NCBI GenBank assembly: GCA_023139205.1
Contig: JAGLOA010000005.1
Span: 1-44,978, forward strand
Reading direction: 5' to 3'
DNA from: Candidatus Pacearchaeota archaeon
GTDB lineage: Archaea; Nanobdellota; Nanobdellia; Pacearchaeales; GW2011-AR1
Length of the DNA stretch: 44,978 nt
Position numbers and translations under genes: made by a program. Position 1 is the stretch's first letter, and each line of letters opens with the position of its first letter. Shown here piece after piece: positions 1-44,978 of the stretch. The notes beneath the pieces were generated by a model. That model was not told the DNA's origin, ran no database searches, and saw only the letters and a list, made by a program, of their open reading frames with translations.

Positions 1-147
1 TTCAGCATAGAACTACTAAAAGCCTCAATTTTAGTATTGTTTAGAAATTCTCTTTCTACTTATATTCTTGTTTTTTCTAAGATAGTTGTTATTTTATAGA
101 AGTAACATGATAGAAAAATTTATAAAGTTTAAATTTTTAGATTTGTT

Positions 148-333
148 ATGGAAAAAATTCCTATTTATAATGGGGTGGATTTTGAAAGAAGGAATGTTAT
201 TGCTTATTCTAAAGGGGATAAAAAAAGTAAATCTAATTCAAAAGAATACATCACACGGAGAGTTTTACTTTCATTTTACGATGCAACAATCTTGGTTGGA
301 GTTGCAAAAGGAATTGTAGCATTGTTAAAATAA
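148..333 (+). CDS. small hypothetical protein (61 aa)
   Basis: ORF with TTTATAAA box at 119-126, 29 nt before the ATG; no recognised motif. Confidence 0.5.
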   Translation: MEKIPIYNGVDFERRNVIAYSKGDKKSKSNSKEYITRRVLLSFYDATILVGVAKGIVALLK

Positions 334-477
334 TTCTAAGCATCCCCTCAAAAAATTATAATCCTATTTTTGACTATAACAACATTTAAAAACGAATTTT
401 ATTAGATAATTAAGTAACTGTTAGAATAAGGAAAAACTAATTCTAAGAGTAGATAGGTACAAGGAGGAAAAATTAAG

Positions 478-795
478 ATGAAAGTTTATGTAGGGAATTT
501 ACCCTTTAGTATTAATGACGAAGGATTTAAAAATCTTTTTTCAGATTATGAAACTGAAGAGATTACTCTCATTGCAGACAAGTTTTCAGGCAGATCAAAA
601 GGATTTGGTTTTGTTACTTTCAAAGATGATGAAACTGCTAAAAAAGCAATTTCAGAAATGAATGAAAAAGAAGTTGAAGGTAGAAAATTAACTGTTAATG
701 AGGCTAGACCAATTGATCCAGATAGACCTAGAAGACCTTCTAATGGAGGAAGATCTGGTGGTGGTAGAAGTTTCAACAACAATAGAAGATTCTAA
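478..795 (+). CDS. RRM-domain RNA-binding protein with RG-rich tail
   Basis: RNP2 VYVGNL, RNP1 KGFGFVTF, C-terminal GGR repeats; AGGAGG SD upstream. Confidence 0.95.
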   Translation: MKVYVGNLPFSINDEGFKNLFSDYETEEITLIADKFSGRSKGFGFVTFKDDETAKKAISEMNEKEVEGRKLTVNEARPIDPDRPRRPSNGGRSGGGRSFNNNRRF

Positions 796-840
796 AAAAA
801 TTTTAGAAAGAATTAAATAGTTTATTTTTATTTTTTATTT

Positions 841-1020
841 ATGAAAAAGAAGGTGAATAAGAAAAAAGAGGACAATGAAGCTTTATTCATTCCAGCAGGT
901 TTGTTTGTAGGAATGGGTTTAGGATTTTTATATGACCAATTGGTAGTAGGGCTTTTCATTGGACTTGGGGCAGGATTTTTATTTTTCGCAATTGCGAAAA
1001 ATTTTAGGAAGAAAAAATAA
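841..1020 (+). CDS. small membrane protein (59 aa, not in ORF track)
   Basis: My translation MKKKVNKKKEDNEALFIPAGLFVGMGLGFLYDQLVVGLFIGLGAGFLFFAIAKNFRKKK; two Gly-rich hydrophobic helices with basic flanks. Confidence 0.7.
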   Translation: MKKKVNKKKEDNEALFIPAGLFVGMGLGFLYDQLVVGLFIGLGAGFLFFAIAKNFRKKK

Positions 1021-1144
1021 TTTTTTATGAAATTAAATCCTGCATGATTTTTGTAGAGGGGAAGTTTTAGATTAATTTTTGAAAAAAAGAAGGATTTATT
1101 ATTTTCTAAGTTAAGTTTATAATAATAAAGAGCCTTTGTTTATA

Positions 1145-1942
1145 ATGAAGAAAAAATCAAAGGCAATGAAATATGCTGGGAAGAGTTTGTTGTTTGTCTT
1201 GAAAACACCTTATTATTTAGTTAAAGGAGTGTATGGTTTGAGCAAGAAAAATTCTCAAAGAATTGAAAAAAAGAAGATAGTAAAAAAGAGGAAGTTAATT
1301 ATTTCAAAATATGATGATTTTGAGAAAATTCATGTTATTTCTGGAGATTATGAAAAATGGCTTGGAGAAGTGTATGAATCAGAAAGCCAGATTGGGATAA
1401 TTCTAGGGGCAAGAGGTTCTGGGAAAACTGCGTTTGGGATTAAATTTTTAGAGAATATTTATTCAAAATATAAGAAAAATTGTTTTGCTATTGGATTTAA
1501 TGAAAATGAATTGCCCTTATGGATAAAAGCTGTTTCAGATATTTCTTTGCTGGAAAATAATTCTTTTGTGCTTATCGATGAAGGAGGGATATTATTTAAT
1601 TCCAGGAGTTCTATGAGCAATGCAAATAAAATGTTAAGTCAGTTGATAATGATTGCGAGACACAAGAACATGGGGATACTTTTTATTTCACAAAATTCAT
1701 CTAATCTAGAAGTTAATATTTTAAGGCAGGCAGATTTTCTTGTTTTAAAACCAAGTTCTTTATTGCAAAAAGAATTTGAAAGAAAAATAATTAAAAAAAT
1801 ATATTCAGAAGCAGAAGAACATTTTGATAAATTCAAAGAGAAAAAAGGAATCGCGCATATTTATTCTGGAAATTTCAGAGGTTTTATTTGCAACCCTCTG
1901 CCAAGTTTTTGGAAGGAAAATATAAGCAAGTCATTTAAGTGA
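1145..1942 (+). CDS. P-loop ATPase, Zot/FtsK-HerA-like
   Basis: Walker A GARGSGKT, Walker B VLIDEG, ARHKN...ISQ motif; ATG at 1145 preferred over TTG 1136. Confidence 0.75.
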   Translation: MKKKSKAMKYAGKSLLFVLKTPYYLVKGVYGLSKKNSQRIEKKKIVKKRKLIISKYDDFEKIHVISGDYEKWLGEVYESESQIGIILGARGSGKTAFGIKFLENIYSKYKKNCFAIGFNENELPLWIKAVSDISLLENNSFVLIDEGGILFNSRSSMSNANKMLSQLIMIARHKNMGILFISQNSSNLEVNILRQADFLVLKPSSLLQKEFERKIIKKIYSEAEEHFDKFKEKKGIAHIYSGNFRGFICNPLPSFWKENISKSFK

Positions 1943-1976
1943 AAAGTTTTAAAAAGGGATTTTTGTATGGAGGAAT

Positions 1977-2414
1977 ATGGCAATTAAACAAGGAAATAAA
2001 GTTAAGATTGAATACGAAGGGAAATTTGAGACTGGGGAAGTTTTTGATTCTTCTAATCGTGGAGATGTTTCTAATCCAATAGAATTTGAAGTTGGTGCTG
2101 GCAAAGTGATTAAAGGTTTTGATGAAGCAGTAATTGGAATGGAAGAAGGTCAGGAAAAAGAGTTTTCTATGAATCCTGAAGATGGTTATGGAGAAGTTAA
2201 ACCTGAGTTAAAGAAAGAAGTTCCTCGAAGTGCTCTTCCTGAGGGGCAAGAACCTCAAGTTGGAATGGGTTTAATGATGACTGCTCCAACAGGACAGCAA
2301 ATACCTGCAAAAATAATTGAAGTTGATAAAGAGAAAATTGTTTTAGATTTAAATCATCCTCTTGCCGGGAAAAAATTGAATTTTAAAATAAAGGTTGTTG
2401 GGATTAGCGATTAG
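1977..2414 (+). CDS. slyD: FKBP-type peptidyl-prolyl isomerase (SlyD-like)
   Basis: GEVFDSS, VIKGFDEA, PEDGYG, LDLNHPLAGKKLNF. Confidence 0.95.
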   Translation: MAIKQGNKVKIEYEGKFETGEVFDSSNRGDVSNPIEFEVGAGKVIKGFDEAVIGMEEGQEKEFSMNPEDGYGEVKPELKKEVPRSALPEGQEPQVGMGLMMTAPTGQQIPAKIIEVDKEKIVLDLNHPLAGKKLNFKIKVVGISD

Positions 2415-2478
2415 GTTTTTTATTTAGAAAAGACTAGGATTAGAAAAGTTTAAATAATTTTAATTAATAAAGTAAGCT

Positions 2479-2676
2479 ATGGAATTCAAACCAAATTTTT
2501 GGAAAGTTATCTTATCTTTAATAGGAGGATTGATAGTTATTCCTTTTCTTTTTGGTTTAATAATTGAATTAACTACAAATAATGCAGAGATTCAAGGTAA
2601 TTCTCCAATGATTATTGCAATTATAGGAATATTCCTAATTTACATTATTTGGAGTTTATTACAAAAAAATAGATAA
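2479..2676 (+). CDS. small membrane protein (2 TM)
   Basis: Two hydrophobic segments; TATA at 2449. Confidence 0.7.
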   Translation: MEFKPNFWKVILSLIGGLIVIPFLFGLIIELTTNNAEIQGNSPMIIAIIGIFLIYIIWSLLQKNR

Positions 2677-2800
2677 TTCCAGAATCCTTAGATTATATGC
2701 CAGACATCTTAAATTAATTTTTTATTTATTTGTTTTTATTTTGAAAGATTTATATAGTTTTTTATCTTTAATATTTACGTAAAAGGGGGTATAAAAAGAG

Positions 2801-3010
2801 ATGATAAAATTTTGGAAAAAGAGGCTTAAAAAATTAGATGTCTTTGATATTGGATTGATTAAGTGGAGTGTTGTAGCTTTTACTTTGTTTGTTATAACAA
2901 TTTGGCCAGCAGCAATGATTTGGGTACATTCAATGAATCCTTGGTATTTTTTAATAGTGGCTGTTATAATTGCTGCAAGACCGATTTATAGAGTTTATAT
3001 TAAGAAATAA
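2801..3010 (+). CDS. small membrane protein (2 TM)
   Basis: Hydrophobic segments with basic termini. Confidence 0.75.
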   Translation: MIKFWKKRLKKLDVFDIGLIKWSVVAFTLFVITIWPAAMIWVHSMNPWYFLIVAVIIAARPIYRVYIKK

Positions 3011-3166
3011 TTAAACATTAGATAATTTCTTTTTCATTAATTCTTTTTGATTTAAATATAATAGTATCACTGCTCCAATTATAAAGAGCCAATCAACTAA
3101 AAAAGTTAGAGCTAGGAAACCTAATGCGATTATTGAGAAGATTATTACTTTTGGATTTGGTTTCAT
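3011..3166 (-). CDS. small membrane protein (51 aa, not in ORF track)
   Basis: My translation MKPNPKVIIFSIIALGFLALTFLVDWLFIIGAVILLYLNQKELMKKKLSNV; ATG overlaps the upstream TGA (ATGA). Confidence 0.7.
   Translation of the reverse strand: MKPNPKVIIFSIIALGFLALTFLVDWLFIIGAVILLYLNQKELMKKKLSNV
3149..3166. repeat. 18-bp direct repeat, copy 1 (TTTTGGATTTGGTTTCAT)
   Basis: Exact match to 3750-3767; equals the first 6 codons of the 3011-3166 gene. Confidence 0.9.
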
Positions 3167-3369
3167 TTTAATTTTTCTTCAATTATTTGTGAAATTGGCT
3201 TGCCTGTTTTTTCTCTAAGTTTCTTAAGTTTATTTATTATTCCCACTGACAAAGTTATATCTATTCTCTTTCTCTGAAATGGAAGTTCTCTAGTTTTGTC
3301 GTAATTTTCAAGAGCCTCAAATACATCTTTGTATTCTTTCAAAATTTTTTTAATTTCACTTAATTGCAT
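3163..3369 (-). CDS. putative antitoxin / ribbon-helix-helix protein
   Basis: KRIDITLS...IINKLKKL...KPISQIIE RHH-like pattern; overlaps the Doc gene. Confidence 0.65.
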   Translation of the reverse strand: MQLSEIKKILKEYKDVFEALENYDKTRELPFQRKRIDITLSVGIINKLKKLREKTGKPISQIIEEKLK

Positions 3370-3709
3370 TTTTTAATCTCCATTCTATATTTCTTATTTT
3401 ATGAATATTATTCTTTGATATTGAGATTATGTGATGAAGTAATAAATCTCTATCTGCTTCTTTATTGTATTTATTTGCAAAAGCTAAACAGACGAATGTT
3501 GCAGTTCTTTTGTTTCCATCTGAGAATGGATGATCAACTAAAATTGCCCTTACTAAATATGCTAATTTATTATAAGGACCTAATTTTTTTTCCTGTAGTT
3601 TATCAAATGCAAAGTCAATACTTGAATCGCTTCTAAGAGTTCCGCCAAATCCTTTGTTGATTCTTAATAAATTTTCTTTGCTTATTATCTCACTAATATC
3701 CATACACAT
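3356..3709 (-). CDS. Doc-type Fic-family toxin
   Basis: HPFSDGNKRT motif (Doc-like K variant), 117 aa. Confidence 0.9.
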   Translation of the reverse strand: MCMDISEIISKENLLRINKGFGGTLRSDSSIDFAFDKLQEKKLGPYNKLAYLVRAILVDHPFSDGNKRTATFVCLAFANKYNKEADRDLLLHHIISISKNNIHKIRNIEWRLKNAIK

Positions 3710-3749
3710 AAATAATTGTTAGTTATTTATAAATCTTTCTATTGAAACA

Positions 3750-3767
3750 TTTTGGATTTGGTTTCAT
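3750..3767. repeat. 18-bp direct repeat, copy 2
   Basis: Exact match to 3149-3166. Confidence 0.9.
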
Positions 3768-3847
3768 GTTTTAGGGGAGTATTTATTTATTCTTTAAACT
3801 TAAACCCGATAAACTTTAAATAATGTACTTTCTCTTGATTTTGTAAG

Positions 3848-4423
3848 ATGAAAAAGAATTTTTCTTTTATTTTTTTAGGCATGACCCATGGTTTTATTGA
3901 TGATTTTAATAAACAAAAAAAACTTATTAAAGAAATAAAACCTGAGTTTATTTTCTCTGAAGATATGCAGGATATTTCACTTATTTCTATTGGAGATTAT
4001 TCTTCTTTTTTACAAAATAAAAAACATTCTTTGATGACTTCTTTTGGAGATGTTGAAAAATTAGTTTCTATATACAAAGAGGACAACATCAAATTAATTG
4101 GGATTGATTTTGAGAATTTTGGATTTTCTGAGAAAATTGCGAATAAAATTAATAATAAAGAAGAAATAACAAAAGAAGAGGAAAAAGAAATAGAAAAATT
4201 AGTGGATAAAAGAGAAGAATACCATATTAAAAAAATATCTAATCAGAATAATTTATCAAAAAAACCAATTTTGGTATTTCTTGGTTCTTGGCATTTGAGA
4301 AGCGAGGGTTTAATTGTAAATAAGATTAAAAATTCAAAGATTATATTTCCCGCAAACAAAAAAGGTGAAATGGTTTTAGAACCAACAAAAGATAAAATTG
4401 TTTACATGGAGAAAAATATATGA
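3848..4423 (+). CDS. EreA/ChaN/TraB(Tiki)-like superfamily protein
   Basis: FLGMTH, IFSED, GID, RE and LVFLGSWHL in the order typical of this fold. Confidence 0.55.
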   Translation: MKKNFSFIFLGMTHGFIDDFNKQKKLIKEIKPEFIFSEDMQDISLISIGDYSSFLQNKKHSLMTSFGDVEKLVSIYKEDNIKLIGIDFENFGFSEKIANKINNKEEITKEEEKEIEKLVDKREEYHIKKISNQNNLSKKPILVFLGSWHLRSEGLIVNKIKNSKIIFPANKKGEMVLEPTKDKIVYMEKNI

Positions 4424-4485
4424 TAAAAGAATTATTATATGTTTTGGAAGAAAAGATTTAAATAAAAGTTTTTTATTAAATAAAT

Positions 4486-4878
4486 ATGAAAAAGAGGGTT
4501 GGTGGAGAAGTTAGGGTATCACAGAAGTTTGTAACTGCACTTGCCATTGTGAGTATACTTGGGTTTTTGGGAATTATGAGCCAAAGTTTTTTTGGATTTG
4601 ATTCAGGTGAATATATTGAATGTTTTCTTATGTTGATAATTGGGTCTGGATTGATAATAGAAGCGAAGGTAAAAAAATTAAAGTCTCTTTCAAAGGGGAT
4701 AACGTCGAGCAATATAACTCATCTAACAACTGTGATTATTGGTTTGATTGCAATTGTTGCCGGAGTTTTTAGTTTCCCATTGATAAGAATAGTCAATCCT
4801 TCTTTTCTTGCGATAAAAGGAATAATCAGCATAATTGCGATTGTTGTTATTATAATTCAGACCTGGGTTATTGATTAG
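4486..4878 (+). CDS. membrane protein (4 TM)
   Basis: Four hydrophobic segments. Confidence 0.8.
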   Translation: MKKRVGGEVRVSQKFVTALAIVSILGFLGIMSQSFFGFDSGEYIECFLMLIIGSGLIIEAKVKKLKSLSKGITSSNITHLTTVIIGLIAIVAGVFSFPLIRIVNPSFLAIKGIISIIAIVVIIIQTWVID

Positions 4879-4912
4879 GGAGATTTATAATTATTGAATA
4901 TTTATAATTCTT

Positions 4913-5578
4913 ATGAAAATAAAAGATCTTCCAAAACAAAATAGGCCAAGAGAAAGATTTCTAAAACATGGACCTGAAGTTTTGAGTGATGCTGAACTTT
5001 TTGCAATCTTTTTGAGGACAGGAACAATAAATGAAAATGTTATTGATATGTCAAATAGGTTAATTGCAGAATATGGGTTGGATAAATTATTTGAATGTTC
5101 ATTAAAAGAACTCCAAGAAATAAAAGGCATTGGTCCAGGTAAAGCAATGCAAATTTTAACAATAGCAGAACTCCAAAAACGTATTAATCAATCTAAAAAA
5201 CCAATTAAGAAAATCATTTGTGCAGAAGATGTTTTTAATTTATTTCATGAAAGATTAAAAGACAAAAAAGAAGAGCATTTTTATGTTTTGATTTTAAATA
5301 CTCAGAATATAATTATTGGCGAAGAATTGGTGAGCAAGGGCATTTTAGATGCTTCGATTATTCATCCAAGAGAAATATTTAAACCTGCAATTAAAAATTC
5401 TGCCAGTAAAATAATTCTTTTGCATAATCATCCTTCAGGAAATCCAAATCCAAGTCCAGAAGATTTAGAGATAACTAAAAAATTAATGAATGTTGGGAAC
5501 GAAGTAGAAATAAAAGTTTTGGATCATGTTATTATTGGTGATGGGAAATTTTGGAGTTGGGTTGAGAAGAAAGATTAA
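4913..5578 (+). CDS. radC: RadC family JAB/MPN-domain protein
   Basis: RPRERF, LSDAEL, HhH IKGIG, HPRE, HNHPSG...D, VLDHVII. Confidence 0.97.
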   Translation: MKIKDLPKQNRPRERFLKHGPEVLSDAELFAIFLRTGTINENVIDMSNRLIAEYGLDKLFECSLKELQEIKGIGPGKAMQILTIAELQKRINQSKKPIKKIICAEDVFNLFHERLKDKKEEHFYVLILNTQNIIIGEELVSKGILDASIIHPREIFKPAIKNSASKIILLHNHPSGNPNPSPEDLEITKKLMNVGNEVEIKVLDHVIIGDGKFWSWVEKKD

Positions 5579-5784
5579 ACTGAACAATAAGGCAACTTAT
5601 TTTTTAATCTTTTTTGCTCTTGTTTAAAATGTTTTTTGCATAAATAACACCAACCAGAATCTTTGTTTTTCTTTCCTAAATCTGGATAAACTTCTTTATA
5701 TGCAATATTTTTGCATTTTCCTTCATAATCACATAATGGTCTTCTTTTTCCATTAACAATTTTATGTCTTACAGTTGATTTCAT
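5575..5784 (-). CDS. small putative Zn-binding protein
   Basis: C-x5-C ... WCYLCKKH; ATG at 5784 preferred to the 5808 start. Confidence 0.65.
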   Translation of the reverse strand: MKSTVRHKIVNGKRRPLCDYEGKCKNIAYKEVYPDLGKKNKDSGWCYLCKKHFKQEQKRLKNKLPYCSV

Positions 5785-6382
5785 TATTTTTTTTAAAATA
5801 CCATTCAAACATGTCTTTTCTTAACTTTGCCATTCGACCATCTGGGTGTGTGAAAACAATCCCTTCAATAAATCCTTCTTTATTTCCTTTCATACACGAA
5901 TATAGAGGTAATAATTCTTTGAACCATTCTGAAATTGTTTTGAAGTCTTTAGGATATTTTCCCCATGATTTAAATTTTAAATGTTTCTGACAAAATCCTG
6001 AAAAAGGTATCCACAAATGTTCTTCTAATTTGTAAGGATTGCCATTTACTCTTGGACCAATTAATTCTCCGAAGTGTTGACCATCTCCCAAAAATTCTAA
6101 ATACCCTCGCTCTTTTGAATTTAATATCCCTTCTATTAACCATTTCTTTCCTTTGTTAATGAAAGGAATTCTCTCAGTTCGATTAAAAACAGCAATGACT
6201 GTTCCTTCCTGAATCAAAATACTTACATTAGTTCCATGCAATTTCTCAATGGCCATTACAGAATCATCTTCAAAAACCCAATTATATCCTGCTACAATTA
6301 AATCTTTTACAACATAATTTCCATCTTTCATAACTCTTACAAAAGGACTTTCAATTTTCGGCATATCTTTAATTTTTTGCAT
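5762..6382 (-). CDS. ATP-dependent RNA ligase, RLIG1(C12orf29)/DUF5565-like
   Basis: Motif I EKLHGTN, GELIGP, EGIVF.HPDGRMAK; N-terminal MPKIESPF; no OB domain. Confidence 0.8.
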   Translation of the reverse strand: MQKIKDMPKIESPFVRVMKDGNYVVKDLIVAGYNWVFEDDSVMAIEKLHGTNVSILIQEGTVIAVFNRTERIPFINKGKKWLIEGILNSKERGYLEFLGDGQHFGELIGPRVNGNPYKLEEHLWIPFSGFCQKHLKFKSWGKYPKDFKTISEWFKELLPLYSCMKGNKEGFIEGIVFTHPDGRMAKLRKDMFEWYFKKNNEINCKT

Positions 6383-6407
6383 TTTTGACTTTATTTAATT
6401 AAGAATA

Positions 6408-6561
6408 GCCTGCAAGAATATTGCAGGCAACAAATTAAAATTTAACCTAAGCAGAATTAATCTGTAAGGAACCGGCAACATGGCCTTGGTTTATTTTTGT
6501 TATTTAATATCTGTTGATGCACATGGCATCTTTTTTTCTCTACAGATTTATCTATTAATTC
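6408..6561 (-). ncRNA. candidate structured RNA element upstream of the RNA ligase
   Basis: Closing stem 6461-6466/6541-6546 (extendable 6454-6460/6555-6561) enclosing hairpins 6470-6491 and 6516-6530; separate 8-bp hairpin 6408-6428; strand uncertain. Confidence 0.45.
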
Positions 6562-6571
6562 AAAAACAAAT

Positions 6572-6919
6572 TTATGATTTAATGGTGGGTGATGTTTTTG
6601 AAATTTCTTCAATAGATTTTGATGCTTCTTCAATTGCTTTAATCTGTTCATCCAATACTTTTTCTTTATATTCCATTTGCTCTTTTAAATTTTCAAACTC
6701 TTGTTTAGACCTGTCGATTTCTAATTCCTTTTTTCTTTCTTCCCTTTTAATATCTTCCTGGATATCTTTTTTCCAGTTTTCCAATTCTTTTTTTAATTTA
6801 CCAATTTTCTGTTCTTTCTTTTTTACATCTTCTTTAAGATTAGATTTAGAATTCATAATCCCTAATTTTCTTTTGATTAATCTTTCAACAATACTATATC
6901 TTGATTGGCTCTCACTCAT
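6572..6919 (-). CDS. coiled-coil protein
   Basis: K/E-rich heptad pattern, 115 aa. Confidence 0.8.
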   Translation of the reverse strand: MSESQSRYSIVERLIKRKLGIMNSKSNLKEDVKKKEQKIGKLKKELENWKKDIQEDIKREERKKELEIDRSKQEFENLKEQMEYKEKVLDEQIKAIEEASKSIEEISKTSPTIKS

Positions 6920-6983
6920 TGTATATCTTAAAATTTTGTAAAACTTAAATAATTAATGTGTAAGTTTTTGCACCCCCAAAAAA

Positions 6984-6991
6984 TTTAAATA
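6984..6991 (+). promoter_or_regulatory. TATA box (TTTAAATA) with A-rich BRE, no downstream ORF
   Basis: 28 nt before the stem start at 7012, the same spacing as the rnpB promoter (29837 to 29865). Confidence 0.65.
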
Positions 6992-7011
6992 CTCCAGGAT
7001 ACTTTATTTTA

Positions 7012-7103
7012 TGTAAGTGGATCGGTTCCGTAAAAGGTTTATTTATATAAACTGACCAACGCTCATGCGTGTGATTGGTTGGGAAGACCGCTAATCGCTT
7101 ACA
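7012..7103 (+). ncRNA. candidate ~92-nt structured ncRNA, unknown family
   Basis: TGTAAGTG/CGCTTACA terminal stem, CGGT/ACCG, two internal hairpins, G-U pairs favour +, own TATA, T-rich 3' flank. Confidence 0.6.
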
Positions 7104-7105
7104 AT

Positions 7106-7387
7106 TTATTTTCTTTTAATCCATTGTTTTGGGGTTAACGCAAAATCATTTAAACCTGCGATTTTTTTAAACCCGTCAAATTCCACGGGATTAAAATTCT
7201 TATTATAAATACTCTCCCACAATCCTAAAAATTCCCTAGTATTACGATTACGAATCCAATTTCTTATAACATCGTCTGACCTTTGATTATCTTTGTAACC
7301 AGCAATATCTGTTAAACAAATGTAGTCTTTTTCATCTTGTAAAATTATATTAACATCTTTGTTTAACACTCTCGATCTTTCATTCAT
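7106..7387 (-). pseudogene. truncated KilA-N domain protein
   Basis: DYICLTDIA, IRNWIRNRNT.EFLGLWE, FNPVEFDGF; stops at TPKQWI, mid-domain. Confidence 0.8.
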
Positions 7388-8265
7388 CCCCTAATCTCCA
7401 TTTCAACCAACTTCTTCTTTTTCTTTTTCTCCCTAATCTTCTTCTCTTCATCTAATAAGTAATTTTCATCACTAACAACATCTTCTCCAGTTTCTTGTTC
7501 TAATTCTTCTCTTGCATTTTTTGCAATCTTTCCACCTTTTCTAGAAACATTAATATGCTCTTCAAATTCTTCTGGATTTTGTGTTCTTTCAATTTCTGCT
7601 GTAGATGCCTCTCCAAGCATACCAAAAATCAATTCCAAATCAGTCATATGGTCTCTCAGGTTTTCTTTATCTAATCCTTTAAATTTTTTATATTCATTTG
7701 GAGTCATTCCAAAACTGGCTTTAGAAATTTCTGCTGTTAAAATTGCAAAATCACTTTGTTCTCTCGTGCCCTTTAGGGTATCAACTCCTCTTATTTTCCA
7801 TTCATCAGTTAAATCCTGCCGAACTGCAATCCCTCTTAATCTTTTATCAATCCACATTTTAGAATATCCTTTTTTCTCATAAATTTCTTTCATTCTCTCT
7901 TGAGCTAACTCTGGGTTTTCTATTTCCTGAACTCTTTCATAACCAACTTTTGCAAGCCATCTCTTAAACGGCTCTGCTTTTTTTGATGGGATTGACTGGA
8001 TTATTCGGAAAATACCTTCTGTATCTGCACAATTCATTAATTGTTTCCCTCCTTTTGTATGGATTAAAAGGGTATGTACAATTTGTACCCATCCTTCTGC
8101 TAAAATTTCATCTCTTTGCTTTATTTTTTGGATATATTGCTTAGGGTCTTTTGAGTAAGTTAAAACAGAAATAATATCCTCCAGAACAAACCACCATCTT
8201 TCAGCATACCAAGTTTTTCTTATAGCCTTTCCATTAAATATAGCTATATGTGTTTCTTCTTTCAT
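7384..8265 (-). CDS. Bro-N (phage antirepressor-like) protein
   Basis: IRKTW...WWFVLEDII, GGKQ, RIIQSIPSKKAEPFKRWLA, NLRDHMTDLEL. Confidence 0.9.
   Translation of the reverse strand: MKEETHIAIFNGKAIRKTWYAERWWFVLEDIISVLTYSKDPKQYIQKIKQRDEILAEGWVQIVHTLLIHTKGGKQLMNCADTEGIFRIIQSIPSKKAEPFKRWLAKVGYERVQEIENPELAQERMKEIYEKKGYSKMWIDKRLRGIAVRQDLTDEWKIRGVDTLKGTREQSDFAILTAEISKASFGMTPNEYKKFKGLDKENLRDHMTDLELIFGMLGEASTAEIERTQNPEEFEEHINVSRKGGKIAKNAREELEQETGEDVVSDENYLLDEEKKIREKKKKKKLVEMEIRG
7763..7783 (-). repeat. 21-bp palindromic element in frame in the Bro-N gene (TGATACCCTAAAGGGCACGAG)
   Basis: 19/21 identical to 33347-33367; encodes DTLKGT. Confidence 0.8.
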
Positions 8266-8280
8266 TTTTGTTTTATTCTC

Positions 8281-8493
8281 TTAAACTTTAAATTTATTTG
8301 TATTTTTCTTGCCATCCAGATAAGTTATAATAATCTTTCTTGCTTTTTCATCTTCTGCAAGATAAGAATAAAGTTCTTTTCCTTTCTCCAGATTGCACCC
8401 TTCAACTACTAGTTTATTAATTGAAATATATGCTGTTGCTCTTTTGAAAATTATCCTGCTTTTCCAGCCAATTCCAAGAGGTTTAAGTTTCAT
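8281..8493 (-). CDS. AbrB/SpoVT-like small protein
   Basis: YISINKLVVEGCNLEKGKEL resembles the swapped-hairpin signature. Confidence 0.6.
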   Translation of the reverse strand: MKLKPLGIGWKSRIIFKRATAYISINKLVVEGCNLEKGKELYSYLAEDEKARKIIITYLDGKKNTNKFKV

Positions 8494-8502
8494 AGATTAT
8501 TT

Positions 8503-8535
8503 AGGCACCTCAATTATATAAACTTTTTGGTGCCT
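8503..8535. promoter_or_regulatory. inverted-repeat operator AGGCACC...GGTGCCT around divergent TATA boxes
   Basis: 7-bp arms at 8503-8509 and 8529-8535 flank the minus-strand TTTATATA; + strand TTTATATA at 8541. Confidence 0.6.
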
Positions 8536-8563
8536 CAAAATTTATATATTAAAAAAACATTAT

Positions 8564-8758
8564 GTGATGATGAAAATACAGAAAAGATTTTTGAGAAAAT
8601 ACAAAGACAAAGATTATTACAAATATATTGTGAATATTCCTCCAATGGTTTTGAAAGAAACTGGATTAAAATATGGGGAAGAATTAGAAATTAAAACAGA
8701 AAAAGGGAAGATTATACTTAAGAAGAAGCTTAAGAAGCTTAAGAAGATTAAAGGGTGA
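8564..8758 (+). CDS. AbrB/MazE/SpoVT family DNA-binding protein
   Basis: YIVNIPPMVLKETGLKYGEELEIKTEKGKIIL. Confidence 0.85.
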   Translation: MMMKIQKRFLRKYKDKDYYKYIVNIPPMVLKETGLKYGEELEIKTEKGKIILKKKLKKLKKIKG

Positions 8759-8765
8759 GATGGAA

Positions 8766-9217
8766 TTAATTAAAATCTTCTTTAATTTCTTTTAATTGCT
8801 CCAAAGCAGATTCTAGCTCTTTTGTTAATTCATTTGTAATAATCTTTGGATTGGGAAGTTTGTCTAAATCGTCTAAACTTTCATCTTTCAGCCAAAAAAT
8901 ATCTAAGTTTGTTTTATCTCTCTTTAAAATTTCTTCATAATCAAAACATTTGAATCTTTCTGATTCTTTTCCTAATTCATTTAGTAATTTAATATAATGT
9001 TTTTCTAATTCTACACCTTCTTGATCTAAAAGAGACTGCCAGTTATATTTTTTTGGAATATCGCTTTTTTTATTGTAAGGGGATTTTGTTCTTTCGTGGT
9101 CCATTTTAAGAATAATAAATAAGTTAGCTGTTCAACATAATCTCCGTAAGAAAGACCATCGTCTCTAAGTACATTGCAGTAATTCCAAAGTTTGCTTACT
9201 AATTGTTGTGATGTCAT
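8766..9217 (-). pseudogene. hsdM: type I HsdM remnant (frameshift + internal deletion of catalytic core)
   Basis: N-term LVSKLWNYCNVLRDDGLSYGDYVEQLTYLLFLK; one A missing at LK/M; fused to C-term RDKTNLDIFWLKDES; no GxG or NPPF motif. Confidence 0.85.
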
Positions 9218-10161
9218 TTTTTGTTTTTTTCAAGTTTATCCTTAAGTTTTTTGTATTCTTTCATATATAATTTTATTGTGGGCATTAAATTTTTATTTAA
9301 TTCATATTCTTTTAGTGTTTTATAATATTCACTGCTATTTTCTAAATCAATATTTATTGGGGGAAGTTTATGTTTTATTAAAATATTGTTTAAGAGAATT
9401 CTTCCAACTCTTCCATTTCCATCTGCAAAAGGATGTATGTTCTCAAATTGGTTGTGGACAACAGCTCCAAGAATAAGTGCAGGATATTTTTTTTTGTTCT
9501 TGTCATGCCAGTTTATTAATTCTTTCAATAAATAATTAATTCTTGTTTGGGGGGCACCTTCATGAACTATCTGCCCAAGATTATTTGCTACAACAACTTC
9601 TTCTCCTTTTTTTCTTAGTTTCCCTGCAAAAGACTTGGAATTTTTAAAAACTATTTTATGTATTTTTTTAATTAATTCAACTGAGAAATGTTCTTTAGTT
9701 TGTCTGATAAATCTTATTGCTTCATCTACTCCGTAAGCTTCTGCAATGTCCTCTTTTGATTTGTCAGGCCATTTATCTTCTTCTAAAATTTCCCTAACTT
9801 CTTTTTGATTTAGTCTGCTTCCCTCTATTGCATTAGTGTTATAGGTGAAAATTTCAGAAAAAAGTTTCCAATCTTCTTCGGATAAATGCGAAATTTTAAG
9901 AGGGATTTCTGATTCTAATTTTTTTATTTCATTTATTTCTTCTTTAGTTAACTCAAATTCAAGGGGGTCTTTTATTATTTTATATTTATGTATCTCTTCA
10001 AGAATTAATTTTTCTGCGATTATTTTTCTTTCTTTTAGTTTTTCTGATTTTAAATCTGTTCCAAGATATTTTCTAAACTTATGAACTTTTGAGCCCTCCC
10101 TATAAGAATGAGCTAAATAATATTTTATTTTTTTTCCTGACTTTCTTTTTTCAAGGTGCAT
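9214..10161 (-). CDS. Fic family protein (canonical AMPylase motif) with N-terminal basic domain
   Basis: HPFADGNGRVGR; TYNTNAIEG. Confidence 0.95.
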   Translation of the reverse strand: MHLEKRKSGKKIKYYLAHSYREGSKVHKFRKYLGTDLKSEKLKERKIIAEKLILEEIHKYKIIKDPLEFELTKEEINEIKKLESEIPLKISHLSEEDWKLFSEIFTYNTNAIEGSRLNQKEVREILEEDKWPDKSKEDIAEAYGVDEAIRFIRQTKEHFSVELIKKIHKIVFKNSKSFAGKLRKKGEEVVVANNLGQIVHEGAPQTRINYLLKELINWHDKNKKKYPALILGAVVHNQFENIHPFADGNGRVGRILLNNILIKHKLPPINIDLENSSEYYKTLKEYELNKNLMPTIKLYMKEYKKLKDKLEKNKK

Positions 10162-10173
10162 AATAAGATAATG

Positions 10174-10235
10174 GGTGTCTACATATTTAAAGCTTTTGGT
10201 TTAGGTGTCTACATTTAGCTTATTTTGTAGTCACC
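10174..10235. promoter_or_regulatory. three GGTG(T/A)CTACA boxes upstream of fic
   Basis: GGTGTCTACAT at 10174-10184 and 10204-10214 (30 bp apart, flanking the TATA); inverted copy TGTAGTCACC at 10226-10235. Confidence 0.7.
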
Positions 10236-10265
10236 TTTTTTTACAAACTTTTGATTTAATTTGAG

Positions 10266-10317
10266 AATTAGAGTTTTAGACCATGTAATTATTGGGAATG
10301 GGAAATTTTGGAGTTGG
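10266..10317 (+). pseudogene. radC: remnant 3' end of radC
   Basis: Translates IRVLDHVIIGNGKFWSW versus IKVLDHVIIGDGKFWSW in the intact gene. Confidence 0.9.
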
Positions 10318-10355
10318 ACGGAAAAGACTTTAAAATAGTATTTATTGAGATTTAT

Positions 10356-12710
10356 ATGAATAAAAAGCAATTAACAGAAACAGATATAAGAACAAAATTC
10401 ATTACCCCTAAAATAATTGAAGCGGGATGGGATAAGGATAGTCAGATAAGAGAAGAAAAATATTTCACAGATGGGAGAATAATAATTTCAGGTAAAACTA
10501 TCAAAAGAGGGAAGCCGAAAAAAGCAGATTATATTCTTTATTATAAACCAAATATCCCTTTGGCGATTGTTGAAGCAAAAGACAATAAACATTCTGTTGG
10601 GGCAGGGATTCAACAAGGAGAAGAATATGCAAAGATTCTTGATATTCCGTTTGTTTTTAGTTCAAATGGAGATGGTTTTATTTTTTTAGATAAAGAAAAA
10701 GGTAAGGAAATAGAAATTTCTCTGGATGAATTTCCTTCTCCAAAAGAATTATGGGAAAAGTATAAACAATATAATGATATAACAGAAGACATTGAAGAAA
10801 TAATCACAACAGATTATCATTATGAGCCAGATGGAAAAAAGCCGAGGTATTATCAGAGTATTGCGGTGAACAGGGTTGTTGAAGCAGTTGCAAAAGGTCA
10901 AAAAAGAATTCTTTTGGTTATGGCTACTGGCACAGGAAAAACTTTTACTGCTTTTCAGACATTATGGAGATTAAGAGAAGGCTGGAAGAAAACAGGAAAG
11001 AAAAATCCAAGAATTTTATATTTATCAGACAGAAATATTTTAGTTGATGATCCAAAGAGAAGAGACTTTAAACCACTCTCTAAGGTTTCTGTAAAAGTTA
11101 GCAAAAGAAAAATGGACCCTGCTTATGAAGTCTTTTTTGCAATATATCAGGGCGTTTCAGGAAATGAGGATTTAATGAATATTTACAAAAACCTTTCTAA
11201 AGACTTTTTTGATATTATTGTTGTGGATGAATGTCATAGGGGAAGTGCAAAGGCAAATTCTGCATGGAGAAAAGTTTTAGAATATTTTGAACCTGCAACG
11301 CAGATTGGTATGACTGCTACTCCAAAAGAAACAAGTGATGTTTCAAATATAGATTATTTTGGGAAGCCGGTTTACACTTATTCATTAAAGCAGGGGATTG
11401 AAGACGGCTTTCTTGCTCCTTATATGGTTCTTAAAGTTGCATTAGATAAAGATATTCAGGGATACAGACCTAAGAAAGGTGAAAAGGATAAATATGGAAA
11501 TGAAATTCCAGATGAGATTTATACCAGCAGAGAGTTTGACAGGAACTTGGTAATTGATGAAAGAACTCAGATTGTTGCTAAAAAAATTACAGAATTTCTG
11601 AAGAATACAAACAGGATGGATAAAACAATTGTTTTTTGTGTTGATATTGAGCATGCAGAGAGAATGAAAAGGGTGTTGAAAAATGAGAATTCTGATATGT
11701 ATAAGAAAAATAAAAAATATATTATGAGGATTACTGGGGATGAGAAAATTGGAAAAGCTCATTTAGATGATTTTTTAGATCCTTCGCAAAAATATCCTGT
11801 TATTGTAACAACTTCAAAACTTTTATCCACAGGGGTTGATGCTCAAACATGCAAATTAATTGTTTTAGATGCAAACATTAATTCAATGACTGAATTTAAA
11901 CAAATTATTGGAAGAGGGACAAGAATAAATTTAGATTATGATAAACATTTTTTCACAATTATTGATTTTAGAAATGTTACGAATAAATTTGCTGATAAAG
12001 ATTTTGATGGAGACCCTGTTCAGTTAATCACATTTAAACAAGATGAAGAAATTAAACCAGAGGAAATTGAAGATGAAGGGTTAGAAGAAGGGGAGAAGAT
12101 TATTTATCAAAAACCAGATGTTAATATTTATGAAGAAGAAACAAGACCTAAAAAATATTATGTTAAAGAATCAGAAGTTAAAGTAATTAATGAGTCTTAT
12201 CAATATTTGGATTCTTCAGGCAAGTTGATTACAGAATCAATTAGGGATTATACAAAAAAAGGGATTAAGAAGAAATACAGGACAATGAATGATTTTATTC
12301 AGAACTGGAATATTGCTGACCAGAAAAGAGCATTGATTGATGAGCTTCAGGAATACGGGCTTATTTTAGAGGCATTGAGAGAGCAGGTTCCAAACGGAAA
12401 ATCCTATGATGCTTTTGATTTGATTTTGCATATTGCTTATGGAAAAAAACCTTTAACAAGAAGTGAGAGGGCAAAAAAAGTTAAGAAAGATTCTTATTTT
12501 GAAAAATATGGGGAAAAGGCAAGAGAAGTAATAAATGCGTTGTTAGATAAATACAGCTGTGAGGGAATTGCGAATTTAGAAGATGCTGAAGTTTTAAGAG
12601 TTAAACCCTTGGATGAATTTGGAAGACCTTTAGAGATTATGAAAATGTTTGGGGGGAAGGTGCAATATGCTAAGATGATTAAAGAGTTAGAGGGAGCTTT
12701 ATATAAATAA
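10356..12710 (+). CDS. hsdR: type I restriction subunit R (EcoAI/EcoEI-like)
   Basis: ADY...VEAK nuclease, MATGTGKT, DECH, TATP, QIIGRGTR; ATG 10356 lies 27 nt after a TATA box. Confidence 0.97.
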   Translation: MNKKQLTETDIRTKFITPKIIEAGWDKDSQIREEKYFTDGRIIISGKTIKRGKPKKADYILYYKPNIPLAIVEAKDNKHSVGAGIQQGEEYAKILDIPFVFSSNGDGFIFLDKEKGKEIEISLDEFPSPKELWEKYKQYNDITEDIEEIITTDYHYEPDGKKPRYYQSIAVNRVVEAVAKGQKRILLVMATGTGKTFTAFQTLWRLREGWKKTGKKNPRILYLSDRNILVDDPKRRDFKPLSKVSVKVSKRKMDPAYEVFFAIYQGVSGNEDLMNIYKNLSKDFFDIIVVDECHRGSAKANSAWRKVLEYFEPATQIGMTATPKETSDVSNIDYFGKPVYTYSLKQGIEDGFLAPYMVLKVALDKDIQGYRPKKGEKDKYGNEIPDEIYTSREFDRNLVIDERTQIVAKKITEFLKNTNRMDKTIVFCVDIEHAERMKRVLKNENSDMYKKNKKYIMRITGDEKIGKAHLDDFLDPSQKYPVIVTTSKLLSTGVDAQTCKLIVLDANINSMTEFKQIIGRGTRINLDYDKHFFTIIDFRNVTNKFADKDFDGDPVQLITFKQDEEIKPEEIEDEGLEEGEKIIYQKPDVNIYEEETRPKKYYVKESEVKVINESYQYLDSSGKLITESIRDYTKKGIKKKYRTMNDFIQNWNIADQKRALIDELQEYGLILEALREQVPNGKSYDAFDLILHIAYGKKPLTRSERAKKVKKDSYFEKYGEKAREVINALLDKYSCEGIANLEDAEVLRVKPLDEFGRPLEIMKMFGGKVQYAKMIKELEGALYK

Positions 12711-12725
12711 GACAGGGAGTTAATA

Positions 12726-13511
12726 ATGAAAGAATTAAATTTAAAAGATGAGAAAAAAATGCTGATTTTTGATATTAAGGACAACCTTTGTCCTTATTGT
12801 AGTTATCCCTTATCTGAAGATGAGAATCCCTATTTTAGAAACCAATGTTACAGTTGCAATTCGATTGCAAAAGCTATAAGAGATGCACCTCAAAATTCTT
12901 TTATCAAAAAAATGCCAACAAGACCATATTACTTTGATAAAATAGTTTGTCTTGGAGAATATTATAAATTAAAGGAATCCCTCAAAGAATCAAAGGATCC
13001 TGCTCACCTTTTATCATTATGTATAATACATTATAAAGATCACACAGATAATGTGGAATTCTTTTCTAGTTTATTGAAACAAAAAATAGAAAATTTTATG
13101 GAGAAAAATTTGCTGAGAAAAAAAGATATTATATTATGCGGAATTCCTGATTTAATCTCTAAAGAACACCAGAAAACTGATTTATTATGCAAAAAAATAT
13201 CCCAGAAAACAGGAATTGTATATATTCCTTTTGTCAAAAAAGTAAAAGAGATCCCAAAACAGCATAAGAAAGAAAAAATTATTGAAAGGTATGAGAATGT
13301 TCAAGGAGCATATGTAATAGATGAGAAACGAAAATTTGACATAGATAAAAAAATTATTTTTTTAATTGATGATATTATTAGTACAATGGCAAGTGTAAGT
13401 GAATGTTCAAAAAAATTAAAGGGAAGTGGTGCAAAAAAAGTGTATGTTTTTGCTTTAGGAAGAAATATCTTTAGACCAAAACAAGGAGGGGAAAAAAATG
13501 AACATATATGA
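12726..13511 (+). CDS. ComF-like phosphoribosyltransferase with Zn ribbon
   Basis: CPYC...CYSC, R..NV.GAY, IFLIDDIISTMASV PRPP loop, GAKKVYVFAL. Confidence 0.85.
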   Translation: MKELNLKDEKKMLIFDIKDNLCPYCSYPLSEDENPYFRNQCYSCNSIAKAIRDAPQNSFIKKMPTRPYYFDKIVCLGEYYKLKESLKESKDPAHLLSLCIIHYKDHTDNVEFFSSLLKQKIENFMEKNLLRKKDIILCGIPDLISKEHQKTDLLCKKISQKTGIVYIPFVKKVKEIPKQHKKEKIIERYENVQGAYVIDEKRKFDIDKKIIFLIDDIISTMASVSECSKKLKGSGAKKVYVFALGRNIFRPKQGGEKNEHI

Positions 13512-14433
13512 TTATGTTTTGGAAAAATTAGCAGAGAATAAGAGATTAACAGATCCTCTTGTGGTTAGGTACGGGGATGCGGAGAAAATTCTCAACCTTT
13601 CCAATGATGAAATTGCTAAGATTCTTTTTTCTACTCAAATACATGAAGAATCTATTAAAAAATTCTTAGAAAATAAAAGCGAGTTTAATTCAAACCCAAA
13701 GGAATTTATTTCAAGGTATAATCTAGAAGTAGAGAGAATAAGAAAAACATTTGGAGTAGAAATAATTTCTTTTTCAGATAAGGAATATCCCCCTCAACTA
13801 AAAAAAATAAAAGAAATCCCTCTTAGCCTTTATGTTAAAGGAAAATTAAATTTTAATTACGAAAAAAGTGTTTCTATTGTGGGGACTAGGAAACTAACAA
13901 TCTATGCAAAGAAGAAAGTCAGAGAGATGACCTCTGAATTAGTGAAAAAAGGATTTTGTATAATTAGTGGTCTAGCAAGGGGAATTGATACTGAGGCACA
14001 TACATCCACGATTCTCGCAGGAGGGAAAACCATCGCAGTTTTACCCTATATAAATGAAATTTATCCTCCTGAAAATGAACCTTTATCTAAAGAAATCATA
14101 GATTCAGGGGGGGCAATTGTTTCTGAGAATTGTTTTTTTTCAAGACAATACAACCGTTCATTATTCCCTCAGAGAAACCGAATGATTAGTGGGCTTTCTA
14201 AAGGGGTTTTTATCGTTGAGGGTTCAAGGATAAGTGGATCTTTGTCCCAATATAACCATGCTAAAAGGCAAGGAAAGATAATTTTTTCATTAAAACCAAT
14301 TTATAAACATGAAGGAGATTACCTCCCAAGATTAATTATGGGACAACAAGGGAATTGGGTTACCTCCAGCGAAGATATTATCAGATTGTTAGGGGAGAAA
14401 AGAAGGAACCAGAAAAGTCTTTATTATCTATAA
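13498..14433 (+). CDS. dprA: DprA/Smf ssDNA-binding protein
   Basis: YPPQL, SIVGTR, IISGLARGIDTEAH, RNRMISGLS, VEG...SGSL; lacks a C-terminal winged helix. Confidence 0.93.
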   Translation: MNIYDYVLEKLAENKRLTDPLVVRYGDAEKILNLSNDEIAKILFSTQIHEESIKKFLENKSEFNSNPKEFISRYNLEVERIRKTFGVEIISFSDKEYPPQLKKIKEIPLSLYVKGKLNFNYEKSVSIVGTRKLTIYAKKKVREMTSELVKKGFCIISGLARGIDTEAHTSTILAGGKTIAVLPYINEIYPPENEPLSKEIIDSGGAIVSENCFFSRQYNRSLFPQRNRMISGLSKGVFIVEGSRISGSLSQYNHAKRQGKIIFSLKPIYKHEGDYLPRLIMGQQGNWVTSSEDIIRLLGEKRRNQKSLYYL

Positions 14434-14470
14434 TTTAAACACCTCCCAAAAAACAACCTCCATCAACAAC

Positions 14471-15070
14471 TCAAAACTTTTTAATCTCTTTTGCTAATAT
14501 TCTCTTTTCAAAAAGAATCATCTTAATAAGTTCATTTAAATATTTAAAAGGCGGATCCCTATAGAATTCAAACTCATTATTATATTCTTTTAAAGATACT
14601 TCTGGGAATGTGGTATATGTAATTAAAGAAGCATTCATCTTATTTTGTATCTGAAATATTGAATGAATATATTTTGGAGATATAAATTTAAATGAAAGGA
14701 ATATTTGTTTTAACCTCTCCAAAGAAAAAATTCTTTCTTTAATATCTGAAACAAAATTTTTCATTTTATGTTCCTTTGGATACTTAATAGTATTCTCAAA
14801 TGAATTATATTTTTTTAAAATATCTTCTTCAATAAATCTAATAAATTTATCATTTTTGTCAATTTTATTAATAAGATTTGTTTTTACTTCTAAAAATAAT
14901 CTGCAAGAGGTGGTTATCCTATTCAAATCTCCATCATACTCAATTAATAAAATTCTTTTTACTTTTTTCCATCGATGATTTTCTATTAAATATAAAATAA
15001 AAGTAACAATTAAAGCAGAAATTATTCCACTAATTATCCCAAAAGCTACTAAATTTATTATGCCATTCAT
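14471..15070 (-). CDS. hypothetical protein with N-terminal TM helix
   Basis: 199-aa ORF immediately after the hsdS stop. Confidence 0.8.
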   Translation of the reverse strand: MNGIINLVAFGIISGIISALIVTFILYLIENHRWKKVKRILLIEYDGDLNRITTSCRLFLEVKTNLINKIDKNDKFIRFIEEDILKKYNSFENTIKYPKEHKMKNFVSDIKERIFSLERLKQIFLSFKFISPKYIHSIFQIQNKMNASLITYTTFPEVSLKEYNNEFEFYRDPPFKYLNELIKMILFEKRILAKEIKKF

Positions 15071-15073
15071 TTT

Positions 15074-16396
15074 TCAAAACTCTCCCCCCAAAACCGCTCC
15101 CATCAACCTTTCACTATCTTTTTTATTCCCCTTAATCCTCAACTCCAACCCATCACACAAACTAATCAACCTATTAACTTTTTCAACAATCCGATGCTGT
15201 TCAGCAAGAGGCGGGAGTGGAAATTCTAAATTTGTTAAATCAGACATTTTCAGATTGGGTTGTAATCCTGTTTTTCCGAACCTTGATTTGAATTTATTTA
15301 ATACTTGATTTGTTTTAAGAAATAAATAAAGATAGCCAAAATTTATTTTTTCAGTTTTTTTAATTGTAGCAACTCGCTGATTTAATAGAGATTGATTATA
15401 ACTCTCTGGGCAAATACAAACCTTCAATCCACTTAAAATATAAGGACGGGTAAGAGAAATAAGTATGTCTCCGTTATTTATCTGAAAATTTGAATATTTT
15501 TCTAAAAAATTCTTTGGCAAATAATCTTCTGTTTCAATAAATTCTCCAACCCCCACATTAGTTATTTTTATAGATTTAATTCCTGACTTTTTATTAAAGT
15601 CTTTACTATCAAAACTATTTCCTGCAAATATTCTACAAACATCCCCCAACCTCACCCACTCCCATCCCCTCGGCAATTTAGAAGGAATTTCATCTTCTTC
15701 AATTTTAGGCAACTCTTTTCCCTTTCTAATCTTCCCATCCTTAATCAACCTCTCCTTTTCTTTCTTAATCTTCTTCAACAATTCAGACACAGGCTCGTCC
15801 TTTGGATTTTGTTCAACAAGTTTTCCTTGAACTGCTTCTTGAAGAATTGCTTGGCGAAGTTTTGATAATAAATCTTGATCATAAGAAACATTTTTTTCTA
15901 GTTGTTTTATTTCATTTTCCATTGATTGAATTTTTTTAAGAACTTTCTCTTGGTCTTTTTCAGAAGGATAAGGAATTTCAATCTCCAATAACTTGTTTTC
16001 ATGTAATGCTTTTTGGGCAGTTCCTATTGGAACAAGTTTATTTACTTCTTTTTTGAAAATAGGAGATTTAATAAAATTAAGAAGATAATCTGGATTTATG
16101 TTTACTATTTCAAACATAGGCATATTCTCAGTAACAACACAACCATTAACTTCTGCAGGACAAATTCCAATTCCACCCTTCATAACTCCCTGTCGAATAA
16201 AAATTAAAGTATTTGGATGATTTTCTAAATCAATTAAAAATTGTCTTTTTCTTCCGATATTAATCCCATGTTTTTCTCCACGAAAAGAAACTTTGCCAGT
16301 TTGAGAAATTTTAACTTGCCGATAAGTTTTATCATTTTGAATCATATGTTTATTTTTATAATTCTTCAATAATTGTTTTAGTTTAACTTTTTTCAT
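15074..16396 (-). CDS. hsdS: type I restriction specificity subunit
   Basis: Two TRDs, IPYPS...Q, LRQAILQEAVQGKL, LP.GWEWVRLGD, PLPPLAEQHRIV; ATG 16396 (alternative TTG 16405). Confidence 0.95.
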   Translation of the reverse strand: MKKVKLKQLLKNYKNKHMIQNDKTYRQVKISQTGKVSFRGEKHGINIGRKRQFLIDLENHPNTLIFIRQGVMKGGIGICPAEVNGCVVTENMPMFEIVNINPDYLLNFIKSPIFKKEVNKLVPIGTAQKALHENKLLEIEIPYPSEKDQEKVLKKIQSMENEIKQLEKNVSYDQDLLSKLRQAILQEAVQGKLVEQNPKDEPVSELLKKIKKEKERLIKDGKIRKGKELPKIEEDEIPSKLPRGWEWVRLGDVCRIFAGNSFDSKDFNKKSGIKSIKITNVGVGEFIETEDYLPKNFLEKYSNFQINNGDILISLTRPYILSGLKVCICPESYNQSLLNQRVATIKKTEKINFGYLYLFLKTNQVLNKFKSRFGKTGLQPNLKMSDLTNLEFPLPPLAEQHRIVEKVNRLISLCDGLELRIKGNKKDSERLMGAVLGGEF

Positions 16397-17696
16397 TTTT
16401 AACAAATCCTCCGTTAATTTTTCTTCTTTCTAAACTTTCAATAAAATTATTATGTTGTTCGTACATTCTTTCTATATAATCTTTCCTCGATTGAATCGGT
16501 TCAATTTTCTTCAATTCAGAACTAAATTCTTCTAAGAAAGGTTGAATTTGTTTTTTATTAATAGAATCTAAATCTTTATTTTCTTTTTTAAATAAACATT
16601 CATATAACAAATAAATCTGAATCTGGACTATGCTCACTTTGTTAATATCCAGACCAATATTTGTTTTTACTATTTCTTGTAAAATCCCTCTTGATTGCAT
16701 TACTGAAGACTCAATTACATATTCTTCATTGTTTTTTATTAAATTATCTATTTCTTTTTCTCCTAAATTTAATATGTTATCAATACAATCAAGAGAAGAA
16801 TTCTTTCCTTCTTTGGCAAATTCAATTCCGGAAACAGTAATGTAATTGTTAATTAATCCCTTAAATCTAGGGAGATTAATCTTTTTTCTAAATTCTACAA
16901 GTAATTTTAATATAGCTCTTGCTTCCATTTCATTAGAACTAATAAGTAAATGATGGATTTCTATAAATTTTTGGATTTTGTTTTTGTCTGAAAATTCATT
17001 TCCTTCATTTACTTTTTTAATTTCTTCTAAGATATCTTTACTTATTGAAACAGGATCAATATATTTGCCAACTAAATAAAATTGAGAAACAATTAAAATT
17101 AATCCAAGAAGGACTAAAAAAAGAGCAACTTCTTCCATAAAGAGATTTGAATAAAAATAAGAAGTCAGACAAAAGAGAATTGAGAAAATAAAGAAGACCA
17201 TAGAAGCAGAAATAGCCTTGTCTTTAATGTATCTTTTAACAATTAATGAAGAAAATTTCTTGGATGAAACTTGTATTGCTATTAATGAAATAGAAAATAT
17301 TAATACAAATAAACTTCCAAATAGAGTAATTAAGGTATTAAAATATTGCGTTCTTATTTGTGAACCTAAGCTAATAAAATTAAATAAACTTGGATATATT
17401 GCCATTAAAATTAAAATTATTATTCCAAGAATAAACGCTATAAAAGGGTATTTTATGAAAAATTTCCTAAAGTTCAAATTTTTGAAAAAATGAATAAATT
17501 TTTTATCCAGATCATATTTTCTCCCCAACCAAATAAAAAAAGTATAAATTAAAATTAATAGAATAGAAATTGTAAAAATATAAATTCCTGCCTTTATTCC
17601 ATTTTGAATTTTTAATCCATAGTATAAAACCAATCCTGCGATTATCCCAACAATCAAGTTATCCCAATATTTCTTAAATAGTTCTGAAAATTTCAT
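16383..17696 (-). CDS. multi-pass membrane protein (DUF2254-like) with soluble C-terminus
   Basis: About 6 TM; FSISLIAIQVSS.KFS and YIDP pattern. Confidence 0.7.
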   Translation of the reverse strand: MKFSELFKKYWDNLIVGIIAGLVLYYGLKIQNGIKAGIYIFTISILLILIYTFFIWLGRKYDLDKKFIHFFKNLNFRKFFIKYPFIAFILGIIILILMAIYPSLFNFISLGSQIRTQYFNTLITLFGSLFVLIFSISLIAIQVSSKKFSSLIVKRYIKDKAISASMVFFIFSILFCLTSYFYSNLFMEEVALFLVLLGLILIVSQFYLVGKYIDPVSISKDILEEIKKVNEGNEFSDKNKIQKFIEIHHLLISSNEMEARAILKLLVEFRKKINLPRFKGLINNYITVSGIEFAKEGKNSSLDCIDNILNLGEKEIDNLIKNNEEYVIESSVMQSRGILQEIVKTNIGLDINKVSIVQIQIYLLYECLFKKENKDLDSINKKQIQPFLEEFSSELKKIEPIQSRKDYIERMYEQHNNFIESLERRKINGGFVKNEKS

Positions 17697-18364
17697 CCCA
17701 GCATCTCCTTAAATTCTTTTAAGTTAATAGCATTTCCATCTAACGAATTAATTTTATTTTTCAACCTAATATCTTCTGTAACTAAAACAAAATTATTTTT
17801 TATTGCAACTTCACCTATTAAAGCATCTTCAGTATGTTTTAAATTTTCTTTTCTTATCTCTTCCAATAATTTTGCATCTCCCAGTCTCGCTTCCCCCAAT
17901 CTAGAAAGACTTAAAACAAAAGAATTTGTGGGAATAACAATTGGGGACAATTTTGTCATAAACAAAATTAATCTTGCCCTTTTATCTTCATCAGGACATT
18001 TGCTTATCTCATCTGTTTGAATATGAGTGATATAAAATTCAAAGTCTTCTCTTTTTTCAGAAAGTGATCCAATATTCAAAGTTCCATCAGCAATTAAATC
18101 ATAAATATTGCTATCAAAAATTATTTTTTGTTTTATCTTTTTTTGAGTTGGTTCAATTAGCGACCATTCCCTCAAAATCTTCTCTCCCTCTTTGGTTAGG
18201 TGAAATGCAAGTGAATTATCCCAAAAAAGCAATCCTTCTTCTTTCATTGCTCTCAAAAATCCTGCATTATAACCTTGTTTTTTTAGAGATTCAAAATCCT
18301 CCGAATAATTAGAATTATCTGCCTTATTTATTAATTTTAAAACTTCAGTTTTTTTCTCTTTCAT
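17693..18364 (-). CDS. PIN-domain protein with N-terminal wHTH-like region
   Basis: IIFDSNIY, THIQ.DEI, DALIGE.A, LVTED; FHLTKEGEK wing. Confidence 0.8.
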   Translation of the reverse strand: MKEKKTEVLKLINKADNSNYSEDFESLKKQGYNAGFLRAMKEEGLLFWDNSLAFHLTKEGEKILREWSLIEPTQKKIKQKIIFDSNIYDLIADGTLNIGSLSEKREDFEFYITHIQTDEISKCPDEDKRARLILFMTKLSPIVIPTNSFVLSLSRLGEARLGDAKLLEEIRKENLKHTEDALIGEVAIKNNFVLVTEDIRLKNKINSLDGNAINLKEFKEMLG

Positions 18365-18777
18365 CTCAATCCCAAAATCTTTTTATTTTCTTTGTAATGT
18401 TTAATTATTTTTTCTACAACTTTTAATTGAATTACTTTTACCATGTTGGTATTTTGTTTATTTAATTCTGGATGCAATAAAACTATTCCTTCTTTTAAAT
18501 CATCATCAACTAAATGATAATAATGAAATATTATTTTCTCAATCATCTTAGTCTCCATTGGATTTGATGGGATTAAAAATCCCCAATCACTTTGATTAAC
18601 TTCATCAATTTTCTTTTTCAACGCAACAAGAGGACCATAAACTTTTTCTAATTTTTCTCTTGCTATCTTTTTTTTATCTTCTTGTTTATCTCTCCAAATA
18701 GTAAACCCAATTATTAAAACAGATGCAATTATCGCTCCTGCAAATCCACTAAGCAGAGATATCCATATTTGTTCCAC
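18361..18777 (-). CDS. hypothetical protein with N-terminal TM helix
   Basis: GTG start abuts the hsdM stop; ATGA coupling to the next gene. Confidence 0.75.
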   Translation of the reverse strand: MEQIWISLLSGFAGAIIASVLIIGFTIWRDKQEDKKKIAREKLEKVYGPLVALKKKIDEVNQSDWGFLIPSNPMETKMIEKIIFHYYHLVDDDLKEGIVLLHPELNKQNTNMVKVIQLKVVEKIIKHYKENKKILGLR

Positions 18778-20193
18778 CTAAACCTCCCCCTTAATCTTTT
18801 CAATCAACTCTTTACTCTTTCCCATACTCTCTTCCAACTTCTCTAAAATCTCTTTACTGCTCAAAATTTCCTCCTCTTCTTTTCCATTAGGATTATTGAT
18901 ATCTAAATTATAAGTTCTTTTTTGAATTTCATTAATTGAAACTTTCCAGGCATATTTGTTCTCCTTTCTATTTTCCCACCATTGTTTTTCTAAATCAAAT
19001 TCTTTAATCTGAATTGGCTTTCCCTTATTGTAAGTTTTATATCCTTCTGGAAGAGGGTGTTCAAAATACCAAATTTCTTTTGTTGGTTTTCCTTTTTCAA
19101 AAAATAATAAATTAGTTCTAATTCCAGTGTATGGATTAAATACTCCATTCGGAAGTCTTACTATTGTGTGGAGATTAAATTCTGAAAGTAATTTTTCTTT
19201 TATCCTTGTTTTTACACCTTCCCCAAATAAAAATCCATCAGGCAAAACAATTCCGCATCTTCCTTCATCTCTTAATAATTTCATAATCAAAATCAAAAAT
19301 AAATCTGCTGTTTCTCTTGTCTGAAATCCAGAAGGAAAGTTTTGCTCAATTCCGTCTTCTTCTGCTCCTCCAAAAGGAGGATTTGTAACAACGCAATCAA
19401 CCATATCTTTATCAGTATAATCTCTTAATGGTCTTGATAATGAATTATCATGTTTTATATTTGGCTCTTCAAGATCATGCAAAATCAAATTGGTCATACA
19501 TAATAAATGAGGCAAGGGTTTTTTCTCAATTCCTCTGATATTTTTCTCAATTATTTTAATCTCTTCCACATTATCCAGTTCTTTTTTCATATTTTCTAAA
19601 GCAGAAACTAAAAATCCCCCTGTCCCACAAGCAGGGTCTAAAACAATTTCTCCTAATTTGGGATTAACCATATCAACAATAAATTGGGTAACTGCTCTAG
19701 GGGTATAAAATTCCCCTGCACTTCCTGCACTTTGCAATTCTTTTAATATTGCCTCATAAATATCATTAAACAAATGCCTGTCTTTAGAACTGGTGAAATC
19801 AATTTTATTTATCTCATTAATAACCTGCCTCATTAAGACGCCATTTTTCATATAATTATAAGTATCCTCAAAAACCTGCCTTACAATGGCTGCTTTTTTA
19901 TTTTTCTCAATCTCTAAACCTTTAATTTTCTCAAACACTTTATCATTAATAAAATCAAGCAATTCTTCTCCAGTAATGCCCTCTTCATCATTTGCCCAAT
20001 TTCTCCATCTAATTTCTTCGGACAAGGGAGATTTATATTTTGAATTTTCTGCTTCTTTCTCCTCTTCCATTGCATCAAAAACTTTTAAAAAAATCATCCA
20101 AGTCATTTGGGAAATTCTTTGTGCATCTCCATCCACTCCGGGATCTTTTCGCATAATGTTCCTTACAGTATGGACTATATTTTGAACCGACAT
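18778..20193 (-). CDS. hsdM: type I N6-adenine methyltransferase
   Basis: GEFYTPR, LDPACGTGGFL, TNPPFGG; MRKDPGVDGDAQR N-terminus. Confidence 0.97.
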   Translation of the reverse strand: MSVQNIVHTVRNIMRKDPGVDGDAQRISQMTWMIFLKVFDAMEEEKEAENSKYKSPLSEEIRWRNWANDEEGITGEELLDFINDKVFEKIKGLEIEKNKKAAIVRQVFEDTYNYMKNGVLMRQVINEINKIDFTSSKDRHLFNDIYEAILKELQSAGSAGEFYTPRAVTQFIVDMVNPKLGEIVLDPACGTGGFLVSALENMKKELDNVEEIKIIEKNIRGIEKKPLPHLLCMTNLILHDLEEPNIKHDNSLSRPLRDYTDKDMVDCVVTNPPFGGAEEDGIEQNFPSGFQTRETADLFLILIMKLLRDEGRCGIVLPDGFLFGEGVKTRIKEKLLSEFNLHTIVRLPNGVFNPYTGIRTNLLFFEKGKPTKEIWYFEHPLPEGYKTYNKGKPIQIKEFDLEKQWWENRKENKYAWKVSINEIQKRTYNLDINNPNGKEEEEILSSKEILEKLEESMGKSKELIEKIKGEV

Positions 20194-20333
20194 ACTAATC
20201 CAAGAAATAACAAGATTTTAAGTTTATCTACTCTTCTTCAACATCCTTCCTTTTACTTAAACTTAACCTAAAACTCTTTTCAATCTCAAAATCTAAAACC
20301 CCAAAACTATCTTGCCTAAACATTAACCTCTTT

Positions 20334-20951
20334 TTATGAAACATAATCTCTAACCCTCCTAATCAAAATAAATTTAAATTCTTTTTCCAAAACCTTCTTA
20401 TTATCCAAAATTCCTTTATCTCTTGTAACAAAAGAAATTTTCTTTTTGTTTTTCTTAGAATATTCATTTGCAATGCAGATAATTTTTAAATCAGCAAAGT
20501 GCAACCCGGGAATTTTCTTTAGATACTTGAATAATTTTCTATTCTTTTTTAAAATCTTTTTCTCTTCATCTTTTTTATCTGGATAATAAGCAACTTTATC
20601 CAACCAAGAACTAATTGAATACAATCTGTCAACTGATTTAATCAAAATATCTACAAGTTTCCCTTCATCAGAAAAGTCATTTGATTTGTGTTTCAGAACA
20701 TTGTAAATATTTGTAAATTTCTTTTCAAGAAAAATTAATTCTTTCTTCCCAACAATTTCTATTCCATTTCCAATATCAAAGGATATCTTATGAAAAATCA
20801 TAATTAAATCGCCTATCTTTTTTTCTAATTCCCAATTCAATGAAAAAGGTATAGGTCTTTTATTTTCTTTAATAAATTTTTTAGTTGCCTTCAAGAACAA
20901 TTTATCATAAATAGAAAGAATAAAAATATTCGTATCAAGAAGAAAACACAA
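20334..20951 (-). CDS. PIN-domain protein
   Basis: FLLDTNIF, EL, ADLKII, FVTRD acidic residues. Confidence 0.75.
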   Translation of the reverse strand: MCFLLDTNIFILSIYDKLFLKATKKFIKENKRPIPFSLNWELEKKIGDLIMIFHKISFDIGNGIEIVGKKELIFLEKKFTNIYNVLKHKSNDFSDEGKLVDILIKSVDRLYSISSWLDKVAYYPDKKDEEKKILKKNRKLFKYLKKIPGLHFADLKIICIANEYSKKNKKKISFVTRDKGILDNKKVLEKEFKFILIRRVRDYVS

Positions 20952-20953
20952 TT

Positions 20954-21559
20954 TTAAACTACCTCAATTTTTTCTAAGGGATGATACCCTCTCCAAATTT
21001 CTTTTATCTTTTTTAAAGAATCTTTTAAATATAAAGTTTCTTTTATTTTTCCAGAAATAAATAAGTAAGATTGCATAAGAGAAGAAGCAATCTCATTCAA
21101 ACTATTTACTTCATTTTGACTTACTTGATTATCATCTAACTTAAATTTTATCAATTTCAATAATTTTTCATTAGAACCAAGCAAATAAAGTGCATCCTTA
21201 AAATGCATATAATTATCTGCTCCATAAACTTCTTTTTGAACTAAAATATCTCTTTCAATTAAAGAATCAATAGATAATGCAACAAGCTCCCCCATCTTCT
21301 TTACCGAAATAGTAACAGGAAAATCATTTTTGGGCTTTGAACTAATTAAAGATTTTAATTTATGAAGAAATTTCACTTCATTATAAGTCCAAACATTTAA
21401 ACTAATTAATTCTTTTATAGAATTATTCATAATCTTGAGGCTATTTTTAAACCAAAAAATATCTAATCTATTTCTAAGGGGGGAAATTTTTAATTTACTA
21501 TACACATCAGTAATTAAATCGTTGTATTCTGCATACTTTACTAAAGATTGCATAACCAT
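20954..21559 (-). CDS. hypothetical protein, possible partner of the PIN protein
   Basis: 201-aa ORF ending 2 nt before the PIN gene, with its own TATA. Confidence 0.7.
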   Translation of the reverse strand: MVMQSLVKYAEYNDLITDVYSKLKISPLRNRLDIFWFKNSLKIMNNSIKELISLNVWTYNEVKFLHKLKSLISSKPKNDFPVTISVKKMGELVALSIDSLIERDILVQKEVYGADNYMHFKDALYLLGSNEKLLKLIKFKLDDNQVSQNEVNSLNEIASSLMQSYLFISGKIKETLYLKDSLKKIKEIWRGYHPLEKIEVV

Positions 21560-21596
21560 ACAATTTCTAAAAATTCATCCTTTTTATAATTTACTT

Positions 21597-23126
21597 TCAT
21601 AACTCATACAACTTTTTAACAATCTTCACTTCAGCCAAAGTATCCAACTCACAATATTTCTCTAAAGCATCTCTAATTTTTTTTCTTTCTTCATCATCAA
21701 CATCTTCATCATAAGTTATTCTTTCATATTCATAACTCGCCAATGCCCCATTTTTAATATCCATCTCATTATAAGACAAATCACTCATCACAGGCAAGAC
21801 ATATTTTATACTTGCAGAACCTTTTTGTTTAGAATCATAATACCAGAAATTTCTAAAGACATCCCAAAGGTCTTTTATTCTTAATTGAATATTTTTCTCA
21901 TACCATTCTTTAAACTCTTGGAAAGCATCTGAACATTCCCTCATAACTCCTTTCTCAAAACCCTGATTGTAAACTAAAATATCTCCTTTATCTCCCAAAC
22001 TATCTTTTAATGCCTGTAAAAATTTTGATCGCGGATTACTTGTTCCTTCTGCTAAAAAAGAAATATGTTTTAATTCAGAATCTTTGCTTTCCTGAACATG
22101 CAATGAGAACTGAAAAGGAATTCTTTGATAAGGTTTCATTCCATCAAACTTAGGAATTGCAGGATTAATTGTTTCAAAATCTAAATAATAAATTGGATAC
22201 TTTAAATTTTTCAAAAAGAAATCAATTTGCTCTTTATCTATATGTTTTCCATTATTTTTGCCCTCTTTAGAGGGTACGCCCTCTCCCAGACCTACTTCCT
22301 CTGGACCTACTTGGTGGTTGGGTGCTGCCAGAAGTCTTTGAATTTTTTGCTTGTCATTTAGTTTAACATCATCTGGAACTTCATTTAACTTTTTAATTCC
22401 TGAATCATATAATTCAAAACATTTCAACTTCCTCATCCTGTAAAATTCAAATACACTTTCCTCTGGAACATCTTTCCAACATTCTTCTTTTATCGGGCAA
22501 TCATAAGGATCACTACAATAAACTCCTATTGAACAATTTGGCTCTCCTTCAGATTCAATAATTTTAATCATATTCTTTATTCTTCCTTTAATTCCTTTTG
22601 AAAATTCTTCGACCTTTTCAGTTATATCTGTCTGAACAAAAAATTCTTTTGGCTCAATCTCTCCATCCTTAACACATTCATTATTAATATGCATCAAAAA
22701 ACATTTTCTTATTTTCAATCCTGTTTTTTCATAAACATATTTCTGAAAAGAAACATCATGAATATTCACCTCCTTTACTTTTGTTGCACTTTTTACTTCA
22801 ATAATATCCCATTTATTTCCGACAGGAGAAAGAACATCTGCTCTTGAAAAAAGTCCTTCTTCTAAAAAACCTGCTTCAAATAAAGGGACTTTCTTATTCA
22901 ACTTTTTTTTAGTGCTATCAATATTTTTCTTAAATCCCAACTCTGCCAAATCAATTCCGTCTTCAAAAACCTTTTTAGCATATTCTCCAATTATCTTCCC
23001 CACATCAAACTTTTGCTGAGCAAGTTTATCTGGTTCTGGAATTCTCTCTTTATCATTAATTTTAACCCATAATAATTTGGGGCATTGTAATCCCAAAAGA
23101 TAATTTGATTTTGTTAAAAATGCCAT
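21597..23126 (-). CDS. DUF2779-type protein (Cas4-like PD-(D/E)XK + RNase H-like domain)
   Basis: CPKLLW, RADVL...IIEVKS, C..PYDC...EC, YLDFET, PYQRIPFQFS, YCELDT. Confidence 0.85.
   Translation of the reverse strand: MAFLTKSNYLLGLQCPKLLWVKINDKERIPEPDKLAQQKFDVGKIIGEYAKKVFEDGIDLAELGFKKNIDSTKKKLNKKVPLFEAGFLEEGLFSRADVLSPVGNKWDIIEVKSATKVKEVNIHDVSFQKYVYEKTGLKIRKCFLMHINNECVKDGEIEPKEFFVQTDITEKVEEFSKGIKGRIKNMIKIIESEGEPNCSIGVYCSDPYDCPIKEECWKDVPEESVFEFYRMRKLKCFELYDSGIKKLNEVPDDVKLNDKQKIQRLLAAPNHQVGPEEVGLGEGVPSKEGKNNGKHIDKEQIDFFLKNLKYPIYYLDFETINPAIPKFDGMKPYQRIPFQFSLHVQESKDSELKHISFLAEGTSNPRSKFLQALKDSLGDKGDILVYNQGFEKGVMRECSDAFQEFKEWYEKNIQLRIKDLWDVFRNFWYYDSKQKGSASIKYVLPVMSDLSYNEMDIKNGALASYEYERITYDEDVDDEERKKIRDALEKYCELDTLAEVKIVKKLYEL
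22259..22276 (-). repeat. expanded palindromic element (TACCCTCTAAAGAGGGCA) inside a GC-rich in-frame insertion
   Basis: Same TACCC-TAAA-GGGCA core as 7763-7783 plus 2 extra base pairs. Confidence 0.65.
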
Positions 23127-23182
23127 AAAAAAACAAAAATTCTCTTATTTTTAATTCTTCCTACAAACCAAAATTCTCAACT

Positions 23183-23500
23183 TTATTTTTTTATTCTTGT
23201 TAAAATATTTATAGATAAAACTAACAAGATAACATCTACAATTATTGTTGGCAAACCAAATTGATAGATTATAGATAAAATTAAATCAATTAATGCTATA
23301 AAGATGACCATGATTAATCCCCATCTAGTTTTTTTTAATATTCCTGCTAAAGCAATAAGATATAAAACTCCAAAAATTAATGCTATAAAAAAAGAAACAC
23401 TAATAATTGTTTGTCCTGGCATAAGGAATATAAGTGATTGTCCAAGAACTCTAATTGCAAGTAAAATCATTAAGATTATTGCGGATGAACTATATTTCAT
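23183..23500 (-). CDS. membrane protein (4 TM)
   Basis: Almost entirely hydrophobic. Confidence 0.8.
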   Translation of the reverse strand: MKYSSSAIILMILLAIRVLGQSLIFLMPGQTIISVSFFIALIFGVLYLIALAGILKKTRWGLIMVIFIALIDLILSIIYQFGLPTIIVDVILLVLSINILTRIKK

Positions 23501-23595
23501 AAATTTTTTCTATTTTGAGTATTTAAAAATTTTGTTGTGATTAATTTTTCTTTTATTTTCTCTTAAATCTATTTCTCTCTCAATTTTAGAATCCT

Positions 23596-23868
23596 CTACA
23601 ATCCAAAATTCTCAACAAAATTCTCAATGACTTTGTATTCCTGTAAAAATTCCTGTCCTTTTTTTGTCAGAGAAAAAGTCTTCTTTTCTTTTTCATCAAT
23701 ATCCAACTTAATAAATTTCTTGCTAATCAACTCATTAATATATTCTTTAAACATTTGAGGAGACAAATTAGAAGCATACAATAATCTTGTTGGTTTTATC
23801 TGGCGATTTTCTTTAATTGCATTAAGAATATCCTTGATTACATTTAACCTTTCTCTTTTCTTTGACAT
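23596..23868 (-). CDS. archaeal winged-helix transcription regulator
   Basis: KRERL.VI.DIL, TRLLYASNLS, FSLTKKG.EFL. Confidence 0.9.
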   Translation of the reverse strand: MSKKRERLNVIKDILNAIKENRQIKPTRLLYASNLSPQMFKEYINELISKKFIKLDIDEKEKKTFSLTKKGQEFLQEYKVIENFVENFGL

Positions 23869-23869
23869 T

Positions 23870-24538
23870 TTATTTAGTTGTTACTTTAATTACCCCATAT
23901 AAAAATAATAAAAAGATAATTAGATTTAAGAGATAAATAATTATTAAAATTCCCTGATTTAAATCAATTAATAGTAATGTAAGGGCGTTTAATGACCATG
24001 CAATAAGACTTAACATCATTGCTATAAAATAAAATTTAAGGAATTTGTGGCGTCTTCCGTTTTTCCTGTAATTTATATAAGCTATAATTGAGATAAAGGC
24101 AAAAAGAATAATCTGTGAACAAAACATAATAAAACCTGTTTTCCACAAATAATCTAAAAATACAATTATGAAACCCATAATATAAAAAATAAGGATATTC
24201 AAATTAAACAATGAACTAGAATAATCTGCTTTAGCAGTTTCTATTTTTTTCCATAAAAGACTATAAAGCAAGAAAAATCCAGCCATAATAAAAAAACATT
24301 TGAATATTGTTAAAGATAAAAATTTATAATCTGAAAATAATCCAAGAAAATATCTAGAAATAAAACCAAGCCCATAAAAAAGAAATGCATTTCTAAGATA
24401 TCTAATTCCATTGTGTGAACTAAGGCGAAAAAGCCTGTCTGTTTTAAAAACTATAATTGCACAAATAAAAACAATTGCTAATGCATAAAAAATTTTAATT
24501 AATTCTTTGTTCTCAATAATAAAATTATAAAACCACAT
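23870..24538 (-). CDS. 7-TM membrane protein, co-transcribed with the wHTH regulator
   Basis: About 7 hydrophobic helices; 1-nt gap to the regulator. Confidence 0.8.
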   Translation of the reverse strand: MWFYNFIIENKELIKIFYALAIVFICAIIVFKTDRLFRLSSHNGIRYLRNAFLFYGLGFISRYFLGLFSDYKFLSLTIFKCFFIMAGFFLLYSLLWKKIETAKADYSSSLFNLNILIFYIMGFIIVFLDYLWKTGFIMFCSQIILFAFISIIAYINYRKNGRRHKFLKFYFIAMMLSLIAWSLNALTLLLIDLNQGILIIIYLLNLIIFLLFLYGVIKVTTK

Positions 24539-24570
24539 AAAATTAGATTTTCCCTGATTTATTAAAGTTA

Positions 24571-24955
24571 TAGATACTTTGAATATATATTTCTCCTATA
24601 TACTTTTACTTCTGATTGCTTATAAAGAGTTTTTCTTTAAGATAATTATAAATTAAATAGGAGATGATATAAAACAAAAAAATTTAACCTCAAACCTCTT
24701 GGCAGGGTTTTATTTAATAAATGCAAAATGATGGCTGGATTTAATCCAAATATCTTGCTACTAAAATAAAACCTTGCCTTTAACTATCTCACTCCCATTA
24801 TGCTCACATCATCGAAATCACATTATAAGCTCGTAATTAAATAAATCATGAAATCAATTTTGATTTCAAAGTAAAAAAGATGGATGAAGATATACCCCCC
24901 TAACAAATAAAAGAAGTGATGCTTTAAAGTGAGATATTTCCCTTAAGAGTATCTA
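24571..24955 (+). ncRNA. candidate large structured intergenic RNA
   Basis: Stems 24571-79/24947-55, 24592-99/24657-64, 24701-15/24764-78, 24785-93/24928-36, 24849-57/24860-68. Confidence 0.35.
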
Positions 24956-24967
24956 AGAAATAGAATC

Positions 24968-27133
24968 TTAACTTATTTCTTCACTTAGCTCATCAAAACC
25001 TTTTTGCAGAGAATTTAAATCTAATGTAAGATCTTCAATTGTATTTCCTTCACTAATTTCAACTTCCATGGTTTGTTTTTTTCCGCCAAACAAATTTTTA
25101 AACCAGTTTACTATTTTTGAAAAAACTCCTTGATTTGATGTTTCTCTAATTGCTCCTCCAGTTATAGTTGGATCAAATTCTTCTCCTGGATTTTCATGAC
25201 CTGGTTCATAACTATCTGGTCCTGTTCCAGAATCATCTCCAAATTCACCTGAAGCATCTTTACATTCTATATCTACAATACATTCATAACCTTCACCAGA
25301 GTCTCCATAAATCGGCTCTCCATAACAATGTTCACATCTTGAAGTACATGCATTTTCTTTTTCTTCTAATTGTTCTTCAGTTATACAAGCACCTTCATAT
25401 AATCCAACACATTTTTCAGCACACTCTCTGCATCTTGGATTTTGCTCTCCTGCTCCTTCTTCCTGTCCTGGCATACAGGTTACTCCTGGTCCAACACATT
25501 CCATAATGCACATTTCTTCTTTGCTCATATCAGGCATACCTTCCATATCCTCCCTGTCGTCCATCTCTGGTCCTTTTCTCATTCCACATTCATCTTCACA
25601 TTTTTCTAAATTCTTTTCCATGCATGCAAACATTCCATCATCACACCCTCTAACAATACATTTTTCCATACAAGCTTCTGCTTCAGGATCTTCTCCAGGT
25701 CCATGAGGTCCTATTATTATTTTTTTAAGTTTATCACAACTTCCTACACAGCTAATATCTTGTTTTATTAAATCTTCAGTTCCTCTAAAAGTAGTATAAT
25801 ACCTTCTTGGAACACCATATTCTGCACTTTCTCCATCAGCCATATAAACGATTATTTTACAAATTCCTTCAGAAAAAGAAAGATCAATCTTAACAATTTT
25901 ACCATCTGGGTCTGGAGGAACAAAGGATTCAACATCTTTATATTTGTCACAATTTCTAACTTTTTCTAAAGAAGATTTTTCTTTTTCAACCCATTGCTTT
26001 AATTCATCTTTATTTTGAAAAGGTCCTCCATAAAATTCCTCATACTGCTCAAACATTTCTTCAGCAATATAATCTTCTGTTGGCATTTTTCCTTCGATAA
26101 TTCCTGTTGTAACATCAGAAAGAGTTTTTTTCAAAGACTGCACATTAGACAAAATTTCTCTTCTTTTATCTTCGCTTAAATTTCCCATTGCTAAATCAAT
26201 TTTAATATCCTGTATCTTATTTTCAACACCCTCTAATCTTTCTTTTGCTTCATCAAAAATCTCTCCTTCAAAATTTTCAAGTTTAGTTTTAATTAAACCA
26301 ATACCATCTTCCATTTTTTCCAGTCTTTTAGCTGAATTCTCTATTTCTTTCTGGGTTATTTTTCCTAATTCTTTTTTTATCTTAATTGTTTCCTGCTCCC
26401 TTAAAATACATCTTGGCTCTCCTTTAATTAAAGTGAATTTTCCACCATCTTTCTTGCACATAATAGCCTGCTCTTTTAAAGGGTCTTCTTTATATTTTTC
26501 TTTTAGTTTTTCATCAAATTGTTTTTTGAAATTTTCATTAATACACATAACTGAAGAGCAACCACCTTCATCAACAAAATGCTCAACTTTGCCTTGACAA
26601 GTTTTTTCAACTTCATCTAATTCTTCCTGTGTTGGACATTCTGTGCTTGCAAATCCTGCATTACCCTGCTTAATACATACTGGATTACCTTCAACAATCT
26701 CAAATTTTCCATCACAATTATCCATCTCATTTTTAATATTAAATTCATTAAATTCCTGCTTATCAAAATCACATTCCATCTGCATTATTCCATTTCCAGT
26801 TTCTTTCATCTTACATCCTTCTGGAATTTCTTCTTCCCCAAAATATTCTTTTTCAGATTCAGGGAAATCTTTTCTTTCAAAATCTTCATAATCCTCAGAA
26901 GTATCTTTTTCTTCAAAATCTTTAGAATCATCAAAACTTTCTTGTGGAGTGTTGGAAGGAGAATCCATATTTTCTTCATTAGGGGAAAAAATTTCATCTT
27001 CAGGAGATTCACTTTGCTCATAAACTTCTGGTATTTGTTCTTGTTCAGGATCTGTTTCTTCCTGTGCAAATGAAACAGGAGTTAGAATTAACATACACAA
27101 AACTAAAAATACAAATACCTGCCCCTTTTTCAT
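24968..27133 (-). CDS. large secreted acidic Cys-rich protein with coiled coil
   Basis: Signal peptide MKKGQ...VSFA, many CxxxC, ITGGAI and amphipathic FSKIVNWFKNLFG near the C-terminus. Confidence 0.85.
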   Translation of the reverse strand: MKKGQVFVFLVLCMLILTPVSFAQEETDPEQEQIPEVYEQSESPEDEIFSPNEENMDSPSNTPQESFDDSKDFEEKDTSEDYEDFERKDFPESEKEYFGEEEIPEGCKMKETGNGIMQMECDFDKQEFNEFNIKNEMDNCDGKFEIVEGNPVCIKQGNAGFASTECPTQEELDEVEKTCQGKVEHFVDEGGCSSVMCINENFKKQFDEKLKEKYKEDPLKEQAIMCKKDGGKFTLIKGEPRCILREQETIKIKKELGKITQKEIENSAKRLEKMEDGIGLIKTKLENFEGEIFDEAKERLEGVENKIQDIKIDLAMGNLSEDKRREILSNVQSLKKTLSDVTTGIIEGKMPTEDYIAEEMFEQYEEFYGGPFQNKDELKQWVEKEKSSLEKVRNCDKYKDVESFVPPDPDGKIVKIDLSFSEGICKIIVYMADGESAEYGVPRRYYTTFRGTEDLIKQDISCVGSCDKLKKIIIGPHGPGEDPEAEACMEKCIVRGCDDGMFACMEKNLEKCEDECGMRKGPEMDDREDMEGMPDMSKEEMCIMECVGPGVTCMPGQEEGAGEQNPRCRECAEKCVGLYEGACITEEQLEEKENACTSRCEHCYGEPIYGDSGEGYECIVDIECKDASGEFGDDSGTGPDSYEPGHENPGEEFDPTITGGAIRETSNQGVFSKIVNWFKNLFGGKKQTMEVEISEGNTIEDLTLDLNSLQKGFDELSEEIS

Positions 27134-27157
27134 AAAGAAAAGAATGAATTTTAATTT

Positions 27158-29815
27158 TTAATTGTTTCTATATTTGACAAACTTATAAATTTCTCCTACA
27201 ACAAATACAGAACTCGCTAGGAGAGTTATCATCCCAAACTCAAAAAAACTTAAGGGAACAAACTGAAATACTCTTGATATCCCCGGTAAATAAATAACTC
27301 CAAGCATCATTAATAATGAAGTTGCAAGAGCGACTATCATCCATTTATTTGAAAAAATTCCAATCTTAAATAAAGATTTTTTTAAAGAACGCATATTAAA
27401 TACATTAAAGAGCTGGAACATTGACATAGAAACAAATGCAACTGTTCTTGCCTTGTCTAAACCTTGTGGAAGAAAATATTTGAAAAGAGGGATTGTCCCT
27501 AAAACCATAAGCCCCACCATTAAAATTAAAAAAGGGATTAATTCTTTGTTCAAAATTTTTTCTTTTTTATTTCTTGGGGGATGATTTAAAGCATCATTGT
27601 GTCCTGGCTCCATTGCAAGAGCAATACCTGGAGGAGTATCAGTAACTAAATTCAAATAAAGTAATTGAATAGGCAGCATTGGAAGAGAAAATCCCATTGT
27701 CAAAGCAGAGATAATTGTGAAAGCCTCTGCAATATTTGTTGTGATTAAATAAAAACTTGTCTGACGAACATTTTGAAAAACAATTCTTCCTTCTTCAATT
27801 GCATTGATTATTGAAGCGAAATTGTCGTCAGTCAAAATAATCTCGCTTGATTCTCTTGCAACATCTGTTCCTATAATCCCCATGGCAATTCCAATATCTG
27901 CTCTTTTCAAAGCAGGAGCATCATTAACTCCATCACCAGTCATAGCAACAACTTCTCCTTGTTCCTGCAATGTTTTAATAAGCTTAGATTTCATTTTCGG
28001 GGTAACTCTTGAAAAAACATTTATTTTTTTTACAGCTTCTTTAAATTCCTGTTCAGACATTGACTCTAATTCTTTTCCGGTAAAAGATTTTGTTTTTCCC
28101 TGGACCAACCCAATTTCTTTTGCAACTGCAAGAGCAGTTTCTTTATGGTCCCCTGTTTTCATAATAATTCTTATCCCGGCATTTCTTGCTTTTTTTATTG
28201 CTTCTTTTATTTCCGGGCGAGGAGGATCTTTCATTCCAACAAAACCTAAAAAAACAAGATTATTAACCAAATCCTCAGAAACAGATTTTGTATAATGAGG
28301 CAAATCCCTATATCCTAATGCCAAAACCCTTAGTCCTTTTTTTGCTAAAGATTCTGCTTTAATTAAAAATTCTTTTGTTGTTTTATCATCAAATTTTAAT
28401 TTCTTGCCAGATTTAATAAAATAAGTAGATTTATTTAAAATAGTTTCAAAAGCTCCTACTGAATAAAGTTCTTTTTTATTATCAGACTCAATTAAACTTG
28501 CCCTGAATTTTAATTCAGAACTAAAAGCAAGGTCATCAATTATTTTTTCTTTTATCTCTTTATCTAATCCGGATTTTCTCCCTAAAACAAGAAGCGCTAC
28601 TTCAGTTGGGTCTCCAATAATTTCATATTCGTTATTTTTCCTAACAAGATTCCCTTTATTACAAAGAAGAGAAATTTTCAAAATTTTTCTAAGCAAAGGA
28701 AATTTAAGAGGATTTATTGGTTTTTTATTTTGTAAAAATTTTCCCAAAGGTTCCCATGCATTTCCCGTGATATTAAATTCTTCATCAGAAGTAATAATTT
28801 CTTCCACCATCATGGAATTCTTAGTTAAAGTTCCTGTTTTATCTGTAGCTATAATTGTTGCAACTCCTAAAGTTTCAACTGCAGGCAAATGTCTTATCAC
28901 TGCATTTCTTTTTGCCATACGCCTAGCCCCAATTGCTAAAACAATAATTAAAACTGCAGGCAACCCCTCTGGAATTCCTGAAACTAATGTGGCAATAGTA
29001 AACAGAAAAATTTCAAAAAATTCTAATTTATTTATAAAAAAACCAATAACAAAAGTTAAAGCAGCCCCTATTCCTGCAAAAATAGACATTTGAATTGCAA
29101 GTTGAGTTACTTTTTTATTAAAGTGCATTTTTGGCTGAACAATTTCCTGAATTGATTTTGCAACTTGCCCAACTGCTGTGTGATTTGCTGTTTCTACAAT
29201 TACTGCTTTTGCCTCTCCTGAAACAACTAAAGTTCCCATAAAAACCATATTAACACGGTCTCCTAAAGAAGCAGATTTTTCTAAGATTTTCAAGTTTTTT
29301 TCTACAGGAAAAGATTCTCCTGTTAATGAAGCTTCCTGAGTTCTGAAATTTTTTAGTTCTATTAAACGTGCATCTGCAGGAATTTTATCTCCTTCTTCTA
29401 GAAAGATTATATCTCCCGGAACAATTCTTTCTGAGGGTATTTTTATTAATTGATTATTTCTATAAACTTTTGCGTAAGAAACAATTAATTTTTTCAAAGC
29501 ATCTATTGCTTTTTCTGCTTTTCTTTCCTGGACAAAACCAATTGTAGCATTAATTAAAACCACTGCTAAAATCACATAACCATCTACAAGATGGTCAAAA
29601 ACAAAAGAAATAATCATAGCAACAAATAAAACATAAATTAATGGGCTGTTAAATTGTTTGAGAAAAATTAATATTTGAGGGGTTTTCTTTTTTTTAGAAA
29701 TTTGATTTAATCCAACTTCCCTTAATCTTTTTTCTGCCTGACCCTGGGTTAACCCTTCGTTTGAAGTTTTTAATTCTTCAAATATCTCCTCTTTTATTTT
29801 GGAATGCCATTCCAT
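27158..29815 (-). CDS. P-type ATPase, P2A (Ca2+-type)
   Basis: TGES, IPEGLP, DKTGT, TGD, GDGVNDAPAL, NLVTD. Confidence 0.95.
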   Translation of the reverse strand: MEWHSKIKEEIFEELKTSNEGLTQGQAEKRLREVGLNQISKKKKTPQILIFLKQFNSPLIYVLFVAMIISFVFDHLVDGYVILAVVLINATIGFVQERKAEKAIDALKKLIVSYAKVYRNNQLIKIPSERIVPGDIIFLEEGDKIPADARLIELKNFRTQEASLTGESFPVEKNLKILEKSASLGDRVNMVFMGTLVVSGEAKAVIVETANHTAVGQVAKSIQEIVQPKMHFNKKVTQLAIQMSIFAGIGAALTFVIGFFINKLEFFEIFLFTIATLVSGIPEGLPAVLIIVLAIGARRMAKRNAVIRHLPAVETLGVATIIATDKTGTLTKNSMMVEEIITSDEEFNITGNAWEPLGKFLQNKKPINPLKFPLLRKILKISLLCNKGNLVRKNNEYEIIGDPTEVALLVLGRKSGLDKEIKEKIIDDLAFSSELKFRASLIESDNKKELYSVGAFETILNKSTYFIKSGKKLKFDDKTTKEFLIKAESLAKKGLRVLALGYRDLPHYTKSVSEDLVNNLVFLGFVGMKDPPRPEIKEAIKKARNAGIRIIMKTGDHKETALAVAKEIGLVQGKTKSFTGKELESMSEQEFKEAVKKINVFSRVTPKMKSKLIKTLQEQGEVVAMTGDGVNDAPALKRADIGIAMGIIGTDVARESSEIILTDDNFASIINAIEEGRIVFQNVRQTSFYLITTNIAEAFTIISALTMGFSLPMLPIQLLYLNLVTDTPPGIALAMEPGHNDALNHPPRNKKEKILNKELIPFLILMVGLMVLGTIPLFKYFLPQGLDKARTVAFVSMSMFQLFNVFNMRSLKKSLFKIGIFSNKWMIVALATSLLMMLGVIYLPGISRVFQFVPLSFFEFGMITLLASSVFVVGEIYKFVKYRNN

Positions 29816-29864
29816 AATTATATAAAAATAGTAAGGTTTAAAAATTCATTCTTCTCTTTGATTT

Positions 29865-30181
29865 TGTAAGTTGGGTAGTTAACTTCGGGACTCTGACATT
29901 AAATTGTCAAGAAATAAAAATGATTTCTGGGTTCTGTGGAAGGTCCGCCCACCACAATAAAGTTATCAGGAGAAATCCTGGCTATCGTGAGGTAGAGCGC
30001 TGTTACAGAAACGCCACAGCTTTCGTTGAGTTATGAAACTTGCGTGGAACTTTGAAGCGAAAGATTTGATGAAACGAACATCTTAACTGGTGCAAGGTCT
30101 TGAACCGCATAGTGAAATGTTAACAAGTTCTGTCTGAATAAGATCAGAGAACTACAGAAGGTGGCCTATTCCCAACTTACA
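29865..30181 (+). ncRNA. rnpB: archaeal RNase P RNA
   Basis: P1 TGTAAGTTGGG/CCCAACTTACA; GGAAGGTCCGCCCACC and ACAGAAGGTGGCCT forming P4; ACAGAAA, TGAAACG, GGTGCAAG conserved blocks; TATA at 29837. Confidence 0.93.
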
Positions 30182-30782
30182 TTATTCTTAAAACTTTTAA
30201 AATTATCAATGCAATTTGCCCGTTAAATCCTGCAAAAACAGGGATGATCATATTATCATCTGCATGAATAAAAAAAGTTTCTACAAATGTTGCTGTTAAT
30301 GCCATTACTAAAACAAGCATCCAATTTTGTAAGAAGATAAATCCAATAAAAAGATTAACTGCTAATTCAGCAATTACTCCTTCCCATTTTTTGTGTGGAA
30401 CACGTTTAATTTTATGTTTTCCAAATTTCATTCCAACCAAAGCTGCAGTTAAATCTCCAAAAATTGTCATTAACAAAGCTACAAAAGCAATTCTAAAATC
30501 AAAAATAGAAAAAGCGATTATAATTCCTAGCATAAAATAAACATGGCTTGCTATTTTATTTTTTTCCTTATTTCTATAAAAAACATGAATAAAAGGTATT
30601 TTCTTTTTGTGTTTTATCCTAATAAATTCTATAGATAAAAAAATAATTAAGACAAATGTTAAAGATAAAAGGGCTAAGCTTCTACTTATGTATTTTGCAA
30701 TTAAAACATAAAGAATAATTGGGATTAAAGAAGTTAAATGGATTAATTTTCTTCTGAGTTCAAAACCAAAGGATTTTCCCAT
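30177..30782 (-). CDS. SEC59/DGK1/VTE5-family CTP-dependent lipid kinase
   Basis: RRKLIHL, GDLTAALVGMKFG, KKWEG, DDNMIIP. Confidence 0.9.
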   Translation of the reverse strand: MGKSFGFELRRKLIHLTSLIPIILYVLIAKYISRSLALLSLTFVLIIFLSIEFIRIKHKKKIPFIHVFYRNKEKNKIASHVYFMLGIIIAFSIFDFRIAFVALLMTIFGDLTAALVGMKFGKHKIKRVPHKKWEGVIAELAVNLFIGFIFLQNWMLVLVMALTATFVETFFIHADDNMIIPVFAGFNGQIALIILKVLRIM

Positions 30783-30905
30783 ATTTTATAGTAGATATTT
30801 CTGTATATAAATTAAGCGAAAACATTTAAAAGTCTAAAAGAACCATTATTTCTATTGGAATCTTGGCTATATGCTTCGTGGAGGGCTAGGTTCTTGAGAA
30901 AGTAT

Positions 30906-30977
30906 GGGGCCCTAGCTCAGCGGGAGAGCACATGACTGAAGATCATGGTGTGCTGGGTTCGACTCCCAGGGGCCCCA
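30906..30977 (+). tRNA. tRNA-Phe (GAA), intronless, CCA not encoded
   Basis: GGGGCCC/GGGCCCC acceptor, GCTC/GAGC D stem, CATGA-CTGAAGA-TCATG, CTGGG-TTCGACT-CCCAG. Confidence 0.97.
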
Positions 30978-31101
30978 TTTTAAAATGAAAGACACCCGTT
31001 GGTTTCTTTCGAACTTCCTCTAATTGTGGAACGGCGATTTCTAATTGCCTCCGTTGAAATCGCACAAAACATTTATAAAATAAAATCTCTATACTTTTAT
31101 A

Positions 31102-31368
31102 ATGGTGAAAAAAGAGGCAAAAGAAATTGGTGAAGGACTTGGAATTTCTGGTTTTACCTTAGGATTTTTCAGCATCCTCTTAGCTGGTTGGTTAGGGATA
31201 ACAACTTCAATTTTTGGATTTATCTTTTGTTTTATTCAACAAAAAAATAAGCCTACTAAACTTGGGAAAATAGGGATGACCCTAAATATAATTGGGTTTA
31301 TAGTTAGTATAATTTTTATTATTATTTATACTTTTTATTTACCACAAATATTACAACAACTTGGATAA
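31102..31368 (+). CDS. small membrane protein (DUF4190-like)
   Basis: GFTLG...G..F..IQ.K...GKIG..L.IIG pattern. Confidence 0.7.
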   Translation: MVKKEAKEIGEGLGISGFTLGFFSILLAGWLGITTSIFGFIFCFIQQKNKPTKLGKIGMTLNIIGFIVSIIFIIIYTFYLPQILQQLG

Positions 31369-31369
31369 A

Positions 31370-31930
31370 ATGAAATCAAAAACAGGAGCAATGGAGATGA
31401 GTGTTGGTACAATTGTTACCATAGTTTTACTTATGAGTGTTTTAGTTTTAGGAGTTTTCTTAGTAAATAAAATTTTCTCAGGTGCAACTTCAAGTGTTGA
31501 TGAGATTGATCAAGAAGTAAAAAAACAAATTAGTGAATTATTTTCAGCAGATGAAACAAAAGGAGTAATTGTTTATCCTCCTTCAAGGAAAATAGAAATT
31601 AAAAAAGGTGAAGAGGGCAAAGGATTTGCATTTTCAATAAGAAATAAGGGAGATGAAAAACAGACTTTTGAGTACATTATTACTGCAGAAGATACAACTT
31701 GTTCAATAAGTAAAGAAGAAGCAACCGAATACATTGCATTAGGAGGCGAAGGTGAAAAAACTATTGGAGCTGGGCAGATTATGGAATATCCAGTACTTGT
31801 TACATTTAACCTTCCTGAATCAGCTCCACCTTGCAATATTAAATATAAATTGCTGGTGGAATGCTCAACATGTGGGACAGATTACCCTGTTTCTGATGTG
31901 GATATAGACTTACTTATTAAGGGGAAATAA
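31370..31930 (+). CDS. archaeal pilin-like surface protein
   Basis: MKSKTG/AMEMSVGTIVTIVLL class III-like signal plus hydrophobic helix, beta-rich C-terminus. Confidence 0.65.
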   Translation: MKSKTGAMEMSVGTIVTIVLLMSVLVLGVFLVNKIFSGATSSVDEIDQEVKKQISELFSADETKGVIVYPPSRKIEIKKGEEGKGFAFSIRNKGDEKQTFEYIITAEDTTCSISKEEATEYIALGGEGEKTIGAGQIMEYPVLVTFNLPESAPPCNIKYKLLVECSTCGTDYPVSDVDIDLLIKGK

Positions 31931-31966
31931 ACTTAAATTTTTAAATTACTTTTTCTTGAATTATTT

Positions 31967-33349
31967 ATGCCTTTAAAATTATATAATACTTTAACAAGAA
32001 AAAAAGATATTTTTAAGCCGATTCATGATAAAAAAGTCGGGATGTATGTTTGCGGTCCTACTGTTTACTATTATGCACACATAGGTAATTTTAGAGCATA
32101 TGTTTTTGCAGATACATTAAGAAGAGTTTTAAAATTTAATGGATTAAAAATTAAGCAAGTCATGAATCTAACTGATGTTGGACATTTAACTGGAGACGGA
32201 GATGAAGGAGAAGACAAGATAGAAAAAGAAGCAAAAAAAGAGAGAAAAACTCCTGAAGAAATTGCAGATTTTTATGCGAAAAAATTCTTTGAAGATTTTG
32301 ACAAATTAAACAATGAAAAACCTGAAATTATTTGTAAAGCCACAGAACATATTAAAGATATGATTCAATTAATAAAAAGATTAGAAGAAAAGGGTTTGAC
32401 TTATATTGGGAAAAATGGAAATGTTTACTTTGATACTTCTAAATTAAAAGACTACGGGAAACTCGCAAATTTAAAACTCGATAAATTAAAATCTGGTGCA
32501 AGAATAAAAGTTGATGAAGACAAAAAAAATTCCAGAGATTTTGTTTTATGGTTTGTAGAAAAAGGAAGTAAATATAAGGGACACTTATTGAAATGGGATT
32601 CCCCTTGGGGAGAAGGATGGCCAGGATGGCATATCGAATGTTCTGCTATGTCAATTAAATATCTTGGGGAGCAATTTGACATACATACTGGAGGAGAAGA
32701 CCACATTCCAGTTCACCACACAAATGAAATAGCACAAAGCGAAGGAGCTACTGGAAAAAAACCCTGGGTAAAAATATGGATGCATAATTCATTTTTGCAA
32801 TTTAATTCTGAAAAAATGTCAAAGTCAAAAGGAGGAATTTTAAAATTACAAGACTTATTAGATAAAAGCTATTCTCCAATGAATCTTAGATATTTTTATT
32901 TATCTGGTCATTACAAAAAGCCATTAAATTTTACTTTTAAAAATCTTGATAATGCTAAAACAACTTATCAAAGATTAAAAAATATTATTTCAGAAATTAA
33001 AGAGGATAAAAAAATAAATAAAACATATTTAAAAGAATTTGAAAATTCAATGAATGACGATCTGAATACTCCAAAAGCATTGCAGGTTTTATGGAAACTT
33101 GTTCGTGATAAAAAAACTAAAGGAAAATTAAAAACAATAAAAAAAATGGATGAAATTTTTGGTTTAGATTTGTTGAAAAAAGAAGAAATTAAAATTCCTG
33201 AAGAGGTAAGTAATCTTGTTAAAGAAAGAGAAAATGCGAGAAAGAGAAAAGACTGGGAAATGGCAGATGAATTAAGAAATAAAATTAATAAATTGGGTTA
33301 TGTTGTTAATGATACAAAAGAAGGAGTTATTGTAAAGAAAAATGACTGA
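31967..33349 (+). CDS. cysS: cysteine--tRNA ligase
   Basis: [31 protein letters not shown]. Confidence 0.98.
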
Positions 33350-33479
33350 TAACCTAAAGGTCACGAGCGAAAATAAAGATTGTCCTTGTCCAGAAACCTG
33401 GTGCTCAAAACATGGGAAATGTTCAGAATGTCAGGAATACCATCAGGCAAGAAATGAAAAAACTTTTTGGGGGAAATGA
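33342..33479 (+). CDS. small Cys/His metal-binding protein (45 aa, not in ORF track)
   Basis: My translation [45 protein letters not shown]. Confidence 0.65.
   Translation: MTDNLKVTSENKDCPCPETWCSKHGKCSECQEYHQARNEKTFWGK
33347..33367 (+). repeat. 21-bp palindromic element (TGATAACCTAAAGGTCACGAG)
   Basis: 19/21 identical to the 7763-7783 copy; the two differences are a compensatory pair. Confidence 0.8.
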
Positions 33480-33506
33480 TTTATAAAGGAGATATTAGAT
33501 TATAAA

Positions 33507-35075
33507 ATGAGAAATAAAACTATGGAAAAAAATAAAGAAGAATATTTGATTGAAAAGTTAGATGATAATTTAATTGGTAAAACTTTAGCTATAGAAGGGG
33601 TAATTGAAAGAGTGAACCAAACAGGAGGACCAACGGTATTTTTTGTCAGGGATGGTACAGGGGTGTTAGCACTTAAAGGATTTATTAAACCAGGAGAAAG
33701 AGCATACCCTCAAATTTTGGAGGGAGATTATATTAAAACAATTATTGAATTAGGGGAGTTTAATGGTGAACTTGAAGGGGATATTAAGAAAATTTCTAAA
33801 GGAGAACAAGAAAAATTAAAAAAGAAAATTGAAGAAAGAGAAAGAAATAAAGCACAGGTAAAAGATATTAGTTTTTTAGTTAAAGATAAAATTTTAGAGA
33901 AATTAAAGGATTTGCTTATCAAAGCTGCAACTGAAATTCGTTTGGCTATCCTTCAAAGCAGACCAATTATTGTAAGGCATCATAATGACACAGATGGTTA
34001 TGCTGCTGGTTTTGTTCTTGAAAGGGCCATAATTCCTTTAATTATCAATCAACACCATTCAGAAAAAGCTGCTTGGGAGTTTTTTATGAGGGCGCCATCT
34101 ACAGCACCATATTATGAGCTTGATGATTCAATCAGAGATACAGCAACATCCTTAAGAAATGTTGCAAAGTTTTCTAATAAAATGCCTTTAGTGATTATAG
34201 CGGATAATGGTTCAACACCAGAAGATTTGATGGCGATTAAACATGGGAAGGTTCATGGAGAAGATTTTATGGTAATTGACCACCATGGATTTGACGAAGA
34301 TGTTATTTCTAAAGAAGTTTTAGTTCATATAAACCCTTTTTTAGTTGGAGAATCAGGTTCAAGCTTTTCAGCAGGAATGCTTTGTGCAGAATTATCCAGA
34401 ATGATAAATCCAGATATACAAAATGTTGAACAAATACCTGCCTTAGCAGGATTAGCAGATAAAATTGATTTAGAAAATCCAAAAGTTATAAAAGATTATT
34501 TAAAAATTGCAGAGAAAGAAGGATATTCAAAAAATTTGTTAGAGGATATTTCTTTGGTTATTGAATATGTTTCTGCCAAAGTTCGGTTTATGGAAGTCAG
34601 AGAATATATTAAAGTTTTATTTGGTGAACCCAGAGATAAGCAAAAAAAATTAGTTGGATTAATGGCCCCCCATATCAAAAATTTAGATAAGAAAGGTTTA
34701 GAAATTGGTAAGGCTAATGCTGTTCAAGAAAAAATTGGGGAAATAACTCTTCAAACAATTGAAATTGAAAATGTATTCCCAGGATTTGGATTTTTTCCAA
34801 AACCCGGACGAGCCATAAGTCTTGTACATGATAATTTACAAAAAGAAACAGGAGTTAAATCATTATTAACTATGGGGCTTATGAAAACTGCAATAACTAT
34901 TCGGGCTACAAATCAAGCAAACTTTTCAATGCATGAATTAATTATTTTTTTAAAGGAGAAATGTCCTGCAGCATTTATTGAAGGAGGGGGGCATAAAAAT
35001 GCAGGTTCAATAACCTTTTTACCAAATAAAAAACAAGAGGTTTTTTTATTAATTAAAGAATTTTTAAAGAGATAG
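33507..35075 (+). CDS. RecJ-like DHH phosphoesterase with OB fold
   Basis: QTGGPTVF OB fold, RHHNDTDG, DNG, DHH, GGGH. Confidence 0.9.
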   Translation: MRNKTMEKNKEEYLIEKLDDNLIGKTLAIEGVIERVNQTGGPTVFFVRDGTGVLALKGFIKPGERAYPQILEGDYIKTIIELGEFNGELEGDIKKISKGEQEKLKKKIEERERNKAQVKDISFLVKDKILEKLKDLLIKAATEIRLAILQSRPIIVRHHNDTDGYAAGFVLERAIIPLIINQHHSEKAAWEFFMRAPSTAPYYELDDSIRDTATSLRNVAKFSNKMPLVIIADNGSTPEDLMAIKHGKVHGEDFMVIDHHGFDEDVISKEVLVHINPFLVGESGSSFSAGMLCAELSRMINPDIQNVEQIPALAGLADKIDLENPKVIKDYLKIAEKEGYSKNLLEDISLVIEYVSAKVRFMEVREYIKVLFGEPRDKQKKLVGLMAPHIKNLDKKGLEIGKANAVQEKIGEITLQTIEIENVFPGFGFFPKPGRAISLVHDNLQKETGVKSLLTMGLMKTAITIRATNQANFSMHELIIFLKEKCPAAFIEGGGHKNAGSITFLPNKKQEVFLLIKEFLKR

Positions 35076-35133
35076 ATTAAAACTCTTTTCTGGAAGAGAG
35101 AAGATATTTAAATAATTAATTCTAAAACAATTT

Positions 35134-35748
35134 ATGTTAATTGCCAGAGATAAAAAATTATTTAAATCCATATTAAAAGAAGAGCATGTCCAGGAACATT
35201 TGAGAGTATTGAAAAAGCACCATAAAGAAACATATTACCATAGTCTTAGAATAGGATTATTAGGGATTAAAATAGGTTATAAAAATTCTCTTCCCAAAAG
35301 GCAGATAAAATTATTAGGGTATGCAGGATTATTTCATGATTTAGGAAAATTAAATGTTCACAAAAAAATTTTATCTAAAAGTTTTCCATTAAATGATGAT
35401 GAAAAAAAGATGATAAAACAACATCCAAGATGGGCATTTTTAAAATTAATTGCTTTTAAAGAAGGTGATGTTAAAAAAATAATAATTCAAAATCATGAGT
35501 ATGGAAAAGATCCTTATCCAAGAAAGGGGAAAGATCGTAGAGAAACAAAAAGAGAGTTTGAAGAAAGAAGAAAAAAAGATTTGGAAATTGATAAATTAGT
35601 TCAGATTATTGCAATTATTGATATGTATGATGCACTTGCTCATAAAAGATCCTATAAAGAACCATTAGATAAAAAAAAGATTTCTGAAATTCTGAAAAAA
35701 GAGTTTAAAGGAGATAAAATTTATATTGACCAGATACTCAATTTATAG
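35134..35748 (+). CDS. HD-GYP-like phosphohydrolase
   Basis: HS.R, FHDLGK, HP, NHE...PYP, DMYDAL..RSYK. Confidence 0.85.
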   Translation: MLIARDKKLFKSILKEEHVQEHLRVLKKHHKETYYHSLRIGLLGIKIGYKNSLPKRQIKLLGYAGLFHDLGKLNVHKKILSKSFPLNDDEKKMIKQHPRWAFLKLIAFKEGDVKKIIIQNHEYGKDPYPRKGKDRRETKREFEERRKKDLEIDKLVQIIAIIDMYDALAHKRSYKEPLDKKKISEILKKEFKGDKIYIDQILNL

Positions 35749-35787
35749 GAAAAGAATATAAATCAGATTTCTTTTAAAAAATAAAAG

Positions 35788-36510
35788 ATGATGAAAAAAG
35801 CTATTTTATTTGATTTAGATGATACCTTATATGATTATGAACCTGCTCATCAGAAAGCATTGAAAGCAGTATATCCTATTGTTGAAAAAGAAATGGGAAT
35901 TCCTTTTAAAAAATTTGAGAGATTATTTGATTTATCCAAAAGTGAAATTCATAGGGAATTAGCTGGAACTGCTTCATCCCATAATCGAGTTTTATATTTT
36001 CAAAGATTGATTGAAAAAACATTGAAGACATTGGAACCAAAAATAACTTTAAAACTTTATAACACTTATTGGGATACTTTCTTAAAGAGTATGAAATTAA
36101 AAAAAGGTGTTTTGCAAACTTTAAAGAAACTTAAGAAAGAATTCAAGATAATAATTCTCTCTGATTTAACTGCGCACATACAATTAAAAAAAATAAATAA
36201 ATTAGGTTTAACTCCTTATATTGATTTTTTAGTCACTTCTGAAGAAGCAGGCATAGAAAAACCACATCCTAGCATGTTTTTATTAGCATTAAATAAAGTG
36301 GGTATTCTTCCTTTTGATGCAATCATGATTGGAGATAATCCAAATAAAGATGTTGAAGGAGCAAATTCTGTTGGAATAGATTCAGTTCTTATAAGCAATA
36401 AAGTTAAAAGAAACCAATTTTCAGAAGATTATAAAAAACCGGATTACATTATAAAAGAAATACCTGAAATATTAAGAATTTTAGAGGATATAAAAAAGGT
36501 GAAAAAATGA
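35788..36510 (+). CDS. HAD subfamily IA hydrolase
   Basis: FDLDDTL, EKPHP, MIGDN...DV. Confidence 0.93.
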   Translation: MMKKAILFDLDDTLYDYEPAHQKALKAVYPIVEKEMGIPFKKFERLFDLSKSEIHRELAGTASSHNRVLYFQRLIEKTLKTLEPKITLKLYNTYWDTFLKSMKLKKGVLQTLKKLKKEFKIIILSDLTAHIQLKKINKLGLTPYIDFLVTSEEAGIEKPHPSMFLLALNKVGILPFDAIMIGDNPNKDVEGANSVGIDSVLISNKVKRNQFSEDYKKPDYIIKEIPEILRILEDIKKVKK

Positions 36511-37781
36511 CAAGAGTACATTATGCAAGTTTTATTAATTTAAAGTATAAACCAAAACCTACAGACCTTGTTTGTCAGTTTAAGATTACTCCTGCAAAAG
36601 GTTATGGTTTTCAAGAGGTTTGTTCTATTACTGCAGGTGAGAGTTCTGTTGGGACATGGACAGATTTAACAACAGTAAATACAAAAACCCAAAAGAAAAT
36701 TACTCCAAAAGTTTATTATTTAGATAAAAAAAATTTGAGATGTAGAATTGCCTACCCTTGTGATTTATTTGAAATGGGAAATTTGCCTGAGATTTTATCT
36801 TCTGTTGGAGGAAATATTTATGGGATGAAATGTGTTACAGGACTTTTATGGGAAGATGTTAAAATACCTGAAAAAATGTTAAATAGTTTTAGAGGTCCGA
36901 GATTTGGAATTAAAGGTATTCGAGAATATTTGAAAGTTAAAAACAGACCTTTAGTTGGAACTATTGTTAAACCAAAAGTTGGGCTTAATGAAAAAGAACA
37001 TGCAAAGGTTGCTTATGATTCGTGGATCGGGGGATGTGACGTCGTGAAGGATGATGAAAATTTAACTAGTCAACCATTTAATAATTTTTACAAAAGAATT
37101 CTTTTGACTTTGAAAGCTTGTAAAAAAGCAGAGAAGGAAACTGGGGAGAAAAAAGTTTACTTAGCAAATTGTACTGCTCCTGTTGATGAAATGATTAAGA
37201 GGATAAAATTTGTTGAAGCTAATGGAGGAAATTATATTATGCTTGATATTTTGACTTTAGGTTGGAGTGCTTTGCAAAAAGCAAAAGATACAACTAAACT
37301 TCCCATTCATGCACATAGAGCAGGGCATGCAATGTTTGACAGAACTCCAAATCATGGAATGAAAATGGAAGTGATTGCACAATTTGCAAGAATGGTTGGA
37401 GTTGATACATTGCATATTGGAACTGCTTATGGAAAAATGACTGGTGGAAAAGATGAAGTTCTGCATATTGAAGAAGAAATGGAATCTGAATTTACTAAAG
37501 AAACCCAAGACAATTTGTCTCAAAAATGGTTTGGAATGAAACCTGTTTTTGGTGTTGCTTCTGGAGGAGTTCATCCTGGAATTGTAGATAAGATTATGAA
37601 ATTCATGGGGAATGATATTGTTTTGCAGGCAGGAGGAGGAATTCATGGGCATCCAAAAGGAACAAGAGCAGGAGCTATTGCAATGAGGCAGGCTGTTGAT
37701 GCAACTTTAAAAAAGATTTCTTTAAAAGAATATTCTAAAAACCATGAAGAATTGAGAGAAGCTTTGAAGAAATGGGCGTGA
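36507..37781 (+). CDS. rbcL: form III RuBisCO large subunit
   Basis: GESSVGTW, GN, KPK, KDDEN, HAHRA, GT..GKM, SGG, GGG: catalytic residues present. Confidence 0.95.
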   Translation: MTRVHYASFINLKYKPKPTDLVCQFKITPAKGYGFQEVCSITAGESSVGTWTDLTTVNTKTQKKITPKVYYLDKKNLRCRIAYPCDLFEMGNLPEILSSVGGNIYGMKCVTGLLWEDVKIPEKMLNSFRGPRFGIKGIREYLKVKNRPLVGTIVKPKVGLNEKEHAKVAYDSWIGGCDVVKDDENLTSQPFNNFYKRILLTLKACKKAEKETGEKKVYLANCTAPVDEMIKRIKFVEANGGNYIMLDILTLGWSALQKAKDTTKLPIHAHRAGHAMFDRTPNHGMKMEVIAQFARMVGVDTLHIGTAYGKMTGGKDEVLHIEEEMESEFTKETQDNLSQKWFGMKPVFGVASGGVHPGIVDKIMKFMGNDIVLQAGGGIHGHPKGTRAGAIAMRQAVDATLKKISLKEYSKNHEELREALKKWA

Positions 37782-37839
37782 AAATTTTCAATAAATAATG
37801 TATCTAAAACTTTAAAAATGGAAATATTCTCTCAAAAAG

Positions 37840-38271
37840 ATGGAATTAGAAAAACAATTACCAGATACAAAATATATAAGATCTTTTAAAAAGAAACATA
37901 CAGAAGGAAATACAGAAATTAAATTAAGTATGGGACTTCCAAATTTTTTGGGAAAAGGTGGTGAACTTAAAGAAATATTAACTGAAAATAATATTCCAAT
38001 AAATGGGTTATATAAACCACTAATTAATGACGATACAATCATTTACGAAGGAGAATCTAATAAATTAGGTTCATACAAATTAACAACTAAAAGAGGATTT
38101 TCTGTTGCAGAAAAAATTATCTTAGAAGCGACTAAAGAAGGGGAAGAGATTGGAAAGATGCCAAATCTCGTGAAAGTTTTAAAAGACTATTCTATTTTGT
38201 ATGAAAAAGAAATAAAGAAAAAAATGAGAAGCGACAAAATTAATGCACATCTTCATTCTCCTACACTTTAA
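37840..38271 (+). CDS. hypothetical protein
   Basis: 143-aa ORF with TATA upstream. Confidence 0.7.
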   Translation: MELEKQLPDTKYIRSFKKKHTEGNTEIKLSMGLPNFLGKGGELKEILTENNIPINGLYKPLINDDTIIYEGESNKLGSYKLTTKRGFSVAEKIILEATKEGEEIGKMPNLVKVLKDYSILYEKEIKKKMRSDKINAHLHSPTL

Positions 38272-38329
38272 CAAATTTTTGAGTTCTATTTTAACAAAAA
38301 CCCATAAACAAAAAGAATAAATACTTTTA

Positions 38330-38920
38330 ATGTTTAATGTAAACATGGAATTTAATTATAAAAAATACAGATGGTTTTTTACTAAAAGTGGTAAGCTTGT
38401 GTATGGTGGGAAATCTGCTGAACAAAATGAAGAGATAATTAGAGAATTAGTAAAAAACAAAAAGGATTTTATAATGATGCATACAAAGATTCCTGGAAGT
38501 CCTTTTGCTGTGATTAAAGCTGACGTGAATAAAGTTTCAGAGAGTGATTTAGAAGAGACTGCTGTCTGGACTGCTTGTTTTTCCCGTGCATGGAAAAAAG
38601 GATTGAAAAAAACAGAGATAGATGTTTTTTTAACAGAGCAGTTAATTAAAAAAAAGGGAATGAAATTAGGGACTTTTGGGGTACTTAACAAAGTTGACAA
38701 AAAAGATGCTGAATTAAAATTAGTTTTAATAAATCAAAAAGATATTTTAAGGGCTGTTCCTGAAAAAACAGTTAAAGCGAATAATAAAAAATTTGCGAAA
38801 ATTGTTTCTGGAAAAATTTCTAAAGAAGAATTTGCAAAAAAATTAGCTAAAAGATTAAACAGGGGTGAAGAGGAAGTTTTAAATGCTCTTCCAACTGGGA
38901 AGTTTAAAGAAATAAGATAA
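38330..38920 (+). CDS. stand-alone NFACT-R (DUF814) RNA-binding domain protein
   Basis: YRWF..SG.L..GGK.A.QNE, MH..IPGSPF, FSRAWK; start may be 38345. Confidence 0.88.
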   Translation: MFNVNMEFNYKKYRWFFTKSGKLVYGGKSAEQNEEIIRELVKNKKDFIMMHTKIPGSPFAVIKADVNKVSESDLEETAVWTACFSRAWKKGLKKTEIDVFLTEQLIKKKGMKLGTFGVLNKVDKKDAELKLVLINQKDILRAVPEKTVKANNKKFAKIVSGKISKEEFAKKLAKRLNRGEEEVLNALPTGKFKEIR

Positions 38921-38922
38921 AA

Positions 38923-39180
38923 ATGGCTAAAAGTTTATATCGGGTTATTGCAGAAACTAAAATTGACACAGATCTTTTGTTTAATAATAGACTTAAAAAA
39001 ATTATTAAAAGTCAGATTAATAAAGCAATTAAAAACTACCAGCAAAGACCTGGGGAAGGAATGTTAAAACGCTGTTCACAAATAGCTTATAAGGGGATAG
39101 TTCGTTTAGCAGAGATAGGAGAAAAAGGAAATGCAATTAAATATGTCCCAAGTTATAATAAAACTTTTAATATAAAATGA
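38923..39180 (+). CDS. hypothetical protein
   Basis: Tightly packed between neighbours; ATGA overlap downstream. Confidence 0.65.
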   Translation: MAKSLYRVIAETKIDTDLLFNNRLKKIIKSQINKAIKNYQQRPGEGMLKRCSQIAYKGIVRLAEIGEKGNAIKYVPSYNKTFNIK

Positions 39181-39425
39181 CAAAAGTAGGACACATACAA
39201 TTAGGGAAGCAAGGAGTAACTGATAATTTTATTCAAACTTTAAAAGATCATTTTAAAAAACAGAGTAATGTCAGGATTTCTGTTTTACGTTCTTGTTGCA
39301 GAGATAAAGAAGAATTAAAAAAAATAACTTTAGAAATTTTGGAAAAATTAGGGAACCATTATACTACAAAAACAATTGGTTATGTTATTGCTGTGAAAAA
39401 ATGGAGAAAGGCTGTGAGAGAGTAA
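39177..39425 (+). CDS. yhbY: YhbY/CRM RNA-binding protein
   Basis: IQLGKQGVT, VRISVL, TIG; position before S19e. Confidence 0.85.
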   Translation: MTKVGHIQLGKQGVTDNFIQTLKDHFKKQSNVRISVLRSCCRDKEELKKITLEILEKLGNHYTTKTIGYVIAVKKWRKAVRE

Positions 39426-39506
39426 GTTTTATAAAGGTCTTTTCTCCTAAAATATCAGGTTAATCATGCAAGTGAATCTAACATCGAAAGATGTGCCTTA
39501 ATAAAA

Positions 39507-39935
39507 ATGGAAAATCCAGTATATGAATTAAATGCTCAGGAATATAATTTAAAATTAGCTGAAGCTCTGAAACAAATTCCTGAATTTAAAAAACCTGAAT
39601 GGTCTGAATTTGTTAAATCAGGTGTTGCAAAAGAAAGACCAATAGATGATGTTGATTTCTGGCACAAAAGAGCTGCAAGTATTTTAAGACAAATTTACAA
39701 AAAGAAAATTGTAGGGGTAAACAGACTTAAAACAAAATACGGAAGCAAACAAAATAGGGGATTTAAACCTGAAATTTTCAGAAAAGCAAGTGGTAAAATA
39801 ATTAGAACAATTCTTCAACAAGCTGATTCTGCAGGAATTACTGAAATTGCCGAGGATGTTAAAGGAGTGAGATCAAGAAAACCTGGGAGACAATTAACTC
39901 AAAAAGGAAAAGAAATTTTGGAGGAAATAAAATGA
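39507..39935 (+). CDS. rps19e: 30S ribosomal protein S19e
   Basis: PEW..FVKSG..KERP, RAASILR, GV.RL...YG, SG.IIR.ILQQ. Confidence 0.97.
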   Translation: MENPVYELNAQEYNLKLAEALKQIPEFKKPEWSEFVKSGVAKERPIDDVDFWHKRAASILRQIYKKKIVGVNRLKTKYGSKQNRGFKPEIFRKASGKIIRTILQQADSAGITEIAEDVKGVRSRKPGRQLTQKGKEILEEIK

Positions 39936-40111
39936 AAGGTTTTTTTAGAGGAATTATGAGGGTTTTAGAAATTTATCCTACTCAAAAAAAATTAGGAGAT
40001 TATTTTCCACATTATAATTCAAAAACAGGTTCTGAACAAGATGCTCAAGCTTTAACAGAAGATTGGAGAAAAGTTGGAAATGATTTAGAAAGAGCATTAG
40101 GAAAAATATAA
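39932..40111 (+). CDS. hypothetical protein (59 aa, not in ORF track)
   Basis: ATGA overlap with S19e; stop abuts the L39e ATG; ...DAQALTEDWRKVGNDLERAL. Confidence 0.7.
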   Translation: MKGFFRGIMRVLEIYPTQKKLGDYFPHYNSKTGSEQDAQALTEDWRKVGNDLERALGKI

Positions 40112-40315
40112 ATGGGAATAAAAAATCCAGAAAAAAAAGCGAAACTTGCGAAGAAAGCAAGACAAACTAAGTGGGCTCCTGTTTGGGCTGTGCTTAGAAG
40201 ATATGGGATTGGGAAAAGAATTCATCCTTCTACTATGACTAAATACAGAAGGTCCTGGAGAAGAACTAAACTTCACATCAAACCAAGAAAACAAAAGAAA
40301 TCACATTTCGGATAA
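40112..40315 (+). CDS. rpl39e: 50S ribosomal protein L39e (extended)
   Basis: KK..LAK...Q....P.W, RRSWRRTKL. Confidence 0.9.
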   Translation: MGIKNPEKKAKLAKKARQTKWAPVWAVLRRYGIGKRIHPSTMTKYRRSWRRTKLHIKPRKQKKSHFG

Positions 40316-40321
40316 AATAAA

Positions 40322-40618
40322 ATGGAAAAAGAATGGATTAAATACAACCCTGAATCAAGAGATACTAAATATGATACTAAAATGCGTTTAAGGAACATGA
40401 TTAAACACCAGGATTTTTTCAGCTTTCCAGTTCCAATAGAGATGGTGCAAATGAGTTATACAAAAGAAGATAAGTATAATGTGGAAATTGGCGGTGAAAT
40501 AATCTCTTTAAAAGCAAGTGAAAAAGATCAGGAAGAAGGAGAGCCAGGAATTTTCTTTCTTGCAGAACCGAAAAAGAAAACAAAAATTGAAGAAATATTA
40601 ATGGAAATTTTTAAATAA
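40322..40618 (+). CDS. hypothetical protein
   Basis: 98-aa ORF filling the gap between L39e and L31e. Confidence 0.7.
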   Translation: MEKEWIKYNPESRDTKYDTKMRLRNMIKHQDFFSFPVPIEMVQMSYTKEDKYNVEIGGEIISLKASEKDQEEGEPGIFFLAEPKKKTKIEEILMEIFK

Positions 40619-40624
40619 TAAAAA

Positions 40625-41215
40625 ATGGCAAAAAAAACAGAAATTAAAACAGAAAAAATTGAGAGAGAATATATAATTCCGCTTAGAGAAAAATGCAGAC
40701 CTGTTCCAAGATATAAAAAGACTCCTAAAGCAGTTAAAACAGTAAAAGAGTTTTTAGTAAGGCACATGAAAATTAGAGACAGGGACTTGAAAAAAATTAA
40801 AATTGACAGATATTTAAATGAAGCTCTTTGGTTTAGAGGAATTAAAAAACCGCCGATAAAGATTAAGGTTAAAGTTGTTAAAGAAGGGGATATTGTCAGA
40901 GTAGAACTTTTTGATATGCCTGATAAATTAAAATTCAAAAAATTAAGAGAAGAGAAAAGAGAGCAGAAAGCAGGAGAGATAAAGGAGAAGAAAAAATCAA
41001 TGATGGAAAAAGCTAAAGAAACAATGCAAAAACCTAAAGAAGAAGTTGCTGTTGAAGAAGAAAAAAAGACAGAAGAAAAAGAAAAGAAATCTGCTGTTAT
41101 TGAAGCTGGGGAAAAATTAGAAAAAGCTGCTGCTAAAACAACAAAACACATGACAAAAACTGCTGGAAAAATGACAAAGCAAAAGCATCAAGTTAGAAAA
41201 GCTTTGGCTAAATAA
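40625..41215 (+). CDS. rpl31e: 50S ribosomal protein L31e with long K/E-rich C-terminal extension
   Basis: EREYIIPLR, KAVK.VKEFL.RHMK, LNEALW.RGIKKPP.KIKV. Confidence 0.95.
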   Translation: MAKKTEIKTEKIEREYIIPLREKCRPVPRYKKTPKAVKTVKEFLVRHMKIRDRDLKKIKIDRYLNEALWFRGIKKPPIKIKVKVVKEGDIVRVELFDMPDKLKFKKLREEKREQKAGEIKEKKKSMMEKAKETMQKPKEEVAVEEEKKTEEKEKKSAVIEAGEKLEKAAAKTTKHMTKTAGKMTKQKHQVRKALAK

Positions 41216-41289
41216 ATTTATTATTAAATTCTTGTAAAATTTCTGTTAAACACAATAATGCTTATAAATAAAATCAATTAATTTAATTC

Positions 41290-41793
41290 ATGATTATGGA
41301 AGAACTATATCAAATGTGGAAAGATGAGTCAGATTTTGAAAAAGCAGGAATTTTTTCTAAAAAAATTTCATTAGATTATAAAGCAAAAAGTAATCAACCA
41401 TGGCTATCTTTAGAATGTGTTCAGAACGATAGATTTTCATTTCAAGTTCATGATCTTGAATTAGGAGAGAAAGAAGCTCCATATTGGCAATTGGCAGGTC
41501 AAAAAAAGAAAGAAATGAAATTTGAAGGTTTTGTTAATAGGCTTTATAATAAAGGAATTGGATATTTAAGGGGGTATCTTAAAGTTCCAGAAGATAATCG
41601 GGAGATAGGAATTTTTGTTAAAGAGGGTAGGATTATAAAACTAAAGAGTGGAGAAGAGATTTTTGAAAATAAAGTTAAATTCCTTTCTCCAATATTAACT
41701 AATTTAGAATCATTAATAACTCCAGAGGCATTATTAGAAAATAAGAAAGAAAGTTTAATTGATAAGAGTGATAAATATAAAAATCTTATTTAA
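41290..41793 (+). CDS. hypothetical protein
   Basis: 167-aa ORF with TATA upstream. Confidence 0.7.
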   Translation: MIMEELYQMWKDESDFEKAGIFSKKISLDYKAKSNQPWLSLECVQNDRFSFQVHDLELGEKEAPYWQLAGQKKKEMKFEGFVNRLYNKGIGYLRGYLKVPEDNREIGIFVKEGRIIKLKSGEEIFENKVKFLSPILTNLESLITPEALLENKKESLIDKSDKYKNLI

Positions 41794-41804
41794 TTAATAA
41801 TTTT

Positions 41805-42506
41805 ATGTTGTCTGAACTTATTGAAAAAATTCAAGATTTTGCAAATCCAGAAAAAGCAAAAATTCTTCAAGGATTTTTCAAAACAGGGGAAGGAGAATAT
41901 GGAGAGGGAGATATTTTTCTTGGAGTAACTGTTCCGCAAATAAGAAAGATTGCAAAAGAATATTCTGGATTGAATCTAATCAAGATTGAAAAATTATTAA
42001 AAAGTAAAATTCATGAGCATAGATTAACTGCGATAATAATTTTAGGAGAGAAATATAAAAAAGCAAAAGAAGAAGAGAAAGAAAATATTTTTAATTTTTA
42101 TTTAAATAATTCTCAAAATGTAAATAATTGGGATTTGGTTGATTTAAGTGCTCCAAAGATTATTGGAAATTTTTTATTAGATAAAGATAAAAATATTTTA
42201 TATAAATTAGTTCGTTCAGAGAATCTCTGGGAAAAAAGAATTGCGATTATTTCTACATTTTCTTTTATAAGAAAAGAAGAATTTGAAGATTGTTTGGCAA
42301 TTTCAGAATTGTTGCTGAATGATAAACATGATTTAATTCACAAAGCAGTTGGATGGATGTTAAGAGAAATTGGGAAAAGAAATTTAGAGGTTGAAGAAAA
42401 TTTTTTAAAACAGCATTATAAAAATATGCCCAGAACAATGTTAAGATATGCTATTGAAAAGTTTGAAGAGGAAAAGAGGAAATCTTATCTTTCTGGAAAA
42501 GTATAA
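41805..42506 (+). CDS. alkD: AlkD-family DNA alkylation repair protein
   Basis: FFKTG.GEYGEGD.FLGV.VP, NNWDLVD, HDLIHKAVGWMLRE, MPRTMLRYAIE. Confidence 0.93.
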   Translation: MLSELIEKIQDFANPEKAKILQGFFKTGEGEYGEGDIFLGVTVPQIRKIAKEYSGLNLIKIEKLLKSKIHEHRLTAIIILGEKYKKAKEEEKENIFNFYLNNSQNVNNWDLVDLSAPKIIGNFLLDKDKNILYKLVRSENLWEKRIAIISTFSFIRKEEFEDCLAISELLLNDKHDLIHKAVGWMLREIGKRNLEVEENFLKQHYKNMPRTMLRYAIEKFEEEKRKSYLSGKV

Positions 42507-42654
42507 GATTTGCGACCATTTGTCTGCAAATAATCGGAAGAGATATTTGGATGGGGAGATTTAGTATTCTCCGGATAGTCTAGAACTTTACTGTATTAAC
42601 TTCTAAGGAGTGAATTAGCAAAAGATTTATAAATCAGATGGCCTCTTAAAAAAA

Positions 42655-43200
42655 ATGAAAGAATATGCTAGAGAATTAGAAGACAAAGTTGAAGAAATTA
42701 GTATAGGAGATTATGTTTTTTTAATGGCTGAGAATGGAGATAAAGCTGCTGGATTTGTAAGAAATCTTTGGGATGAAAAAATAAACTTATCTCATAAACC
42801 TCCAAAAAAAAGTGAAAGTTATTGGAAAAGTTATCTTTTAAGGATAGCAAAAGGAGATAGAAATCTCCCTTTAAATTCATTTAAAGATTACAAAGTTATT
42901 AAACTAAAAGAGTATATTAAAATATTAGAAAATAGGATCGTGGAATTTAATGTTGGAGACCATCTTTTTTTAATGGGCGGAAATGAAGAGAAAGCTGCCG
43001 GATTTGTAAAAAAATCTAAGGATGGAGAAGTAACATTATCCTATGAACCTGAAAACAAAATAGCTTATGCTAATCACTATCCTCCAATATTTACACTTGG
43101 AGATAGAAAAATTCAATTAAATGATTTTAACAAATCTAAAGTTGTTAAGGCAGAAGACTTCTGGTTAATTAAAGATTTAATTAAATCAAAAGAATTATAA
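42655..43200 (+). CDS. hypothetical protein with internal tandem domain duplication
   Basis: Two ~83-aa units sharing KEY...LE, GD..FLM, KAAGFV, LS..P, GDR...LN.F...KV. Confidence 0.8.
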   Translation: MKEYARELEDKVEEISIGDYVFLMAENGDKAAGFVRNLWDEKINLSHKPPKKSESYWKSYLLRIAKGDRNLPLNSFKDYKVIKLKEYIKILENRIVEFNVGDHLFLMGGNEEKAAGFVKKSKDGEVTLSYEPENKIAYANHYPPIFTLGDRKIQLNDFNKSKVVKAEDFWLIKDLIKSKEL

Positions 43201-43222
43201 GTATTTAGAGAAGTTTATTCTT

Positions 43223-43615
43223 ATGACAGAAACTTTGGAGAAAAAAATTCTTATAGTTGATGGGAATCAAAAAAATAGAGAAAAAGTAATAAAAGTGTTA
43301 GACAAGCTTAAGTATAATTCTACTAATGGTTATAAAATTGAAGAGGTAGATGAGGGTTCTTTTGCTGTTAAAATGGCAAAGAATGTAGAATATCACTTAA
43401 TTATAATGGCTTGGGTTATGAAAGAAATGAATGGGATACAGGCAACTGAAAAAATTAGAAAATTTGATACAGAGACTCCAATTGTGATAATGTCGCCAGG
43501 AAAAGACCCTTTAGGAGTATCTACTATTGGTGCAAATGCACATGTTAATAAAAATTATCTTGGGGATGAATTGCCTCTAGTTCTGCAAAAAATTTACCAA
43601 AATAAAAATAATTGA
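43223..43615 (+). CDS. single-domain response regulator (receiver), phosphoacceptor Asp replaced
   Basis: KILIVD, LIIMAWVM..MNG, IR, TPIVIMS, GA. Confidence 0.85.
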   Translation: MTETLEKKILIVDGNQKNREKVIKVLDKLKYNSTNGYKIEEVDEGSFAVKMAKNVEYHLIIMAWVMKEMNGIQATEKIRKFDTETPIVIMSPGKDPLGVSTIGANAHVNKNYLGDELPLVLQKIYQNKNN

Positions 43616-43917
43616 AGGAGATATTTTTCAAAAAGGAAAAAAGATTTGAAAAGCTTTATAAAAAAAGATTGTTTAAATTAAAAATGGTGAATGAAACTTT
43701 TTTGATATTGTATAGGATTTTGAGTGTTGCAGGAGTTATTTTTCTGTTTATTGGCTCAGTTGGATTTGGAGTTATGAGTGTTTTAGGGATTGCAAAAATA
43801 TTGATGTGGTGGCAAGCATTAGCTTTCATGATAATTTTTTTGGTTTTGGTTTTGATTGGGCTTATCTCTTTTAAAAAAGGAGAAAAATATAAAAAATTAG
43901 CAAAGAAGAAAAGATAA
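43612..43917 (+). CDS. membrane protein (2 TM)
   Basis: Two long hydrophobic segments; start uncertain (possibly ATG 43684). Confidence 0.65.
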   Translation: MKEIFFKKEKRFEKLYKKRLFKLKMVNETFLILYRILSVAGVIFLFIGSVGFGVMSVLGIAKILMWWQALAFMIIFLVLVLIGLISFKKGEKYKKLAKKKR

Positions 43918-44020
43918 GAAGAATTAATGGTGTTTTGGTTTCAAGATTTCTTAAGAAACTTGTTAAAAAGAATGTAGATAAATTAAAAAAATTTTTAAAG
44001 AACGAATTTCAAATTATTAA

Positions 44021-44902
44021 ATGGATATTGAAGCAATAAAACAAGGGAAAAGTATAAAGGAACTTTTGGAATTTGGGATTATAAATTTAGATAAATGTTC
44101 TGGACCAACTTCTTTTAGTGTTTCGGATTTTGTAAAAAAAAGGCTGGGATTAAGGAAAACAAGTCATTTTGGGACTTTGGATCCAAAGGTTACAGGGATT
44201 TTGCCTGTTGCATTAAATCGGGCTTGCAAATTAACTGGTTATTTTTTAGGAGAAGATAAAGAATATATTGGAGTGATGAGAATTCATGAAGAAGTTTCTT
44301 TAGAGAAAATTGAAAAAATAATAAAGGAAAAATTTACTGGAAAAATTATTCAAATGCCTCCTGTTAAATCAAGAGTTAAAAGGCAAGATAGAGAAAGAGA
44401 AATAAAAAAATTTGAATTATTAGAAAAAGATGGAAAAGATATTCTGTTTCAGGTAGAATGTGAAGGAGGAACTTATGTTAGAAAACTCTGTGATGACTTG
44501 GGAAAAGAATTAGGAATTGGAGCCCATATGTTGGAATTGCGAAGGGTTAGAGCAGGGATCTTTAAGGAATACAATAAAGATTATGCTTGTGTTAATTTAC
44601 ATGATTTTGAAAAGGCTGTAGAAGAATATGAAAAAGGTGATGAGAAAAATTTGAGAAGAATGATTATTCCTGGAGAAATTGTAAGTGAGTTACATCCTGT
44701 TGCAGATATTGAATCAGAGGTGATTGACAGGGTTTTGCATGGTTGTCCGATTTATCATAAATTCCTTAATAAAAAAATTAATTCTAAAAAAGGAGAAATT
44801 ATTTGTGTTTTTTCCGGAGAAAAATTCATTGGGATGTATAAAGTGATTAATGAAGGGGAATTTTTTGCAAGGTCTGAATTTGTTCTTCAAAATATTTCTT
44901 AA
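44021..44902 (+). CDS. cbf5: Cbf5/TruB pseudouridine synthase with PUA domain
   Basis: DK..GPTS, HFGTLDPKVTG, PPVKS.VKR, GTYVRKLC, ELRR. Confidence 0.95.
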   Translation: MDIEAIKQGKSIKELLEFGIINLDKCSGPTSFSVSDFVKKRLGLRKTSHFGTLDPKVTGILPVALNRACKLTGYFLGEDKEYIGVMRIHEEVSLEKIEKIIKEKFTGKIIQMPPVKSRVKRQDREREIKKFELLEKDGKDILFQVECEGGTYVRKLCDDLGKELGIGAHMLELRRVRAGIFKEYNKDYACVNLHDFEKAVEEYEKGDEKNLRRMIIPGEIVSELHPVADIESEVIDRVLHGCPIYHKFLNKKINSKKGEIICVFSGEKFIGMYKVINEGEFFARSEFVLQNIS

Positions 44903-44978
44903 AAAATTTAAGAACGGTGTAGAAGCAAGGGACATATGTCCTACCCTGATAATAAACTAAAATCATTATAAATTTCAT

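Follow-up and report, generated by a model that had tools for sequence, protein, structure and literature searches.

Two short matching stretches in a 44,978-nucleotide region of a Candidatus Pacearchaeota contig (hereafter the window) are, with a probability of roughly 0.8, copies of an 18-nt insertion element that carries no gene. The element inserts as precisely 18 nt directly after a purine, mostly A, at many unrelated target sites, with a preference for the apices of DNA hairpins that extends to its own loop, and its insertions are recent, in that alleles with no other difference may have or lack it. One archaeal family of the DPANN type, several bacterial lineages and phyla, and a tailed-virus contig have this 18-mer in common. 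The original prediction, made from the window alone, had described a dispersed, structure-conserved, gene-less element that gives short peptides to unrelated proteins, in the manner of Rickettsia palindromic elements (RPEs) or REPs, and the copies, the gaps in homologues and the covariation reported here agree with that description.

Structure and boundaries of the 18-nt unit

The repeat unit, 5'-TAMCCTRAAGGKCACRAG-3', is composed of a 5-bp stem (TAMCC/GGKCA) closed by a TRAA loop of 4 nt and followed by a CRAG tail, likewise of 4 nt. It comprises one 14-nt hairpin plus the tail and nothing else; distinct left and right subterminal hairpins are absent. The second stem pair is a conserved A.C mismatch. 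In the window, the minus strand at 7763-7783 reads TGATACCCTAAAGGGCACGAG and the plus strand at 33347-33367 reads TGATAACCTAAAGGTCACGAG (Table 1). As predicted, these 21-nt stretches are alike at 19 of 21 positions, both differences lying in a single stem pair, which is C-G in the first and A-T in the second, and the two copies occupy the same ORF frame, giving DTLKGT in the Bro-N gene and DNLKVT in the 45-aa ORF. In the window, a degenerate 21-mer with up to three mismatches matched at these two sites only, and 100 shuffles that preserved the dinucleotides gave no match. The predicted size of 21 nt needs to be revised, however, since the unit is 18 nt long and the preceding TG/A bases are host sequence. 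Nor does the element supply the stop codon of the cysS-like ORF, as had been supposed, because the TGA precedes the insert and removal of the 18 nt leaves AAT GAC TGA CGA.

Table 1. Features of the window discussed in the text, with their coordinates.
Feature	Position	Strand	Remarks
18-nt element, C-G type (TACCCTAAAGGGCACGAG)	7763..7780	-	In frame in Bro-N gene; 58/58 aligned homologues without the 6 residues
Bro-N host gene, 293 aa	7384..8265	-	Pfam PF02498, E 4.8e-13
18-nt element, A-T type (TAACCTAAAGGTCACGAG)	33350..33367	+	In frame after codon 2-3 of Cys-rich gene; adds NLKVTS
Cys-rich host gene, conserved 45-aa ORF	33342..33479	+	No Pfam family
cysS-like ORF (named in the original prediction)	31967..33349	+	TGA stop 33347-33349 directly 5' of element, host sequence
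Composite in-frame GC-rich insert, roughly 69 nt, in DUF2779 gene	22257..22325, approximate	-	Peptide APNHQVGPEEVGLGEGVPSKEGK

The expected conservation of structure was borne out by covariation in the stem: pair 3-12 was C-G in 72, A-T in 51, A.G in two and C.T in none of the 125 matches of a global scan, and the further stem arm types CCACC/GGTGG, TCACC/GGTGA and TGCCC/GGGCA also occur. The hairpin is only marginally stable, with folding energies of -1.2 and -0.3 kcal/mol for the DNA and of about -3 for the RNA, and its z-scores do not differ from those of shuffles. All 227 unique copies begin with TA and end with CRAG (CTYG...TA in the reverse complement). The base at -1 was A in 82, G in 22, T in 11 and C in 10 of the 125 matches, and was A in 37 and G in six of the loci fetched without fixing that base; a purine is preferred at -2. 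The flanks beyond -1 show no conservation, so the boundaries of the element are sharp. A search for a fixed target tetra- or pentanucleotide 5' of the insertion gave only R-A, that is, base -1 together with the purine preference at -2. The junctions in the Bro-N gene are unambiguous, GA^[18 nt]^AGAA, and neither a target-site duplication nor terminal inverted repeats are present there or at the empty and filled bacterial sites.

Empty sites, filled sites and distribution

The inserted peptides had been expected to appear as gaps in homologues, and they do so in all aligned Bro-N homologues (Table 1), in 9/9 homologues of the Cys-rich ORF (NLKVTS) and in 59/60 of DUF2779. In Bro-N, GVEEQ is changed to GV-DTLKGTR-EQ. 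Allele P0003 is the same as P0001 at 286 of 287 aligned residues and does not contain the six inserted residues; public records show the two forms on one and five contigs. The Bro-N insertion is thus recent, because an otherwise identical allele without the element exists in public data. Of 60 related genomes, 13 contain matches to the 45-aa Cys-rich ORF, whose closest homologue reads MQEENKNCPC as opposed to MTD[NLKVTS]ENKDCPC. Exact six-residue gaps relative to the source genome's own orthologues were also found at loci L003, L008, L012 and L018 (site 1276), with two such gaps at L017.

The DUF2779 gene had been taken to hold a third copy. The sequence TACCCTCTAAAGAGGGCA is indeed present at 22259-22276, but it lies inside a different, composite in-frame insert, which also includes a core, ACCAAGTAGGTC, with five copies in the genome. 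The one homologue that is not empty at that place, P0123, has just the shorter APKGVPSKEGK.

Bacterial sites that have the same flanks were found both empty and filled, and the bacterial copies cap larger host hairpins at the apex. The flanks pair as a stem of at least 6 bp at 29 of the 125 matches, compared with 39 of 2493 random positions. The element also enters its own loop (CCTAA^AGG), producing nested 'Russian dolls', and forms head-to-tail tandem arrays; two head-to-head doublets were found in Methylobacter marinus.

Copies beyond chance expectation had been predicted and were obtained. The source genome (720 kb, 29% G+C) has four, two of them outside the window, and a search of the 401 genomes of the family for the exact 18-mer gave 159 matches, spread over 41 genomes, compared with one match for the reversed control. 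The element-bearing archaeal genomes have 1-12 exact copies each, and the exact 18-mer was found in 0/373 genomes of other families of the same phylum. With up to one mismatch, five bacterial genomes contain 225, 80, 82, 11 and 9 copies, with none for the reversed control; the isolate genome record of the cultivable M. marinus A45 has about 80. In 1.30 Mb of loci there were 227 matches in unique contexts, as opposed to none for the control. The tailed-virus contig, L123, carries six copies with 0-2 mismatches.

These data bear on two explanations that dispense with mobility. The matches could have arisen with no copying at all, whether by chance, because a peptide motif is favoured or because sequences converged on a stable hairpin cap, as the stem of just 3-5 bp might suggest. 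However, all 18 positions are common to the copies, including the asymmetric 4-nt tail and the A.C mismatch; the codons ACC, CTA and GGC are retained despite a genome of 29% G+C; the T-to-N and G-to-V changes between the window copies are compensatory in the DNA and not conservative in the protein; reversed-pattern controls gave 0-1 matches; and the predicted stability is no higher than that of shuffles. The empty and filled bacterial sites and the P0003/P0001 allele pair contradict this explanation, to which scarcely any weight is given. Alternatively, a library or assembly sequence could have been inserted artificially at hairpins, and assemblies of widely differing organisms do contain the same short sequence, frequently at palindromes. 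Against this, the Bro-N copy is bridged by contigs from four separately assembled runs with no differences (all from one study, which may include the source sample), the variants covary in the stem, the archaeal copies are in frame and biased in orientation, and isolate records such as that of M. marinus A45 contain many copies. We know of no adapter of this sequence, and an artefact is considered to be extremely improbable.

Reading frame, orientation and possible roles

The 66 unique archaeal copies include 35 in a sense frame inside ORFs of at least 100 aa: 32 in the TLKGT frame, three in the second open frame and none in the frame that carries a stop. One copy, L117, is in frame in the antisense direction. 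At least 19 of the 27 archaeal non-coding copies are oriented like the downstream gene, a sense bias that peptide selection alone does not explain. The bacterial copies are mostly intergenic, as judged from crude ORF calls, and show no orientation bias (20 versus 26).

Frame statistics of this kind argue for an element that is translated rather than removed from the RNA. These archaeal genomes, of 29% G+C, are gene-dense with scant non-coding DNA, and the surviving copies would therefore lie mostly in one sense frame, xAT AMC CTA AAG GKC ACR AGx, which would be open for both variants and hydrophilic. Translation in this frame would add the six residues [ND][TN]LK[GV]T[SR] to the protein, and the remaining survivors would be located in short leaders. 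The opposite proposal is that of a mini-intron, removed by the archaeal splicing endonuclease of the bulge-helix-bulge type, that leaves the proteins unaltered. A length that is a multiple of three and the sense orientation of the archaeal copies are in keeping with it; however, the count of 0/66 in the stop-carrying sense frame would be anticipated for a translated element only, no bulge-helix-bulge could be drawn by inspection from the element and its variable flanks, bacteria have hundreds of copies without that endonuclease, and the antisense in-frame copy L117 exists. None of the RNA runs covers the region. A mini-intron is judged to be very improbable.

The orientation of the non-coding copies raises a further question, namely whether the element acts mainly in cis as a small protein-bound RNA or DNA hairpin through which translation or the stability or processing of RNA is controlled, in which case it would have been selected and its spread would be secondary. 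Many copies are about 20 nt or less from a start codon, and in L123 four of the six are 17-41 nt upstream of start codons, including that of the major head protein gene. These positions, together with the agreement in direction with the downstream gene and a sequence that is almost invariant across domains, would suit such a signal, and a functional constraint could be the reason why 18 nt are nearly identical in two domains. However, copies occur at non-homologous sites within unrelated housekeeping genes, their presence is polymorphic between identical alleles, and they are nested in each other and arranged in tandem arrays. Furthermore, the bacterial copies sit on unrelated host hairpins with no orientation bias, compact genomes place any intergenic insertion near a start codon, and a search of Rfam gave no family match. 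A primarily cis-acting signal is thus regarded as unlikely, and a mobile insertion element is the preferred reading.

Candidate mobilizing enzyme and comparison with known systems

Such an element would be moved in trans, by an enzyme that would recognize the small hairpin and short tail on single-stranded DNA and would cut after RA or RAG. An HUH/Y1 tyrosine transposase, of either IS200/IS605 or RAYT type, is the best guess for this enzyme, held at well below even odds. It is favoured because a target duplication is absent, an element look-alike (16/19) lies 18 nt after the stop codon of a Y1 gene in genome G005, and Y1_Tnp matches are present in all five multi-copy bacterial genomes. As had been noted, no mobilizing enzyme is visible in the window; a Y1 transposase gene lies elsewhere in the genome, and its link to the element is weak. 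In a cross-tabulation of archaeal genomes, which are incomplete MAGs, Y1_Tnp was present in 17 of 41 element-bearing and 99 of 360 element-free genomes, and no Y1 matches were found in the multi-copy genomes G254, G296, G280 and G133. Y1 loci flanked by the element on both sides numbered 0/8 in the five bacterial genomes, with two having it on one side within 1.5 kb; among 21 Y1 loci of element-bearing archaeal genomes, a one-sided look-alike was found just at G005:C65 and G025:C96.

It is possible, and is proposed here only tentatively, that the 18-nt hairpin-plus-tail is a complete transposable unit, the smallest known, which is served by an enzyme targeting the single-stranded apex of DNA hairpins, has passed with hardly any change among Bacteria, Archaea and tailed viruses, and generates hexapeptide insertions in essential proteins of gene-dense DPANN archaea. 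If an 18-nt unit does transpose on its own, it would set a new lower limit for mobile DNA, and the minimal enzyme substrate would consist of a tetraloop on a 5-bp stem that contains one mismatch, plus a tail of 4 nt. With this substrate defined, the mobilizing enzyme should be findable in cultivable hosts such as M. marinus A45. A near-identical element in an archaeal family, several bacterial phyla and a virus also offers a compact marker for the exchange of DNA between domains in the communities of sediment and groundwater. For annotation, the element accounts for unexplained six-residue inserts of the above consensus in conserved archaeal proteins, with the warning that such indels are not phylogenetic signatures.

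The closest known kinds of element are REPs and RPEs, although several other systems share features with it. Classical MITEs differ in that the element has neither terminal inverted repeats nor a target-site duplication. IS200/IS605 elements move by single-strand 'peel and paste' through the Y1 transposase TnpA, and their gene-less derivatives are known as PATEs. Like the element, they lack a target duplication and terminal inverted repeats, carry a hairpin whose short tail lies at the cut site, and favour single-stranded or hairpin DNA; moreover, the near-copy in G005 is at the end of an IS200-like gene. However, the element has one hairpin rather than distinct left and right ends, and R-A rather than a fixed target tetranucleotide, and its phyletic association with Y1 genes is weak. 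Insertion sequences that target REP hairpins likewise have a fixed insertion point in a palindrome loop or apex, but they carry their own transposase, whereas the 18-nt element is gene-less. The GC clusters and translational bypass elements (byps) of fungal mitochondria, which are 27-55 nt or longer, are also GC-rich mini-hairpins that spread in AT-rich genomes, coding regions included. Byps are skipped by the ribosome, whereas the frame statistics of the element indicate ordinary translation.

REPs (repetitive extragenic palindromes) and REPINs are gene-less, short imperfect palindromes of about 20-40 nt that are thought to be mobilized by RAYT, a Y1 HUH transposase, and by definition one end of a REP carries a conserved tetranucleotide, GTAG or CGTC (Di Nocera et al., 2013; PMC3733652). 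As described there, REPs and the element are alike in being short, gene-less and imperfectly palindromic, in having tens to hundreds of copies per genome, in often being nested in or adjoining other palindromes and occasionally lying within ORFs, and in correlating poorly with transposase genes. The element differs in lacking the GTAG/CGTC tag and in being a single unit of just 18 nt with a 5-bp stem and exact boundaries. Furthermore, its sequence hardly varies between phyla or between the two domains, whereas a REP family is typically restricted to one lineage; about half of its archaeal copies are inside genes; and none of the eight bacterial Y1 loci has the arrangement of a REPtron, a RAYT gene with the repeat on both sides.

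RPEs are selfish palindromic repeats of about 100-150 bp that are confined to Rickettsia and inserted in frame in genes (PMC10969869). On that description, both are selfish palindromic repeats of AT-rich reduced genomes, placed in frame in unrelated and often essential genes and presumably translated as extra loops, but the present element achieves this with 18 nt and six residues and is common to free-living bacteria and a virus.

The 18-nt unit and its junctions in host genes

An exact 18-nt unit has been moved by copy-and-paste or cut-and-paste in these genomes, without target duplication, and its activity is recent. The original prediction described two 21-base look-alikes in the window as an in-frame palindromic mini-element. 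Both are present and match at 19/21 positions, both differences belonging to the exchange of a C-G stem pair for A-T. A search of the window with a degenerate 21-mer, allowing up to three mismatches, returned these two sites only, with no match in 100 dinucleotide-preserving shuffles. The size of the repeated unit, however, is 18 nt rather than 21 nt, as given by the gaps in homologous proteins. The two host genes and other features are listed in the table. The window has a G+C content of 29% and belongs to an assembly of 720,764 bases in 21 contigs, in which no 16S rRNA gene was found and tRNA introns are predicted.

Features in the window, on other contigs of the genome (C handles) and on the tailed-virus contig L123
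Feature	Position	Strand	Remark
Element copy, C-G type	window 7763-7780	-	in Bro-N gene
Element copy, A-T type	window 33350-33367	+	in Cys-rich ORF
Bro-N protein gene, 293 aa	window 7384-8265	-	PF02498, E 4.8e-13
Cys-rich protein gene, 45 aa	window 33342-33479	+	no Pfam family
Archaeal RNase P RNA	window 29866-30180		134.7 bits
tRNA-Phe(GAA) gene	window 30905-30978		
ACCAAGTAGGTC core, GC-rich in-frame mini-insert	window 22257-22325	-	
ACCAAGTAGGTC core, GC-rich in-frame mini-insert	C12:17465		
ACCAAGTAGGTC core, GC-rich in-frame mini-insert	C14:1956		
ACCAAGTAGGTC core, GC-rich in-frame mini-insert	C15:28713		
ACCAAGTAGGTC core, GC-rich in-frame mini-insert	C16:23791		
Element copies or near-copies	L123: 1460, 2712, 6504, 6534, 8258, 9209		

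The extra peptide of the Bro-N protein corresponds to a gap in its homologues, as had been proposed. All 58 aligned homologues (the best 58 of 120 listed, 65-98% identity) lack six residues, with RGV[E]------EQSDF at the position of RGVDTLKGTREQSDF in the window protein. Close homologues carry the source labels Nanoarchaeota, Pacearchaeota or Woesearchaeota; given these labels and the archaeal RNase P RNA of the window, the organism is a DPANN-type archaeon. A public protein, P0003 (287 aa), is an allele without the element: 286/287 residues are identical to the window protein, from which it differs solely by E in place of D and by the lack of the six residues. For the two alleles, 1 and 5 contigs are on record. 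Removal of TACCCTAAAGGGCACGAG from the Bro-N DNA gives GGA GTT GAA GAA CAA (GVEEQ), and since no alternative 18-nt deletion restores GVEEQ, the junctions are unambiguous and a target duplication is absent. A TA duplication in the manner of Tc1/IS630 is excluded by the same junction. The element-free form of the site was not found in the contigs of four DNA runs, which drop rare variants. For RNA, no run covering window 1-10000 was listed.

The peptide of the small Cys-rich ORF is likewise a gap in homologues: NLKVTS is missing from 9/9 homologue N-termini, and without the 18 nt the ORF begins MTDENKDCPC, compared with MQEENKNCPC in its nearest homologue. Homologues of this ORF were found in 13/60 related genomes by genome search and none by a word-based protein search. 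The stop codon of cysS, which had been supposed to come from the element, is not supplied by it; this TGA is host sequence and sits ahead of the insert.

The element consists of a 5-bp stem, a TRAA loop and a CRAG tail. Conservation ends sharply at both 18-nt borders (65 unique copies with complete flanks), and insertion occurs after a purine: position -2 is a purine in 55/65 copies, and position -1 is A in 37 and G in six copies from loci fetched without fixing this position. At the third stem pair, 123/125 of the global-scan matches listed have C-G or A-T, the other two having A.G and none C.T, under a search pattern that permitted all four combinations. A mostly chance origin of these matches (∼140 expected) was rejected, as only 2/125 listed matches have a non-pairing stem combination. 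A relaxed search of a copy-rich bacterium gave the further arm pairs CCACC/GGTGG, TCACC/GGTGA and TGCCC/GGGCA. The second pair is an A.C mismatch in the two main types (214/227 copies, in a set biased by the way in which the loci were fetched). On its own the hairpin has little stability (DNA, -1.2 and -0.3 kcal/mol; RNA, about -3), and its z-scores fall inside the range of shuffles, so the case for structure stands on covariation and not on energy. Rfam has no family at the element. A kink-turn was rejected because the required G.A pair is missing in the CACAAG variant, and inspection spoke against a bulge-helix-bulge intron, an archaeal TATA/BRE promoter and a likeness to a T3-type phage promoter.

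Copies in archaea and their placement

Further copies beyond chance had been anticipated and were found. Two more are present in the same genome. One is flanked by a membrane-protein ORF and an 87-aa winged-helix gene (PF14947); the other lies between two long ORFs that putatively encode the small and the large DNA polymerase D subunit, and has an extra right half (AGGTCACAAG) behind it. The element sites of this genome are empty in the other loci compared. A 19-nt pattern with up to one mismatch matched 9/61 related genomes and none in the reversed control; one match, which has one mismatch and runs antisense to a long ORF in a genome of another family (G050), has the look of a chance hit. 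The exact 18-mer with a TAAA or TGAA loop gave 159 matches in 41/401 genomes and 28/191 genera of the same family, against one in the reversed control. In a whole-phylum sample it occurred in 2/401 genomes, both of the same family, and in 0/373 genomes of other families.

Of 66 unique archaeal copies, 32 lie in ORFs of at least 100 aa in the frame xAT AMC CTA AAG GKC ACR AGx, three use the second open sense frame, none the TAA-bearing sense frame, and 26 occupy short or non-coding stretches. In the remaining five the longest ORF is on the opposite strand; one of these (L117) is a real antisense in-frame copy within a 35-residue composite insert, and another (L042) was rejected as a wrong-strand artefact. 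When 18 host ORFs were set against the orthologues of this genome (L016 being the window itself), exact six-residue gaps were found in L003, L008, L012 and L018 (site 1276). The inserts of L003 and L008 occupy the identical site of a presumably Kae1-like protein in two genera. Two gaps were present in L017, ambiguous low-complexity or larger gaps in L010, L015, L018 (site 1501), L022, L024 and L032, and the alignment was unusable for L005, L006, L014, L019, L021 and L028.

The in-frame pattern is attributed mainly to filtering, since both remaining sense frames of the A-T variant contain stops, and the peptide read from the shared open frame is small and hydrophilic. A preference for RA^W sites would presumably also favour the splitting of AAA, GAA, AAT and GAT codons after the second base. 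Filtering alone does not account for the sense bias of the non-coding copies: of 27 such archaeal copies, 19 are co-directional with a downstream ORF of at least 90 aa, four are opposite and four have none called. On direct reading, a gene in the same sense starts no more than 20 nt from one copy called opposite (L007) and from three uncalled copies (L111).

At L029 (1501-1613, G005:C28) a copy lies 20 nt past a tRNA-Gln gene, within an insert of ∼80 nt; a duplicated 15-nt stretch from the 3' end of the tRNA borders this insert. Tandem duplications of 48 nt (L110, G281:C8) and 51 nt (L111, G296:C7) carry one element per unit; those of L110 are translated within a GTPase-like gene, and in the L111 units, upstream of a gene start, GGAGG pairs with CCTCC around the element.

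Nesting, cross-domain spread and candidate movers

The element has a taste for hairpin apices, including its own. Several copies are nested in another copy at CCTAA^AGG, for example ATACCCTAA[TAMCC...CACGAG]AGGGCACAAG; one Syntrophaceae locus has four nested layers with differing arms, and head-to-tail arrays comprise two to four units. A global scan of one genome per prokaryotic species gave at least 120 stretches. Among the matches listed, the archaeal titles were Woesearchaeota, Pacearchaeota and Nanoarchaeota MAGs, and the bacterial titles included Syntrophaceae, Smithellaceae, Methylobacter, Methylomicrobium, Crenothrix, Gallionellaceae, Endozoicomonas, Planctomycetia, a Lachnospiraceae bacterium and others. 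Five bacterial genomes contain 225, 80, 82, 11 and 9 copies with up to one mismatch (reversed control 0). The bacterial element typically caps a bigger, host-specific palindrome, and flanks pair over at least 6 bp in 29/125 listed matches compared with 39/2493 random positions. In bacteria, empty and filled versions of the same host repeat differ by exactly the 18 nt, the number of units being 0, 1, 2 or 3, or the site holding a nested pair. The bacterial copies have no preferred orientation with respect to adjacent ORFs (20 versus 26, by crude ORF calls).

Thirteen viral contigs contained a match, of which four look genuine; the other nine form one unrelated family of 44% G+C with a non-pairing C..T combination and were rejected. 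A tailed-virus structural module identified with PHROGs (L123, 53% G+C) holds six copies that differ from the element at 0-2 positions; four are followed by a start codon at a distance of 17-41 nt, one such codon being the start of the major head protein gene.

The insertion features and the strand-specific appearance of the unit are consistent with enzymes acting on single-stranded DNA, and the mover would be such an enzyme. HUH/Y1 transposases (IS200/IS605) and RAYTs (REPs) are the best-known examples. Y1_Tnp matches occur in 5/5 copy-rich bacteria, including ORFs of 229-287 aa. In an archaeal genome with 13 matches (G005), a 16/19 look-alike lies 18 nt past the stop of a Y1 gene, and a homologous end was found in an element-free genome (L109). 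In another genome (G025) TGATATCTCTGCCCTAAAGGACAGAG comes after a Y1 gene, and the single Y1 gene of the present genome has hairpin ends beginning ATACCCCAAGG and ATGCCCTAAGG. Against an HUH mechanism, Y1 genes are present in 17/41 element-bearing compared with 99/360 element-free archaeal genomes. No Y1 gene with the element on both sides was found and no fixed target tetranucleotide was seen. A search for an autonomous parent with cargo between left and right halves gave nested copies only, and the inverted element pairs of one genome (G425) flank ordinary genes. Movement by an HUH mechanism is accordingly a tentative reading, which we hold to be somewhat improbable.

The Y1 gene of this genome is of IS200/IS605 type (PF01797, E 1.4e-31; C12:15960-16480, L069 and L089) and is flanked by hairpins with 8-bp stems, CCCYAAGG TCTTG CCTTRGGG; two solo copies of their core lie 2.5 kb apart at C2:22611 and C2:25162 (L070). 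Several Y1 genes encode YPKGH (L084 at about 974, G122:C110; L083, L079, L081 and L087), which is also the peptide of the second open frame of the element. The YPKGH bases of L084 match the first 15 nt of the element with one mismatch. This likeness is probably a coincidence.

Other repeats and comparison with known elements

The proposed third copy, in DUF2779, proved to be a real insert, missing from 59/60 homologues, but one belonging to a different repeat with the core ACCAAGTAGGTC. A DUF2779 homologue of 81% identity (P0123) has APKGVPSKEGK alone at the insert site, and this shorter insert points to stepwise nesting. The core has five genome copies, whose peptides read, for example, PNQVGL[RK]EGVP; the copy on contig C14 lies within a 24-residue insert of a Kae1-like gene. 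Single look-alikes of the form TA-hairpin-CRAG exist, and a generic genome scan for this form gave six matches against eight and four in two controls, showing no superfamily. Small GC-rich hairpins with the layout TA-stem-AAGNA-stem-CRAG form chains at C15:28676-28790 and around C15:54875 (-), of which one closely precedes a start codon and one is inside an open frame; these may be relatives of the 18-nt element. A k-mer scan also gave a tandem repeat at C1:51460-52450, with a period of ∼156 nt and 6-7 copies.

Both the unit of 18 nt with its boundaries and its spread across domains were worked out in the present analysis. No description was found in the open-access main texts searched by words and by short strings of the element. 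The element may be a self-sufficient transposable unit of 18 nt that crosses domains. It behaves like a REP, yet lacks some of the features that define REPs. Within archaea it is similar to an RPE, although some RPE-defining features are missing, as are some that define IS200/IS605 derivatives and classical MITEs. In the cultivable Methylobacter marinus A45, which has ∼80 copies and both IS200-like and longer Y1 genes, two head-to-head doublets with 13 nt between the elements (L265 and L266; G426:C1:349079-349129 and 803516-803566) have a layout that resembles that of REPINs.
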